In this document: in pieces, positions 1 through 64,000 of the stretch
Layout: every line of letters begins with the position of its first letter
How positions within the stretch are numbered: the first letter of the stretch is position 1
The notes under the pieces: generated by a model
The model's database searches: none
The model's input: the letters and a program-made list of their open reading frames with translations, nothing else
Told to the model about the DNA's origin: nothing
Position numbers and translations under genes: made by a program
Origin: a plasmid
Sequence record: CP132210.1
Strand: one strand, 5' to 3'
Length of the DNA: 64,000 bases

Positions 1-66
1 CCCCTGGATGAGGGGCTCTTTAAATTCGACAAGGAGCAAATCGGCTGTCACCGGCAATGGACGCCT

Positions 67-399
67 TCACTTCTTGTTGAGATTATCGCGAACTGTCTTG
101 AAGGTGTCTTGGCCTTTGACCAACTCCAAGGCTGCACGGACACGATTACCAGCGTCCACGGAAGCCTCCGCATAAGAGCAATGGTAACGTTCCTTCAAAA
201 CCCTCGCGGTCTCTTGGACGACAGTCTCCTCACCATGTTCATTAACCGCCTTCTGGAAATGGTACAGATCCTTAGAGGCGTTGAGGCCTATTTTGGCAGC
301 CTCAACCGTATCGAAAGCATCATCCACGAGGCTTTGGATAACGTCAGGGAAAGAAATAATACCTTGCATGAGTAACTCCGGTGGATAAAGGGTAATCAC
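67..399 (-). CDS. hypothetical protein (backbone)
   Basis: 110-aa ORF with no recognisable motif. It is divergent from the neighbouring backbone ORF. Confidence 0.3.
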   Translation of the reverse strand: MITLYPPELLMQGIISFPDVIQSLVDDAFDTVEAAKIGLNASKDLYHFQKAVNEHGEETVVQETARVLKERYHCSYAEASVDAGNRVRAALELVKGQDTFKTVRDNLNKK

Positions 400-589
400 A
401 CTTTAAGTCTAATTCTGCATCAGGGCAATGTACGAACGGAACGCGAGCCGCGTAACGCCACAGTGCGAGCTGGCGGGCGGCCATAACCCCATCCGAACGA
501 CCGGCGAGGAGTCGCCACACTAAGCGTGGGCTCTTTGTGTTTTCAGTGCGACCAAACCGGCAGATGTCAGATCTCCTTGTGGTAGCGAA

Positions 590-1463
590 TTGATATTCCA
601 CCGGGTTAGTCTCTCCATACAACAACTTGGAGAAATCGTAATGGATGTCGTCAGCCGGATTGAGCGCGCAAGAACCAAAGCTTTTTATCAGTTGCTCGTG
701 GACAGGCTCGGAGTAGAGGCCTGGACTGTGCGAAAAGATGCCTATTTGAAGCGCATACGTGCTCAGGAGTCGAGGTTTAATATCAAGCTGCCGATAGAGC
801 CTCAGCTCTTCTCTCCAGCAGAGGATGACATCGACTGGTATATCCTGATGTCGTATCTGTCTCATGATTTTCCGTTGAGCGACTCGGCCTACAGCAGTAG
901 ACGGGTCTGTCCCTATGCAATGGCTATCGGAGCTGTTGCAGATCAACTGCGCAAAGTCCCCAACGTTGAAGGTGTCCTGGACAAAATGCTGGCGAATAAC
1001 AACAAGCCTGAAACCCAGCTTTTCGAGCTGCTGACGGCTTCGTTCTACTTAAAGAACGGCTACGAGGTCGCCTTCATTCCGGAAAACAGCATTGTCTGGC
1101 CCGACGGGAAAACCAAGAAATCTCCCGACATGCTAGTCAAGTCAGGAGAGCTGGAGTTCTACGTTGAATGTAAACGGGCGGATAAGCAAACCAGGTACTC
1201 AAAGAGCGAAGAGCAGGCATGGGCCAATATCTGGCATGAGTTAAGCGAACACATGCACGAAGTTGCACCGTGGAACATCATCAACTTGGTTTTCCATGAG
1301 CAGGTTGCTGACGTGACGCCGGAAGAGGTAATCCAAGTGGTTAATCTCGCCCTCAAAGGAGGAACAGGAAAAGCAAAGGAGAGGGCTATCAGTGTCGAAA
1401 TCCGGGCCATCGACAAGTTAGGACTCCTGCGTCACTATCGAGAGTTTTCGGTTAGACCCAATA
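590..1463 (+). pseudogene. 5' portion (about 291 codons) of a backbone ORF interrupted by the 32-kb transposon. It continues in frame at 33610-34171, giving a reconstructed ORF of about 478 aa. It has a PD-(D/E)xK-like motif (SPDM...ELEFYVECK).
   Basis: The reading frame ...VRPN at 1463 joins to SPQQELLVFGDMDSNEK... after the second AATAG copy at 33605-33609. The tail of the 331-aa ORF in the track is translated IR sequence. Confidence 0.6.
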
Positions 1464-1501
1464 GGGGAGCCCGCAGAATTCGGAAAAAATCGTACGCTAA
1501 G
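1464..1501. repeat. 38-bp terminal IR, Tn1721/Tn501 type (tnp end)
   Basis: The sequence reads GGGG...CGCTAAG inward toward the tnpA 3' end. Confidence 0.8.
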
Positions 1502-4463
1502 GTTTTCCGGGCATCCGTAAGGGCCGAAACTTCCCGTCTTCCAGTCTGCGGCTCTGCCGCCAGACGTAATCGCCGGTTAGGTTGATGTGCTCCCAGCCCA
1601 GCGGCGACAGGAATTGCAGCAGCTCGCCGTCCACCGGCTTGCCGGCCTCGACCAACCCCTGGGTGGCGCGTTCCAGGTACACCGTGTTCCACAGCACGAT
1701 AGCCGCCGTCACCAGGTTGAGGCCGCTGGCCCGGTAGCGCTGCTGCTCGAAGCTCCGATCCCTGATTTCCCCAAGGCGGTTGAAGAACACCGCCCTGGCC
1801 AGCGAGTTGCGCGCCTCACCTTTGTTCAGGCCGGCATGCACGCGGCGGCGCAGTTCAACACTTTGCAGCCAGTCCAGGATGAACAGCGTGCGCTCGATCC
1901 GGCCCAGCTCGCGCAGGGCCACGGCCAGTCCGTTCTGGCGCGGGTAGCTGCCGAGCTTGCGCAGCATCAGCGAGGCGGTGACGGTGCCCTGCTTGATCGA
2001 GCTGGCCAGGCGCAGGATGTCGTCCCAGTGGGCACGCACGTGCTTGATGTTCAGGGTGCCGCCGATCAGCGGGCGCAACGTCGGGTAGGCTTGCACGCCC
2101 TGCGGCACGTACAGCTTGGTTTCGCCGAGGTCGCGGATGCGCGGCGCGAAGCGGAAGCCTAGCAGGTGCATCAGGGCAAAGACGTGATCGGTGAAGCCGG
2201 CCGTGTCGGTGTAGTGCTCCTCGATCCGCAGGTCGGACTCGTGGTACAGCAGGCCGTCGAGCACATAGGTGGAATCGCGGACGCCGACATTCACCACGCG
2301 GGTGCTGAACGGCGCGTACTGGTCGGAGATATGGGTATAGAACAGCCGTCCCGGCTCGCTACCGTACTTCGGGTTGACGTGCCCGGTGCTCTCGCCCCGG
2401 CCACCCGCGCGGAAGCGCTGGCCATCGGAGGATGAGGTCGTGCCGTCGCCCCAGTGGGCGGCAAAGGCGTGGCGATACTGGTGGTTGACCAGCTCGGCCA
2501 AGGCCGCCGAATAGGTTTCGTCGCGGATGTGCCAGGCTTGCAGCCAGGACAGCTTGGCGTAGGTCAGGCCGGGGCTCGACTCGGCCATCTTGGTCAGCCC
2601 GAGGTTGATCGCATCACCGAGGATTGCGGACAGCAGCAACGTCCTGTCTTTGGCCTCGGCCCCGTCCTTCAAGTGGGTGAAGTGGCGGCTGAAGCCCGTC
2701 CAGTCGTCCACGTCCATCAGCAGTTCGGTGATCTTGATGCGCGGCAGTAACTGGCTGGTTTGGTCGATCAGCGCCTGCGCCCGATCCGGCACCGCCGCAT
2801 CCAGCGGGGTGATTTTCAGCCCTGACTCGGTGAGGATGGCATCGGGCAGCTCGTTGTCCTTGGCCAGGCGGGTGACGGTGGCCAACTGCTCGTCCAGCAG
2901 CTGCAAACGCTCTTCCAGGTACTGGTCGCTGTTCGGGTTGATCGCCAGGGGCAGGGCCTGCTCGCGCTTGAGTGCGGCGAACTTCTCGGCCGGCAGCAGG
3001 TAGTCGTCGAAGTCGCGGAACTGCCGCGAGCCCTTGACCCAGATGTCGCCGGAGCGCAGGGCGTTCTTCAGCTCGGACAGGGCGCAGATTTCGTAGAATT
3101 TCCGGTCGAGGCCTTCCGGGGTGATCACCAGCGGCTTCCAGCGCGGCTTGATGAAGGCCGTGGGTGCATCGGCCGGCACCTTGCGCAGGTTGTCGGCGTT
3201 CATCTCACGCAGGGTCTGCACGGCTGCCAGCACGCCTTGCGCGGCCGGCGCGGCGCGCAGTTCCAGCACCTCCAGCAAGGCCGGCGTGTAACGGCGCAGG
3301 GTGGCGAAGTTCTCGCCGACCAGGTGCAGGTGGTCGAAGCCTTCCGGCCGGGCCAGCAGCTCGGCCTCGCTGACGCTCTCGGTGAACTCGTCCCAGGGAA
3401 TCACCGCCTCGATGGCGGCATAGGGGTCGCTGCCGCTTTCCTTCGCTTCCAGCAGCGCCTGGCCGATCCTGGAGTACAGGCGCACCTTGTCGTTGATCGC
3501 CTTGCCCTGCTTCTGGAACTGCTGCTGATGCTTGTGCTTCGCGCCGCTGAACAGCTTGACCAGGATGCGGTCATGCAGATCGACCAGCTCATCGATCACG
3601 GTCGCGGTGCTCTCCAGCACCACGGCGGCCAGGGTCGCGTAGCGGCGCTGCGGCTCGAACTTACCGAGGTCTTTGGGCGTCATCTGCCCACCCTCGCGGG
3701 CCAGCTTGAGCAGGCGGTTCTGGTGGATGTGCCGGCCCAGGCCTTCGGGCAAGTCCACCAACTGAAATGTCTTCAGCCGCTCGATGTGTTCCAGCATGTG
3801 CCGAGAGTTGGGTTTCAGCGGTGCCTGGCGCAGCCAGGTCAACCAGGTGATGCTGCTGCCGGCCTTGAGCTTCAACAGCTCGTCCAGCTTGGCCCGATGC
3901 GAGTCCGTGAGTGGTTCGACCAGGGCGCGGTAGACCCGCCGATTGGCTCGCGCAATGGCTTCCGAGCAGGCCCGGTCAATCACGCTCAGCGCCGGCAGGA
4001 TGCGTCGTTTCTGCCGTAGGCTCTCCAGGGCCTGACCGGCCAGCAGCAAGCCTTTGTCGGTCTGCTGGGCCAGCTCGGTTAGCTCGCGCACCAGGGCGCG
4101 GAAGTCGGACAGGCCGAACGGGGCCAGTTGCAGGTAGGTGCGCAGTTCCTGGGCATGCTCGCGACGGGTCACGTCGCGCTCGCCGTACTTTGCCCAGCTC
4201 GCCGGCTCGGCCTGGACTTGCTTCGCCACCCACAGGATGACCGGCTCGGGCAGCTCGCTGTCGGTTCCCAGCGCGTAACCGGGGTAGCGCAGCAGGCAGA
4301 GCTGCACGGCGAAGCCGAGGCGGTTGGCGTCGCCGCGTCGCTGGCGGATCAGCGACAGGTCGGAGTCGTTGAAGGTGTAGTAGCGGATCAGGTCATCCTG
4401 GCTTTCCGGCAGCGCAAGCAGGGTGTCCCGCTCCGTGGCCGAGAGGATCAAGCGACGCGGCAT
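1497..4463 (-). CDS. tnpA: Tn3-family transposase TnpA (Tn1721/Tn501-type), 988 aa
   Basis: Full-length ORF. N-terminus [36 protein letters not shown] and the conserved DDE core. Its C-terminus abuts the IR. Confidence 0.9.
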
Positions 4464-4466
4464 GTG

Positions 4467-5027
4467 TCAGTCGTCCGTGCGGAGGTACTGGTAGAGGGTT
4501 TCCCGGCTGATGTTGAACTCGCGGGCAAGCTGCGCCTTGGGCTCGCCGGCCGTCGCTCGCTGCCGCAGGGTAGCAGCCTGCTCATCGGACAGGGCTTTCT
4601 TGCGGCCCCGGTACGCGCCACGCTGCTTGGCCAAGGCGATGCCCTCACGCTGCCGCTCGCGGATCAGGGCGCGCTCGAACTCAGCGAAGGCCCCCATCAC
4701 CGACAGCATCAGGTTGGCCATCGGCGAGTCCTCGCCAGTGAACACCAGGCCCTCCTTCAGGAACTCGATGCGCACGCCGCGCTGAGTCAGCTTCTGTACC
4801 AAGCGACGCAGGTCATCGAGGTTGCGGGCCAGCCGATCCATGCTGTGCACCACCACTGTATCGCCTTCGCGGACGAAGCTCAGCAGCGCTTCGAGCTGGG
4901 GGCGCTGGGTGTCCTTGCCCGATGCCTTGTCGGTGAACACCTTGCTCACCTGGGTTTGTTCCAGCTGGCGTTCCGGGTTCTGGTCAAAGCTGCTGACCCG
5001 GACGTAGCCGATGCGGTGCCCCTGCAC
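4467..5027 (-). CDS. tnpR: serine resolvase TnpR (Tn21/Tn501 family), 186 aa
   Basis: MQGHRIGYVRVSSFDQNPERQ... with a C-terminal HTH. It lies directly upstream of tnpA. Confidence 0.9.
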   Translation of the reverse strand: MQGHRIGYVRVSSFDQNPERQLEQTQVSKVFTDKASGKDTQRPQLEALLSFVREGDTVVVHSMDRLARNLDDLRRLVQKLTQRGVRIEFLKEGLVFTGEDSPMANLMLSVMGAFAEFERALIRERQREGIALAKQRGAYRGRKKALSDEQAATLRQRATAGEPKAQLAREFNISRETLYQYLRTDD

Positions 5028-5202
5028 GATGTCTCCTTGGTTGAAGGCGGCTTAAGTGCACTTTCTGTTCCGTTGTGCCTCAAAGCCCATTTCTGTCAGG
5101 CTGAAATCTATAACCTTCGCGGGCATGTGTCAAAAAATGGGAAAGCAGACTCTATTCTGACGAAGCGGCGCGGCCCTGCCTGACATCAAGTTAGGGTATG
5201 CC
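5028..5202. promoter_or_regulatory. res site region (resolution site and tnpR promoter) of the Tn21-family module
   Basis: Position between the tnpR start and tnpM. Subsites were not individually mapped. Confidence 0.45.
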
Positions 5203-5553
5203 TCAACCTGACGGCGGCGAATCACAAGCGTCCGGTTTGACGCTGGTTTCGGTCGCAGTGCTGGCCCGCGCCTGGAAGCGCTGATAGCACTCCAGCCCGC
5301 AGAAATGCTCCACGTACTCGGCCCCTTCCGGCGTGAAGGCGGCATCGAGCGGGATTTCCTTGCAGCACACGCAGCAACTGGTGCTCGGTTCATTGGCGTT
5401 CATGGTGGTGTTCCTCCATTGGTTGACGAAGCCGACGAAGGCCGCCGCCGGCATCGGCCTGGCGAACAGGAAACCCTGCACCGTGTCGCAACCCGCCTGC
5501 CGCAACCACGCAAGGCAGTCGGGTGTTTCCACACCCTCGGCTACCACCTCCAT
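5203..5553 (-). CDS. tnpM: TnpM (urf2 remnant with an EAL-domain C-terminal fragment), 116 aa
   Basis: [33 protein letters not shown]...CCVCCKEIP. The 204-aa ORF in the track is an artefactual read-through across IRi. Confidence 0.7.
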
Positions 5554-5564
5554 TGTCGTTTTCA

Positions 5565-5589
5565 GAAGACGGCTGCACTGAACGTCAGA
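5565..5589. repeat. IRi, the 25-bp inverted repeat of the class 1 integron / Tn402 family
   Basis: TGTCGTTTTCAGAAGACGGCTGCAC. Confidence 0.85.
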
Positions 5590-5755
5590 AGCCGACTGCA
5601 CTATAGCAGCGGAGGGGTTGGATCCATCAGGCAACGACGGGCTGCTGCCGGCCATCAGCGGACGCAGGGAGGACTTTCCGCAACCGGCCGTTCGATGCGG
5701 CACCGATGGCCTTCGCGCAGGGGTAGTGAATCCGCCAGGATTGACTTGCGCTGCC

Positions 5756-6769
5756 CTACCTCTCACTAGTGAGGGGCGGCAGCGCATCAAGCGGTGAGCG
5801 CACTCCGGCACCGCCAACTTTCAGCACATGCGTGTAAATCATCGTCGTAGAGACGTCGGAATGGCCGAGCAGATCCTGCACGGTTCGAATGTCGTAACCG
5901 CTGCGGAGCAAGGCCGTCGCGAACGAGTGGCGGAGGGTGTGCGGTGTGGCGGGCTTCGTGATGCCTGCTTGTTCTACGGCACGTTTGAAGGCGCGCTGAA
6001 AGGTCTGGTCATACATGTGATGGCGACGCACGACACCGCTCCGTGGATCGGTCGAATGCGTGTGCTGCGCAAAAACCCAGAACCACGGCCAGGAATGCCC
6101 GGCGCGCGGATACTTCCGCTCAAGGGCGTCGGGAAGCGCAACGCCGCTGCGGCCCTCGGCCTGGTCCTTCAGCCACCATGCCCGTGCACGCGACAGCTGC
6201 TCGCGCAGGCTGGGTGCCAAGCTCTCGGGTAACATCAAGGCCCGATCCTTGGAGCCCTTGCCCTCCCGCACGATGATCGTGCCGTGATCGAAATCCAGAT
6301 CCTTGACCCGCAGTTGCAAACCCTCACTGATCCGCATGCCCGTTCCATACAGAAGCTGGGCGAACAAACGATGCTCGCCTTCCAGAAAACCGAGGATGCG
6401 AACCACTTCATCCGGGGTCAGCACCACCGGCAAGCGCCGCGACGGCCGAGGTCTTCCGATCTCCTGAAGCCAGGGCAGATCCGTGCACAGCACCTTGCCG
6501 TAGAAGAACAGCAAGGCCGCCAATGCCTGACGATGCGTGGAGACCGAAACCTTGCGCTCGTTCGCCAGCCAGGACAGAAATGCCTCGACTTCGCTGCTGC
6601 CCAAGGTTGCCGGGTGACGCACACCGTGGAAACGGATGAAGGCACGAACCCAGTGGACATAAGCCTGTTCGGTTCGTAAACTGTAATGCAAGTAGCGTAT
6701 GCGCTCACGCAACTGGTCCAGAACCTTGACCGAACGCAGCGGTGGTAACGGCGCAGTGGCGGTTTTCAT
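5756..6769 (-). CDS. intI1: class 1 integron integrase IntI1, 337 aa
   Basis: [40 protein letters not shown]... Tyrosine recombinase. Confidence 0.95.
6654..6682 (+). promoter_or_regulatory. cassette promoter Pc, variant TGGACA-17 bp-TAAACT (PcH1-like). The downstream P2 has only 14-bp spacing and is inactive.
   Basis: -35 TGGACA at 6654-6659 and -10 TAAACT at 6677-6682. The P2 region reads TTGTTA-14 bp-TACAGT, without the GGG insertion. Confidence 0.6.
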
Positions 6770-6905
6770 GGCTTGTTATGACTGTTTTTTTGTACAGTCT
6801 ATGCCTCGGGCATCCAAGCAGCAAGCGCGTTACGCCGTGGGTCGATGTTTGATGTTATGGAGCAGCAACGATGTTACGCAGCAGGGCAGTCGCCCTAAAA
6901 CAAAG
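6770..6905. other. attI1 recombination site
   Basis: ...GCCCTAAAACAAAG|TTAACC. The first cassette begins at about 6906. Confidence 0.55.
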
Positions 6906-6915
6906 TTAACCCAGG

Positions 6916-7398
6916 ATGAGAACCTTGAAAGTATCATTGATGGCTGCGAAAGCGAAAAACGGCGTGATTGGTTGCGGTCCAGACATACCCTGGTCCGCGA
7001 AAGGGGAGCAGCTACTTTTTAAAGCATTGACCTACAATCAGTGGCTTCTGGTGGGTCGCAAGACGTTTGAATCTATGGGCGCACTCCCCAATAGGAAATA
7101 CGCGGTCGTTACCCGCTCAGGTTGGACATCAAATGATGACAATGTAGTTGTATTTCAGTCAATCGAAGAGGCCATGGACAGGCTAGCTGAATTCACCGGT
7201 CACGTTATAGTGTCTGGTGGCGGAGAAATTTACCGAGAAACATTACCCATGGCCTCTACGCTCCACTTATCGACGATCGACATCGAGCCAGAGGGGGATG
7301 TTTTCTTCCCGAGTATTCCAAATACCTTCGAAGTTGTTTTTGAGCAACACTTTACTTCAAACATTAACTATTGCTATCAAATTTGGAAAAAGGGTTAA
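6916..7398 (+). CDS. dfrA14: trimethoprim-resistant dihydrofolate reductase, dfrA14/dfrA5 group. The true start is probably the TTG at 6925, giving [16 protein letters not shown].
   Basis: ...[61 protein letters not shown]...[11 protein letters not shown]. The allele was not resolved. Confidence 0.8.
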
Positions 7399-7609
7399 CA
7401 AAGCTATGCAATCGACGGCAAAAAGCTTCGTTCGCTTCGCGCACTACGCCTTTTCCGCGATTGATAGCGACGTTATGTGAATATTGAAATGAGCATTCCA
7501 AAGAAAGGAAGTAGAAAAATTATCGTGGGCGAAAATGAGTTTTTGTGGCTCATTAGGTCAAAACTCACATATTCGCAGGACTGTTTAGGTACAGAAATGA
7601 CTGCGGTCG

Positions 7610-7842
7610 TTGAACCGGATGCCGGTCCTCACTGATGAAGAAGTGAACACCGTACGGGAATCGTGCCGGCAGCTTGGAGCTATCGGCCGGAACCTCAACC
7701 AGGTGGCCAGGGCCTTGAACATCGAGTTCAGGGAAAGTGACAAGCTCAAGCAAGAGGCCATCGAAAAACTGGCCGAACGGATCGACCAGCATTTGGACCA
7801 TGTGTCTGAGCTGTTCGATAAGACCTGGAGCCGGTGGCACGA
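7610..7842 (+). pseudogene. mobC: MobC-like mobilisation protein fragment. The ORF runs into IRt.
   Basis: MNRMPVLTDEEVNTVRESCRQLGAIGRNLNQVARALN... MobC family. The C-terminal residues CHFQKTTAP are translated IRt. Confidence 0.5.
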
Positions 7843-7966
7843 TTGTCATTTTCAGAAGACGACTGCACCAGTTGATTGGGCGTAATGGCTGTTGTGCAGC
7901 CAGCTCCTGACAGTTCAATATCAGAAGTGATCTGCACCAATCTCGACTATGCTCAATACTCGTGTG
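7843..7966. repeat. 123-bp IRt-end segment of Tn402/class 1 integron (IRt plus tni-end sequence), in inverted orientation, abutting IS6100 as in In4-type arrangements
   Basis: IRt at 7843-7867. The inner portion, CACACGAGTATTGAGCATAGTCGAG, recurs next to the tniA start at 29120-29144. Confidence 0.7.
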
Positions 7967-8846
7967 GGCTCTGTTGCAAAAATCGTGAAGCTTGAGCATG
8001 CTTGGCGGAGATTGGACGGACGGAACGATGACGGATTTCAAGTGGCGCCATTTCCAGGGTGATGTGATCCTGTGGGCGGTGCGCTGGTATTGTCGCTATC
8101 CGATCAGCTATCGCGACCTTGAGGAAATGCTGGCGGAACGCGGCATTTCGGTCGACCATACGACGATCTATCGCTGGGTCCAGTGCTACGCCCCGGAGAT
8201 GGAGAAGCGGCTGCGCTGGTTCTGGCGGCGTGGCTTTGATCCGAGCTGGCGCCTGGATGAAACCTACGTCAAGGTGCGGGGCAAGTGGACCTACCTGTAC
8301 CGGGCAGTCGACAAGCGGGGCGACACGATCGATTTCTACCTGTCGCCGACCCGCAGCGCCAAGGCAGCGAAGCGGTTCCTGGGCAAGGCCCTGCGAGGCC
8401 TGAAGCACTGGGAAAAGCCTGCCACGCTCAATACCGACAAAGCGCCGAGCTATGGTGCAGCGATCACCGAATTGAAGCGCGAAGGAAAGCTGGACCGGGA
8501 GACGGCCCACCGGCAGGTGAAGTATCTCAATAACGTGATCGAGGCCGATCACGGAAAGCTCAAGATACTGATCAAGCCGGTGCGCGGTTTCAAATCGATC
8601 CCCACGGCCTATGCCACGATCAAGGGATTCGAAGTCATGCGAGCCCTGCGCAAAGGACAGGCTCGCCCCTGGTGCCTGCAGCCCGGCATCAGGGGCGAGG
8701 TGCGCCTTGTGGAGAGAGCTTTTGGCATTGGGCCCTCGGCGCTGACGGAGGCCATGGGCATGCTCAACCACCATTTCGCAGCAGCCGCCTGATCGGCGCA
8801 GAGCGACAGCCTACCTCTGACTGCCGCCAATCTTTGCAACAGAGCC
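7967..8846 (+). mobile_element. tnpA: IS6100 (IS6 family), 880 bp. Transposase CDS at about 8028-8792.
   Basis: 14-bp IRs GGCTCTGTTGCAAA at 7967-7980 and reverse complement at 8833-8846. Tnp begins MTDFKWRHFQGDVILWAVRWYCRYPISYRDL... Confidence 0.9.
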
Positions 8847-9284
8847 CGCCGTGCTAGTCTGCTCGGTGATGGTGGAGTGAAGCCAACCCGCAATCGGGTT
8901 ATGAATCTGCATCGCGATTCGCAATCAGCTGTCTCTTGAGCATGTCGAACTCCTGCGATGTTATCTCGCCGTGCTCGTGCTGCTACACCAACTTGTCCAA
9001 CTCATCCGCCACACCGCTCCCCACCACCTGCGATGGCCAGGTTGTTTGCTGGGCGCATTGGCGGAGTATCGTCTCGACCCGGGACACCCACACCGGCACA
9101 ACCTTACGGGAGTGATTCACTGTCAAAGAATCGGCCCGGTGCTCTGACGCAAGTATCGGGATGGTCACCATTTGTAAGCCGTAGACCTGAGTGGTGATCA
9201 AGACTTCGATACCACCGACCGTACCGGTACTAATCGACGACGGTCGTGTTCGTCGCCTGCCGCAGGGACTCTGCACACCTCCGT

Positions 9285-9869
9285 TTACGCATGTGCCTGG
9301 AGGAGTTGGAAATCGTCGTGTTCGGGAAACATTAAACACAGGATGGCAGCGATCTGAGCCAGCACATGATCAGCTAGCTCACCATCCGGATCGACGGCCC
9401 ACTGCATCGTCGCGCCAGCGATGACCGAGTGCAGGAGCAACTCAGCTGCCGCAGGAGCACCTGGGGGCAGTCGCTTGCGGATCCCCTCCACCACCGCGCG
9501 GTTCCGCTGGATCGCAAGCGTGCGTAGCTCCGGCACCTGGAGCTCGTACCAGGAGATGAGATAGTTCACCGAGAAGTCGTTGCGAGTGTTCATGCTCCGA
9601 ACGAGCACCTGCAAAAATTCCCAGAGCCCTTGCGGCCCTGCGCCTATCGGTATCGCATTCAGGTAATGCCGCACCTGCTCGACGCCGCGCTCCATCATCC
9701 TCACCAGCAGCGTATCGCGGTTGGTGAAGCGCTGGATTAACGCTGCGCGGGAGAGCCCCACCTCCTTTGCTACTCCGCTGAGCGTGAACTCTATGGGACC
9801 GCAACGCTTCAGCACTACGGTGGCGGCCTCGAGTACCTCGTCATCGGACTTGAGCTTGGGGCGGGGCAT
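9285..9869 (-). CDS. mphR(A): TetR-family repressor MphR(A), 194 aa
   Basis: MPRPKLKSDDEVLEAATVVLKRCGPIEFTLSGVAKEVGLSRAALIQRF... Classic IS6100-mphR(A)-mrx-mph(A)-IS26 module. Confidence 0.85.
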   Translation of the reverse strand: MPRPKLKSDDEVLEAATVVLKRCGPIEFTLSGVAKEVGLSRAALIQRFTNRDTLLVRMMERGVEQVRHYLNAIPIGAGPQGLWEFLQVLVRSMNTRNDFSVNYLISWYELQVPELRTLAIQRNRAVVEGIRKRLPPGAPAAAELLLHSVIAGATMQWAVDPDGELADHVLAQIAAILCLMFPEHDDFQLLQAHA

Positions 9870-11107
9870 CAGTGTTCACCTTCTGTATGGGTTGGGGCGG
9901 AGGCTGTGGCTGCCGCCGCCATTGTAGCAAATTGAAGACGGAGCGAGAGTAGAGCCACGAGCCCCGCAAACACGGCCGATACAACGAGGCCAGGGAGCGG
10001 ACCAGCAAGGTCGACAAACGCGCCGGCCGCAAGCATAACCATGGGCGAGGCTGACAGCATCACCGCCGAGACCGTGCCGAGTACCCGGCCGAGAAGTTCT
10101 GGCGGCGTGCGGTTGTAGATGGCAGCGTTGAGAATGGGAGAGACTGAGCCGGTCAGCAGTCCCACGAGCGCGCCCAACAACATCAGCACCGGCACGCCTG
10201 GCAACTGTGAAAGCAGAAGCGAGCCCACCGCAGAGCCACAAAATGCCACCGCCAGCCAGTTCTGCGCTGATATCCGGGCGCCGACCGACGCATGAATGGC
10301 AATGCCAAGGAGACCACCAGCCCCCATCATTGAGGAGAACAGCCCGAGCTCTGCTACTTGGCGTCCTGCATCTACAAACAGCGCAGGCATGATGACGCTG
10401 CCGTTGGCGCCAACGATGCCCACGAAGATCATCACTATACCAAAGAGAGGGCGCAGCAGGGGTTCGCTCCAGAGAAAAGCGACGCCGGCGCGCATGGAGA
10501 GAGTCGCCGTCGTGGTCATCGTCCGAGCGGCACGCGCGGGAAGCACCCACGCGCCGAGCAGACCTGCAAGGACGGAGCAGAACGCCGTCAGCCCGAGCGT
10601 TGGCGCAGCGCCAAGCAGGCCGATTGCGGCCCCCCCAAGGGCCGGGCCACCTAGAATCGCGACGTTCCCGATCACCGCTTTCAGTGACGAGACGCGCTCA
10701 ACGGAGAGCCCGGCGACGTGGCCGAGTTTGGGCAGCTCACTGTCCTGCGCGGCCATACCGGGTGCGTCGAACGCGGCACCGAGCACCACGCAAGCGATCA
10801 GCCCAGTGTTCGAGAGGGCGCCAACGGCATCGAGCAGTGGGATGCTCGCCATGGCCACGCCGCCCACCACACCCGAGATCAATGCGACGGGCGCGCGCCC
10901 GAACCGATCGACGAGGCCACCACCAACCCACGCGCCGATGATGGTCGCGATGACGCTGCTAGCGGCCGTGGCGCCCGCCCAGGCCGCGCTCTTTGTATGA
11001 GACAGGACGAACCATGGAAGCGCGAGGGCCGCCACCGCGTTGCCGATCCGGAAGAGAAAGGTCGCCGCGAACAGCGTCGCGAGCGGGCTATATCGACGTT
11101 CGCTCAT
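9869..11107 (-). CDS. mrx: MFS-type membrane protein Mrx(A), 412 aa
   Basis: A polytopic protein rich in hydrophobic segments, positioned between mph(A) and mphR(A). Confidence 0.85.
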   Translation of the reverse strand: MSERRYSPLATLFAATFLFRIGNAVAALALPWFVLSHTKSAAWAGATAASSVIATIIGAWVGGGLVDRFGRAPVALISGVVGGVAMASIPLLDAVGALSNTGLIACVVLGAAFDAPGMAAQDSELPKLGHVAGLSVERVSSLKAVIGNVAILGGPALGGAAIGLLGAAPTLGLTAFCSVLAGLLGAWVLPARAARTMTTTATLSMRAGVAFLWSEPLLRPLFGIVMIFVGIVGANGSVIMPALFVDAGRQVAELGLFSSMMGAGGLLGIAIHASVGARISAQNWLAVAFCGSAVGSLLLSQLPGVPVLMLLGALVGLLTGSVSPILNAAIYNRTPPELLGRVLGTVSAVMLSASPMVMLAAGAFVDLAGPLPGLVVSAVFAGLVALLSLRLQFATMAAAATASAPTHTEGEH

Positions 11108-12009
11108 TCCGCTGCGGCGAGCTGCGCCTTCGCCGCAGCGAGGTACTCTTCGTTACCCGAGTCGAGGGCGAAGAGTGCGTAGGTGACCGCCCCGAACGCA
11201 AGGCGCTCCGCGATGTGGTGGGCGAGCCGCGGCCACACCCGGCCACCGGCCGCTTCATACGTGAGGAGGAGCTTCGCGAGCCCCTCTTCACCAAAGACCA
11301 TAAGGTGCGCGGCCATGTCGATGGCAGGGTCATCAACGCGGGCCTCGCTCCAGTCGATCATCCCGCTGACGCGCTCCGTGTTGTCGATGAGCACATGGCC
11401 CACGTAGAGATCGCCATGCACCACCACGGAGAAATCTGGCCACGACGAATCGTCGTCGAGCCAGCGCTGCCACCGGTGGAGGCGCTTGTCGTTCACCACG
11501 AACTCGCGTCGGACGCGGTCAACGTCGTCGGCCACCTTCTGACGGGCCTGCGTCGGTGTACGGATGAGCATCCCCGCATCCACGGCGGCGGAAATGGGGA
11601 CGGCATGCAGGGCGGCGAGCGCGGTCGCGAAGCTCTCCGCGAAGACCTCCGAGTCCTGCGGCACGACCCAGTCGGGCGTGGACGAACCAGGCTGGATGAC
11701 CATCGCAGTCGAGTCTTCGAGCATGGGATAGGCAACGAGCTCGGCGTTGGCCACGCGCCAGTCCGGCACCGCGAACGGCAGGCGATTCTTGAGCATTGCC
11801 AGCACCCGCGCCTCTGGTTCGACCTTCGCGCTTACCTCGGCTCGGCGCGGGATGCGCAGCACCCACCGACGTCCATCGTCGACGGTGGCGATCACGATCC
11901 TATAGTCGAGCCCAAGCTCATTGACAGTCAGCGGGCCATGGAGCTTGAGCCCATGTCGGGCTGCAAGTGCGTACAGTTGGGAGGTATCGGCGGTCGTGAC
12001 TACGGTCAT
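11104..12009 (-). CDS. mph(A): macrolide 2'-phosphotransferase Mph(A), 301 aa
   Basis: MTVVTTADTSQLYALAARHGLKLHGPLTVNELGLDYRIV... with the APH-family motif HGDLYVGHVLID. Confidence 0.9.
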   Translation of the reverse strand: MTVVTTADTSQLYALAARHGLKLHGPLTVNELGLDYRIVIATVDDGRRWVLRIPRRAEVSAKVEPEARVLAMLKNRLPFAVPDWRVANAELVAYPMLEDSTAMVIQPGSSTPDWVVPQDSEVFAESFATALAALHAVPISAAVDAGMLIRTPTQARQKVADDVDRVRREFVVNDKRLHRWQRWLDDDSSWPDFSVVVHGDLYVGHVLIDNTERVSGMIDWSEARVDDPAIDMAAHLMVFGEEGLAKLLLTYEAAGGRVWPRLAHHIAERLAFGAVTYALFALDSGNEEYLAAAKAQLAAAE

Positions 12010-12078
12010 GATTCACTCCTGAGGGCTTGACGGGTTTAGCCACCTAAATGTAACAGTCACATCGGTTATATTCAATCC

Positions 12079-12898
12079 GGCACTGTTGCAAAGTTAGCGA
12101 TGAGGCAGCCTTTTGTCTTATTCAAAGGCCTTACATTTCAAAAACTCTGCTTACCAGGCGCATTTCGCCCAGGGGATCACCATAATAAAATGCTGAGGCC
12201 TGGCCTTTGCGTAGTGCACGCATCACCTCAATACCTTTGATGGTGGCGTAAGCCGTCTTCATGGATTTAAATCCCAGCGTGGCGCCGATTATCCGTTTCA
12301 GTTTGCCATGATCGCATTCAATCACGTTGTTCCGGTACTTAATCTGTCGGTGTTCAACGTCAGACGGGCACCGGCCTTCGCGTTTGAGCAGAGCAAGCGC
12401 GCGACCATAGGCGGGCGCTTTATCCGTGTTGATGAATCGCGGGATCTGCCACTTCTTCACGTTGTTGAGGATTTTACCCAGAAACCGGTATGCAGCTTTG
12501 CTGTTACGACGGGAGGAGAGATAAAAATCGACAGTGCGGCCCCGGCTGTCGACGGCCCGGTACAGATACGCCCAGCGGCCATTGACCTTCACGTAGGTTT
12601 CATCCATGTGCCACGGGCAAAGATCGGAAGGGTTACGCCAGTACCAGCGCAGCCGTTTTTCCATTTCAGGCGCATAACGCTGAACCCAGCGGTAAATCGT
12701 GGAGTGATCGACATTCACTCCGCGTTCAGCCAGCATCTCCTGCAGCTCACGGTAACTGATGCCGTATTTGCAGTACCAGCGTACGGCCCACAGAATGATG
12801 TCACGCTGAAAATGCCGGCCTTTGAATGGGTTCATGTGCAGCTCCATCAGCAAAAGGGGATGATAAGTTTATCACCACCGACTATTTGCAACAGTGCC
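12079..12898 (-). mobile_element. tnp26: IS26 copy 1, 820 bp. tnp26 at about 12131-12835.
   Basis: 14-bp IRs GGCACTGTTGCAAA and reverse complement. Tnp [34 protein letters not shown]... The flanking 8 bp differ, so there is no TSD. Confidence 0.95.
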
Positions 12899-14214
12899 AA
12901 AATGGCGACCACTATTGGGTAAGTGCTTATGTAACGCCAATAGCTAAGAATGGTTCGATTGTTGAATACCAGTCTGTAAGGACCAAGCCTGAACCTGAGC
13001 AGGTTTTGGCTGCGGAAAAATTATATGCTCAATTGAGAAGCGGGAAGGCCGCGAGGCCGAAATTGGCTGCTAGCTTTTCCGTGAAAATACTCTTGCTCAT
13101 ATGGGGTAGTATTATATCAAGCGCAATGGCTGCCGGCATGCTTACTGATACATCAATAAGCAGCTTATTGTTAGCCACTTTAATGTCAGGAAGCTTAAGC
13201 TCTGTTAGTGTTTTGGCTATTCTCTCTCCTCTTGGAAGACTGGTTGAAAGAGCCAGGAATATTTCCAATAACCCATTAAGTCAATCCCTCTACACTGGGC
13301 GCACCGATGAGTTTGGCCAAATAGAGTTTGCTTTACGAATGATGCAAGCTGAAACAGGCGCCATAGTAGGTCGCATAGGTGATGCATCAAATCGGCTTAG
13401 CGAACACACCCGAGGCCTACTAAAGGATATTGAGTCAAGCAATGTACTTACAGTTGAGCAGCAGGCAGAGACAGATCAAATAGCAACGGCAGTAAACCAA
13501 ATGGTGGCAAGCATTCAAGAGGTTGCGAGCAATGCACAGCATGCTGCAGATGCGGCCGGAAGAGCAGACACTGAGACGGCATCTGGCCAGCGTCTGGTAG
13601 CCCACACAAGCCAGTCAATCACTGCCCTTGAAGGTGAAATTAGGCAAGCCACTCAGGTTATTCATGAGCTTGAAGGTCAAAGTAACGAGATATCAAAAGT
13701 TCTTGACGTTATACGAGGGATCGCCGAGCAAACGAATTTGTTGGCACTCAACGCAGCAATTGAGGCCGCGCGTGCTGGTGAGCAGGGGCGTGGTTTTGCT
13801 GTTGTCGCCGATGAGGTTCGCAGTCTTGCTGCTCGCACACAGCAATCGACAACGGATATTCAAAGCATGATCAGCGCTCTACAAGAGCGAGCGCAATCCG
13901 CTGTTACAGTCATGGAGCAAAGTAGTCGGCAAGCGCACACGAGTGTAGCTCACGCAGAGGAAGCAGCTACAGCTCTTGATGGAATTGGCCAACGCGTTAA
14001 CGAAATTACCGACATGAACGCGCAAATAGCGACTGCGGTCGAGCAGCAGGGAGCAGTAAGTGAAGACATAAACCGCAGTATTATCAATATACGCGATGCT
14101 GCTGATACCAATGTACAGACCGGGCAGAATAATTTGCAAAGTGCGAAATCTGTCGCTCAGTTAACTAGCGCTCTGAGCGAACTGGCAAAACAGTTTTGGG
14201 AAAAACGAGGATAA
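12899..14214 (+). pseudogene. mcp: methyl-accepting chemotaxis protein (Tn1721 orfI-like), N-terminally truncated by IS26
   Basis: HAMP and methyl-accepting signalling domains: ...[32 protein letters not shown]... The apparent N-terminus [24 protein letters not shown] is IS26-end read-through. Confidence 0.7.
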
Positions 14215-14365
14215 CGCTTTTCAGTATCTCGACAGGGATAACTTACTTTACCATCGGTTATCCCTTTTAGCCGCACAAATTTTAGCCATGGCTTTTCAGG
14301 AAGTCAGGGCTATCAGAATGGCCTTAGAAAGCCTAGTCAAAGAGCTGTCACGAGAACACCGTTAG

Positions 14366-14403
14366 CTTAGCGTACGATTTTTTCCGAATTCTGCGGTTCC
14401 CCC
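14366..14403. repeat. 38-bp IR, Tn501/Tn1721 type, with its outer end at 14403. It is internal to the island and pairs with the Tn1721-type MCP end.
   Basis: Reverse complement GGGGGAACCGCAGAATTCGGAAAAAATCGTACGCTAAG. Confidence 0.75.
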
Positions 14404-14541
14404 AAAGAGGCTGCACAGCGGCGATTCTTGCCCTAAAATAGCGTAAAAAACAGCGGCAAAGCGCGATAACAACACCGGGTGTCGCCAGGGCCGTAGCCTG
14501 GGTGGTGACGCCTGGTGTGAAAAAATGGTAAGGGGAGAGCG

Positions 14542-15303
14542 GTGATTCCAATAGAACGACATCAGCGTATTTTAGCCCTGGTGGAGCAGCGTGGGGCGGT
14601 AAGCATTAACGAGCTGACGGAGATCCTCGGCGTGTCCCATATGACCATCCGTCGGGACGTCAGTAAACTGGAGGAGCAGGGGCTGCTGGTCAGCGTCTCG
14701 GGCGGCGTACGCGCCGTCAGCCGGCTGGCCGCGGAACCCAGTCATCTGGTGAAAAGCACGCTGCAGAGTGAGGAGAAACAGGCGATCGGCGCGCTGGCGG
14801 CGAGTCATATCGCTAAAAACAGTTGCATCTATCTGGATGCCGGGACTACCACCCTGGCGCTGGCGCGGGCGATCCTCGACCGGAACGATCTCCAGGTGGT
14901 CACCAATGATTTTGAGATAACCCAGCTGCTGATCGATGCCAGCCAGTGCGGCGTGATCCACACCGGCGGCACTCTGTGCCGGGAGAACCGCTCCTGCGTG
15001 GGCGAATCGGCGGCGCGTACGTTACGCCACCTGGCTATCGATACGGCCTTTATCTCCGCCAGCGGCTGGGACAGTCGCGGGATATTCACCCCTGATGAGA
15101 ACAAGGTTACCGTCAAGGAGACCGTCAGCCAGGTCAGCGCGAGAAGCATCCTGCTGTGCGACAGTTCGAAATACAATCAGGTGGCCACGTTTATGGCGTT
15201 ACCTTTGACCCGGTTCACCACCATCATTACCGACCGGCATCTTTCCGATGCCGCCGCCAGTCATATCGCCCGGCACGCCTGCGAGGTGCTGCGGGCCGGA
15301 TAA
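14542..15303 (+). CDS. deoR: DeoR-family transcriptional regulator (ygbI-like, Klebsiella chromosomal type), 253 aa
   Basis: N-terminal HTH RILALVEQRGAVSINELTEILGVSHMTIRRDVSKLEEQG and a C-terminal DeoR sugar-binding domain. Usual companion of blaSHV. Confidence 0.7.
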   Translation: MIPIERHQRILALVEQRGAVSINELTEILGVSHMTIRRDVSKLEEQGLLVSVSGGVRAVSRLAAEPSHLVKSTLQSEEKQAIGALAASHIAKNSCIYLDAGTTTLALARAILDRNDLQVVTNDFEITQLLIDASQCGVIHTGGTLCRENRSCVGESAARTLRHLAIDTAFISASGWDSRGIFTPDENKVTVKETVSQVSARSILLCDSSKYNQVATFMALPLTRFTTIITDRHLSDAAASHIARHACEVLRAG

Positions 15304-15323
15304 CGCGCGCGGCCACCGCCGGG

Positions 15324-16181
15324 TTAGCGTTGCCAGTGCTCGATCAGCGCCGCGCCGATCCCGGCGATTTGCTGATTTCGCTCGGCCATGCTCGCCGGCG
15401 TATCCCGCAGATAAATCACCACAATGCGCTCTGCTTTGTTATTCGGGCCAAGCAGGGCGACAATCCCGCGCGCACCCCGCTTGCTAGCTCCGGTCTTATC
15501 GGCGATAAACCAGCCCGCCGGCAGCACGGAGCGGATCAACGGTCCGGCGACCCGATCGTCCACCATCCACTGCAGCAGCTGCCGTTGCGAACGGGCGCTC
15601 AGACGCTGGCTGGTCAGCAGCTTGCGCAGGGTCGCGGCCATGCTGGCCGGGGTAGTGGTGTCGCGGGCGTCGCCGGGAAGCGCCTCATTCAGTTCCGTTT
15701 CCCAGCGGTCAAGGCGGGTGACGTTGTCGCCGATCTGGCGCAAAAAGGCAGTCAATCCTGCGGGGCCGCCGACGGTGGCCAGCAGCAGATTGGCGGCGCT
15801 GTTATCGCTCATGGTAATGGCGGCGGCGCAGAGTTCGCCGACCGTCATGCCGTCGGCAAGGTGTTTTTCGCTGACCGGCGAGTAGTCCACCAGATCCTGC
15901 TGGCGATAGTGGATCTTTCGCTCCAGCTGTTCGTCACCGGCATCCACCCGCGCCAGCACTGCGCCGCAGAGCACTACTTTAAAGGTGCTCATCATGGGAA
16001 AGCGTTCATCGGCGCGCCAGGCGGTCAGCGTGCGGCCGCTGGCCAGATCCATTTCTATCATGCCTACGCGGCCCGACAGCTGGCTTTCGCTTTGTTTAAT
16101 TTGCTCAAGCGGCTGCGGGCTGGCGTGTACCGCCAGCGGCAGGGTGGCTAACAGGGAGATAATACACAGGCGAATATAACG
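15324..16181 (-). CDS. blaSHV-12: class A beta-lactamase SHV with L35Q, G238S and E240K, giving an SHV-12-type ESBL, 286 aa
   Basis: [35 protein letters not shown]... ...[20 protein letters not shown]... The 5' extension in the ORF track is not part of the gene. Confidence 0.85.
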
Positions 16182-16257
16182 CATAACCACAATACATCCT
16201 TGAGTGAAGGCCGATAAAGGCGAGTAAAGAAGCGACAAATAAGAATAACCCGGCGTT

Positions 16258-17077
16258 GGCACTGTTGCAAATAGTCGGTGGTGATAAACTTATCATCCCC
16301 TTTTGCTGATGGAGCTGCACATGAACCCATTCAAAGGCCGGCATTTTCAGCGTGACATCATTCTGTGGGCCGTACGCTGGTACTGCAAATACGGCATCAG
16401 TTACCGTGAGCTGCAGGAGATGCTGGCTGAACGCGGAGTGAATGTCGATCACTCCACGATTTACCGCTGGGTTCAGCGTTATGCGCCTGAAATGGAAAAA
16501 CGGCTGCGCTGGTACTGGCGTAACCCTTCCGATCTTTGCCCGTGGCACATGGATGAAACCTACGTGAAGGTCAATGGCCGCTGGGCGTATCTGTACCGGG
16601 CCGTCGACAGCCGGGGCCGCACTGTCGATTTTTATCTCTCCTCCCGTCGTAACAGCAAAGCTGCATACCGGTTTCTGGGTAAAATCCTCAACAACGTGAA
16701 GAAGTGGCAGATCCCGCGATTCATCAACACGGATAAAGCGCCCGCCTATGGTCGCGCGCTTGCTCTGCTCAAACGCGAAGGCCGGTGCCCGTCTGACGTT
16801 GAACACCGACAGATTAAGTACCGGAACAACGTGATTGAATGCGATCATGGCAAACTGAAACGGATAATCGGCGCCACGCTGGGATTTAAATCCATGAAGA
16901 CGGCTTACGCCACCATCAAAGGTATTGAGGTGATGCGTGCACTACGCAAAGGCCAGGCCTCAGCATTTTATTATGGTGATCCCCTGGGCGAAATGCGCCT
17001 GGTAAGCAGAGTTTTTGAAATGTAAGGCCTTTGAATAAGACAAAAGGCTGCCTCATCGCTAACTTTGCAACAGTGCC
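16258..17077 (+). mobile_element. tnp26: IS26 copy 2, 820 bp. tnp26 at about 16321-17025. It sits immediately upstream of blaSHV.
   Basis: IRs at 16258-16271 and 17064-17077. No TSD. Confidence 0.95.
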
Positions 17078-17598
17078 GTCTTGCTCACCTTGAGCCGTGT
17101 AGCGGCCTCTCGGACATTAAGCCCGTTGGCGATGTGCTCCCGCGCTCGCTGCAACTTGTCGGCGGTGACAACCGGCTTTCGCCCGCCCTTCCTCCCACGA
17201 GCGGCGGCGGCAGTCAACCCGGCCTTGGTGCGCTCGCGGATCAAGTCGCGCTCGAACTGGCCCAGCGCGCCGAACACGTGGAAGATGAGCCGCCCGCCTG
17301 GCGTGGTGGTGTCGATGGCTTCCGTCAGAGAACGGAAGCCGACGCCTCGCGCTTCCAGCGCGCCTATCGTTTCGATTAGGTGCGGCATAGAGCGCCCGAG
17401 CCGATCCAGCCGCCAGACGGCCAGCACGTCGCCGTCGCGCAGGTAGGCCAGCGCATCAGCCAAGCCGGGGCGGTCGGCCTTGGCCCCGGAAGCCGTGTCC
17501 TCGAAAACGCGCTCGCAGCCTGCCTTGCGTAGCGCATCCGTCTGCAAGGCGGTGTCCTGTTCCGCCGTCGATACCCGCGCATAGCCGATCAGTGCCAT
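17078..17598 (-). pseudogene. serine recombinase/resolvase. The last few codons are replaced by the IS26 end.
   Basis: MALIGYARVSTAEQDTALQTDALRKAGCERVFEDTASGAKADRPGL... with a C-terminal HTH. The ORF extends into the IS26 IR. Confidence 0.7.
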
Positions 17599-17779
17599 TT
17601 GCCGCCTCTCTTGTCCGTCATTCCGTCCGCCTATCTTAATGTCCGACAACCCGTTGTGCAATAACTTTGCTGGACAGTGTCCGGCATGGCCGACTAATGA
17701 TCGTTTGACGGACATTGACGGTAAGGCATTTTTGCATTACTATGTGAAGCATCAACCTTGATTGCGAGGGCAAACCACC

Positions 17780-18031
17780 ATGACCACATTGACCGTTACC
17801 GCACGGGGACAAGTGACGTTTCGGAAGGACGTACTGCAACACCTCGGCATCAGGCCAGGCGACAAGATCGAGCTGGACTTGTTGCCAGACGGTCGGGGCG
17901 TGCTCAAGGCGGCACGGCCCGCAGGGACGATAGCCAGCTTTGTCGGCCTGCTCGCGGGCAAGACGCAGAAGGTTGCCACCATCGAAGAAATCAACGAGGC
18001 GGCGGCGCAAGGCTGGGCAGGTAAGCAATGA
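17780..18031 (+). CDS. vapB: AbrB/MazE-family antitoxin (VapB-like)
   Basis: MTTLTVTARGQVTFRKDVLQHLGIRPGDKIELD... SpoVT/AbrB swapped-hairpin. It overlaps the following PIN gene by 4 bp. Confidence 0.65.
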   Translation: MTTLTVTARGQVTFRKDVLQHLGIRPGDKIELDLLPDGRGVLKAARPAGTIASFVGLLAGKTQKVATIEEINEAAAQGWAGKQ

Positions 18032-18423
18032 AGGTCGCAGTCGATACCAACGTCCTTGTGCGTGCGGTTGTGCGTGACGATCCCGCACAAGCGGACGTTG
18101 CCGCCGCAGTCTTGACCGACGCCGAGTTGATCGCGGTCGCGCTGCCGTGCCTATGCGAATTTGTTTGGGTGCTGCTGCGTGTCTACGGCTTCCAGCAAGC
18201 CGACGCGGCCAGCGCGATCCGGGCACTACTGGCCGCCGCGAATGTGGAAGTGAACCGGCCTGCCGTGGAGGCTGGCTTGCTGGTGCTCGACGCGGGCGGA
18301 GACTTTGCCGATGGCGTCATTGCCTACGAAGGCAACTGGCTTGGCGGGGAAACCTTCGTTTCCTTCGATAAGAAGGCGGTGGCACTTCTCACGGCGCAAG
18401 GGCAATCAACGCGCCTTTTGTGA
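18028..18423 (+). CDS. vapC: PIN-domain toxin (VapC-like), 131 aa
   Basis: MKVAVDTNVLVRAVVRDDPAQ... with the conserved acidic residues of PIN nucleases. Confidence 0.7.
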   Translation: MKVAVDTNVLVRAVVRDDPAQADVAAAVLTDAELIAVALPCLCEFVWVLLRVYGFQQADAASAIRALLAAANVEVNRPAVEAGLLVLDAGGDFADGVIAYEGNWLGGETFVSFDKKAVALLTAQGQSTRLL

Positions 18424-18971
18424 CGGACATGAGCATGAACGAATTCCGCCGACTGGCCGCGAAGATCGACCAACACATGCAGCAGCTTGCCGCCCAGGGT
18501 GTCAGCGAGGCCCATGCCATCATCAATCGCATGATGGGGTACGGGCCTGACCTGCACAGGATTTGGGTCGGCACATCCGATCAGCAGCTCATGGCGCTGT
18601 CCCGCGAGTTCCCAGGGTTCTACCGCTACGCCCGCATCATGGAAGAGGCATCCGAAGCCGAGCGCCGCAAGGCTTCGCGGCCCTATGACGGCATGGCCGA
18701 GTTCTCCGAACAGCACAAGCAAATGGGCGCGCAACTGCTGACCACGGCGGCCACGCTTGAGCGTGGCTACCAGGCGTTTCGTGCGAGCGGCAGTCTCCAA
18801 GACTTCCGGCCTCAGCTCGACGAGCTGGGCCGCCTGCATCGGCAATGGCTGTCCGACCTGGAAGCCTTCAAAGACTCGCTGCGCACGCAGGGCGCAGAAC
18901 CCAAGGTGCTGGAATACGTGAACGAGGCTTTCGGCCGCCTGGCCGAGCGCATCAAGCAGCTTGCCGGTTGA
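18420..18971 (+). CDS. hypothetical protein, 183 aa. It overlaps the vapC stop, so it is probably co-transcribed.
   Basis: No recognisable domain. The ATGA overlap with vapC implies translational coupling. Confidence 0.4.
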   Translation: MTDMSMNEFRRLAAKIDQHMQQLAAQGVSEAHAIINRMMGYGPDLHRIWVGTSDQQLMALSREFPGFYRYARIMEEASEAERRKASRPYDGMAEFSEQHKQMGAQLLTTAATLERGYQAFRASGSLQDFRPQLDELGRLHRQWLSDLEAFKDSLRTQGAEPKVLEYVNEAFGRLAERIKQLAG

Positions 18972-19051
18972 TCGCCGGAATTTTCGGCGGTTCCGGCTTT
19001 GTCGCGCCGTGCACAAGAGTTCTGAGCAATTCCGATCTCTCGCGGCGCTTC

Positions 19052-19095
19052 GTGCATAGAACTTCTGACCGTTCCCGGTCAGAAGTTCTATGCAC
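19052..19095. repeat. perfect 20-bp stem / 4-nt loop hairpin: GTGCATAGAACTTCTGACCG ttcc CGGTCAGAAGTTCTATGCAC
   Basis: Direct reading of the sequence. No U-tract follows, so it is not a typical intrinsic terminator. Confidence 0.7.
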
Positions 19096-19125
19096 ACACG
19101 GCGGCCAGCCCAGTGAACTGGTGCA

Positions 19126-19150
19126 GTCGCCTTCTGAAAACGACAGCGGC
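19126..19150. repeat. 25-bp Tn402-family terminal IR (IRi-like; reverse complement TGTCGTTTTCAGAAGGCGACTGCAC) facing leftwards, 32 bp from IRi of integron B
   Basis: 21 of 25 positions match IRi and IRt. Confidence 0.6.
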
Positions 19151-19182
19151 AGCCTGTCGCGTAACTTAGGACTTGTGCGACA

Positions 19183-19207
19183 TGTCGTTTTCAGAAGACG
19201 GCTGCAC
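19183..19207. repeat. IRi of integron B
   Basis: TGTCGTTTTCAGAAGACGGCTGCAC. Confidence 0.85.
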
Positions 19208-19384
19208 TGAACGTCAGAAGCCGACTGCACTATAGCAGCGGAGGGGTTGGATCCATCAGGCAACGACGGGCTGCTGCCGGCCATCAGCGGACGCAGGGAG
19301 GACTTTCCGCAACCGGCCGTTCGATGCGGCACCGATGGCCTTCGCGCAGGGGTAGTGAATCCGCCAGGATTGACTTGCGCTGCC

Positions 19385-21365
<1,981 letters not shown>

Positions 21366-21472
21366 CAGATGCGGCATAACAAATCGTTGGAGCGGGACTT
21401 TTGCTACGCAGGCTGCGCCTACTCCGCAAAAGCCCCTCAACTCAGGCGTTAGGCATCACAAAGTACAGCATC

Positions 21473-22027
21473 GTGACCAACAGCAACGATTCCGTCACAC
21501 TGCGCCTCATGACTGAGCATGACCTTGCGATGCTCTATGAGTGGCTAAATCGATCTCATATCGTCGAGTGGTGGGGCGGAGAAGAAGCACGCCCGACACT
21601 TGCTGACGTACAGGAACAGTACTTGCCAAGCGTTTTAGCGCAAGAGTCCGTCACTCCATACATTGCAATGCTGAATGGAGAGCCGATTGGGTATGCCCAG
21701 TCGTACGTTGCTCTTGGAAGCGGGGACGGATGGTGGGAAGAAGAAACCGATCCAGGAGTACGCGGAATAGACCAGTCACTGGCGAATGCATCACAACTGG
21801 GCAAAGGCTTGGGAACCAAGCTGGTTCGAGCACTGGTTGAGTTGCTGTTCAATGATCCCGAGGTCACCAAGATCCAAACGGACCCGTCGCCGAGCAACTT
21901 GCGAGCGATCCGATGCTACGAGAAAGCGGGGTTTGAGAGGCAAGGTACCGTAACCACCCCAGATGGTCCAGCCGTGTACATGGTTCAAACACGCCAGGCA
22001 TTCGAGCGAACACGCAGTGATGCCTAA
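21473..22027 (+). CDS. aacA4: aminoglycoside 6'-N-acetyltransferase AAC(6')-Ib. It has W102 and D179 (not -cr) and Ser in the QSLANASQ motif (L119S-like, the AAC(6')-Ib' gentamicin-type signature). The start is ambiguous (GTG 21473 or further upstream).
   Basis: ...[33 protein letters not shown]...[31 protein letters not shown]...[11 protein letters not shown]... Confidence 0.85.
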
Positions 22028-22097
22028 CCCTTCCATCGAGGGGGACGTCCAAGGGCTGGCGCCCTTGGCCGCCCCTCATGTCAAACGTTAGACCGCT

Positions 22098-22892
22098 ATG
22101 ACAGTCGCCCTCGACGAAGTATCTGAACTAAAGAATTTGCTTTCACCCTTGTTGGATGAATGCACTTTTGAAGAAGTTGAGTATGGTCAGTCAGATGCTC
22201 GAGTGATTCGAGTTCTATTTCCTGATCGCAATACCGCGTATCTAAAGTACGCCTCCGGATCTTCTGCTCAAGAAATTCTTCAAGAGCATCAGCGCACTAG
22301 ATGGCTCAGAACACGAGCTCTCGTACCGGAAGTGATCTCATATGTCTCGACTTCAACTGTCACCATCCTGTTGACAAAAGCATTGATTGGCCACAATGCC
22401 GCTGACGCCGCAGATGCAGATCCAGTTATTGTTGTTGCAGAGATGGCACGAGCGTTACGCGACCTCCATTCGATCTCGCCTGACGATTGCCCATTCGACG
22501 AAAGGCTCCACCTGCGACTGAAGCTGGCTTCGGGCCGTTTGGAAGCCGGGTTAGTTGATGAGGAGGACTTTGATCACGCAAGGCAAGGCATGCTGGCGCG
22601 GGATGTTTACGAGCAACTTTTTATACAAATGCCTGGAGCGGAGCAGCTGGTAGTCACACATGGCGACGCCTGTCCCGAGAACTTCATCTTCCAAGGTAAT
22701 GCCTTCGTCGGCTTCATAGACTGCGGTCGGGTCGGGCTTGCCGATAAGTATCAAGACCTGGCGCTTGCATCGAGAAACATTGACGCGGTATTTGGACCAG
22801 AACTCACTAACCAGTTCTTCATCGAGTATGGAGAGCCAAATCCGAACATAGCTAAGATTGAGTACTACCGGATCTTGGATGAGTTCTTCTAA
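22098..22892 (+). CDS. aphA15: aminoglycoside 3'-phosphotransferase, aphA15-like, 264 aa
   Basis: MTVALDEVSELKNLLSPLLDECTFEEVEYGQSDARVIRVLFPDRNTAYLKYASG... APH(3') motifs HGDACPENFIF and D..R. Its 59-be ends GTTAAAC. Confidence 0.75.
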   Translation: MTVALDEVSELKNLLSPLLDECTFEEVEYGQSDARVIRVLFPDRNTAYLKYASGSSAQEILQEHQRTRWLRTRALVPEVISYVSTSTVTILLTKALIGHNAADAADADPVIVVAEMARALRDLHSISPDDCPFDERLHLRLKLASGRLEAGLVDEEDFDHARQGMLARDVYEQLFIQMPGAEQLVVTHGDACPENFIFQGNAFVGFIDCGRVGLADKYQDLALASRNIDAVFGPELTNQFFIEYGEPNPNIAKIEYYRILDEFF

Positions 22893-23008
22893 GCGCGGTC
22901 TAACAATTCGTTCAAGCCGAGATCGCTTCGCGGCCGCGGAGTTGTTCTGTAAATTGTCACAACGCCGCGGCCGCAAAGCGCTCCGGCTTAACTCAGGCGT
23001 TAAACATC

Positions 23009-23800
23009 ATGAGGGAAGCGGTGATCGCCGAAGTATCGACTCAACTATCAGAGGTAGTTGGCGTCATCGAGCGCCATCTCGAACCGACGTTGCTGGCCGT
23101 ACATTTGTACGGCTCCGCAGTGGATGGCGGCCTGAAGCCACACAGTGATATTGATTTGCTGGTTACGGTGACCGTAAGGCTTGATGAAACAACGCGGCGA
23201 GCTTTGATCAACGACCTTTTGGAAACTTCGGCTTCCCCTGGAGAGAGCGAGATTCTCCGCGCTGTAGAAGTCACCATTGTTGTGCACGACGACATCATTC
23301 CGTGGCGTTATCCAGCTAAGCGCGAACTGCAATTTGGAGAATGGCAGCGCAATGACATTCTTGCAGGTATCTTCGAGCCAGCCACGATCGACATTGATCT
23401 GGCTATCTTGCTGACAAAAGCAAGAGAACATAGCGTTGCCTTGGTAGGTCCAGCGGCGGAGGAACTCTTTGATCCGGTTCCTGAACAGGATCTATTTGAG
23501 GCGCTAAATGAAACCTTAACGCTATGGAACTCGCCGCCCGACTGGGCTGGCGATGAGCGAAATGTAGTGCTTACGTTGTCCCGCATTTGGTACAGCGCAG
23601 TAACCGGCAGAATCGCGCCGAAGGATGTCGCTGCCGACTGGGCAATGGAGCGCCTGCCGGCCCAGTATCAGCCCGTCATACTTGAAGCTAGACAGGCTTA
23701 TCTTGGACAAGAAGAAGATCGCTTGGCCTCGCGCGCAGATCAGTTGGAAGAATTTGTTCACTACGTGAAAGGCGAGATCACCAAGGTAGTCGGCAAATAA
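23009..23800 (+). CDS. aadA1: aminoglycoside 3''-adenylyltransferase AadA1, 263 aa
   Basis: MREAVIAEVSTQLSEVVGVIERHLEPTLLAVHLYGSAVDGGLKPHSDIDLLVTV... Confidence 0.9.
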   Translation: MREAVIAEVSTQLSEVVGVIERHLEPTLLAVHLYGSAVDGGLKPHSDIDLLVTVTVRLDETTRRALINDLLETSASPGESEILRAVEVTIVVHDDIIPWRYPAKRELQFGEWQRNDILAGIFEPATIDIDLAILLTKAREHSVALVGPAAEELFDPVPEQDLFEALNETLTLWNSPPDWAGDERNVVLTLSRIWYSAVTGRIAPKDVAADWAMERLPAQYQPVILEARQAYLGQEEDRLASRADQLEEFVHYVKGEITKVVGK

Positions 23801-23852
23801 TACATGTTAGGCGACGCGTGGAGTCGCTCTAGAATTTTCGGGTACAAATTTT

Positions 23853-24485
23853 ATGACGAATTATTTTGAGAGTCCCTTCAAAGGGAAGCTTCTGACTGAG
23901 CAGGTGAAGAATCCGAACATCAAGGTAGGGCGGTATAGCTACTATTCCGGCTATTACCATGGGCACTCGTTTGATGATTGTGCTCGCTACCTTCTACCAG
24001 ACCGTGATGACGTTGATCAGCTGATTATCGGCAGCTTCTGCTCCATCGGATCAGGCGCAGCTTTTATTATGGCTGGGAATCAAGGCCACCGATATGATTG
24101 GGTCTCTTCTTTCCCTTTCTTCTACATGAACGAGGAGCCCGCGTTTGCAAAATCAGTCGATGCATTCCAGCGGGCTGGCGACACAGTTATAGGAAGTGAT
24201 GTGTGGATCGGTTCGGAGGCCATGATCATGCCCGGGATCAAGATCGGGCATGGAGCGGTGATAGGTAGCCGCGCTTTGGTTGCCAAAGACGTGGAACCCT
24301 ACACCATAGTGGGGGGAAACCCTGCAAAGTCGATTAGGAAGCGCTTTTCTGAAGAAGAAATTTCTATGCTTTTAGATATGGCTTGGTGGGATTGGCCGCT
24401 GGAACAAATCAAGGAAGCAATGCCTTTTCTTTGTTCGTCTGGCATTGCCAGCCTGTATCGTCGCTGGCAAGGCACAAGCGCCTAA
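23853..24485 (+). CDS. catB2: xenobiotic (chloramphenicol) acetyltransferase, CatB2-like, 210 aa
   Basis: [47 protein letters not shown]... Hexapeptide-repeat acetyltransferase. Confidence 0.8.
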
Positions 24486-24653
24486 CAATACGCTACACAC
24501 GGACAAATTACTCGCTGCGCTCCTAATTTGCCGGTGAGCGTGGCGTTAGATGCACTAAGCACATAATTGCTCACAGCCAAACTATCAGGTCAAGTCTGCT
24601 TTTATTATTTTTAAGCGTGCATAATAAGCCCTACACAAATTGGGAGATATATC

Positions 24654-25001
24654 ATGAAAGGCTGGCTTTTTCTTGTTATCGCAATAGTTGGCGAAGTAAT
24701 CGCAACATCCGCATTAAAATCTAGCGAGGGCTTTACTAAGCTTGCCCCTTCCGCCGTTGTCATAATCGGTTATGGCATCGCATTTTATTTTCTTTCTCTG
24801 GTTCTGAAATCCATCCCTGTCGGTGTTGCTTATGCAGTCTGGTCGGGACTCGGCGTCGTCATAATTACAGCCATTGCCTGGTTGCTTCATGGGCAAAAGC
24901 TTGATGCGTGGGGCTTTGTAGGTATGGGGCTCATAATTGCTGCCTTTTTGCTCGCCCGATCCCCATCGTGGAAGTCGCTGCGGAGGCCGACGCCATGGTG
25001 A
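24654..25001 (+). CDS. qacEdelta1: QacEdelta1 SMR efflux protein (3'-CS)
   Basis: [115 protein letters not shown]. Confidence 0.9.
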
Positions 25002-25834
25002 CGGTGTTCGGCATTCTGAATCTCACCGAGGACTCCTTCTTCGATGAGAGCCGGCGGCTAGACCCCGCCGGCGCTGTCACCGCGGCGATCGAAATGCTGC
25101 GAGTCGGATCAGACGTCGTGGATGTCGGACCGGCCGCCAGCCATCCGGACGCGAGGCCTGTATCGCCGGCCGATGAGATCAGACGTATTGCGCCGCTCTT
25201 AGACGCCCTGTCCGATCAGATGCACCGTGTTTCAATCGACAGCTTCCAACCGGAAACCCAGCGCTATGCGCTCAAGCGCGGCGTGGGCTACCTGAACGAT
25301 ATCCAAGGATTTCCTGACCCTGCGCTCTATCCCGATATTGCTGAGGCGGACTGCAGGCTGGTGGTTATGCACTCAGCGCAGCGGGATGGCATCGCCACCC
25401 GCACCGGTCACCTTCGACCCGAAGACGCGCTCGACGAGATTGTGCGGTTCTTCGAGGCGCGGGTTTCCGCCTTGCGACGGAGCGGGGTCGCTGCCGACCG
25501 GCTCATCCTCGATCCGGGGATGGGATTTTTCTTGAGCCCCGCACCGGAAACATCGCTGCACGTGCTGTCGAACCTTCAAAAGCTGAAGTCGGCGTTGGGG
25601 CTTCCGCTATTGGTCTCGGTGTCGCGGAAATCCTTCTTGGGCGCCACCGTTGGCCTTCCTGTAAAGGATCTGGGTCCAGCGAGCCTTGCGGCGGAACTTC
25701 ACGCGATCGGCAATGGCGCTGACTACGTCCGCACCCACGCGCCTGGAGATCTGCGAAGCGCAATCACCTTCTCGGAAACCCTCGCGAAATTTCGCAGTCG
25801 CGACGCCAGAGACCGAGGGTTAGATCATGCCTAG
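24995..25834 (+). CDS. sul1: sulfonamide-resistant dihydropteroate synthase Sul1, 279 aa
   Basis: [57 protein letters not shown]... Confidence 0.9.
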
Positions 25835-25961
25835 CATTCACCTTCCGGCCGCCCGCTAGCGGACCCTGGTCAGGTTCCGCGAAGGTGGGCGCAGACATGC
25901 TGGGCTCGTCAGGATCAAACTGCACTATGAGGCGGCGGTTCATACCGCGCCAGGGGAGCGA

Positions 25962-26462
25962 ATGGACAGCGAGGAGCCTCCGAACGTTCGGGTCGCCTGC
26001 TCGGGTGATATCGACGAGGTTGTGCGGCTGATGCACGACGCTGCGGCGTGGATGTCCGCCAAGGGAACGCCCGCCTGGGACGTCGCGCGGATCGACCGGA
26101 CATTCGCGGAGACCTTCGTCCTGAGATCCGAGCTCCTAGTCGCGAGTTGCAGCGACGGCATCGTCGGCTGTTGCACCTTGTCGGCCGAGGATCCCGAGTT
26201 CTGGCCCGACGCCCTCAAGGGGGAGGCCGCATATCTGCACAAGCTCGCGGTGCGACGGACACATGCGGGCCGGGGTGTCAGCTCCGCGCTGATCGAGGCT
26301 TGCCGCCATGCCGCGCGAACGCAGGGGTGCGCCAAGCTGCGGCTCGACTGCCACCCGAACCTGCGTGGCCTATACGAGCGGCTCGGATTCACCCACGTCG
26401 ACACTTTCAATCCCGGCTGGGATCCAACCTTCATCGCAGAACGCCTAGAACTCGAAATCTAA
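25962..26462 (+). CDS. orf5: orf5, GNAT-family acetyltransferase of the 3'-CS
   Basis: MDSEEPPNVRVACSGDIDEVVRLMHDAAAWMSAKGTPAWD... Confidence 0.8.
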   Translation: MDSEEPPNVRVACSGDIDEVVRLMHDAAAWMSAKGTPAWDVARIDRTFAETFVLRSELLVASCSDGIVGCCTLSAEDPEFWPDALKGEAAYLHKLAVRRTHAGRGVSSALIEACRHAARTQGCAKLRLDCHPNLRGLYERLGFTHVDTFNPGWDPTFIAERLELEI

Positions 26463-26518
26463 CGTCCGTTCGGGCATCGAGGTCCATGTCGGGGTGGGAC
26501 GGGCCCGTGGCTTCAAGA

Positions 26519-27427
26519 TCACTTGCAGTCCGACCGCGATGTCTTGGTTGCGCGAGAGGTTGTCGATATGCTGAGTGTGCGATGGTTGATCGCTTCCTCG
26601 CCGCTCTCCACGGCGACGATGGCCGCCGCCATCAGCAAGTGCGCCAGTTCCCCTATGGTGCCCTCGCTGCGTGTGAGCAGGTAGCGAGCCATGTCCAGCG
26701 TGGCAATTGGGGAAGGCCGGCGCAGCGGGAGCGAAGCGGCGAAGCTGGCCAGCAGTGAGCAGCAATCGTCGTTGGCCTCCCATACCGGCAGCATCATCGG
26801 CTCGAAGCGATTTTCCAACTGGTCATCGGAGCGGATGGCTAGGTAGGCGTCGCGCGTGCCTACCCCAACCAACGGGATGCGCAGTTCGTTGCCGAGGAAG
26901 CGCAGCAGGTTGAGGAATTCCCGGCGGTTGACGCTGTTGCCGGCCAGCACGTTGTGCAGCTCGTCGATCACCAGCATGCGCACGCCGACCTTGCGCAGCA
27001 GTGCCAGAGCCAGTTGCTCCATTTCCGGCAACCGTGGGCGTGGGCGCAGCGGCGCGCCCATCGCGGCGAGCAGCGCGACGTAGAAGCGGATCACGGACGG
27101 CTCGGACGGCATCTGCACGACCAACACCGGGATGTGCTCCTGGTCGGCGTCGGAGCTGGCCGGGTGGGTGCGGCGGAACTTCTCGACGATCATCGACTTG
27201 CCATTGTTGGTCGGGCCAACCAGCAGCAGGTTGGGCATGCGTTGCTTGTTTGGCCACGCATAAAGGGCTTCCAGCCGGTTCAGCGCCTCGACTGCGCGCG
27301 GATAGCCGATCCAGCGGTCGGCGCGAAGGCGCTGGATGCGCTCGTCCGCCGGAAGACGGGCCAAGCCCTGGGCCGCCGGCAGCAGGTGGGACAGGTCGAT
27401 GATGGGATATTCGTCCACGGCTACCAC
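26519..27427 (-). pseudogene. tniB: tniB (Tn402 ATP-binding transposition protein). Its C-terminus diverges after ...EEAINHRTLS, as in the truncated tniB allele.
   Basis: Walker A LLLVGPTNNGKSMIV. The tail ISTTSRATKTSRSDCK is not TniB-like. Confidence 0.7.
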
Positions 27428-29100
27428 TCCTCAATCTGGTCGAACGGTTTGGCGGGTGGCAAGTTGTCTGCCTGCGGGTCGGCAATATCCGTATCCGGCG
27501 GAACGGGCTTGTCCGGCCGAGCTGATGTCTTGAGGTGCTGGCGGCGATCCGCGTCACGCCGCGCCTTGCGTGTGGCCTTCTGCGCGCTGGTCACAATCTC
27601 ACGCATCTGGCCGATCATGCGGAACAGCGCCGACTCATCCACCTGTTCGCGCCCTTGCTGCCGCAGTTTCGCCAGCGCCTGCCGTTGTTCCCAGAGGGTG
27701 ACAGCCGGATGCGACAAGGTACGGTAGGGAATTTCCAGGTAATGCTGTCCCTCCGGTTCCAGGACCCAGATACGGCTGATGTCGCGCGGATCGCGCCGGA
27801 TCAGAAAGGACGGCCAGCGTTCACGCCGCGCAATCCACGGCTTGAGCGCATCGGCGTAGTAGTGGATGTGGTCGATGACAAAGCCGGTGCGGGTCAGCGT
27901 GCGCCGGAGGATCGGCAGAAAATCGACCAGGAACGAAGTAGCGCGTGTGACGACGGCCGGTACGCCGACACGCGCCACGGCCTCGGCCCAGCGCGCGGCC
28001 GGCGGTTGGAGCAGGCCGTTGTGCACCGAACCGTGGTAGGTGCCGACCGCCAATGTGAGCCAGCGCTCTAGCTCGCGCAGCGTCAGGGCGGCCTTGTTTT
28101 CGGAATCGTAGTCGCCGCGCTGGTCAGGGTTGGAGAAGGTCGTTCCCGGCAGTTCGTCGTGAATCATCTGCATCGCCGTGCCGATGATCCGTTCCACGAT
28201 GCCGCCATAGTGCGGCTGTCCCAGCGGGCGATAGTCCAGCCGGATGCCATGCTGCTCGCAACCCCGGCGCAGGGCCTCGCTCTTGAACTCGGCCGCGTTG
28301 TCTAGGTAGAGCAGCAAGGGCTTGCCGCTCATCTGCCAATCCATTTCCACGTTCAGTCCTTCCAGCCAAGGGCGCTTGTCGCAGGCGACATGCACGAGGC
28401 ACAGGCCAACCGAAACGGCAGACGGCGCTTCCAGCGTGACGACCATGCCGAGCACGCAGCGGGTGAACACGTCGATGGCGAGGGTCAGGTACGGGCGGCC
28501 AATAGGTTGTCGGTCGCGGTCATCGACCACGATCAGGTCGATGACCGTATGGTCTATCTGCACCTGCTCCAGCGGCGCGGTCACGGCAGGAGGCTCGCCG
28601 CCCACACCTTGTAGGTCACGAGCGGCATCCTGGCCTTCCCGCCGGCGGATGACCTTGCGCGGGTCAAGGCTAGCGATCCGTAAGGCCACGGTATTGCGCG
28701 CCGGCACTCGCAGTTTTTGAGCCTTGCACACCTGAGTGACTTCGCGGTGAAAGGCCGCTAGGCTGCGCTTCTGCTTGGTCAGGAACCGCTTTTGCAGTAG
28801 CTCGTGGATGACGCGCTCGACCGGTTCCGGCAAGCGCCCCTTACCTTTACCTCCACCGGACTGGCCGGGCACCAGATCCGTCACGAGGCCGCTGCCTTGC
28901 CGGGCACGCCGGATCAGAACGTATACCTGGCGCCGAGACAAGCCCAGCGCCTGAGCCGCCATATCGGCCGCTTCGTGCCCGACCGTCTCCGACTGCGCCA
29001 ACGGACTGATGATCTCCGCACGACGGCGCGCACGCTCCCAAGCCTCATCAGGCAGAGTGGCCACGCCTTGTTCTGGAATCCGTGGGGTGTCCGTCGCCAT
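27421..29100 (-). CDS. tniA: TniA transposase of Tn402 (DDE, Mu-like), 559 aa
   Basis: MATDTPRIPEQGVATLPDEAWERARRRAEIISPL... The true start is at the M 12 codons into the ORF. Confidence 0.85.
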   Translation of the reverse strand: MATDTPRIPEQGVATLPDEAWERARRRAEIISPLAQSETVGHEAADMAAQALGLSRRQVYVLIRRARQGSGLVTDLVPGQSGGGKGKGRLPEPVERVIHELLQKRFLTKQKRSLAAFHREVTQVCKAQKLRVPARNTVALRIASLDPRKVIRRREGQDAARDLQGVGGEPPAVTAPLEQVQIDHTVIDLIVVDDRDRQPIGRPYLTLAIDVFTRCVLGMVVTLEAPSAVSVGLCLVHVACDKRPWLEGLNVEMDWQMSGKPLLLYLDNAAEFKSEALRRGCEQHGIRLDYRPLGQPHYGGIVERIIGTAMQMIHDELPGTTFSNPDQRGDYDSENKAALTLRELERWLTLAVGTYHGSVHNGLLQPPAARWAEAVARVGVPAVVTRATSFLVDFLPILRRTLTRTGFVIDHIHYYADALKPWIARRERWPSFLIRRDPRDISRIWVLEPEGQHYLEIPYRTLSHPAVTLWEQRQALAKLRQQGREQVDESALFRMIGQMREIVTSAQKATRKARRDADRRQHLKTSARPDKPVPPDTDIADPQADNLPPAKPFDQIEEW

Positions 29101-29145
29101 GCTCACCTCGCTTTGGTGCACACGAGTATTGAGCATAGTCGAGAT

Positions 29146-29965
29146 GGCACTGTTGCAAAGTTAGCGATGAGGCAGCCTTTTGTCTTATTCAAAGGCCTTA
29201 CATTTCAAAAACTCTGCTTACCAGGCGCATTTCGCCCAGGGGATCACCATAATAAAATGCTGAGGCCTGGCCTTTGCGTAGTGCACGCATCACCTCAATA
29301 CCTTTGATGGTGGCGTAAGCCGTCTTCATGGATTTAAATCCCAGCGTGGCGCCGATTATCCGTTTCAGTTTGCCATGATCGCATTCAATCACGTTGTTCC
29401 GGTACTTAATCTGTCGGTGTTCAACGTCAGACGGGCACCGGCCTTCGCGTTTGAGCAGAGCAAGCGCGCGACCATAGGCGGGCGCTTTATCCGTGTTGAT
29501 GAATCGCGGGATCTGCCACTTCTTCACGTTGTTGAGGATTTTACCCAGAAACCGGTATGCAGCTTTGCTGTTACGACGGGAGGAGAGATAAAAATCGACA
29601 GTGCGGCCCCGGCTGTCGACGGCCCGGTACAGATACGCCCAGCGGCCATTGACCTTCACGTAGGTTTCATCCATGTGCCACGGGCAAAGATCGGAAGGGT
29701 TACGCCAGTACCAGCGCAGCCGTTTTTCCATTTCAGGCGCATAACGCTGAACCCAGCGGTAAATCGTGGAGTGATCGACATTCACTCCGCGTTCAGCCAG
29801 CATCTCCTGCAGCTCACGGTAACTGATGCCGTATTTGCAGTACCAGCGTACGGCCCACAGAATGATGTCACGCTGAAAATGCCGGCCTTTGAATGGGTTC
29901 ATGTGCAGCTCCATCAGCAAAAGGGGATGATAAGTTTATCACCACCGACTATTTGCAACAGTGCC
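29146..29965 (-). mobile_element. tnp26: IS26 copy 3, 820 bp. tnp26 at about 29198-29902.
   Basis: IRs at 29146-29159 and 29952-29965. It joins the tni end to truncated merD. No TSD. Confidence 0.95.
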
Positions 29966-30222
29966 GCAAGCTGCGCAGACGCACCGTCACCGTCCGCAGC
30001 ATCCAGCGCCCGGCACAGCCGCGCCAGTGCGTCCAGGCCGATACCCGCTTCGAAGGCAGCCCGTACAAAGCGCAGCCGTTGCAACGCGGTGTCATCGAAC
30101 AAGCCGTAGCCGCCCGTGGTGCACGCGACCGGCCGTAGCAATCCGCGCAGCAGGTAGTCGCGCACGATATGCACGCTCACCCCGGCATCAAGGGCCAGCC
30201 GGGACACTGTGTAGGCGCTCAT
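29966..30222 (-). pseudogene. merD: merD, truncated at the C-terminus by IS26
   Basis: [44 protein letters not shown]... MerR-type HTH co-regulator. merE is absent. Confidence 0.8.
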
Positions 30223-30239
30223 TGAACACCTCCTTTTCC

Positions 30240-32375
<2,136 letters not shown>

Positions 32376-32395
32376 CTAGGTTCGGGTTCAGTGGT

Positions 32396-32677
32396 TCACT
32401 GCTTGACGCTGGACGGATAGCCCGCGTCTCCGGTTGCCTTGGTTAGCTTCTGCACGCTGGTCTTGGCATCATCGAACGTGACAACCGCTTCGCGTGTCTC
32501 GAAGGTCACGTCAATTTTGCTGACGCCTTCGACCTTGGAAATCGCCTTCTTGACGGTGATCGGGCAGGCGGAGCAGGTCATGCCCGGTACGGACAGCGTG
32601 ACGGTCTGGGTGGCGGCCCACACGGGGGCAACAACGGCAGCGAGGGCGAGGGCGAGGGCGGCAAACAGTTTTTTCAT
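32396..32677 (-). CDS. merP: MerP periplasmic mercury-binding protein
   Basis: Signal peptide followed by the GMTCSACP heavy-metal motif. Confidence 0.9.
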   Translation of the reverse strand: MKKLFAALALALAAVVAPVWAATQTVTLSVPGMTCSACPITVKKAISKVEGVSKIDVTFETREAVVTFDDAKTSVQKLTKATGDAGYPSSVKQ

Positions 32678-32692
32678 GATGAACTCCTGTGA

Positions 32693-33043
32693 TTAATAGA
32701 AAAATAGCATGACGTAGGGAAATCCGAGCGCGACCAGGACCAGCGCGGCCACGATCCAGAAAATGAGCTTGTAAGTAGCCCGCACTTGGGGAATCGCGCA
32801 CACGTCCCCCGGTTTGCAGGCTTGCGCCGGGCGATAGATGCGCCGCCAGGCAAAGAACAACGCGACCAGCGCTGCGCCGATGAAGATCGGGCGATAGGGT
32901 TCCAGAACCGTCAGGTTGCCGATCCATGCCCCGCTGAATCCCAAGGCGACCAAGACCAGCGGCCCGAGGCAGCAGGCCGATGCAAGAATGGCGGCTAGCG
33001 CGCCGGTGAAGAGCGCGCCGCGCCCGTTTTGTGGTTCAGACAT
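32693..33043 (-). CDS. merT: MerT mercury transporter
   Basis: MSEPQNGRGALFTGALAAILASACCLGPLVLVALGFSGAWIG... Confidence 0.9.
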   Translation of the reverse strand: MSEPQNGRGALFTGALAAILASACCLGPLVLVALGFSGAWIGNLTVLEPYRPIFIGAALVALFFAWRRIYRPAQACKPGDVCAIPQVRATYKLIFWIVAALVLVALGFPYVMLFFY

Positions 33044-33114
33044 ACGCTTGTCCTTTCAAATTTGTATTGGATAGCTTAAGCTTACTTCCGTAGTTATGTA
33101 CGGAGTCAAGCGAT
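33044..33114. promoter_or_regulatory. divergent merR / merTPCAD promoter-operator
   Basis: Dyad TCCGTAGTTATGTACGGA between merT and merR. Confidence 0.6.
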
Positions 33115-33570
33115 ATGGAAAACAATTTTGAGAATCTGACCATTGGCGTTTTCGCCAAGGCGGCCGGGGTCAATGTGGAGACCATACGGTTCTACCAGCG
33201 CAAGGGCCTGCTGCCGGAGCCAGACAAGCCCTACGGCAGCATTCGCCGCTATGGCGAGGCGGATGTAACACGGGTGCGCTTCGTGAAATCGGCCCAGCGG
33301 CTGGGCTTTAGCCTGGACGAAATCGCCGAGCTACTGCGGCTGGAGGATGGCACCCATTGCGAGGAAGCCAGCGGCCTGGCCGAGCACAAGCTCAAGGATG
33401 TGCGCGAGAAGATGGCCGACTTGGCGCGCATGGAGGCCGTGCTGTCTGAACTGGTGTGCGCCTGCCATACGCGGAAAGGGAACGTTTCCTGCCCGCTGAT
33501 TGCGTCACTACAAGACGGAACGAAGCTCGCTGCATCGGCGCGGGGGAGTCACGGGGTGACTACGCCTTAG
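33115..33570 (+). CDS. merR: MerR regulator, 151 aa. The C-terminal tail differs from Tn21/Tn501 MerR, and the stop lies inside the IR.
   Basis: [51 protein letters not shown]... with the Cys triad C..C...C. Confidence 0.85.
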
Positions 33571-33604
33571 CGTGCTTTATTTTCCGAATTCTGAGACGAC
33601 CCCC
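33567..33604. repeat. 38-bp IR at the mer end, closing the 32-kb transposon
   Basis: CTTAGCGTGCTTTATTTTCCGAATTCTGAGACGACCCCC followed by AATAG. Confidence 0.8.
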
Positions 33605-33609
33605 AATAG

Positions 33610-34171
33610 CCCTCAACAAGAGTTGCTGGTGTTCGGTGATATGGACAGCAATGAGAAGCGCAGCATCTCAACTATCGCGCAGCAAGTTGTTCGGCCAGGA
33701 ACCCAAGACGACGTTCTCAACATGTTTGTACAGGATGTTGCCCAGTGCGTGGGAGCTCAATGGCGCTGTGAGCATGAAGTGTCACTTGGTCTGCGATCCA
33801 AGCATTTCAAAAGCTTGCTCAACGATGGCGTTAAGCAGGTCCCCCCAGACCACGTAGGTGTAGTGCATATTTGGTATGAGACCTGCGAAGGTATAGAGAT
33901 TGAGGAACTCCGTAGAGGTAAGCACATCGAGAATATCTCGGCATATGATGCTTCCCAAACAACCGTGCTGGGTGTTTTCCTACACGCCGTGAATTACTAC
34001 CCATTCGAGGATAACTATGAGTGGGCTGAGACTGTACAAGACTTTGGCTGCGTGCCCGGTTTAATGGGACTCTTCCCTAGACAGGCTTTGATGCTCGCGT
34101 TTGACTCGACGCCGGAGGTCGAAGGCGCCACACACTGGGGGCAGGACAAGGCCGCAAAATACACGCGCTGA
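33610..34171 (+). pseudogene. 3' portion (about 187 codons) of the backbone ORF interrupted by the transposon. It continues 590-1463.
   Basis: In-frame continuation SPQQELLVFGDMDSNEKRSISTIAQQ... Confidence 0.6.
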
Positions 34172-34574
34172 CCGAGACATGGGCAGGGTGAATTGTCGGA
34201 ACTGCTTTCCAACCACCCTGCTCACACATAAAAGTTAGACCATCATGCAGAGTGGGGTATAAAATCCCACTCCAACCCCCGAGGCCCACCTGTTACCCCG
34301 GCACAACCCTGACGAGCGCGTCTCTTCTTTCTCTCTCTTTTTCTCTCTTTCTCAATCTAATCTCCCGCGAGCGCGGGCCTAGCACAGAGGTTGAGCTCGA
34401 TCGGGGTAAGGCTCACCGGGTCAAAGATTGTCACGATAAAACATCGGGCTCGCCCTCCCCCGACGCCGCGCAGCGGCGGCGATGGGGTCTCCTACCCCTC
34501 GTTGCATGATGGTCTAATACTGTCTACGATGTAACCAATGATCCGTTGGAACAAACCCACACACAGGCGGCCAC

Positions 34575-35453
34575 ATGGCGAACAACTTCATCTCAGAACA
34601 ATTCTCGGCAATGTGCCGCGACCTGACGAGCCTCTCTTCCCTTCTTATCAAACGACTACCTCCACGGTACGCAAAAGTTGCGGCAATCCCTCCAACCAGA
34701 AAAGGAATGGAGAATGAGGCCATCAACAGGATTGTTGTCACAGAACAAACTGGCCGCGAAGCTCTTGAGCTGGCAGCGCACAGCTACAGGGATCTTCACA
34801 TTAACCCAGACTATTCGCAGAAGTCTGCCAGGCGCACCGTAGGGGTGCTCTGGTTCTCCCCTTCCAGGATTGGTGTTGCTGACGAAATTGCGGCGACGGT
34901 TGAACGCATAAATGCGGCCAAAGCTGGTATCGAGGAGTTCATTATCTCGACGTACCCCACCAGACAAGAGAGGTTTGAAGCACTCCGAGCGGAATGCCCT
35001 GGCGTCATGACTCTGCACCTTTACAGACAAATCAGGTGCTATGCCAATGGCGACATCGACTCTATCCGCTTCACTTGGCAACGGAAGGACTCATTGAAAA
35101 GGCCGGTAAAAGAGGAGCTTTTGCAACGCATCAGAGAGGAGCTGGAGCGATCAGGGCCAGACTATCAACTTCCCCTGGAGCAGCTTATCCAGAAGATAGC
35201 AAACACCCCGGAGCCTTATCTCCGGGAGCGAAGGGAGGTGAAGGTTCAGCCGGTGGCAAACATCATGGCCGCTGGCGAACTCAAAACTGTCACCGCGCCA
35301 ATGCCCCTAATCGTGCTCCAGGATAAGGATATTCAGCTCAAATTGCTTCGTAACTTCGACGCCTCAGAACAACGCAAAACGCGATCTGATAAAGCGGCAT
35401 CGGAAATCCTTGGCACCTTCGGTGGCATCACTATCGAATCCTTCCCCGGATGA
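34575..35453 (+). CDS. Tus-like replication-terminus (Ter) binding protein homologue, 292 aa
   Basis: Segments resemble E. coli Tus: KVQPVANIMAAGE...PMPLIVLQ versus KVQPIARVWYKGD...PTPLIALI, and GVLWFSPSRIG...INAAKAGIEEFI versus GVLCYQVDNL...INKLKTTFEHIV. Judged from memory alignment only. Confidence 0.45.
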   Translation: MANNFISEQFSAMCRDLTSLSSLLIKRLPPRYAKVAAIPPTRKGMENEAINRIVVTEQTGREALELAAHSYRDLHINPDYSQKSARRTVGVLWFSPSRIGVADEIAATVERINAAKAGIEEFIISTYPTRQERFEALRAECPGVMTLHLYRQIRCYANGDIDSIRFTWQRKDSLKRPVKEELLQRIREELERSGPDYQLPLEQLIQKIANTPEPYLRERREVKVQPVANIMAAGELKTVTAPMPLIVLQDKDIQLKLLRNFDASEQRKTRSDKAASEILGTFGGITIESFPG

Positions 35454-35490
35454 ACCTGCGTGACAACGTAACAAAGCCCTTCTCCAAGAG

Positions 35491-35527
35491 GGGTCGCTTC
35501 AGAATTCGGAAATTAAAGCACGTTAAG
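35491..35527. repeat. left 38-bp IR of the mini Tn3-family element (GGGGTCGCTTCAGAATTCGGAAATTAAAGCACGTTAAG; the first G is shared with the TSD)
   Basis: Direct reading. The right IR is split into an inner 17 bp (35740-35756) and an outer 22 bp (52577-52598). Confidence 0.65.
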
Positions 35528-35756
35528 AGATCCGATACCCAGCAACTGCGCGGCTTTGCGCAAGCTGCCAACCCCTAGAAACAGCATTTTCGTGGTTCTC
35601 GAAACTCGGCTGTTTCAGCCGTGCAATATGAGAGTGGTTTTCGAGAAAGCAACATGCCATACCAGCACTAGCGCGGATCTGATTCTCATTGAAGCCTCTC
35701 AAAAACGATCGTTTGCGAGAAGCTAGACCATGCCAGCGGCTTACCGTACGATTTTT

Positions 35757-36656
35757 AATGAGATGGTCACTCCCTCCTTCCCGGTACTATGCTGAGGACA
35801 GGCTTTCATTCGGAGAACTATCATGGAAAACATTGCGCTCATTGGTATCGATCTGGGTAAAAACTCTTTCCATATTCATTGCCAGGATCGTCGCGGGAAG
35901 GCTGTTTACCGTAAAAAATTTACCCGGCCAAAGTTGATCGAATTTTTGGCGACATGCCCCGCTACAACCATCGCAATGGAAGCCTGTGGCGGTTCTCACT
36001 TTATGGCACGCAAGTTGGAAGAGTTGGGGCATTCCCCAAAGCTGATATCACCACAATTTGTCCGCCCGTTCGTTAAAAGCAATAAAAACGACTTTGTCGA
36101 CGCCGAAGCTATTTGTGAAGCTGCATCGCGTCCGTCTATGCGTTTTGTGCAGCCCAGAACGGAATCTCAGCAGGCAATGCGGGCTCTGCATCGTGTCCGT
36201 GAATCCCTGGTTCAGGATAAGGTAAAAACAACCAATCAAATGCATGCTTTTCTGCTGGAATTTGGCATTAGCGTTCCCCGAGGAGCTGCCGTTATTAGCC
36301 GACTGAGTACCATTCTTGAGGACAATAGTTTGCCTCTTTACCTCAGCCAGTTATTGCTGAAATTACAACAGCATTATCACTATCTTGTTGAGCAGATTAA
36401 AGATTTGGAATCCCAGTTGAAACGAAAGTTGGACGAAGATGAGGTTGGACAGCGCTTGCTGAGCATTCCCTGCGTCGGAACACTGACAGCGAGTACTATT
36501 TCAACTGAGATTGGCGACGGGAAGCAGTACGCCAGCAGCCGTGACTTTGCGGCGGCAACAGGGCTTGTACCTCGGCAGTACAGCACGGGAGGTAGGACGA
36601 CATTGCTGGGAATTAGTAAGCGAGGTAATAAAAAGATCCGAACTTTGTTGGTTCAA
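35757..36656 (+). mobile_element. IS5075/IS4321-type IS110-family element, 5' 900 bp. The transposase is interrupted after ...KIRTLLVQ. The remainder lies at 52147-52576.
   Basis: Tnp MENIALIGIDLGKNSFHIHCQDRRGKAVYRKKF..., about 98% identical to the intact copy at 47637-48963. Inserted 17 bp into a 38-bp IR, as is typical for IS4321/IS5075. Confidence 0.8.
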
Positions 36657-37808
36657 TGGTAATCCCCCCATTTTTTGGAGCACTCAAAAGTAGAGGTCAT
36701 GCGGCCTGTGCCAAGCGCTGTTTCGGCGTGTAGCCGCCCAGCGCCATATTGGGCCGCTCATGGTTATAAACCCACAGCCAGTTCGTGGCAAATTCCTGTA
36801 ACTCATTCAGTGACTCAAACAGGTAATGGCCCAACCAGTCGTAACGCACAGTGCGGTTAAATCGCTCTATGTAGGCATTCTGCTGCGGGTTGCCTGGCTG
36901 GATATACCTCAGCGCAATCCTCTTCTGCTGCGCCCATTGCTTGAGCTCTTCGCTGATGTATTCCGGACCATTATCACAGCGGATAGCGGCTGGTTTGCCC
37001 CGCCACTCGATGACCTGCTCCAGCACCCGTTTGACTCGCGAGGCAGGCAAGGAAAAATCCACCTCGATGCACAGTGCTTCGCGATTGAAGTCATCGATCA
37101 CATTAAACAACCGCACCGAACGACCATCGCTGAGCTGGTCATGCATAAAGTCCATCGACCAACAGTGATTCGGTTGGTCAGGGACTGCCAACGGCTCCGG
37201 CTTGGCCCGCACTAGCCGCTTCTTGGGTTTTATCCGCAGATTGAGCTCTAGCGCCCGATAGATCCGGTAGACCCGCTTGTGGTTCCAGCCAAAGCCTTTG
37301 ACGTTACGCAGGTACAGGAAGCACAGTCCGAAACCCCAGTTGCGCTGGTTGGCGGTGAGGCGCAGCAGCCAGTCGGCAATCTCCTGGTTTTCATCAGCCA
37401 GCACGGGCTGATAACGGTAGCAACCCTCGCTCACCTTGAACACCTGGCAAGCCAGACGGATAGAAATGGCGTAATGAGCCACAGCCTTGGTCGCCATCTC
37501 CCTGCGGGCAGATGGCGTCACCACTTTTTTGCCATCGCCTCGGAGATGATCTCAGCCTTTAGGCGCTCCTCGGCATACATCTTCTTAAGGCGACGATTTT
37601 CCTCTTCCAGCTCTTTGAGGCGCGCCATGAGAGAGGCATCCATGCCACCGAATTTGGAGCGCCACTTGTAGAAGGTGGCGGAGCTGATGCCATGCTCACG
37701 GCAGAGCTCAGGGACGGGTGAACCAGACTCGGCCTGCTTGAGGATGGCGATGATCTGTGCATCGCTAAAGCGTGATGTTTTCATGTAGAACCTCCTGCGT
37801 TCAAGATA
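36657..37808 (-). mobile_element. IS3-family IS, main body (orfB 36697-37524, orfA 37518-37784, -1 frameshift arrangement). Its other terminus lies at 52095-52146.
   Basis: OrfA HTH MKTSRFSDAQIIAILKQAESG. OrfB has the DDE motif with ...[15 protein letters not shown]... Terminal IRs TGGTAATCCCCCCATTTTTTGGAGCACTCAAAAGTA and GGGTAATCCCCCCGAAAAACTGAGGTGCTCATAAGTA. Confidence 0.7.
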
Positions 37809-38072
37809 GGGGTCTGAGGTCCAACCATGCGAAAAACCACGTTAAGAAAGCAACCTTCTGAAAAGGCGACGTTTATCAGTTTTTTTTCCGGCCATAAAGG
37901 GGGCGGAAATTATTCCCTGCACGGGTATTCGCAAGGATTTCGGTAGTGCTCTGGCTCTGCCCCCCATAACCTGGCGGACAGAGCATGATTGGGAAAGCGG
38001 TACCCTCACGGCAGAAACGATTGACGCAGGCTATATTTCTATTATTCTGGAAATATAGATAAAGGAGGTATT

Positions 38073-38253
38073 ATGGATTTAAACACTGCTGCAAACGCAC
38101 TTCGAGAACTGGGCCACCCGACACGTCTCAGCATATACCGGGAGCTGGTCAGGGCGGGTCATGAAGGCCTGCCGGTTGGCGAACTGCAGAAGCACCTTGA
38201 GATTCCTGCCTCCACGCTCAGCCATCATCTTTCAGCGCTGATATCCGCTGGAC
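38073..38253 (+). pseudogene. arsR: ArsR/SmtB-family regulator, C-terminally truncated by IS26
   Basis: MDLNTAANALRELGHPTRLSIYRELVRAGHEGLPVGELQKHLEIPASTLSHHLSAL. Confidence 0.65.
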
Positions 38254-39073
38254 GGCACTGTTGCAAATAGTCGGTGGTGATAAACTTATCATCCCCTTTT
38301 GCTGATGGAGCTGCACATGAACCCATTCAAAGGCCGGCATTTTCAGCGTGACATCATTCTGTGGGCCGTACGCTGGTACTGCAAATACGGCATCAGTTAC
38401 CGTGAGCTGCAGGAGATGCTGGCTGAACGCGGAGTGAATGTCGATCACTCCACGATTTACCGCTGGGTTCAGCGTTATGCGCCTGAAATGGAAAAACGGC
38501 TGCGCTGGTACTGGCGTAACCCTTCCGATCTTTGCCCGTGGCACATGGATGAAACCTACGTGAAGGTCAATGGCCGCTGGGCGTATCTGTACCGGGCCGT
38601 CGACAGCCGGGGCCGCACTGTCGATTTTTATCTCTCCTCCCGTCGTAACAGCAAAGCTGCATACCGGTTTCTGGGTAAAATCCTCAACAACGTGAAGAAG
38701 TGGCAGATCCCGCGATTCATCAACACGGATAAAGCGCCCGCCTATGGTCGCGCGCTTGCTCTGCTCAAACGCGAAGGCCGGTGCCCGTCTGACGTTGAAC
38801 ACCGACAGATTAAGTACCGGAACAACGTGATTGAATGCGATCATGGCAAACTGAAACGGATAATCGGCGCCACGCTGGGATTTAAATCCATGAAGACGGC
38901 TTACGCCACCATCAAAGGTATTGAGGTGATGCGTGCACTACGCAAAGGCCAGGCCTCAGCATTTTATTATGGTGATCCCCTGGGCGAAATGCGCCTGGTA
39001 AGCAGAGTTTTTGAAATGTAAGGCCTTTGAATAAGACAAAAGGCTGCCTCATCGCTAACTTTGCAACAGTGCC
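38254..39073 (+). mobile_element. tnp26: IS26 copy 4. tnp26 at about 38317-39021.
   Basis: IRs at 38254-38267 and 39060-39073. No TSD. Confidence 0.95.
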
Positions 39074-39525
39074 TTTTTTCCTGCGGTGTACGACGCCGAC
39101 GCCGCTCAGGTCCTGATAACACTCCAACCATCTTATCGTTCTGACTGGTATTAAACATAGTTCCAAGACTACCTCTTATTTTAAGAGAGTCGAAGTGTCT
39201 GGTGATCTATGGGGCCAGTCTAGCCCTCTTCCAAGTGTAGGGAGATATAGTCAAAGTTTGCTTCTCCGCCGATGAGTCCGCCCTGCGTCGGATAGTCCGA
39301 TTTTTTACCGGCGAAGCACGGCTCTCCTAACCCTATCTAAAGCGAATAACTTTTTTCAACAGGGCCGCGTGCCAATGCAAGAGCGATAGGCGCTCTACGC
39401 GCCAATTTGACCACTTAAAACAGGTAAATTGAGGGGTTGTAATGTGTTGATGTAACAGGCTTTTATTTTAATGTCTTGGCATATGTATAATGGTAGTCTA
39501 GCCCTCCTTTCAACAAGGAGTACTC

Positions 39526-40182
39526 ATGGAAACCTACAATCATACATATCGGCACCACAACTTTTCACATAAAGACTTAAGTGATCTCACCTTCACCGCT
39601 TGCACATTCATTCGCAGCGACTTTCGACGTGCTAACTTGCGTGATACGACATTCGTCAACTGCAAGTTCATTGAACAGGGTGATATCGAAGGCTGCCACT
39701 TTGATGTCGCAGATCTTCGTGATGCAAGTTTCCAACAATGCCAACTTGCGATGGCAAACTTCAGTAATGCCAATTGCTACGGTATAGAGTTCCGTGCGTG
39801 TGATTTAAAAGGTGCCAACTTTTCCCGAACAAACTTTGCCCATCAAGTGAGTAATCGTATGTACTTTTGCTCAGCATTTATTTCTGGATGTAATCTTTCC
39901 TATGCCAATATGGAGAGGGTTTGTTTAGAAAAATGTGAGTTGTTTGAAAATCGCTGGATAGGAACGAACCTAGCGGGTGCATCACTGAAAGAGTCAGACT
40001 TAAGTCGAGGTGTTTTTTCCGAAGATGTCTGGGGGCAATTTAGCCTACAGGGTGCCAATTTATGCCACGCCGAACTCGACGGTTTAGATCCCCGCAAAGT
40101 CGATACATCAGGTATCAAAATTGCAGCCTGGCAGCAAGAACTGATTCTCGAAGCACTGGGTATTGTTGTTTATCCTGACTAA
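39526..40182 (+). CDS. qnrS1: pentapeptide-repeat quinolone-resistance protein QnrS1, 218 aa
   Basis: METYNHTYRHHNFSHKDLSDLTFTACTFIRSDFRRANLRDTTFVNCKFIEQGDIEGCHFDVADLRDASF... Confidence 0.9.
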   Translation: METYNHTYRHHNFSHKDLSDLTFTACTFIRSDFRRANLRDTTFVNCKFIEQGDIEGCHFDVADLRDASFQQCQLAMANFSNANCYGIEFRACDLKGANFSRTNFAHQVSNRMYFCSAFISGCNLSYANMERVCLEKCELFENRWIGTNLAGASLKESDLSRGVFSEDVWGQFSLQGANLCHAELDGLDPRKVDTSGIKIAAWQQELILEALGIVVYPD

Positions 40183-40500
40183 TTGCTTTGATGTGTGATT
40201 TTAAACGCTCAAATTTATAAAACGAATAATATTGTCAACCTTGCAATAATAGACATAGGGACAACCATGTATAAATTTTTACCCTCAGGCGTCTTCACAA
40301 TAGAGCCATATAGCAGTGGGTCACTTAGTGGGCTTAATTTTTCCATTAAAGATAATATTAATATTGCTCAGTATAAAACATCATATGGTAGCCCATCTTG
40401 GCAAGTAAACATAAGGCTGCCATTTATAAGGCACTGTTGCAAAAATGTGGAGGTGATAGGGGTACTACGCCGGAACCCCAGATTTTTCCGTCCGTTCAAA

Positions 40501-41115
40501 TTATCCACGGTTGAACAGCTTGATCCCGTCCGCCCGCAGTTGACCAACAGGGGAAATATGCCTGTACAAAGTTTGCCGGGTTATCCCAAGTTCCTGGCAT
40601 AGCGTACTGACCTTTGTTTCTGATTGTCCCATTGATGCCATTGCCAGTCGCAGTTTGACTGGCGTCATTTTATAAGGTCGGCCGCCGTTCCGCCCACGGG
40701 CTCTTGCTGATGCCAGACCTGCAGTCGTTCTTTCAGCAATCAGTTCGCGCTCAAACTCCGCCAGTGCGGCAAAGATACCGAAGACAAGCTTGCCAGCGGC
40801 CGTTGTTGTGTCGATAGTCGCCCCGTGACCGGTCAGCACTTTCAGACCGGTCCCCCTCGCGGTCAGGTCGTGCACTGTATTAATGAGATGACGAAGATCA
40901 CGACCGAGGCGGTCCAGCTTCCATACGACCAGCGTGTCTCCGGGTCGTAGTGCTTTCAGACAGGCTGTAAGTCCAGGACGCTCTTCTCGTTTGCCCGATG
41001 CCCGGTCCTCATAAAAATGTGCGGCATCAACACCTGCGGCGATCAGTGCATCACGTTGTAAATCATTCGTCTGCGAACCATCCGCTTTTGACATCCGAAT
41101 ATATCCGATGAACAT
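40501..41115 (-). CDS. tnpR: Tn3-family serine resolvase TnpR-like, 204 aa
   Basis: MFIGYIRMSKADGSQTNDLQRDALIAAGVDAAHFYEDRASGKREERPGL... C-terminal HTH QTLYRHI. Confidence 0.75.
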   Translation of the reverse strand: MFIGYIRMSKADGSQTNDLQRDALIAAGVDAAHFYEDRASGKREERPGLTACLKALRPGDTLVVWKLDRLGRDLRHLINTVHDLTARGTGLKVLTGHGATIDTTTAAGKLVFGIFAALAEFERELIAERTTAGLASARARGRNGGRPYKMTPVKLRLAMASMGQSETKVSTLCQELGITRQTLYRHISPVGQLRADGIKLFNRG

Positions 41116-41356
41116 ATTTCCTCTGTCACATATACGTTCGATTATGTGACATTCTGATTTGGGTACCATAATCTGTCAACGGTAGTCACATTACCCGTAA
41201 TTTAAATTATGACACGTAAAGGTTCTATGTTAATGATAATGTGACAAGCGCGTTTAAATAGGCAGAGAGCATGAAAAACCTCGGGGCAGCCATCGAATGA
41301 TGCCATCTACAGGGGTTAAAATAACCACCATCATTTCATAACAATACCTGCTGACT
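41116..41356. promoter_or_regulatory. probable res site of the Tn3-like remnant (repeated TGTCACAT / ATGTGACA subsite-like motifs)
   Basis: Several imperfect dyads of TGTCACA..TGTGACA upstream of the resolvase. Confidence 0.35.
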
Positions 41357-41947
41357 ATGAAGATCTACGTCATCAAAATAGCAGTTCATGGAGTCAGTCC
41401 GATGGTCTGGCGTCGGCTGAGAATTGCTGCCGACACGTCACTGGCCGCGCTTCACTTCATTTTCCAGATAGTGCAGGGCTGGGGGGACGACCATCTCCAT
41501 CAATTTCACATTTATGGCAAAGATTACGGTATCTCCTACGAAGGAGGCATCGGTTTTGTCGATAATCCGTTCCGGGTCGTGATTGATGATTTTGCTTTTG
41601 ATGCTGGCGATCGCTTTACCTATGAATACAATTTCTTTGAGCACTGGCTTCATGACATTCGTGTTGAGGCCATTTATGAAAACTCTACGCTGAAAGCGCC
41701 GTTTTGTATAAGCGGCCATGGTATGCCCGGAGCCACAGCTGCGGATGAGTTCGATAAAACCCTGGCGTTTCTTGAAGCTATCGTTAATGCGGATGATGAA
41801 ACAACGGTCGGCGAGATCCGCCCTTTTGCTGACGACCTGGATGCTGTCAGGTTCAACCGCCACAAAATCAACCGGCAACTGAGCAGGCTCGACCTTGCAT
41901 CTCCGGTACTGGAGCCTGAAGTTATCTGGCTGGGCCGTCGTCGCTGA
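41357..41947 (+). CDS. hypothetical protein, 196 aa
   Basis: An ORF of plausible composition with no motif recognised. Confidence 0.35.
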   Translation: MKIYVIKIAVHGVSPMVWRRLRIAADTSLAALHFIFQIVQGWGDDHLHQFHIYGKDYGISYEGGIGFVDNPFRVVIDDFAFDAGDRFTYEYNFFEHWLHDIRVEAIYENSTLKAPFCISGHGMPGATAADEFDKTLAFLEAIVNADDETTVGEIRPFADDLDAVRFNRHKINRQLSRLDLASPVLEPEVIWLGRRR

Positions 41948-42083
41948 CTGATGTCTATAAAGGTATACGTTTTCAGCATGCCTCTCAGATCCCCGAAAAA
42001 ATGTCTATAAACCTCCCTAAATCAGTGTTTATGGATTATTCTTTAAATCTCTATGATGTTTAAAGACCTTCCGGAGGTTTTGC

Positions 42084-42656
42084 GTGCAATATGCCTACAT
42101 CAGGGTAAGCTCGGCCGATCAGAATACGGCCCGTCAGGAAGAGGCATTGTCAAAGGCGGGTTTTCAGCCTGATAAAATTTGTGTTGAGCATGCCAGCGCG
42201 AAGGACACAAACCGCCCGGGGTTACAGGAACTCCTGGGGCAATTACGCCCTGGTGATACGCTTCTGGTTCATTCCATCGATCGCCTTTGCCGGAATATGT
42301 CGGATATGTGCGCTGTCACCACCCGGCTTCGTGACCAGGGCGTTACCCTTATTTTTCTGAAAGAGCAGCTGACGTTCAGCGCCGGCACAAACAATCCGAT
42401 GCAGGAACTGCAGCTGCACATGATGTCGGCATTCAGCCAGTTTGAACGAGCCTTACTGAAGGAAAGGCAGGCCGACGGCATCGCCGCGAAAAAAGCACGG
42501 GGTGAAAAAACAGGGCGCCCCGGCGCCGATATCAAAAAGATCCAGGAAATTGACGCACTCAGAAGCAGAGGGGTCAGGCTCAGGATCGCCTGCGACCATG
42601 CGGGCCTTGGCGTTTCCACATATTATAAGCTTCGTCACCAGATGAACAACCAGTAG
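42084..42656 (+). CDS. serine recombinase (resolvase/invertase family), 190 aa
   Basis: MQYAYIRVSSADQNTARQEEALSKAGFQPDKICVEHASAKDTNRPGLQELL... Catalytic Ser near the N-terminus. Confidence 0.7.
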   Translation: MQYAYIRVSSADQNTARQEEALSKAGFQPDKICVEHASAKDTNRPGLQELLGQLRPGDTLLVHSIDRLCRNMSDMCAVTTRLRDQGVTLIFLKEQLTFSAGTNNPMQELQLHMMSAFSQFERALLKERQADGIAAKKARGEKTGRPGADIKKIQEIDALRSRGVRLRIACDHAGLGVSTYYKLRHQMNNQ

Positions 42657-42689
42657 CCGGGAGATAGTCATCCACCACAGCAGGAGGCA

Positions 42690-44084
42690 ATGATGCAACT
42701 GACGCTCCAGATAGTCATCACCGATGAATCAGGCTCCAGTCGAACGGAGGAACTGATGACAATCCAGAAATCAGGGGAGACCCGGAACGACATCGGATTA
42801 TCGGTGTCAGAATCCAAGCTGTTGCTGAATACGGTCCAGCAGTCGGTGGTCCAGCTGCAGGCAGACGAATATACTCAACACCATATCCGGTGCCCTCACT
42901 GCCTTGCTGCGCGCAGAATCAAAGGCAAACAGAAAATACGGTACCGGACGCTGTTTGGCGTTATTCCGGTATCCGGGCTTCGGGTGTACCGGTGCCGTTG
43001 TGAAGAGAGTGATACAAAGACAGTCAGTTTGCTCAGCGACTGGGCCGGCGATTATTCTCACCCGGCACTGAAATATATTGAAACCCGCTGGGCCTCGATG
43101 ATCTCCTATGAAATGACGACTCGTCTGCTGAAAGATATTCTGCCGGTGGGCCACAGCCTGAATGCCTCAACGGTGAGGAATCATTTATGCCAGGTGGCGC
43201 AGCGTCTTGACGCTGAGGCTGAAGCTCATTCAGGTTTTCTTTCCGGCTGCCCCCGCGACTGGGGGAACCTGCCCAGGCCAGGAAAACCGCTTGTGGTGGG
43301 TATAGATGGTGGTTATGTTCGCGATCGGGATGACAAAAAGCGTAATTTTGAAATTATTGCCGGGAAGTCTTTTTCCGTTGGTGCGCCTGCTGACACCCGC
43401 CGCTTCGGTTTTGTTCAGAAGGATGACTGTCATCCGGAACGCAGGCTCATGACCCACCTTTCAGCGCAGGGAATGCAGGCCAACCAGCAGATATTTTTTC
43501 TGTCCGACGGCGCGGATAATCTCAGGGACCTCCAGTTCGGTATGTACCCTGAGTCAACGCATGTGCTGGACTGGTTTCATATCACCATGAGGCTGACGGT
43601 GCTCATGCAATATGCCCGGGGACTGCTGGTATCAGATCCAGAGGCGGGGAGTAAAGTTCTGGCACTGCTGGAAAGCATTAAACGATATCTCTGGCATGGC
43701 AATGTTGTCGCTGCGCTGGAACATATTGATAATTGCGTTATGTATTGCGATGACCCTGAACTCAGCTATCCTAGCCTGAAATCCCTGCAAAAACATCTGG
43801 ATGAAATGTATACCTACATCCGGAATAATAAGATGATGATCCCAAACTACGGCGAAATGCGTCGGTACGGAGAGCCGGTATCAACCGCGTTTGTGGAATC
43901 CACGATCAATGAAGTGATCGCCAGACGAATGGCCAAAAAGCAGCAGATGCAGTGGAGCAGAAAAGGGGCTCATTATTTGTTACAGACCCGGACCGCCGTT
44001 TTGAATAACGAACTGCAGGATAAATTTGTCTGCTGGTATCCGGGTTTTCAAAGTGACGGGAAGGGACCAGCGATGGCAGCATAG
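42690..44084 (+). CDS. ISKra4-family (ISKpn19-like) transposase, 464 aa. The IS ends were not mapped.
   Basis: A large single-ORF transposase with a zinc-finger-like CPHC...CRC region. This protein is commonly seen near qnrS1. Confidence 0.55.
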   Translation: MMQLTLQIVITDESGSSRTEELMTIQKSGETRNDIGLSVSESKLLLNTVQQSVVQLQADEYTQHHIRCPHCLAARRIKGKQKIRYRTLFGVIPVSGLRVYRCRCEESDTKTVSLLSDWAGDYSHPALKYIETRWASMISYEMTTRLLKDILPVGHSLNASTVRNHLCQVAQRLDAEAEAHSGFLSGCPRDWGNLPRPGKPLVVGIDGGYVRDRDDKKRNFEIIAGKSFSVGAPADTRRFGFVQKDDCHPERRLMTHLSAQGMQANQQIFFLSDGADNLRDLQFGMYPESTHVLDWFHITMRLTVLMQYARGLLVSDPEAGSKVLALLESIKRYLWHGNVVAALEHIDNCVMYCDDPELSYPSLKSLQKHLDEMYTYIRNNKMMIPNYGEMRRYGEPVSTAFVESTINEVIARRMAKKQQMQWSRKGAHYLLQTRTAVLNNELQDKFVCWYPGFQSDGKGPAMAA

Positions 44085-44178
44085 CTCACGCTGCCCCAAT
44101 ATTTTTTATGCTCTCCTAAAAGAACTTTCCGCTAAGCGATAGACTGTATGTAAACACAGTATTGCAAGGACGCGGAAC

Positions 44179-44600
44179 ATGCCTCATGTGGCGGCCAGGA
44201 CGGCCAGCCGGGATCGGGATACTGGTCGTTACCAGAGCCACCGACCCGAGCAAACCCTTCTCTATCAGATCGTTGACGAGTATTACCCGGCATTCGCTGC
44301 GCTTATGGCAGAGCAGGGAAAGGAATTGCCGGGCTATGTGCAACGGGAATTTGAAGAATTTCTCCAATGCGGGCGGCTGGAGCATGGCTTTCTACGGGTT
44401 CGCTGCGAGTCTTGCCACGCCGAGCACCTGGTCGCTTTCAGCTGTAAGCGTCGCGGTTTCTGCCCGAGCTGTGGGGCGCGGCGGATGGCCGAAAGTGCCG
44501 CCTTGCTGGTTGATGAAGTACTGCCTGAACAACCCATGCGTCAGTGGGTGTTGAGCTTCCCGTTTCAGCTGCGTTTCCTGTTTGGGGTCGTTTGCGGGAA
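44179..44600 (+). pseudogene. IS91-family (rolling-circle, HUH) transposase N-terminal fragment
   Basis: Zinc-binding N-terminal domain CESCHAEHLVAFSCKRRGFCPSCGARR. The reading frame degenerates before strB. Confidence 0.55.
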
Positions 44601-44689
44601 GGGGCGGAATCCTACGCTAAGGCTTTGGCCAGCGATATTCTCCGGTGAGATTGATGTGTTCCCAGGGGATAGGAGAAGTCGCTTGATAT

Positions 44690-45526
44690 CTAGTATGACG
44701 TCTGTCGCACCTGCTTGATCGCGGCCGCGATAGCTAGATCGCGTTGCTCCTCTTCTCCATCCGCGTTCCAAGCTGCGGAAAGGCACCCATAAGCGTACGC
44801 CTGGTCGAGCAGGCGACGCGGATCGACGTCCAGCGCACGAGAGAATGCGTCCGCCATCTGTGCAATGCGTCTAGGATCGAGACAAAGGTCGTCTCTGTCA
44901 GCCGGATCGTAGAACATATTGGCGGCGCCAAAGCCCACTTCACCGACCAGACCGACGGGATCTATCACCAGCCAGCCGCGACTGGAGAACATGATGTTTT
45001 CATGATGCAGATCGCCATGTAGCCCACGCAGTTCCGAGGCATTGCTCATCATTTGATCGGCTATAATCGCCGCGTGGACGTAGTCAGTTTGACAACCTGC
45101 GTTTTGATCATCGCGCGCCCGCTGAAACAAAGCTGCAAAGCGATCCCGGATCGGGAGAAGGGCAGAAGGCAGGGGTTCCTCAGATGCGGCATACAGCTTC
45201 GCCATTAGTTCCGCTGCAATTTCGGTCGCCTGGTAGTCGCCGTGCTCGGCAACGATGTGAGAGAGCATTCGCTCCCCGGCATATTCGAGCAACATCAGAT
45301 TGTTCTCACGACCGAGCAACCGGACTGCTCCCCTCCCATTGCGCCATACCAGATAGTCGGCCCCGCGCAGTTCATCAGCAATGTCTTTTATAGGTTTCAA
45401 TCCCTTGACGATTGCAGGAGTCCCGTCTGGCAATGAAACTTTCCAAACGAGGCTGGAAAAGGTGTCCGCAATGAGAACAGGTTGCGAAACGTGCCAATGA
45501 GCAGGAAAAACAGGCGGCATGAACAT
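44690..45526 (-). CDS. strB: streptomycin phosphotransferase APH(6)-Id (StrB)
   Basis: MFMPPVFPAHWHVSQPVLIADTFSSLVWKVSLPDGTPAIVKGLKPI... Confidence 0.9.
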   Translation of the reverse strand: MFMPPVFPAHWHVSQPVLIADTFSSLVWKVSLPDGTPAIVKGLKPIKDIADELRGADYLVWRNGRGAVRLLGRENNLMLLEYAGERMLSHIVAEHGDYQATEIAAELMAKLYAASEEPLPSALLPIRDRFAALFQRARDDQNAGCQTDYVHAAIIADQMMSNASELRGLHGDLHHENIMFSSRGWLVIDPVGLVGEVGFGAANMFYDPADRDDLCLDPRRIAQMADAFSRALDVDPRRLLDQAYAYGCLSAAWNADGEEEQRDLAIAAAIKQVRQTSY

Positions 45527-46329
45527 CAACCCCAAGTCAGAGGGTCCAATCGCAGATAGAAGGCAAGGCGTTCGCGGTCGGGGGCTTCGATCCCCAATAC
45601 ATTGAATAGGACAGCGAAGGCGCGCTCTGCTTCATCTGGCGCTGCCCAGTTCTCTTCGGCGTTAGCAATCATGAGTGCCAAATCGGCATAGCGATCTGCT
45701 GTTCCGAGCCGCCCAAGGTCGATCAGACCCGTGCATTGAAGAGTTTTAGGGTCCACCATGAAGTTCGGCATGCAGGGATCACCATGGCAAACAACCATAT
45801 CGGTGCGCTCTTGGTCGAGCCGCACCGGTAGCTCTCGTTCGACACGAGCCAAAAGATCGAGCTGCGGCGTACTCTTGTCCTCGTCCGGTAAGAAGTCGGG
45901 ATTGACGGCATTGCGGGACACCACATCAACGGCGCGTCCGAACATTCGCGACAGCCTGCGCTCAAACGGACATTGATCAACCGATAGGCTGTGAACAGCG
46001 CCAAGTTGCTGCCCCATTGACGGCCACGCTTTGAGCAAATCCGCTCCAGACAGATCAGCCGCCGGTACTCCCGGAATTGCCGTTATCACCAAGCATGCAC
46101 CCTCCTGTTCCTCCTGCCAGTTGATGACCTCGGGGCAAGCCACACCTCGACCTTTGAGCCAAATGAGGCGGTCACGCTCTCCAGCGAGCTCACCGCGGCG
46201 GGAAGCAGGTGCGATTTTCGCGAAGGCATGCCCGTCACCACGTCGAAAAACAAAATCACCAGATTCTCCGCCTCTGACAGGCAACCAGTCAGAATGCGAT
46301 TCACCAAAAAAAATATTAGTTCGATTCAA
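45526..46329 (-). CDS. strA: streptomycin phosphotransferase APH(3'')-Ib (StrA)
   Basis: MNRTNIFFGESHSDWLPVRGGESGDFVFRRGDGHAFAKIAPASRRGELAGERDRLIWL... Confidence 0.9.
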   Translation of the reverse strand: MNRTNIFFGESHSDWLPVRGGESGDFVFRRGDGHAFAKIAPASRRGELAGERDRLIWLKGRGVACPEVINWQEEQEGACLVITAIPGVPAADLSGADLLKAWPSMGQQLGAVHSLSVDQCPFERRLSRMFGRAVDVVSRNAVNPDFLPDEDKSTPQLDLLARVERELPVRLDQERTDMVVCHGDPCMPNFMVDPKTLQCTGLIDLGRLGTADRYADLALMIANAEENWAAPDEAERAFAVLFNVLGIEAPDRERLAFYLRLDPLTWG

Positions 46330-46389
46330 TGGAGGTTCCTTCAGTTTTCTGATGAAGCGCGAATATAGAGAAATATCCCGAATGTGCAG

Positions 46390-47205
46390 TTAACGAATTC
46401 TTGCGGTTTCTTTCAGCGCCGCCAATACCGCCAGCCCGTCGCGCAAGGGGCGCGGCTCGTGTGTGCGGATGAAGTCAGCTCCACCTGCGGCGGCGGCAAG
46501 CTCTGCAGCGAGTGTCGCGGCCCCGACATCCCCCGGACCACGGCCTGTGAGCGCGCGCAGAAAGGATTTGCGCGAAACAGACAGAAGCACCGGCAAATCG
46601 AAGCGCAGCCGCAATTCATCGAACCGCGCCAGCACCGAGAGCGAGGTTTCGGGAGCAGCCCCCAGAAAAAACCCCATGCCGGGATCAAGGACAAGGCGGT
46701 TGCGTTTGATACCGGCACCCGTCAGCGCCGCGATGCGCGCGTCAAAGAACGCCGCAATGTGATCCATGATGTCGCCAGCGGGTGCCTCGCGCCGATCTGC
46801 CTGCCCGTCTTGCACCGAATGCATAACGACGAGTTTGGCAGATGATTTCGCCAATTGCGGATAGAACGCAGCGTCTGGAAAACCGCGAATATCATTGAGA
46901 TAGGCCACACCACGCGACAAGGCATAGGCTTGCGTCGCGGGTTGATAACTGTCGAGCGAGACGGGAATGCCATCTGCCTTGAGCGCGTCCAGCACCGGCG
47001 CGATACGCGCGATTTCTGTGTCGGACGAAACAGGCGCGGCGTCGGGATTGCTGGATGCCGGACCGAGGTCGATCACATCTGCCCCCTCGGCCATCAGCTT
47101 ACGCGCCTGCGCAATGGCTGCGTCTGGCGCCAGATACCGGCCTCCATCGGAGAAACTGTCCGAGGTTATGTTGACGATGCCGAAAATGATGAGCGATTTA
47201 TTCAT
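46390..47205 (-). CDS. sul2: sulfonamide-resistant dihydropteroate synthase Sul2
   Basis: MNKSLIIFGIVNITSDSFSDGGRYLAPDAAIAQARKLMAEGADVIDLGPASSNPDAAPV... Confidence 0.9.
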   Translation of the reverse strand: MNKSLIIFGIVNITSDSFSDGGRYLAPDAAIAQARKLMAEGADVIDLGPASSNPDAAPVSSDTEIARIAPVLDALKADGIPVSLDSYQPATQAYALSRGVAYLNDIRGFPDAAFYPQLAKSSAKLVVMHSVQDGQADRREAPAGDIMDHIAAFFDARIAALTGAGIKRNRLVLDPGMGFFLGAAPETSLSVLARFDELRLRFDLPVLLSVSRKSFLRALTGRGPGDVGAATLAAELAAAAGGADFIRTHEPRPLRDGLAVLAALKETARIR

Positions 47206-47534
47206 GGGGGCTTCTATAATAATAATAATCGAGCATGAGTCTCATACGGATGCTCGGGTCGAAAGGGAATCCCCAGGCGAGTAACCTGTTTGCGGTGCTC
47301 CATTAGCTGCAGGAGCAGAATAGCATACATCTGGAAGCAAAGCCAGGAAAGCGGCCTATGGAGCTGTGCGGCAGCGCTCAGTAGGCAATTTTTCAAAATA
47401 TTGTTAAGCCTTTTCTGAGCATGGTATTTTTCATGGTATTACCAATTAGCAGGAAAATAAGCCATTGAATATAAAAGATAAAAATGTCTTGTTTACAATA
47501 GAGTGGGTATCGGAGACGAAGAAGGACAAGGTAC

Positions 47535-47614
47535 ATGCTGACCGATACCAAGCTGCGCAATCTCAAGCCCAGGGACAAACTCTACAAAGTGAATGACCGG
47601 GAAGGTCTCTATGT
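47535..47614 (+). pseudogene. int: P4-type integrase N-terminal remnant (about 26 codons), cut by the Tn21 IR
   Basis: MLTDTKLRNLKPRDKLYKVNDREGLYV matches the conserved N-terminal arm of P4-family integrases. Confidence 0.45.
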
Positions 47615-47636
47615 GGGGGTCGCCTCAGAAAACGGA
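47615..47636. repeat. outer 22 bp of Tn21-type IRtnp (GGGGGTCGCCTCAGAAAACGGA). The inner 17 bp (AAATAAAGCACGCTAAG) lies at 48964-48980, after IS5075.
   Basis: Direct reading. IS5075 is inserted at the canonical position inside the IR. Confidence 0.8.
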
Positions 47637-48963
47637 ATCTATGGTCACTCCCGTTTTTGCAACACCGATTTTGACGACAAGTTGGCTTGCTTGAATCTAT
47701 CCGGCGTCTGAATGGGATTTTATTCCCGCGCCTCGATGAGTTCCGCGCCTGATGAACCTCCAGAAAATATACGGCTTCAATGAGCCTTTCCGTTTTACAG
47801 GTTCCTCAACAGGCCGGTGGGCCGTTAGTATCATCAATATCAGTATTCGCAAAACCAGATGAATGATTGTTTAAACTGGTGTATTTCTGCCTTTATGCTT
47901 CGTAAGTTTGCTGTCGCGCCGTCAGTGCCCAGGCTATTCTGGCCAGCTTGTTTGCCAGAGCACAGGTGACGACAAAGTTGCTTTTCCGACACAACAACTC
48001 CCTGACCCAGTCGGCCAACTTGCCAGACTGGTGTTCCAGTTTTTGTATGAATACCCTGGCACACTGAACCAACAAAGTTCGGATCTTTTTGTTGCCCCGC
48101 TTGCTAATCCCTAACAATGTCGTCCGACCTCCCGTGCTGTACTGTCGGGGTACCAGCCCTGTTGCCGCCGCAAAGTCACGGCTGCTGGCGTACTGCTTCC
48201 CGTCGCCAATCTCAGTTGAAATAGTACTGGCAGTCAGCGTTCCAACGCAGGGAATACTCAGCAAGCGCTGTCCAACCTCATCTTCGTCCAACTTTCGTTT
48301 CAACTGAGATTCCAGATCTTTAATCTGCTCAACAAGATAGTGATAATGCTGTTGTAATTTCAGCAGTAACTGGCTGAGATAAAGAGGCAAACTACTGTCC
48401 TCAAGAAGGGTACTCAGTCGACTAATAACGGCAGCACCTCGCGGAACGCTGATACCAAATTCCAGCAGAAAAGCATGCATCTGATTAGTTGTTTTCACCT
48501 TATCCTGAACCAGGGATTCACGGACACGATGCAGAGCTCGCATTGCCTGCTGAGATTCGGTTCTGGGCTGCACGAAACGCATAGATGGACGTGATGCTGC
48601 TTCACAGATAGCTTCAGCATCAACGAAGTCATTTTTGTTGCTTTTAACGAATGGGCGGACAAATTGCGGTGATATCAGCTTTGGAAAATGCCCTAACTCT
48701 TCCAGCTTGCGTGCCATAAAGTGAGAACCGCCACAGGCTTCCATCGCGATGGTTGTTGCCGGGCATGTCGCCAGAAATTCGATTAGCTTTGGTCGGGTGA
48801 ATTTTTTACGGTAAACGGCCTTCCCACGATGATCCTGACAATGAATATGGAAAGAGTTCTTACCCAGATCGATACCAATAAGCGCAATGTTTTCCATGAT
48901 GGTTCTCCGAATGAAAGCCTGTCCTCAGCATAGTACTGGGAAGGAGGGAGTGACCATCTCATT
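47637..48963 (-). mobile_element. IS5075/IS4321-type IS110-family element, intact, 1327 bp. Transposase at 47893-48897, 334 aa.
   Basis: MENIALIGIDLGKNSFHIHCQDHRGKAVYRKKFTRPKLIEF... The ends ATCTATGGTCAC... and ...GGGAGTGACCATCTCATT are embedded in the Tn21 IR. Confidence 0.85.
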
Positions 48964-48975
48964 AAATAAAGCACG

Positions 48976-50741
48976 CTAAGCCGGTTGCAGCGGTCGTAGC
49001 GGCCTGAACTTGCCCGCGCCGATCTTGGCGCTGCTGCGCCAGAGGTAATCGCCGGTGAGGTTGATGTGCTCCCAACCGAGCGGCGACAGGTACTGCAACA
49101 GCGCGTCATCAACGGCATGGCCGTTGCCACGCAGCGCGTGCGCAGCCCGTTCCAGATAGACCGTGTTCCACAACACGACGGCAGCCGTTACCAGATTGAG
49201 GCCGCTAGCCCGGTAGCGCTGCTGCTCGAAACTGCGGTCGCGGATTTCACCCAGGCGGTTGAAAAACACTGCCCTGGCCAGCGCATTGCGCGCCTCGCCC
49301 TTGTTCAGGCCGGCATGCACGCGGCGGCGCAGTTCCACGCTTTGCAGCCAGTCCAGGATGAACAGCGTGCGCTCGATGCGGCCCAGCTCGCGGAGCGCCA
49401 CGGCCAGGCCGTTCTGGCGTGGGTAGCTGCCGAGCTTTCGGAGCATCAGGGAGGCCGTCACCGTGCCCTGCTTGATCGAGGTGGCCAGCCGCAGGATTTC
49501 GTCCCAATGGGCGCGGACGTGCTTGATGTTGAGCGTGCCGCCGATCATGGGTTTCAGCGCGTCATAGGCGGCGTCGCCCTTCGGGATGTAGAGCTTGGTG
49601 TCGCCCAGGTCGCGGATGCGCGGCGCGAAGCGGAAGCCCAGGAGGTGCATCAGGGCGAAGACGTGATCGGTGAAGCCCGCCGTGTCGGTGTAATGCTCCT
49701 CGATCCGCAAGTCGGACTCGTGGTACAGCAGGCCGTCGAGCACGTAGGTCGAATCGCGCACGCCGACGTTCACGACCTTGGTGTGAAATGGCGCGTACTG
49801 GTCAGAAATGTGGGTGTAGAACGTCCGCCCTGGGCTGCTCCCGTATTTCGGGTTGATGTGGCCGGTGCTCTCGGCCTTGCTGCCGGTGCGGAAGTTCTGG
49901 CCGTCCGACGATGAGGTGGTGCCGTCGCCCCAGTGCTCGGCGAAGGGATGGCGGAACTGTGCGTTGACCAGATCGGCCAGCGCCGCCCCGTAGGTTTCGT
50001 CGCGGATGTGCCAGGCTTGCAGCCAAGCCAGCTTGGCGTAGGTCGTGCCGGGGCAAGACTCCGCCATCTTGGTCAGGCCCAGGTTGATCGCGTCGGCGAG
50101 GATCGTGGTCAGCAACAGGTTCTTGTCTTTGGCCGGGTCGCCCGATTTCAGATGCGCGAAATGCCGAGTGAAGCCCGTCCATTCGTCCACCTCCAGCAGC
50201 AGTTCGGTGATCTTGACGTGCGGCAGGATCATTGCCGTCTGGTCGATCAGCGCTTGGGCGGTGTCGGGTACCGCCGCGTCGAGCGGCGTGATCTTCAAGC
50301 CTGACTCGGTGATGATGGCGTCCGGCAGCTCGTTGGCCGTCGCCATACGGTTGACGGTGGCAAGCTGTGTTTCCAGCAGCGTCAGCCGGTCGTTCAGGTA
50401 CCGGTTGCAGTCGGTGGCCACGGCCAGCGGCAATTCGCTGGCCTGCTTGAGGCTGGCGAATTTCGCGGGCGGCACCAGGTAGTCCTCGAAGTCCTTGAAC
50501 TGGCGCGACCCCTGCACCCAGATGTCGCCGGAACGCAACGCGTTCTTCATCTCCGACAGCGCGCACAGTTCGTAGTAGCGCCGGTCGATGCCGGTGTCGG
50601 TCATGACCAGCTTCTGCCAGCGCGGCTTGATGAACTCGGTCGGCGCGTCGGCGGGCACCTTGCGGGCGTTGTCGCTGTTCATGCCGCGCAGCACCTCGAT
50701 GGCGTCGAGCACGTCCTTCGCGGCGGGAGCGGCCCGCAGCT
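48976..50741 (-). pseudogene. tnpA: Tn21 transposase TnpA, C-terminal 589 codons. The N-terminus was removed by IS26.
   Basis: ...[46 protein letters not shown]... ends RPLRPLQPA at the IR. It is distinct from the Tn1721-type TnpA at 1497-4463. Confidence 0.85.
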
Positions 50742-51561
50742 GGCACTGTTGCAAAGTTAGCGATGAGGCAGCCTTTTGTCTTATTCAAAGGCCTTACATT
50801 TCAAAAACTCTGCTTACCAGGCGCATTTCGCCCAGGGGATCACCATAATAAAATGCTGAGGCCTGGCCTTTGCGTAGTGCACGCATCACCTCAATACCTT
50901 TGATGGTGGCGTAAGCCGTCTTCATGGATTTAAATCCCAGCGTGGCGCCGATTATCCGTTTCAGTTTGCCATGATCGCATTCAATCACGTTGTTCCGGTA
51001 CTTAATCTGTCGGTGTTCAACGTCAGACGGGCACCGGCCTTCGCGTTTGAGCAGAGCAAGCGCGCGACCATAGGCGGGCGCTTTATCCGTGTTGATGAAT
51101 CGCGGGATCTGCCACTTCTTCACGTTGTTGAGGATTTTACCCAGAAACCGGTATGCAGCTTTGCTGTTACGACGGGAGGAGAGATAAAAATCGACAGTGC
51201 GGCCCCGGCTGTCGACGGCCCGGTACAGATACGCCCAGCGGCCATTGACCTTCACGTAGGTTTCATCCATGTGCCACGGGCAAAGATCGGAAGGGTTACG
51301 CCAGTACCAGCGCAGCCGTTTTTCCATTTCAGGCGCATAACGCTGAACCCAGCGGTAAATCGTGGAGTGATCGACATTCACTCCGCGTTCAGCCAGCATC
51401 TCCTGCAGCTCACGGTAACTGATGCCGTATTTGCAGTACCAGCGTACGGCCCACAGAATGATGTCACGCTGAAAATGCCGGCCTTTGAATGGGTTCATGT
51501 GCAGCTCCATCAGCAAAAGGGGATGATAAGTTTATCACCACCGACTATTTGCAACAGTGCC
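50742..51561 (-). mobile_element. tnp26: IS26 copy 5. tnp26 at about 50794-51498.
   Basis: IRs at 50742-50755 and 51548-51561. No TSD. Confidence 0.95.
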
Positions 51562-52061
51562 CAGTCCACGCCTCAGAACTTGTGGGCTCGCTTTTAAAAA
51601 GTTCCCGTCCGTCAGGGCTGGCGCAGGCGATTATGGAGGTGGGACGGGTCAACAAGACGCTGTACCTCCTCAACTACATTGATGATGAAGAATATCGTCG
51701 CAGGATACTGACTCAGCTTAACCGGGGAGAAGGCCGTCACGCCGTGGCAAGGGCGATCTGTTACGGCCAACGTGGTGAGATTAGAAAACGTTACCGTGAG
51801 GGGCAGGAGGATCAACTGGGTGCGCTGGGGCTTGTCACTAACGCAGTTGTATTGTGGAACACGCTTTATATGCAGGAAGCGCTATCACATTTGCGCAGCG
51901 CTGGTGAGATCCCGGAAGACGAGCATATCTCACGCCTGTCGCCACTGATGTACGGTCATATCAACATGCTGGGACATTATACGTTCACGCTGCCGGAAAA
52001 TATTCTGAAGGGAGAGTTGAGGCCATTAAATTTCAATTCAAACAATGAATTATTGCCTTAA
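51562..52061 (+). pseudogene. tnpA: C-terminal 166 codons of the TnpA of the 14.3-kb Tn3-family transposon. The rest was removed by IS26.
   Basis: ...LNYIDDEEYRRRILTQLNRGEGRHAVARAICYGQRGEIRKRYREGQEDQLGALGLVTNAVVLWNT... Its stop lies inside the 38-bp IR. Confidence 0.7.
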
Positions 52062-52094
52062 CGTGGTTTTTTACACGATTGAACCTCGAACCCC

Positions 52095-52146
52095 AGATAC
52101 GAGAAAATTCTACTTATGAGCACCTCAGTTTTTCGGGGGGATTACC
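52095..52146. repeat. second terminus (IR) of the IS3-family element. It is separated from the element's body by the 14.3-kb transposon.
   Basis: TACTTATGAGCACCTCAGTTTTTCGGGGGGATTACC is an imperfect inverted copy of the 36657-36692 end. It is followed by the CAA TSD. Confidence 0.65.
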
Positions 52147-52576
52147 CAATGTGCCAGGGTATTCATACAAAAACTGGAACACCAGTCTGGAAAATTGGCC
52201 GATTGGGTCAGGGATTTACTGTGCCGGAAAAGCAACTTTGTCGTCACTTGTGCTCTGGCAAACAAGCTGGCCAGAATAGCCTGGGCCCTAACGGCACGAC
52301 AGCAAACTTATGTAGCATAACGGCAGAAATACACCGGTTTAAAGAATTACTGATCTGGTTTTGCGAATACTGATATTGATGATACTAACGGCCCACCGGC
52401 CTGTTGAGGAACCTGTAAAACGGAAAGGCTCATTGAAGCCGTATATTTTCTGGAGGTTCATCAGGCGCGGAACTCATCAAGGCGCGGGAATAAAATCCCA
52501 TTCAGACGCCGGATAGATTCAAGCAAGCCAACTTGTCGTCAAAATCGGTGTTGCAAAAACGGGAGTGACCATAGAT
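52147..52576 (+). mobile_element. 3' 430 bp of the IS5075-type element whose 5' part is at 35757-36656
   Basis: Starts CAATGTGCCAGGGTATTCATAC and ends ...GGGAGTGACCATAGAT, matching the intact copy. It is followed by the outer 22 bp of a Tn21-type IR at 52577-52598. Confidence 0.8.
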
Positions 52577-52598
52577 TCCGTTTTCTGAGGTGACCCCC
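52577..52598. repeat. outer 22 bp of the right IR of the mini Tn3-family element (reverse complement GGGGGTCACCTCAGAAAACGGA)
   Basis: Pairs with the inner 17 bp at 35740-35756 across the nested IS. Followed by the TSD AAGAG. Confidence 0.7.
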
Positions 52599-52654
52599 AA
52601 GAGGACGAAGGGCTTTGTTCCACACAAACAATTCCAATCGACTACCGCATAATA

Positions 52655-52700
52655 TAGAATTACGGTAATTACCGTATTACGATAATTACCATAAACATTA
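52655..52700. promoter_or_regulatory. kfrA promoter/operator region with the perfect palindrome ACGGTAATTACCGT and repeated TAATTACC half-sites
   Basis: ATTACGGTAATTACCGTATTACGATAATTACCATAA, 25-65 bp upstream of the kfrA start. Confidence 0.5.
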
Positions 52701-52721
52701 CAGTTTAAAAGGAATGCGCTC

Positions 52722-53678
52722 ATGGCTAGAAAATTAGTTGAGTTTAACGATGTAGCGGCAGCAGCCCAAAAGCTCAAGGACGCCGGTAAACGCCCCACTG
52801 TCATCGCAATCAGGGACCTCCTTGGTAAGGGGAGCTTCACCACCATTTCGACATACCTCAAGCAGTGGTCAGAGGAACACTCTCTCGATGAAGAGCCGGT
52901 TGAGGTTGTCCTGCCAGAATCAGTTATGAGCGATGCAGAGCTATTCCTGCGGAAGATCTACACGGTAGCGAAAACAAGCGCCGATGAGCAGCTTGAGCGC
53001 GAGCGTGAACAGCTACGACAGAGAGAGCTTGAGTACCAGGAAGACATGCAGCAAGCCGTGGACATGGCAAATGATGCCACCGAACGGGCTGAACTACTGG
53101 AAGAGCAGCTTGAATCTCTCACCAACAAAAAAACAGAGCTCGATGCAGCCCTTGGTAAGGCAGAAAACTCGCTATCCCTCAAGTCTGCTGAGCTGGCCCG
53201 AGCACAGGATCGCTTGGAGCAGGCTGAAAGTGAAAATCGCTCTTTGAGCCAAAAATTGGCAACTACAGAGGGTGAGTTGGCATTGCAAAAAGGCAAGAGT
53301 ATAGAGCAGACAGAAAAGCTCCGGGCAGCTCAGGAACAAAGTACATCCCTAAAAGAACAGCTCGAAAATGCACAGGCCAAACTGGCCCAATCACAGGACT
53401 CCCTTGCCACGGCCAAAGCTCATGGCGAATCTGCTGAACGAGAGTGCCAGCGCCTATCTGGAGAGGTAGAAAAGCTGGAAACCAAACTGTCCAGCGCCGA
53501 AGCAGAAGCTCGCTCTCTTGTTCAAGACAAAGGCATGATCGCTGGTCAGTTGCAGGAAAAAGACCAGCAGGCCAAGAGCCTCGAACAAAGACTGACTGAT
53601 GCGCTGACCAAAATTTCTGGGTTGGAGCAAGAGCGAATTAAAGCTGGTGGGGGAGAGAAAAAGAAAGAGGAAAACTGA
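52722..53678 (+). CDS. kfrA: KfrA-like plasmid protein (N-terminal winged-HTH DNA-binding domain plus long Ala/Glu/Gln-rich coiled coil), 318 aa
   Basis: MARKLVEFNDVAAAAQKLKDAGKRPTVIAIRDLLGKGSFTTISTYLKQW, followed by heptad-rich LEQ/AEA repeats. Confidence 0.7.
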   Translation: MARKLVEFNDVAAAAQKLKDAGKRPTVIAIRDLLGKGSFTTISTYLKQWSEEHSLDEEPVEVVLPESVMSDAELFLRKIYTVAKTSADEQLEREREQLRQRELEYQEDMQQAVDMANDATERAELLEEQLESLTNKKTELDAALGKAENSLSLKSAELARAQDRLEQAESENRSLSQKLATTEGELALQKGKSIEQTEKLRAAQEQSTSLKEQLENAQAKLAQSQDSLATAKAHGESAERECQRLSGEVEKLETKLSSAEAEARSLVQDKGMIAGQLQEKDQQAKSLEQRLTDALTKISGLEQERIKAGGGEKKKEEN

Positions 53679-53956
53679 TGGCAAGAAAGGCTAAGTATTC
53701 AGAGGAATGGCGAAGCAGAGCTGCGGCTCTTCAAACCGAGATTGAGGAGGCTATGACACTAGCCACCTCATCTATTGGTGACTATAGCTGGTTACACCGC
53801 CTTCATAGCTGGGTTATGGAGGTGGCTCAAGGTAAAGCCCCGGACTGGTGGACAGACTTGGATTGTGAAGTATCCCTTCCCCGAGAAGAGAAGCGTGTCA
53901 GCACGTTCCTTTCGACACAAAAGAAGCGCATCACACTCCAGATGTGCTTGTCGTAG
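53678..53956 (+). CDS. hypothetical protein, 92 aa, translationally coupled between kfrA and the helicase gene
   Basis: ATGA overlap with the kfrA stop. Its end overlaps the helicase start. Confidence 0.4.
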   Translation: MARKAKYSEEWRSRAAALQTEIEEAMTLATSSIGDYSWLHRLHSWVMEVAQGKAPDWWTDLDCEVSLPREEKRVSTFLSTQKKRITLQMCLS

Positions 53957-55476
53957 GGGGCCTCATGAAGCAACTTCCTCGTGACACACCAGAGCAATCG
54001 CTGATCACTCAGTACAAAGGATCTCGCCTTGTCGTTAAGGCCTATGCTGGCACGGGCAAAACCACCACACTGGTGAAATACGCTCATAACAACCTCGACT
54101 CTCGCATCCTCTATCTGGCATACAACCGGGCCATCCGCGATGAGGCCAGAGAAAAATTTCCTGCAAACGTTGACTGCAAAACGTCCCACCAGCTTGCCTA
54201 CGCCACTATAGGAAGGGGCTACCATCACAAACTCACAGGCAACCTAAGACTCACCGATATTGCTCAAGCGGTTAATACCAAAAACTGGACGTTTGCCAAA
54301 GATATTCTCGACACACTCAACGCCTTCATGTGCAGTGCAGATATGCGGATTCTTTATACGCATTTTGCTCGTGCCGATACAGGCAAGGTACTTACATCCA
54401 AACAGGAGAGATACCAAATCCAGGTAGTCGAAGGTGCAGAACTGATATGGAAGCGGATGACCAACCTTCAAGATCCGTTCCCGACCGTACACGACTGCTA
54501 CCTCAAACAGTATCAGCTCGGGATGCCGAATCTGTCTCGTCGGTACACCACCATTCTTTTTGATGAGGCCCAAGACGCCAACCCGGTCACAAGCAGCATC
54601 GTCCTACAGCAGAAATGCAAGGTAATCCTGGTTGGAGATCGCCACCAGCAGATCTATAGGTTCAGAGGTGCAAACAACGCTCTTGATAGCAAAGAGCTCA
54701 TGAACGCCGACCAACTCTATCTCACGCATAGCTTCCGCTTTGGCCCCAACGTGTCGCTGGTGGCAAACGCCCTTCTTGAACTCAAAGGCGAAACACGCCC
54801 TGTGGTTGGCCGGGGACCGGCAGATCAGGTAGTCATGTTCTTGCCTGGTGATGTCGGTCATCGCGCAATACTTCACCGAACCGTCATGGGTGTTATCGAG
54901 ACAGCGCTCTCTGCGACTGAATCCGGATCACAAGTGTTTTGGGTTGGTGGCATCGACGCTTATCAGATCAATGAGCTCCAGGATTTGTACTGGTTCTCGA
55001 TGGCCGAGCCAGACCGTGTAAAAAACAAGAAGCTGCTTGATGAATATGAAGACTACTTTGAGTATCAAGAAGTAGCGAAGGCCACCAAAGATCCTGAGAT
55101 GATGAGGGCCGTCAAGATCATCAATAGCTATGATGAAATCCCTGAGCGCCTCACCACTCTTCGACGTAATACAGTCAAAGAAGAATTTGGGGCCGACATT
55201 ACAGTCTCAACAGCTCATCGGTGCAAGGGGTTAGAGTGGGACTTTGTTCAGCTCTATGACGATTTTCCGGATGTCCTGGACCCGGAGCTCGACCCAATGG
55301 CCCGAGACGATGAAATAAACCTGCTCTACGTCGCATCCACAAGAGCGATGCGAATCCTCGCGTTAAATAGCGCGGTTGAGATGGTTATCCGCTATATCAC
55401 CCAAAAGCGCATGGTCGAGAAGCAGATGAAGATGGCCGCAATGGCAACAGAAGTTGAAGGGAACACGACCAAATAG
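53944..55476 (+). CDS. UvrD/PcrA-like superfamily-1 DNA helicase, 510 aa
   Basis: Walker A AYAGTGKTT, Walker B ILFDEAQD, and C-terminal helicase motifs TAHRCKGLEWDFV and LLYVASTRA. Confidence 0.75.
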   Translation: MLVVGGLMKQLPRDTPEQSLITQYKGSRLVVKAYAGTGKTTTLVKYAHNNLDSRILYLAYNRAIRDEAREKFPANVDCKTSHQLAYATIGRGYHHKLTGNLRLTDIAQAVNTKNWTFAKDILDTLNAFMCSADMRILYTHFARADTGKVLTSKQERYQIQVVEGAELIWKRMTNLQDPFPTVHDCYLKQYQLGMPNLSRRYTTILFDEAQDANPVTSSIVLQQKCKVILVGDRHQQIYRFRGANNALDSKELMNADQLYLTHSFRFGPNVSLVANALLELKGETRPVVGRGPADQVVMFLPGDVGHRAILHRTVMGVIETALSATESGSQVFWVGGIDAYQINELQDLYWFSMAEPDRVKNKKLLDEYEDYFEYQEVAKATKDPEMMRAVKIINSYDEIPERLTTLRRNTVKEEFGADITVSTAHRCKGLEWDFVQLYDDFPDVLDPELDPMARDDEINLLYVASTRAMRILALNSAVEMVIRYITQKRMVEKQMKMAAMATEVEGNTTK

Positions 55477-55487
55477 TTTGGTCAATT

Positions 55488-55503
55488 CTTTCACATGTGA
55501 AAG
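55488..55503. repeat. 16-bp perfect palindrome CTTTCACATGTGAAAG abutting a TTGACA -35 element upstream of traF
   Basis: The identical palindrome recurs at 62177-62192. Confidence 0.6.
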
Positions 55504-55586
55504 TTGACAAATAAAACGCTCAAAGCGCCCTAAATGGGCGCTTACACCTGCCTAATTTCACGCCGCCCACCTCTACCATATCGAGC

Positions 55587-56627
55587 ATGGGAAAATACGT
55601 GCGTGAGACTATGAAAAGATCACCTTTGGATTTACTGCTCCTTGCAGCGCTCACGCTAGGGGCATCACACCAGGCTTGGGCTCAAGATGGCACAAGATCT
55701 GGCTTTTATGAGCGCAAAGAAGAGGGTTGGTTCTGGTACAAGGAAGAACCAAAAGAGCCGGAGAAGAAGCCAGAAAAGCCCAAACCAAAGCCTGTGCCAG
55801 AGGCGAAGCTAACACCGCCGCTGCCTGCTGCTCCGCTACCAAGCGGTCCAGAAATGTTTTCGGCAGAATGGTTCCGGGAAAACTTACCCAAGTACAAAGA
55901 CCTTGCCTGGGACAATCCTACCGTTGAAAACGTCAGGACGTTTCTCTACTTGCAGAGATTTGCGATAGATCGCTCTGAACAGTTTTCCGATGCTACAGAG
56001 CTGGCGGTTGTGGGTGATCCGTTCCTGGATGAGATCACTCGACGTCCTGCGGCCACATTTGCCTCACAACAGGTTGATCGTGACGCCGGTAATGCCAAAA
56101 ACAAGCTGCTAAAAAGCGTAGCCGACCGAGTGGGAATATTCTTCTTCTACAAGTCCGACGATGAATACAGTGACTTGCAAGCACCGCTAATCAAGATGCT
56201 TGAACAAGGAGAAGGCTTCTCGATCATTCCAGTTTCTATGGACGGCAAACCTCTCCCGAACGGGCTTTTCCCCCACTACAAGACCGATGAAGGCCATGCC
56301 AAACAACTTGGCATTGTGACCTTCCCTGCTGTTTACCTCGCATCTCCAGACGGTCAGTTCGCACCTATAGGACAAGGACCAATGTCTCTTCCTGAGTTGA
56401 ATCACAGGATTTTGGTCGCCGCAAAACGCAACGGCTGGGTCACAGACGAAGAGTTCAATCGTACACGCCCGGTACTCAACCTAGAAAACAACATAGCCGA
56501 ACGCTTGGCCTCACCAGAGCTGGGCTCTGACCTCAAACAGTTATCCCAAGCGAGCGGTGATAAAGACAACTTTGTGCCACCGGAGCAACTCATGAAGTAC
56601 ATCCGGGAAAAATTACAGGAGAACTAA
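55587..56627 (+). CDS. traF: F-type conjugative transfer protein TraF (thioredoxin-fold pilus assembly protein), 346 aa
   Basis: Signal peptide, a Pro/Lys-rich linker, and C-terminal TraF-like thioredoxin-fold region. Gene order traF-traH-traG. Confidence 0.65.
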   Translation: MGKYVRETMKRSPLDLLLLAALTLGASHQAWAQDGTRSGFYERKEEGWFWYKEEPKEPEKKPEKPKPKPVPEAKLTPPLPAAPLPSGPEMFSAEWFRENLPKYKDLAWDNPTVENVRTFLYLQRFAIDRSEQFSDATELAVVGDPFLDEITRRPAATFASQQVDRDAGNAKNKLLKSVADRVGIFFFYKSDDEYSDLQAPLIKMLEQGEGFSIIPVSMDGKPLPNGLFPHYKTDEGHAKQLGIVTFPAVYLASPDGQFAPIGQGPMSLPELNHRILVAAKRNGWVTDEEFNRTRPVLNLENNIAERLASPELGSDLKQLSQASGDKDNFVPPEQLMKYIREKLQEN

Positions 56628-56628
56628 G

Positions 56629-58062
56629 ATGGTCACGCACAAGACTGTAAAAAGGAGCCTGCTTGCCCTGAGTGTAGCGGCTACTCTCTTCATCGCCCCG
56701 ACAGAGGCAATAGCCGCTAACGGACTCCAGTCTCAGATGGATAAACTCTTCAATGAGATGAGCAACACAACACCACCAGGAGTTTATGAAAGCCAACGGC
56801 GTGGCGTTCTAGCTGGTGGCCGGTTCACTGCCAAGACTCGACTCTTTGACGAGAACCTAGTTAGCCTTGCCCCACCATCGTGGAAAGCTGGTTGTGGGGG
56901 CGTCGATCTGTTCGGCGGCTCTCTTTCCTTCATTAACGCAGATCAAATTGTCCAGCTCCTCCGGGCTGTCGCAGCAAACGCCAAGGGATATGCCTTCCAG
57001 CTTGCGCTCGACAACGTTTTTCCGGACGGAGCCAAGTGGATAGAGAACTTCCAGAAGAAAGTACAAGCGCTCAACCAACATCTGGGCAATTCCTGCCAGC
57101 TCGCTCAAGGTTTCGTGAACGACCTAACCAGTGGCATGGATCTCAAACACAAAACTGATGCTTCCATCACCGCTACAACATCCGGCCTGTATGAAGATTT
57201 CTTCGGATCCAAGCAGGAAACCAGTGGCAAGAGTCCCCTAGAGGAACTGAAAGCTAACAAGCCTGACGAATACAACAAGATGATTGGCAACATCGTCTGG
57301 AAGCAACTCAAGAGCAACAACGCCAATACTTGGTTTCAATACGGGGATAACACGCTGCTTGAAGCGATCATGTCTTTAACCGGCACAGTCATCATTGGTG
57401 ATCTGGTAAACGACCCGAACTCAACCGGCTCGGGGGCGAAAACAACGCCTCTGACAACCTTACCAGGCAACAAGATCACCTTGTCAGACCTGATCTCGGG
57501 CGGTTCTGTTGAGATCTATTCATGTGATTCTGATACGACCAACTGCCTGAGTGCTGGCACCAGCAATAAAACTGTCGTGCTCAAAGGCATCAAGAACCAG
57601 ATCACCGACATGCTGTTAGGAACCAGCTCTACACCGGGCGTCATCTACAAATACGCAACGAACTCTGGAACCTTAACCGATCCAGAAAAGGCCTTTGTTT
57701 CTAACCTCCCTGGAGGCATTGGCACCATCGTTCGTAACTTGTCTGTCCTTTCACAAGATGGCGCAAACCTGTTCGCAACAGAGTCATCGGGAGCGATTGC
57801 ACTGACGATGATGTATAGCTTCTCGGAAGAGTTTTTCCGCGCAGCTCGCATTGCAATGGCTAATAGCAAGTCGCCCTACAAGAAAGAGGCGCTGGAGCTT
57901 CTCGCCCAATCGCAACAGCAAATCCGTGATGAATACACAATCTTGTCCTCTCAATATGGCGATCTATCAAGCCAGATTGAGAAATACAACAACCTCCTGG
58001 ACAACATCCGCAAGCAAAAATACATGCTCGCAACTTTGTCTAACCCTCCTAGCACGAACTAA
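56629..58062 (+). CDS. traH: F-type conjugative transfer pilus assembly protein TraH, 477 aa
   Basis: Signal peptide. Resembles the TraH family in size, composition and position. Confidence 0.65.
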   Translation: MVTHKTVKRSLLALSVAATLFIAPTEAIAANGLQSQMDKLFNEMSNTTPPGVYESQRRGVLAGGRFTAKTRLFDENLVSLAPPSWKAGCGGVDLFGGSLSFINADQIVQLLRAVAANAKGYAFQLALDNVFPDGAKWIENFQKKVQALNQHLGNSCQLAQGFVNDLTSGMDLKHKTDASITATTSGLYEDFFGSKQETSGKSPLEELKANKPDEYNKMIGNIVWKQLKSNNANTWFQYGDNTLLEAIMSLTGTVIIGDLVNDPNSTGSGAKTTPLTTLPGNKITLSDLISGGSVEIYSCDSDTTNCLSAGTSNKTVVLKGIKNQITDMLLGTSSTPGVIYKYATNSGTLTDPEKAFVSNLPGGIGTIVRNLSVLSQDGANLFATESSGAIALTMMYSFSEEFFRAARIAMANSKSPYKKEALELLAQSQQQIRDEYTILSSQYGDLSSQIEKYNNLLDNIRKQKYMLATLSNPPSTN

Positions 58063-58074
58063 GGGGCCATTGGA

Positions 58075-61000
58075 ATGGGAGCTTTTTCAATCCACTCTAT
58101 CGGTGACTCTGCTTTTCTGGAGCAAATCCTGATTGCAGTATCAATGATCACCGGCACCGGAGACTTCGAGAAGATGGTCAGTATTGGCCTGCTTCTTGGG
58201 ATCTTGATGATCTGTATCCAGTCCGTCTTTCAAGGCGCGAAGCAAATCAATATCCAGCAAGTGCTGGTAGGTTGGATCATATATGCCTGTTTCTTCGGCC
58301 CGACCACAACGGTGACTATCGAAGACGCTTACACAGGGCAGGTCCGAGTCGTCGCCAATGTGCCTATTGGAGTAGGCTTTGCTGGTGGTGTCATATCTAA
58401 CGTGGGATACACCATCACCAATTTGTTTGAAACTGGATATGGCGTAATCGTACCCAATGTCACGGAAAGCCACTTCTCAGAAACACTGAAACTTTTGAAT
58501 GACGTTAGACGGCGGGCCTATGACACCGGGGTTTTCACTGCGCTTAACTCAGCAAATGGTGGCGGCTATGTTGACGTAAGACGTTCCTGGAACAATTACA
58601 TCCGGGAATGCACATTAACCAAAGTTGATCTCAACCTAATGTCCCTTGATGAGTTGATGAATCGTTCAACCGACACGGCTTTGCGGTTCAACTCTCAGCT
58701 CTACGGAACCCGGTTGTATTTGTCCACATCCAACCCTGACGGCACTGACTACACATGTACCGATGGATGGGTGGCTATTAGCACAGCAACTGCCAACCTA
58801 AGCAGCCCGGTTGTTGTTGATGCTCTAAACAGCCTGCTGGGTATTGACACATCAACCGGAGACAACGCTCTAACGAAGCTGACTGATTCGCTTCAAGCGA
58901 TGGGTGCCACAACCACCTCATCAATCGACTACCTGAAAGCCGCCGTTCTTGAGCCTCTCTATTATGAGGCCGCAGCAGGACGTTATCAGGACCTCCAGGA
59001 CTATGGCTCTGCATTGATGATCAACCAAGCCATTCAGCAACGGAACACGCAGTGGGCCGCAGAACAGTCGATGTTCATGACCGTTGTCCGACCAATGCTG
59101 ACATTCTTTGAGGGGTTCATTTACGCTATCACCCCGATCATTGCTTTTATTATCGTGATGGGCAGCTTCGGCATCCAGTTAGCCGGTAAATATGTACAAA
59201 CCATCCTCTGGATTCAGCTATGGATGCCAGTCCTCTCAATTATCAACCTGTTTGTTCATACCGCCGCGTCAAATGAGATGTCTAGCCTCAGTGCTGGAGG
59301 TCTCAACTCCATGTACGCGCTTTCCTCAACTGGAGATGTGCTGCAACACTGGATTGCAACCGGCGGCATGTTGGCTGCGGCCACTCCGGTAATTTCCCTG
59401 TTTATCGTTACAGGTAGCACTTATGCCTTCACCAGCTTGGCATCGAGAATAAGCGGTGCTGACCACGTTGACGAAAAGATGCAAACGCCAGATCTACTCA
59501 AGCAAGGTCCGGTTATGCAAAGTCAGCCAGCATACAATCACAACCAGTTTAGTGGTGCGATTGCGAACGGCGCAGAAAGCATGATCAGCACCTTCTCGCT
59601 TGGCTCCACTCTGGCATCAGGTGTGAGCTCCGCACAGGCATTACAAAGCCAGAAATCGGAGGCCTTCCAAAGCACCCTCGGTCGAGGTTTTTCTGATGGA
59701 GTAAGTCAGGATCAAGCCTACTCAAGACTCTCCAATGTTGGGCGCAACGTTTCGTCTCAAAGCACAGCTCAGAGCCAATTGGTCAACCAACAAGCCAAGA
59801 ACTTCATGGATAAGTTCCAAGTGGATGATAGCCACTCTGATGCGGTCAAAGGTGCTTTTGCCATGCAGGCTATGGGCACTCTCGATGCTGACGAAGCGGC
59901 TTCCATGCTTATGCCTATGGTTGGTAAGGTCAGGGCGGCAATGAAGGGGGCCGCTGGTATTAAATCAAACAGTACAGCACTTGTTCCTACTGGTGGTGAT
60001 GGCGAATCAGGCGATGTGCTGGACATCAAAGCGCAGGCGAAGGGGGCAACAGAGTCCTCAGCTCAAGACTCCTCAAGCTGGTCAGCAAGCGATGTGTCTC
60101 AGTTCATGAAGGGTGTGAGTTATTCACAAACCGATAGCCAAGCGTTGACTAATCAATTGGCACAGGGTTTTAGTCGTTCCGGTAGCGAGTCGTTTAAGCA
60201 AACCTGGGGGGATAGCTTATCCCAGAACCTGTCCAAGTCGGCCTCTGAACTGGTGTCTGCATCCGACACCTTCACAACAATGAGCCAACTCCAGAATCAA
60301 ATGGGCTCCATGACTAACACCGACTTTAAAACTCTCGGTGGTGCAGTGGCACAAACCCCTGAGGCCATGAATCAACTGAATGACTATTTCCGAAATGCCG
60401 CGCCGCAGTCGGTTAAAGACGAGGCTGCTTCACTACAGCAAAGATACCAAGCCTACGGAATGTCGCCTCAGGTGGCTCAAGCAGCAGCTCGAATGACAGC
60501 AATGACCAACTCCAAAAACTATGATCCGGGTAAGGAGCTTGGCGGGTATCAAGCTGCACTACAGGCAATCAATACTGCGTCCGGGCGCAACGGATCCTTT
60601 AGTGGTGACGCCTACGGAAATAGCGGCATTGAAGGCCCGAATGTTCAAGGTCTACCAGGTCAGGTTCAAGGTGCTGTAGGCAGTGGACCTAATATCCCAA
60701 CCGGATTCAGAGATAATGTGGCTGGGATGGCTGGAACTAATCCGGCATCCGAAGCAGGCCAGTTACCAACGAACAGCCCCCTTGTTCAAAATGAACATGC
60801 AGCAGGTACATCAGCTCTTCACAACCTGGCGCAGCAAACAGAGCGAAACGTAACTGCTCCCGAACTCAAAAAAGCACAAGATAACCTCATTAACTCGCTT
60901 CCGGAGATGTCTTGGAGCGCTTCGGCATGGGGGGCGTGGGATAACTTCAGTGACAAGATGGGCCGCAGAGCTGAACAAGCAGGCGGGGCTCTCATTGCTG

Positions 61001-61680
61001 GTGGTCAGGCTGGCGCTGATGCGTTCTCACAAGCAATGGATCAAATGAGAACGATGACGCCTGAGCAACGCGACCAATTCGTCGCGGCAACTCAACGCGG
61101 CGATCAGGCAGTCAAAGAAGAGTTTGGCTGGGCCGGGGGCGCGATGGTTGGAATGGCTAAACTTGGCCGCAACGTCATGGGTGCTGCTGCAAGCGGCTAT
61201 AGTGCAGCCAAAGAATGGTTAAGTGGTAAATCAGACCTATCAGAAGCCGCTAAAGGGATGAGCATGGAGGAACGCGGTGCGTTCTATGCAGCCGCGTTAT
61301 CCTCTGCCGCAGAAGCCGGTGGTGGAGCAGCACAACAGTTTATGAACCAGTATGGCGATGAGTTCAAAGAGACAATGCAGTCAATTGCTCAAAACCGCTA
61401 TGGACTTACTCAAGGGCAAGCTGCTGTTTATGCTGAGTCTTTTGATACAAACGAAGGCCGCATGAACCAGGCAATTCAGAATCTGAAAATGGAATATGCA
61501 GAACGTAATCCGGATGGTTCACCGATGACGCAAGGTGGTCAGCCTGTTCTTTCTCAGCAAAACGAAGAGTTCGCTGACAAGCTGGTAAACGTATTGCAGA
61601 ACTCGACGGGAGCTGGAGACCGTTCGGGGAGTTATTTGACTGCTGTCAGAGGGTACAACATAGCAAATCAAAGGTTCTAA
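58075..61680 (+). CDS. traG: F-type conjugative transfer protein TraG (mating-pair stabilisation; N-terminal polytopic domain plus large periplasmic C-terminal domain), 1201 aa
   Basis: Multiple N-terminal transmembrane segments followed by a long Ser/Gln/Ala-rich domain. Position after traF-traH. Confidence 0.7.
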   Translation: MGAFSIHSIGDSAFLEQILIAVSMITGTGDFEKMVSIGLLLGILMICIQSVFQGAKQINIQQVLVGWIIYACFFGPTTTVTIEDAYTGQVRVVANVPIGVGFAGGVISNVGYTITNLFETGYGVIVPNVTESHFSETLKLLNDVRRRAYDTGVFTALNSANGGGYVDVRRSWNNYIRECTLTKVDLNLMSLDELMNRSTDTALRFNSQLYGTRLYLSTSNPDGTDYTCTDGWVAISTATANLSSPVVVDALNSLLGIDTSTGDNALTKLTDSLQAMGATTTSSIDYLKAAVLEPLYYEAAAGRYQDLQDYGSALMINQAIQQRNTQWAAEQSMFMTVVRPMLTFFEGFIYAITPIIAFIIVMGSFGIQLAGKYVQTILWIQLWMPVLSIINLFVHTAASNEMSSLSAGGLNSMYALSSTGDVLQHWIATGGMLAAATPVISLFIVTGSTYAFTSLASRISGADHVDEKMQTPDLLKQGPVMQSQPAYNHNQFSGAIANGAESMISTFSLGSTLASGVSSAQALQSQKSEAFQSTLGRGFSDGVSQDQAYSRLSNVGRNVSSQSTAQSQLVNQQAKNFMDKFQVDDSHSDAVKGAFAMQAMGTLDADEAASMLMPMVGKVRAAMKGAAGIKSNSTALVPTGGDGESGDVLDIKAQAKGATESSAQDSSSWSASDVSQFMKGVSYSQTDSQALTNQLAQGFSRSGSESFKQTWGDSLSQNLSKSASELVSASDTFTTMSQLQNQMGSMTNTDFKTLGGAVAQTPEAMNQLNDYFRNAAPQSVKDEAASLQQRYQAYGMSPQVAQAAARMTAMTNSKNYDPGKELGGYQAALQAINTASGRNGSFSGDAYGNSGIEGPNVQGLPGQVQGAVGSGPNIPTGFRDNVAGMAGTNPASEAGQLPTNSPLVQNEHAAGTSALHNLAQQTERNVTAPELKKAQDNLINSLPEMSWSASAWGAWDNFSDKMGRRAEQAGGALIAGGQAGADAFSQAMDQMRTMTPEQRDQFVAATQRGDQAVKEEFGWAGGAMVGMAKLGRNVMGAAASGYSAAKEWLSGKSDLSEAAKGMSMEERGAFYAAALSSAAEAGGGAAQQFMNQYGDEFKETMQSIAQNRYGLTQGQAAVYAESFDTNEGRMNQAIQNLKMEYAERNPDGSPMTQGGQPVLSQQNEEFADKLVNVLQNSTGAGDRSGSYLTAVRGYNIANQRF

Positions 61681-61697
61681 AAGACCGTTCAAATAAT

Positions 61698-61724
61698 AAG
61701 GGGGCCATCAGGCCCCCTTATTCG
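61698..61724. terminator. bidirectional rho-independent terminator (AAGGGGGCC atca GGCCCCCTT followed by ATTCG)
   Basis: GC-rich 9-bp stem between convergent traG and the 120-aa ORF. Confidence 0.7.
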
Positions 61725-62080
61725 TCTCCAGTCCCAATATGGTAGCGCTGGTCAAAATCATAGGAGTTTTGAAATCCACCAGCATGTTTTTTTCTGTGCC
61801 GAATTGGCGGAGCTTCTTTATATGCTGACCGCGCAGCACCGATAAACCATGTTAGCCCAAACAGAGCCCCGACAGCCAAAGCAACTTGCCACTGGAAGTA
61901 AGCGATCCCTCCCCAGAAGATAACAGCAGCCCAAATACTTCTGTGAATGAAAAACAGGAAACGAGCCCCCCAAACGGCGAAAGGAGCCAGGGCAACACCA
62001 AGCCCCCAAGGTGTATCAGCCATCATAGCGACCCCTAGAAGCACAACACCCAGCAGAAGAATATTGACCACATGTTTCAT
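61718..62080 (-). CDS. small integral membrane protein, 120 aa
   Basis: Four predicted hydrophobic helices (MKHVVNILLLGVVLLGVAMM...). Confidence 0.45.
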   Translation of the reverse strand: MKHVVNILLLGVVLLGVAMMADTPWGLGVALAPFAVWGARFLFFIHRSIWAAVIFWGGIAYFQWQVALAVGALFGLTWFIGAARSAYKEAPPIRHRKKHAGGFQNSYDFDQRYHIGTGDE

Positions 62081-62176
62081 ACCATCCCCCTTATTATTTA
62101 CCTCCAGTCTACCACGGCATCAAAAAATGCAACCGTGAATGTTCGTCGATTTTTATGGTGAAAGTTTGCTCTTAAA

Positions 62177-62192
62177 CTTTCACATGTGAAAG
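62177..62192. repeat. second copy of the palindrome CTTTCACATGTGAAAG (extended dyad AACTTTCACATGTGAAAGTT), next to a second dyad TGAAAGTTT..AAACTTTCA
   Basis: Direct reading. Confidence 0.6.
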
Positions 62193-62632
62193 TTAGCCAG
62201 TGCGTAATAGGGCATTTGTTGACAAAGCATTACATAGTTGAACACGTCAATCAGATCGCATACACTATCAAATAGGCCATTGCTAACGCTTTGGTCCCTA
62301 TCTGCAACACCGCAGAGTTACCTCCCCCAAATATCTCGCATTGTAAAAACCATCATCTTTGTGTGGTCGGGGCGCATCTTTGCCCACCCTACCCTCATCA
62401 GCTCCTGCTGTATTCGCAATTCCAGCCCTCGCTGTATACCCAAAACCACTTATACCTAAACGCTATTTACTTATCACAAAATAACACACTTTCCGTGTGC
62501 TATTTCCGCCATTCATTTGGCGCACCTTCCATTTCTATCGAAAATCAATCGTATCCCTTTGATTCCTAAAAGTATTGTAACTTTGTTCTACCGGTACAAA
62601 GTTAAGTGTATGTTTTTAAAGGTTTTTTATTG

Positions 62633-62661
62633 TTGACAGCATCATTATTCGGGCTTATAAA
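62633..62661 (+). promoter_or_regulatory. sigma70-like promoter (TTGACA-17 bp-TATAAA) about 100 bp upstream of the Ner-like gene
   Basis: Consensus hexamers with optimal spacing. Confidence 0.55.
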
Positions 62662-62764
62662 GGCGCAAATTGTGTCAGTTTGTGACAATAAAAGAACTCT
62701 AAAAGCGTTCATTAAGTAACGCAGTTTTTGTACGGGCAATAACGCAGTTTAAAGGTGGCAAGAA

Positions 62765-63037
62765 ATGGACAAATGCCAGGTGATAGACATCCCAAGCGAC
62801 CTAGAAAAAAAACGCGAGTGGATCAAGTACAGGCTCAAGATCCAGGGTCTTTCTCTGGCCGCACTGGGCCGAAAACACAAAACATCTCGTCAGGTGGTGT
62901 CAACGGCACTCTACAAGCCCAGTCCACGCTGGGAGCATGAGATAGCGACAGCTTTGGGTATGAAGCCTTCTGAGATATGGCCGGAGCGGTACGACGAAGA
63001 ACACGAAATACCCCTCAGACATAAGGAGGCAAGCTGA
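62765..63037 (+). CDS. acr1: Ner/Nlp-family HTH regulator (Acr1-like repressor of IncC plasmids), 90 aa
   Basis: Ner-like HTH ...KIQGLSLAALGRKHKTSRQVVSTAL... Confidence 0.6.
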   Translation: MDKCQVIDIPSDLEKKREWIKYRLKIQGLSLAALGRKHKTSRQVVSTALYKPSPRWEHEIATALGMKPSEIWPERYDEEHEIPLRHKEAS

Positions 63038-63360
63038 TGAAGAACAAAGCCAAAGCGTTGGTTCTGTCTGCGGCAGTCCTGTCATCAGCGGCCAATGGCA
63101 TTGACCTGAGCGGAACCGTCTTCGACAAAGCGGCGAAAGCACATAACCTTGATCCTCTTCTGGTGTATTCGGTCGCACTGGCTGAATCTGCATCAGGGAG
63201 AGGTAATGGCTCTATAAGTCCTTGGCCTTGGACGCTGCGCGTTCCTGGACTCCCTTTCTATGCAAAGTCGGAAGACCAGGCAAAGGCTAAGCTCGCGGAG
63301 TTTCAGCGTTACGCATTTTACGCTGCGTTTTGCCCCGTGCATCATCGAAGAAATTCTTGA
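63037..63360 (+). CDS. 107-aa ORF occupying the flhD/acaD position. It has a signal-peptide-like N-terminus. Identity uncertain.
   Basis: MKNKAKALVLSAAVLSSAANG... It lies between the Ner-like and FlhC-like genes and is not recognisably FlhD to me. Confidence 0.3.
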   Translation: MKNKAKALVLSAAVLSSAANGIDLSGTVFDKAAKAHNLDPLLVYSVALAESASGRGNGSISPWPWTLRVPGLPFYAKSEDQAKAKLAEFQRYAFYAAFCPVHHRRNS

Positions 63361-63429
63361 TAACAGCCGGGAAGAGTTAACACACCCAGTATTGAAAAAA
63401 TTGCAACAGTCTCTACAGGGACGTGGGAG

Positions 63430-63987
63430 GTGGAGATGAACATTGGCAACTCAGGTACATTGGGTCGCTGGGTTACAGCTCGACACATGGCTCTTGCTGG
63501 GTACATCACAAAAATCATCATGATCGAGACAGGCCTGACCTACAAACAGGTCAGGCGGCTTTACCAGGACCTAGAGAGGGACGGATATTCTCTGGAACGA
63601 AAATCCAGAACGTTCCGTGGTGGTGCGACACTTATTCATAGTCACACATCCAAGATACAGGCTTCTCTTCTAATGCAGCTCTACTTCAATATTGGTGGGG
63701 AGGCAGTGTTGCGATCTGTGAACATCAAAGCCTTGAACAAGGCATTCAGAATGTATCACGCAATCCGCAAAGAAGTGCCCGGAATGAAAGGTGCCCGGTG
63801 GGCTCCATTCGATATTACTGATGCCTGGTGTCTTGCTTCGGAGTTGAGAAGCGGGGATGCGATGCTGGAGGTGTGCGATAATTGCAAGTGTACTTACTTC
63901 ACCTCTGTTAACCAAAGAACCTGCGTAGAATGTCCGTTTTGCAAGGAACAAGGAAAGAGTGGTGGTGGGGAGAAGGAGTGTGCTTGA
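63430..63987 (+). CDS. acaC: FlhC-like transcriptional activator (AcaC-type master activator of transfer genes), 185 aa
   Basis: N-terminal FlhC-like helix region and a C-terminal Cys cluster CDNCKC...CVECPFC (zinc ribbon). Confidence 0.65.
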   Translation: MEMNIGNSGTLGRWVTARHMALAGYITKIIMIETGLTYKQVRRLYQDLERDGYSLERKSRTFRGGATLIHSHTSKIQASLLMQLYFNIGGEAVLRSVNIKALNKAFRMYHAIRKEVPGMKGARWAPFDITDAWCLASELRSGDAMLEVCDNCKCTYFTSVNQRTCVECPFCKEQGKSGGGEKECA

Positions 63988-64000
63988 GTAGACTATGACA

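Follow-up and report, generated by a model that had tools for sequence, protein, structure and literature searches.

Four nested mobile elements in the tus-kfrA intergenic region of an IncA-type plasmid

Overview of the nest

The plasmid sequence CP132210.1 was analysed over a 64-kb window (the whole stretch of DNA considered here) that holds four mobile elements, IMU, IS4321, ISAs22, and a 14.3-kb resistance unit, each lying within the preceding one. The initial annotation had described a four-deep nest recording insertion order, and in-silico excision upheld this description: all four levels were found at the coordinates listed below, and the host reassembles exactly at every level. Target-site duplications, claimed for every level, accompany three of the four (CAAGA for IMU, CAAT for ISAs22, and AGATA for the level-4 unit); IS4321, of the IS1111 group, has none. 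The probability that three independent flanking repeats (5, 4, and 5 bp long) all arose by coincidence is about 4e-9; together with the fact that four catalogued elements are rebuilt exactly, this leaves chance as no realistic account of the nest. Very probably, four successive insertions took place in the tus-kfrA intergenic region of a pRA1-type IncA plasmid of the VIM-1 lineage, each disabling its host element. All four parts are already known elements, and the nest is an ordinary instance of resistance-plasmid build-up.

The plasmid backbone

Two backbone genes flank the nest:

34575–35453, + strand: Tus-like replication terminus-binding protein gene, left neighbour (NCBIfam NF002810, E 8e-155)
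52722–53678, + strand: kfrA-like DNA-binding gene (318 aa), right neighbour

The Tus-like gene is annotated likewise in NZ_CP107721.1. Compared with related plasmids, the kfrA-like gene is shorter by an in-frame deletion of 84 bp.

Removal of IMU with one CAAGA leaves the empty site CCTTCTCCAAGAGGACG, as in pRA1. The expectation that related plasmids would have an empty site upstream of kfrA was borne out in pRA1 and, at 96–99.8% identity, in a further 20 or more of the records listed. The backbone had been taken for IncC; identity at the site is 99.3–99.8% with pRA1-type plasmids and about 90% with IncC, and by this comparison the backbone is classed as IncA, not IncC.

Level 1: IMU

The outermost element is divided between the two edges of the nest:

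35485–35489, no strand: target duplication, left copy CAAGA, repeated at 52598–52602; single copy in the pRA1 empty site
35490–35756, + strand: IMU positions 1–267, comprising the left inverted repeat (IRL, 35490–35527), a 212-bp interior, and the inner 17 bp of the right inverted repeat (IRR, 35740–35756)
52577–52597, + strand: outer 21 bp of the IRR, which joins 35490–35756 to restore IMU
52598–52602, no strand: target duplication, right copy CAAGA, matching 35485–35489

When reassembled, these parts are identical at 288 of 288 positions to the published 288-bp IMU (integron mobilization unit), so the mini-element is a known Tn3-derived miniature element, not a new one. The annotation had recognized an element of roughly 290 bp made only of inverted repeats (IRs) and spacer, flanked by AAGAG; its IR-only nature stands, the length is 288 bp, and AAGAG is the CAAGA repeat shifted by one base, the GGGG element ends leaving the G ambiguous. 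Its picture of a TIME-like element serving as bait for an IR-hunting IS likewise holds as regards the Tn3 derivation and the IR-targeting IS, and we infer mobilisation in trans: step 1 would have been insertion of IMU by a trans-supplied Tn21-subgroup Tn3-family transposase, with duplication of CAAGA.

IMU was reportedly described in 2009 by Poirel and colleagues in AAC (53:2492). It is a TIME by the definition of Szuplewska et al. 2014 (PMC4133298) and Gomi & Yano 2026 (PMC13367494), and its mobilisation in trans, with formation of a 5-bp duplication, has been achieved experimentally (PMC3184786). The present copy shares with published IMU not only its sequence but also Tn21-subgroup-type 38-bp IRs, a 5-bp duplication, and the lack of an encoded transposase; however, published IMU is a pair flanking the blaGES-5 integron, whereas this copy is solitary, sits in an IncA backbone, and is split by IS4321. 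An IMU interrupted in this way would therefore be missed by identity- and coverage-based surveys such as the one that reported IMU in 7/11,572 genomes (PMC13367494).

IMU copies elsewhere, identical or 95.5% identical, are flanked by ATGAT (in merT of an IncP-6 plasmid) or TGTTT (pHX3). The IncP-6 copy holds an independent IS4321 at the same IR position, and within that lineage uninterrupted and IS-interrupted IMUs share one site and one duplication; in-situ insertion of the IS therefore does occur. The merT locus was published as an 'unknown 293-bp insertion' with IS4321R or IS5075, to which the authors assigned 20-bp IRs and a 9-bp repeat, and was not recognised as IMU (PMC11265224). Tn5563c and Tn5563e of IncP-6 (IncG) KPC plasmids thus resemble the present locus in carrying an IMU that is interrupted at the same IR position, by IS5075 or IS4321R, but their IMU sits in merT, with duplication ATGAT, and without further nesting (PMC11265224).

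Level 2: IS4321

35757–36657, + strand: IS4321 5' part, 901 bp; tnp starts at 35823, and the last 4 bp, CAAT (36654–36657), are the left ISAs22 duplication
52147–52576, + strand: right CAAT copy (52147–52150), then IS4321 3' part (52151–52576), which includes a 256-bp non-coding region with AAAACGGAAA at 52417–52426

Excision of ISAs22 (1198 bp) and one CAAT gives, as had been predicted, an uninterrupted IS of 1327 bp whose 334-aa ORF is intact. At least 60 IS4321 copies match it from end to end at 100% identity, and it is IS4321, not IS5075; the earlier IS5075/IS4321-type assignment was right as to length. Within the IMU right IR, it has 17 bp of the repeat on its inner side and 21 bp on its outer side. 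Removing IS4321 in turn (35757–36657 and 52151–52576) restores the expected 38-bp IR from 17 + 21 bp, with no duplication. Elements of the IS1111 group generate none.

Insertion of IS4321 and IS5075 into the 38-bp IRs of Tn21-family transposons was reportedly described by Partridge and Hall in the Journal of Bacteriology in 2003 (185:6371). The targets of IS4321 are Tn21-type IRs, and about 900 such insertions have been catalogued; in the IS1111 group, an RNA guides the choice of target (PMC11187229). The present IS matches these seekRNA-guided insertions at 100% and shares their fixed placement 21 bp from the IR tip, their single orientation, and their lack of a duplication; the usual target is the IR of a full transposon, whereas here it is that of a miniature non-autonomous element. 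The left IR of IMU has AATT where the target core has AAAA, and is without IS4321; the 3' non-coding region of IS4321 contains 10 nt that match the target core. In step 2, IS4321, by means of a DEDD transposase and RNA-guided target choice, would have entered the right IR between IR positions 21 and 22 and spared the AATT-bearing left IR, and the split IR would have immobilised IMU.

Level 3: ISAs22

36658–37808, - strand: ISAs22 right-hand 1151 bp (IS3 family, IS407 group), with orfB and orfA (36697–37784) and an AAAAAAG frameshift motif; AGATA at 37804–37808 is the left level-4 duplication
52095–52146, - strand: right AGATA copy (52095–52099), then ISAs22 left-hand 47 bp (52100–52146, IRL end)

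Removal of 37809–52094 and one AGATA joins the two parts (36658–37808 and 52100–52146) into an uninterrupted IS3-family element, as foreseen. This is ISAs22, whose 1198 bp equal the published length (PMC10741216) and which is 99.6–99.9% identical to independent Aeromonas and Citrobacter copies with the same first and last bases. The assignment to the IS3 family was thus correct, but the duplication is the 4-bp CAAT rather than CAA; 4-bp duplications also flank three independent ISAs22 copies. In step 3, this Aeromonas-associated IS entered the IS4321 transposase gene near codon 278, duplicating CAAT and inactivating IS4321.

Level 4: the resistance unit

37809–52094, + strand: level-4 unit, 14,286 bp, carrying qnrS1, strAB, and sul2, with AGATA on both sides
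37809–37846 and 52057–52094: its 38-bp IRs, matching at 31/38 positions
38254–39073, + strand: IS26 copy A, forming an 820-bp perfect inverted repeat with 50742–51561 (annotation)
39526–40182, + strand: qnrS1 (annotation of the identical record NZ_CP107721.1)
42693–44084, + strand: ISKpn19 transposase gene (annotation)
44584–44621: Tn5393-type IR near strB-strA-sul2 (IR scan)
44690–47205, - strand: strB (aph(6)-Id), strA (aph(3'')-Ib), sul2 (annotation)
47616–48980, - strand: second IR-targeting insertion, IS5075 with split IR
47637–48963: IS5075, 1327 bp, dividing a Tn21-type 38-bp IR into 21 + 17 bp
48979–50741, - strand: truncated Tn21-subgroup tnpA (C-terminal 592 aa), cut by IS26
50742–51561, - strand: IS26 copy B, inverted relative to copy A
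51564–52061, + strand: remnant of the unit's own tnpA (last 165/1002 codons and stop)

The unit lies 24 bp upstream of ISAs22 orfA, as the annotation placed it, and is bounded by AGATA, but the term used there, Tn3-family transposon, does not apply in the autonomous sense: its transposase genes are present as fragments only. The 592-aa fragment, from an unrelated tnpA, matches NCBIfam transpos_Tn3 at profile positions 381–954 only and is 36% identical to the transposase belonging to the level-4 end, of which the other remnant is a piece (165/165 identical to WP_004118541.1 residues 838–1002). The 64-kb window contains no transposase that could act on the level-4 IRs, a point against the insertion history proposed here; its sole full-length Tn3-family tnpA belongs to the TnAs1 type (31% identical), and the IRs of that element match the level-4 IRs at only about 17–21/38 positions. 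An intact cognate tnpA adjoins an identical IRR in an IncHI2 plasmid. The unit is thus an IR-bounded, IS26-remodelled, Tn6292-derived mosaic rather than a self-sufficient transposon, and for it to move, either a transposase must be provided in trans or there must have been an intact ancestor, since lost. No 8-bp signature accounting for the arrangement of the two IS26 copies was found, which also counts against the proposed history. The internal IS5075 occupies the same IR position and orientation as the outer IS4321, to which it is 93.4% identical.

In an IncN plasmid, TATAT flanks a version of the unit that shares 11.09 kb at 100% identity, extending to both IR tips and including the IS26 junctions; this version lacks the 3.2-kb strB-strA-sul2 block (44115–47311). 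Because only tnpA fragments are present and the matching unit occurs in this other context, the level-4 unit probably moved in trans. In step 4, then, a Tn6292-derived unit already remodelled by IS26, ISKpn19, and IS5075, and lacking a working transposase, would have come most likely from an IncN plasmid, with the cognate transposase acting in trans and AGATA being duplicated on landing.

Tn6292 was described by Feng et al. 2016 and shares with level 4 the IR-orf198-IS26-qnrS1-tnpR-ISKpn19 architecture and 38-bp IRs (PMC5027574). The level-4 interior from IS26 to IS26 corresponds to 'ARI-I' of p550_IncA_VIM_1, reported as identical to IncN plasmid pKC-BO-N1-VIM (PMC7466171). These accounts present an IS26-flanked island or an IncN fipA insert, and no description of the outer IRs, of AGATA, or of a location inside ISAs22, IS4321, or IMU was found in them (PMC5027574, PMC7466171).

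Order of insertion and rival explanations

The order of steps 2, 3, and 4 is documented, because public IncA plasmids show each state: the empty site; levels 1+2 in pIncA_Silv108 (2226/2228 bp match, IS4321 junction intact); levels 1–3 in pIBAC_Incx3_A/C, pIB2020_IncA, and pEco15-1, each containing the joined 3430-bp stretch as an exact substring; and levels 1–4 in NZ_CP107721.1 and NZ_OQ111275.1. The chronology, first called unambiguous, has such documentation for these steps but not for step 1 before step 2: IMU alone at the CAAGA site was not found in PLSDB, complete E. coli genomes, GTDB genome contigs, or JGI metagenomes, and that part of the order is therefore undocumented and inferred from mechanism. 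The same result would fit joint arrival of IMU and IS4321 as a pre-formed 1615-bp composite, of a kind that does occur in IncP-6 plasmids. We consider this improbable, as the 21 + 17 bp split leaves the terminal cleavage end on one side of the IS and the inner part that binds transposase on the other, and by established Tn3-family biochemistry an IR end split in this way should be unusable. Moreover, the IncP-6 lineage shows insertion in situ, and its IS4321 differs from the present one at 2 positions. Reversal of the whole chronology, with fewer-level plasmids arising from the four-level form by precise excision, is less credible still. It draws on pR210-2-VIM (levels 1+2), which has lost 1 bp at a distance of 2 bp from where ISAs22 inserted, a change that resembles an excision footprint; for this reason that plasmid may derive from a levels 1–3 plasmid by near-precise excision and not be ancestral. 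Yet separate precise losses of a 14.3-kb unit and an IS in several independent plasmids are far less likely than insertion, the intermediates just listed are exact or have an intact junction, and in pRA1-type and IncC backbones the site is, as a rule, empty.

For level 4, the alternative to en-bloc arrival in trans is that an intact self-transposing relative entered ISAs22, generating AGATA, and had its interior swapped in situ by IS26-mediated events or homologous recombination with the IncN copy. Such exchange would have ample substrate in the two IS26 copies and in the shared ends (445 bp and 533 bp), IS26 of level 4 demonstrably drove later rearrangement in NZ_OQ282880.1, and IncA and IncN VIM-1 plasmids co-circulate in the same Italian setting (PMC7466171). 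This course is unlikely, if the most serious of the rivals: at AGATA, IncA records have the unit absent, the same unit, or a derivative, and none has a different or intact element; Tn6292 is known only as a 'presumed prototype' with tnpA already disrupted (PMC5027574); and IncN/IncA identity up to both IR tips is most simply explained by the single en-bloc move. That the nest is an artefact of assembly, given two identical IS26 copies and two IS copies 93% identical, is scarcely conceivable, since the 17.7-kb region recurs at 100% identity in two complete assemblies made independently, which differ in species and country, the intermediate states are present in other independent assemblies, and every junction is a unique sequence with matching duplications.

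Nested elements between tus and kfrA

Four mobile elements lie one inside the next between a tus-like and a kfrA-like gene (window positions 35485-52602). They are referred to here as levels 1 to 4, with steps 1 to 4 denoting their respective insertions.

Components and borders of the nest (window positions)
34575-35453: tus-like terminus-binding gene, one border of the nest
35490-35756 and 52577-52597: level 1, integron mobilization unit (IMU), 288 bp when joined
35757-36657 and 52151-52576: level 2, IS4321, 1327 bp when joined
36658-37808 and 52100-52146: level 3, ISAs22, 1198 bp once level 4 is excised
37809-52094: level 4, resistance unit of 14,286 bp with 38-bp Tn3-family inverted repeats (IRs) and AGATA on either side
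40501-41115 and 42084-42656: serine-recombinase genes within level 4
52722-53678: kfrA-like gene, the other border

Multiresistance plasmids routinely contain such nested insertions, and all four components are already known, each being a catalogued element at or near 100% identity. The findings are annotation refinements and no new kind of system; their value lies mainly in annotation and epidemiology, and the understanding of how the IMU, IS4321, ISAs22 and Tn6292 families work stays unchanged. What appears to be absent from accessible published descriptions is the IMU as the element beneath the nest, the recurrent use of its right IR (IRR) as a target by IS4321 and IS5075, the placement of the resistance region 'ARI-I' inside a pair of Tn6292-type IRs that has a duplication of its own, and the occurrence of the level-4 unit at two sites although it lacks a transposase. 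The nest locus is not described in PMC9845580 or PMC9709138. Exact boundaries and names are thereby supplied for a part of the IncA VIM-1 plasmids which accessible papers present only as an IS26-flanked island.

The IMU at the base of the nest

The rejoined level-1 element is the same at 288 of 288 bases as the IMU of Table S2 in Gomi & Yano 2026 (PMC13367494). Its ends are Tn3-family 38-bp terminal IRs (GGGG...ACGNTAAG), and six-frame translation of its 288 bp, a length below 500 bp that holds no transposase gene, gave no ORF of meaningful length. The initial annotation had proposed a mini-element of two Tn3-family IRs and a spacer, resembling the Tn3-derived miniature elements known as TIMEs; that description holds, except that the size is 288 bp and not about 290 or 292 bp. 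The left IR (IRL) matches IRR at 28 of 38 positions, and is closer to a Tn21-type IR (34/38); IRR matches a TnAs1/Tn1721-type IR at 31/38. A flanking 5-bp duplication is likewise present as claimed, but it reads CAAGA, not AAGAG, when GGGG is taken as the end of the element. An empty site upstream of kfrA in related plasmids, which had also been predicted, occurs as a single copy of CCTTCTCCAAGAGGACG in pRA1, and the span is exactly 293 bp shorter at this site in at least 21 of the records listed.

According to PMC3184786, the IMU was described in 2009 by Poirel et al. and transposes with a 5-bp duplication when transposase is given in trans. Copies that are identical or 95.5% identical are found in merT of IncP-6 KPC plasmids and in pHX3 of A. 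veronii, and the 5-bp duplications differ by locus: CAAGA in the window, ATGAT in pKPC-cd17 and TGTTT in pHX3. The merT locus of the IncP-6 plasmids has been reported as an 'unknown 293-bp insertion region' into which IS4321R or IS5075 had inserted (PMC11265224). This region, in merT of Tn5563b/c/d/e on the IncP-6 (IncG) KPC plasmids, is the 288-bp IMU plus the ATGAT duplication. Of the two papers that treat the merT insert (PMC11265224, PMC5487458), one gives it 20-bp IRs and a 9-bp repeat and the other says only that IS4321 disrupts merT. More plasmid lineages hold the IMU than surveys report, because interrupted copies go undetected.

More distant relatives in Aeromonas, Pseudomonas, Diaphorobacter and Comamonas show 72-74% identity to the IMU, and every one is precisely 288 bp long, free of indels (L005:3001-3288, alignment A1). 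Conserved in their interiors are inverted repeats (TTCTCGAAA / TTTCGAGAA, 34 nt apart) and an imperfect palindrome of 32 bp (positions 204-235); in IMU numbering the inverted repeats occupy 107-158 and 204-235. Together these repeats suggest a putative protein-binding site, possibly res-like. Flanking duplications were absent in all four contexts examined for these distant relatives, which therefore carry no information on mobility. The copy in P. aeruginosa adjoins blaIMP-1 integron cassettes.

IS4321 and ISAs22

Excision of ISAs22 leaves, as the initial annotation had anticipated, an uninterrupted 1327-bp IS with an intact 334-aa ORF for a DEDD-type transposase. Its identification as IS5075 has to be revised: at least 60 copies annotated IS4321 or IS4321R match the rebuilt element from end to end at 100% identity, and IS5075 is instead the copy inside level 4, 93.4% identical to the outer IS4321. 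Direct reading of the sequence shows 12-bp subterminal inverted repeats (ATGGTCACTCCC), set in from the left end by 6 bp and from the right end by 4 bp. IS4321, a member of the IS1111 group in the IS110 family, cuts the IMU right IR into an inner 17 bp and an outer 21 bp, which on excision restore the expected 38-bp IR; nothing is duplicated at this insertion, contrary to the claim that every level retains an intact target duplication.

Tn21-family IRs are known targets of IS4321 and IS5075, and elements of the IS1111 group select their targets by RNA guidance (PMC11187229). The IS5075 in level 4 cuts its own IR identically to IS4321, with the orientation likewise shared. On pWW14A-KPC2-type IncP-6 plasmids, IS4321 independently hit the merT-site IMU at the same IR position, so that a fixed position and single orientation within 38-bp IRs are seen in three instances (outer IS4321, inner IS5075 and the IncP-6 copy). 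Repeated hits by IS4321/IS5075 on the IR of a miniature element are documented. In the 3' non-coding region of IS4321, AAAACGGAAA (52417-52426) is the reverse complement of the IR core across the insertion point, and this candidate seekRNA guide segment fits the RNA-guided model. The IMU left IR carries AATT in place of the AAAA of the target core, a difference that would account for the left IR having been spared.

An uninterrupted IS3-family element of about 1.2 kb was likewise expected after removal of level 4, and the 1198-bp ISAs22 was recovered; its length and assignment to the IS407 group agree with PMC10741216, and PGAP names it an ISAs22 family transposase. It encodes an 88-aa orfA, which orfB overlaps in the -1 frame at an AAAAAAG frameshift motif, and level 4 does insert upstream of orfA, 24 bp from its start. 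In Aeromonas, Citrobacter and IncC plasmids, the alignment of independent copies begins at base 2 of the initial reconstruction, and 4-bp duplications flank three of these copies (CCTG, GTAC, CGGC). The duplication here is therefore the 4-bp CAAT (36654-57 and 52147-50) and not the 3-bp CAA first assigned.

Order of the insertions

Public plasmids represent the empty site, levels 1 and 2, levels 1-3 and levels 1-4, and these intermediate states order steps 2, 3 and 4 by direct evidence. Levels 1 and 2 alone are carried by pIncA_Silv108, with the junction GGTTCAATGTGCC intact and 2226 of 2228 bp matching. A plasmid with the IMU alone at the CAAGA site, a state that the junction ACGATTTTTTCCGTTTTCTGAGGTGACCCCCAAGAGGACG would mark, was not found in PLSDB or in complete E. 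coli genomes, nor by an exact junction match among JGI metagenomes and the genome contigs of GTDB. We infer that the IMU preceded IS4321, because a split IR is expected to be unusable as a transposon end. The chronology proposed earlier as unambiguous thus has direct support for steps 2 to 4, while its first step is deduced. Each insertion disabled its host, splitting the IMU IR, interrupting the IS4321 transposase gene and parting the ISAs22 left end from orfA, and the nest is consequently frozen in place. The marker series from the empty site through levels 1+2 and 1-3 to 1-4 could serve to type and order plasmids of the IncA VIM-1 lineage.

In pR210-2-VIM (NZ_CP034084.1), which also has levels 1 and 2 only, IS4321 reads GGTTCAATGGCC in place of GGTTCAATGTGCC (about position 13470 of the locus). 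This 1-bp deletion lies 2 bp from the very position at which ISAs22 inserted, and could be the footprint of a near-precise ISAs22 excision or a sequencing error.

The level-4 unit and its probable movement in trans

Excision of level 4 with one AGATA rejoins the host into a 3430-bp stretch that is an exact substring of pIBAC_Incx3_A/C, pIB2020_IncA and pEco15-1, which bears out the reconstruction. Inside the unit are two inverted IS26 copies, qnrS1, the two serine-recombinase genes, ISKpn19, a strB-strA-sul2 block with a Tn5393-type IR, and IS5075 in a Tn21-type IR. The 8-bp flanks of the two IS26 copies show no direct or reverse-complement duplication of the kind that signals simple insertion or intramolecular inversion. 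Level 4 was initially called a Tn3-family transposon, and its IRs (31/38 positions matching) and 5-bp duplication accord with that; an intact TnpA of its own (about 1000 aa) is missing from the unit, which holds fragments only. The last 165 of 1002 codons (residues 838-1002) are left of its own transposase, and a second tnpA fragment of 592 aa is 36% identical to that enzyme and so belongs to a different subgroup. The sole full-length Tn3-family tnpA in the window, of TnAs1 type (about 1518-4436), is 31% identical to the level-4 enzyme. An intact cognate tnpA beside an identical IRR was found in an IncHI2 plasmid.

The ends of the unit match 'Tn6292', a presumed unit transposon with qnrS1 from IncN1 plasmids (PMC5027574). 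In the IncN plasmid p01B18012_B_KPC, the unit is flanked by TATAT, and it matches the window copy at 100% over 11.09 kb, both IS26 junctions included; the strAB-sul2 block of 3196 bp and a segment of 193 bp are the sole differences between the two copies. The presence of a transposase-less unit at two sites with different 5-bp duplications is best explained, from sequence comparison, by en-bloc transposition under a transposase provided in trans, in preference to insertion of an intact relative whose interior was swapped later. Trans-mobilisation of a large resistance unit without its own transposase between IncN and IncA plasmids is thereby pointed to. The interior between the two IS26 copies appeared in print as 'ARI-I', described there as identical to an IncN plasmid, with no mention of the outer IRs or the nesting (PMC7466171).

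A broader reading would treat the smallest and largest elements of the nest, the IMU and the Tn6292-derived unit (qnrS1, strAB, sul2), as Tn3-family passengers that are non-autonomous and were mobilised in trans. In that case the epidemic IncA VIM-1 lineage would have gained a multiresistance block from an IncN plasmid by trans-mobilisation of a unit lacking a transposase, in contrast to the IS26 activity implied by the published account of 'ARI-I', and the strictly 288-bp IMU family may hold an uncharacterised resolution or recombinase-binding site. Taken as a whole, we regard this reading as an even call.

In the descendant plasmid NZ_OQ282880.1 (locus 3500-17700), the first level-4 IS26 is joined straight to a tni/In110-type VIM-1 integron region, which indicates a later IS26-mediated inversion or rearrangement through the level-4 IS26 copies. 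A level-4-type IRL (GGGGTCTGAGGT...) also lies on the minus strand of pRA1 (NC_012885.1, locus 2966, about record position 126790), about 250 bp upstream of tus and directed toward an IS26, so that the resistance island of pRA1 is bounded by a remnant of the level-4 transposon family. For IncX3 pOXA-181-type plasmids, match coordinates suggested a minimal 'IRL-445 bp-IS26-533 bp-IRR' skeleton, which was discarded, as the right-end piece was not adjacent in the one plasmid read.

Backbone and main resistance island

The backbone had been taken for IncC; the nest flanks share 99.3-99.8% identity with pRA1-type plasmids and about 90% with IncC, and the assignment is IncA. Across window positions 35300-53000, NZ_CP107721.1 (E. 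coli, USA) and NZ_OQ111275.1 (E. hormaechei), both of them complete plasmids typed IncA, match at 100% over the full length, so that the structure does not depend on a single assembly. NZ_CP107721.1, deposited as linear, matches the window at 100% for 1-12078 and from 29966 onward. Between 12079 and 29965 there is only one 1355-bp match (19183-20537) and otherwise nothing aligns to the end of the record; its assembly is probably incomplete or different in the integron region. Beside the nest, kfrA encodes 318 aa in the window versus 346 aa in pIBAC and other relatives, because 84 bp (28 aa) are deleted in frame from the coiled-coil part, at a point lying between short repeats.

The main resistance island of about 32 kb (1464-33603) is bounded by two Tn3-family IRs.

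Boundaries of the main resistance island (window positions)
1464-1501: TnAs1/Tn1721-type IR, beside an intact tnpA
33566-33603: Tn21-type IR, at the mer end

The 5-bp direct repeat CAATA flanks the island on either side, and the main island thus has an intact target duplication of its own.

Follow-up and report, generated by a model that had tools for sequence, protein, structure and literature searches.

The traF region and its repeated palindrome

The window, i.e. the whole 64-kb stretch of plasmid DNA analysed here (CP132210.1), ends in 12 kb of IncA plasmid backbone (about 51.6-64 kb), which is 100% identical to pR210-2-VIM and shares approximately 90-95% identity with IncC plasmids. A resistance island makes up the first ~51 kb, and its arrangement sets the window apart from CP132325.1. 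The backbone part carries the traF-traH-traG operon, a UvrD-helicase gene, an ortholog of the entry-exclusion gene eexC and the probable acr1 promoter (Table 1).

The window contains exactly two copies of the 16-bp palindrome CTTTCACATGTGAAAG, and they bracket traF-traH-traG, just as the first-pass annotation had reported. Identity between the two copies runs to 18 nt (CTTTCACATGTGAAAGTT); past about 22 bp the flanks of different copies are unrelated. With up to 3 mismatches allowed no further match was found in the 64-kb window, where 0.22 would be expected by chance. Only two copies are seen here because the first ~51 kb are resistance island. Copy 1 lies 9 bp past the stop codon of the UvrD-helicase gene, and the annotated ATG of traF (55587) follows 84 bp after the palindrome. 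Copy 2 lies 96 bp from the start codon of the eexC ortholog.

Table 1. Features of the traF-acr1 region (window coordinates; strand "." for unstranded elements).
Feature	Position	Strand	Basis and remarks
Palindrome copy 1, very probably parS, ATTC-TTTCACATGTGAAA-GTTG	55485..55506	.	Exact match; 14-bp core 55489-55502, 16-mer 55488-55503
AcaCD (FlhDC-like activator) box of traF promoter, CAAAGCGCCCTAAATGGGCGCTTACACCT	55521..55549	+	Transferred from pVCR94deltaX ChIP-exo motif by alignment
PtraF transcription start, by homology	55585..55587	+	IncC 5'-RACE site mapped through alignment
traF-traH-traG operon (55587-56627, 56629-58062, 58075-61680)	55587..61680	+	ORFs and annotation of 100%-identical plasmid
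Entry-exclusion gene, eexC/vcrx145 ortholog	61718..62080	-	ORF, positional IncC ortholog; named eexC in PMC10954446
Extra right-arm half-site GTGAAAGTTT	62158..62167	.	6 bp upstream of copy 2; forms "second dyad" with left arm of copy 2
Palindrome copy 2, very probably parS, AAAC-TTTCACATGTGAAA-GTTA	62174..62195	.	Exact match; core 62178-62191, 16-mer 62177-62192
Probable Pacr1, conserved TTGACA-N17-TATAAA	62633..62661	+	Inferred from alignment and promoter hexamers

Distribution, conservation and the published parS sites

A scan of the complete plasmid, which the first-pass annotation had recommended, was conducted on pR210-2-VIM with its 100% identical backbone and found the 14-bp core TTTCACATGTGAAA 12 times without a mismatch; IncC pVCR94deltaX (NC_023291) also contains 12 copies. 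Core copies with 1-2 mismatches were not found in pR210-2-VIM. One of its copies (15441) is located in the parA promoter, 50 bp upstream of parA, and several of the 12 fall within ORFs. Both window copies occupy the same intergenic positions as in the IncC plasmids pVCR94deltaX and pNDM-1_Dok01, and these are also the positions of published R55 sites. In our alignments the core of copy 1 is invariant in IncA, in two IncC plasmids and in the Shewanella, Edwardsiella and Aeromonas relatives; at copy 2 the core together with the AAAC and GT flanks is invariant in five plasmids. At both loci the core is unchanged even where the plasmid flanks fall to 71% identity. The repeat is non-random, as had been claimed from the window. 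A chance repeat, or the functionless remnant of a mobile-element end, might fit the mere two copies in the window, but the 12 exact copies per plasmid, without near matches in pR210-2-VIM, and an invariant core whose surroundings are unrelated beyond about 22 bp, make this explanation scarcely credible.

The repeated palindrome is real and functional; it is, however, already known. Among the papers searched, a single one contains the exact core: Muranyi, Szabo, Acsai and Kiss (2024, NAR 52:2498; PMC10954446) described TTTCACATGTGAAA within a 22-bp repeat, AAAC-core-GTTT, as parS of IncC and IncA plasmids, with 7-14 dispersed copies per backbone, one of them in the parA promoter. Their sites beside a DNA helicase gene (R55_170) and eexC (R55_174) correspond to both window positions. 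Purified IncC ParB shifts the eexC site in EMSA, and this IncC ortholog of copy 2 is a perfect 22-bp site. The parA-promoter site is also bound by ParB in vitro, and binding is lost when 4 bp are inserted at the centre. Because ParB does not bind the bare 14-bp core, the flanks matter; in the right arm a G and a T are highly conserved and needed for binding. A parS-bearing replicon is stabilised by ParA and ParB supplied in trans, and partition function of a single site was demonstrated with SGI1-derived sites (all PMC10954446).

The window sites match this parAB053 system closely. Core, 22-bp inverted-repeat layout, the locations behind the DNA helicase gene and ahead of eexC, and the number of 12 copies per backbone all agree, and the important G and T of the right flank are present at both copies. 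Copy 1 departs in its left arm (ATTC versus AAAC), as some of the published sites do. The published work used the IncC plasmid R55, whereas the window is IncA; copy 2 ends in GTTA versus the perfect GTTT of the IncC eexC site, one flank base apart.

The parB gene is absent from the window, whose backbone portion covers only about 51.6-64 kb; plasmids that match the window at 100% identity across 55000-64000 do carry it. IncA ParB belongs to the same family as IncC ParB and is 91% identical to it, nearly identical across residues 1-230 including the DNA-binding region. It matches Pfam ParB_N, HTH_ParB and KorB and carries the CTP-binding motif GERRWRA; among solved structures RK2 KorB is the closest (8qa8, E 1.6e-20). 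We infer that IncA ParB binds both window sites and works as a clamp that depends on CTP. Altogether the palindromes are very probably two of about 12 dispersed IncA parS sites bound by the plasmid ParB, and since published EMSA shows ParB binding (PMC10954446) the motif is best regarded as a partition centromere and not as an operator of transfer operons.

Under this scenario each palindrome would form the middle of an inverted repeat of some 22 bp, AAAC-TTTCACATGTGAAA-GTTT, recognised by a ParB dimer. ParB, with its ParB_N, HTH and KorB domains, would be made from a parA-parB-053 operon outside the window, and once loaded at parS sites it would build the partition complex used by ParA to segregate the single-copy plasmid. 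The parS in the parA promoter would also serve ParB autorepression.

Promoter elements and transfer regulators near the two copies

The first-pass annotation had placed both copies at promoter-like sites and had read the TTGACA next to copy 1 as a -35 hexamer upstream of traF. The hexamer indeed adjoins copy 1 directly (55504-55509). The PtraF start was mapped by means of 5'-RACE to pVCR94deltaX 109108-109110 (Carraro 2014, PMC4207636); relative to this IncC start site TTGACA sits at -82 to -77 and is therefore not the -35 of PtraF, while the centre of copy 1 falls at approximately -90. No matching -10 was scored for the hexamer, it is not conserved in Edwardsiella or Aeromonas relatives, and it was rejected as the traF -35. 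TACCAT at 55575-55580 precedes the predicted PtraF start. The label "promoter-like" is weak at both copies because a sigma-70 consensus scan scored no promoter at either of them.

The palindrome had further been proposed as an operator by which a dimeric regulator, the Ner-like or the FlhC-like protein encoded just downstream, co-ordinates the transfer operons. One part of this proposal stands: a symmetric HTH protein does bind the motif. The binder, however, is ParB and the main role very probably that of parS. In favour of Acr1 (Ner-like) or AcaCD (FlhC-like) one may note that both copies flank the traFHG operon close to the regulator cluster, and that the motif is also found near other AcaCD-dependent promoters. 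Indeed, it recurs beside other transfer-related promoters and is conserved in related plasmids, the opposite of what the first-pass annotation had named as refuting an operator. It is not specific to transfer operons, though: further copies sit at the parA promoter and within ORFs that have no link with transfer, which argues against such a role.

For AcaCD, comparison with the published ChIP-exo box (TGCCCAAAATGGGCAG..TAC) revealed no relation to the palindrome. The traF motif lies at 109044-109072 in pVCR94deltaX (Carraro 2014 Table S3, PMC4207636), and its counterpart in the window is a separate element that begins downstream of the parS core, 18 bp away, and reaches a score of 27.9 under a weight matrix derived from published motifs. 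The same scan found no box near copy 2, and the AcaCD-box reading of the palindrome was rejected. The AcaCD box adjoins copy 1 and three other parS copies and is likewise partly palindromic; it differs in sequence, in the protein that binds it and in its class II activator position directly upstream of the -35.

For Acr1, the only known target is Pacr1, which was characterised functionally by Carraro 2014 (PMC4207636) and is repressed by Acr1. The conserved hexamer pair at 62633-62661 is probably Pacr1, driving acr1 (62765-63037) and the acaDC operon; it lies 440 bp from copy 2 and carries no copy of the palindrome. In acaD itself there is an apparent 750-bp loss at 63307|63308. With many copies at non-transfer loci besides, the Acr1-operator reading was also rejected. 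Given the direct demonstration of ParB binding (PMC10954446), control of the transfer operons by either regulator through this motif is very unlikely.

The second dyad reported next to copy 2 does exist: TGAAAGTTT (62159-62167) and AAACTTTCA (62174-62182) are separated by a 6-nt spacer. At this position IncC has GATTAGAATTT and an extra 30 bp. The half-site GTGAAAGTTT was absent from the alignments of the IncC, Shewanella and Edwardsiella relatives and is thus IncA-specific, and the second dyad was accordingly rejected as a conserved feature.

ParB sites, gene expression and related systems

These sites might have a dual use. In pVCR94deltaX four of the 12 parS cores precede ChIP-exo AcaCD motifs by 15-44 bp (vcrx012, vcrx036, vcrx068 and traF), and IncA keeps all four pairings, at distances of 15, 48, 42 and 18 bp. 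By chance 0.09 such pairings would be expected, and a value of four did not arise in any of 200,000 permutations. This pairing is non-random and hints at a KorB-type operator role, although it is suggestive only. In addition to its parS role, ParB bound upstream of AcaCD boxes (copy 1 at PtraF) might modulate AcaCD-dependent transcription in a KorB-like manner, a possibility worth considering but short of probable; ParB sliding from copy 2 could also reach the eex promoter and Pacr1, like KorB at RK2 OB sites. The KorB domain of ParB, and KorB as closest solved structure, point in this direction, as do the published repression of PparA by ParB and the published change in SGI1 copy number after mutation of the parS in SGI1 DR1, located 25 bp ahead of an AcaCD box. 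Crosstalk between ParB and AcaCD has already been raised as a hypothesis by the authors of PMC10954446. Against it, PtraF is fully activated by AcaCD alone in plasmid-free cells (Carraro 2014, PMC4207636), and ParB is therefore not required for activation; the spacing between parS and box is variable (15-48 bp), and eight of the 12 parS sites are not near AcaCD boxes.

More tentative still, and on balance unlikely, is a general coupling, for which the four AcaCD boxes with a parS 15-48 bp ahead of them, PtraF with copy 1 among them, and copy 2 between eex and Pacr1 would provide the arrangement: a KorB-like ParB, acting as a CTP-dependent sliding clamp, would link partition status to the expression of transfer and entry-exclusion genes. 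If true, global control by ParB would extend from IncP-1 to a second plasmid family; this idea, too, has been proposed as a hypothesis by the authors of the 2024 paper.

The assignment as parS has practical consequences in any case. As vehicles of carbapenemase and multidrug resistance genes, IncA and IncC plasmids are of major importance, and their stable inheritance is governed by parS sites, which SGI1 mimics, expelling the helper plasmid. Identification of parS also provides the correct annotation of two intergenic regions and avoids their misassignment to transfer regulators.

Two other ParB systems invite comparison. KorB of the IncP-1 plasmids RK2/RP4 is likewise a partition protein of the ParB family that contains a KorB domain. 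Its operators (OB) are short perfect palindromes, about 12 copies around the plasmid and many of them beside promoters. The OB site of KorB is TTTAGCSGCTAAA, a sequence unrelated to the window palindrome. KorB represses promoters near to or far from OB together with a second repressor, whereas in IncA/C repression has been shown only at PparA. KorB also has KorA as a clamp-locking partner; in IncA/C no KorA-like partner has been identified, 053 being a winged HTH protein (Pfam HTH_43). Chromosomal parS (Spo0J/ParB), with the consensus TGTTNCACGTGAAACA, shares the half-site TTTCAC/GTGAAA and is likewise bound by ParB N-terminal/HTH-domain proteins with a GERRxRA motif. It differs in its centre, CAC-GTG versus CAC-AT-GTG with two extra central bases in IncA/C, and in its outer flanks, and while chromosomal parS sites cluster near the origin, those of IncA/C plasmids are dispersed.

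The palindrome in the window and in related plasmids

Plasmid backbone makes up only the last ~12 kb of the window, and carries kfrA-like, UvrD-like helicase, traF-traH-traG, eex (minus strand), acr1 (Ner-like), lytic transglycosylase, acaD and acaC genes. Positions 55000-64000 are 100% identical to ~20 IncA plasmids, e.g. pR210-2-VIM (NZ_CP034084.1), and 90-95% identical to ~980 IncC plasmids. The first-pass annotation described a 16-bp palindrome occurring twice, with TTGACA abutting the traF-proximal copy (copy 1) and a second dyad beside the eex-proximal one (copy 2). Both occurrences of CTTTCACATGTGAAAG are exact, no further match with up to three mismatches exists in the whole 64-kb window (chance expectation 0.22), TTGACA adjoins copy 1 with the annotated traF ATG 84 bp past the palindrome, and TGAAAGTTT-N6-AAACTTTCA lies beside copy 2; the observation is therefore confirmed. 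Identity between the copies runs to 18 nt.

Features of the window and the basis of their placement
Feature	Position	Basis or remark
Resistance island	1 to ~51,600	TnAs1, class 1 integrons, mer genes, IS26
KfrA_N-domain gene	52722-53678	
AcaCD-box match	53242-53270	within the KfrA_N-domain gene; strong, score 22.9; orthologous to vcrx140 promoter motif of pVCR94deltaX
Copy 1	55488-55503	window scan
PtraF AcaCD box	55521-55549	pVCR94deltaX motif mapped through the traF-proximal alignment
PtraF start site	~55585-55587	pVCR94deltaX start site mapped through the same alignment
Annotated traF ATG	55587	
Next in-frame traF ATG	55611	opens typical signal peptide (MKRSPLDLLLLAALTLGA...)
Segment just upstream of copy 2	62145-62175	~30 bp present in IncC, Shewanella and Edwardsiella relatives, absent from IncA
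Extra parS right-arm half-site	62158-62167	GTGAAAGTTT, in IncA instead of that segment
Copy 2	62177-62192	window scan
Imperfect 27-nt inverted repeat	62607-62633 / 62685-62711	either side of candidate Pacr1
Candidate Pacr1	62633-62661	TTGACA-N17-TATAAA, near-consensus sigma-70, ~100 bp upstream of acr1
Junction	63307/63308	exactly 750 bp of IncA plasmids absent (pR210-2-VIM 139633-140382)

Alignment partners for the window were two IncC plasmids and relatives from Shewanella (89% identity), Edwardsiella and Aeromonas (71% identity). The inner 14 bp (core) is unchanged at traF in all six aligned sequences and, together with its AAAC and GT flanks, at eex in all five. Copy 2 in IncC is a perfect 22-mer, as used in the published EMSA, and the IncA version ends in GTTA. 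The half-site making the second dyad is IncA-specific. A scan of complete pR210-2-VIM yielded 10 exact 16-mers and 12 exact cores (TTTCACATGTGAAA), with none at one or two mismatches; IncC pVCR94deltaX (NC_023291) likewise has 12. One pR210-2-VIM core lies 50 bp upstream of parA, before an operon of parA, a KorB-domain parB and an HTH gene, and the remaining copies are intergenic or within ORFs (e.g. a xerC-like recombinase gene). Likeness between copies ends at ~22 bp, the sequence farther out being unrelated.

The 750 bp absent at the junction span acaD codons 1-159 as well as the lytic transglycosylase gene's 3' portion. The junction shows no microhomology, and it is not contiguous in any of 1001 matching PLSDB records. 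A genuine loss would leave the master activator without its AcaD subunit and should make the plasmid transfer-deficient; alternatively, the gap may be an artefact of the data.

Identity with the published parS

The identity of the palindrome is already known. A literature full-text search with the core returned one paper, Muranyi et al. 2024, NAR 52:2498 (PMC10954446), which counts 14 inverted repeats in IncC R55 and 10-14 copies per IncA plasmid. Purified ParB, the second ORF of the parAB053 operon, bound the eexC, parA-promoter and SGI1 DR2 sites in EMSA; it did not bind the 14-bp core by itself, and a 4-bp insertion at the centre abolished binding (PMC10954446). ParB also represses PparA, and ParA plus ParB stabilise a parS-bearing replicon (PMC10954446).

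IncA and IncC ParB are 91% identical, with near-complete identity across residues 1-230, and share a GERRWRA motif. GERRxRA is a CTP-binding signature of ParB clamps. The IncA protein matches Pfam ParB_N, HTH_ParB and KorB, its nearest solved structure being RK2 KorB (8qa8). We identify the palindrome with the parS centromere site already published for IncA/IncC plasmids; the feature is real, functional and strongly conserved.

Transfer regulators and ParB

Two regulators encoded nearby had been put forward as binders. The FlhC-like candidate is not supported, since the palindrome bears no relation to the AcaCD consensus (TGCCCAAAATGGGCAG..TAC). In pVCR94deltaX the PtraF motif occupies 109044-109072 and the start site 109108-109110 (Carraro 2014 Table S3, PMC4207636); PtraF is silent without AcaCD (Carraro 2014, PMC4207636). 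A weight matrix built from published AcaCD motifs recovered the same, separate traF box (score 27.9) and none near copy 2. Nor does TTGACA beside copy 1 qualify as the traF -35: the hexamer occupies -82 to -77 relative to the start site mapped in IncC, no -10 element scores as its partner, and its conservation does not extend to the Edwardsiella or Aeromonas relatives. The true traF start is probably the downstream ATG, because the annotated one coincides with the IncC start site and the downstream one begins a signal peptide.

The Ner-like candidate, Acr1, represses Pacr1 (Carraro 2014, PMC4207636). The best candidate for this promoter, and probably Pacr1 itself, is the sigma-70 match upstream of acr1; it carries no copy of the motif and is 440 bp away from copy 2, which argues against an Acr1 operator. 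Single substitutions aside (TTGGCA in pVCR94deltaX, TGTAAA in pNDM-1_Dok01), conservation of this promoter is good across IncA, IncC and the relatives from Shewanella and Edwardsiella.

In pVCR94deltaX, four AcaCD motifs (vcrx012, vcrx036, vcrx068, traF) are preceded at 15-44 bp by a parS core, which accounts for 4 of the 12 cores. The chance expectation is 0.09, and 200,000 permutations never gave as many as four. All four pairings are kept in pR210-2-VIM, with IncC and IncA gaps together spanning 15-48 bp. This arrangement was remarked on earlier and ParB proposed as a possible global regulator like KorB (PMC10954446); we found no test of this in the literature searched, and regard it as a reasonable hypothesis, neither new nor demonstrated. 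The proposed operator for a dimeric regulator holds as a binding site for a dimeric protein; the suggested binders and a transfer-specific role are not supported, the published binder being ParB and copies lying at parA and within ORFs.

Canonical chromosomal parS is TGTTNCACGTGAAACA. Its half-sites, TTTCAC/GTGAAA, are the same as those at 55489-55502 and 62178-62191, whereas the IncA cores contain two additional central bases (AT).
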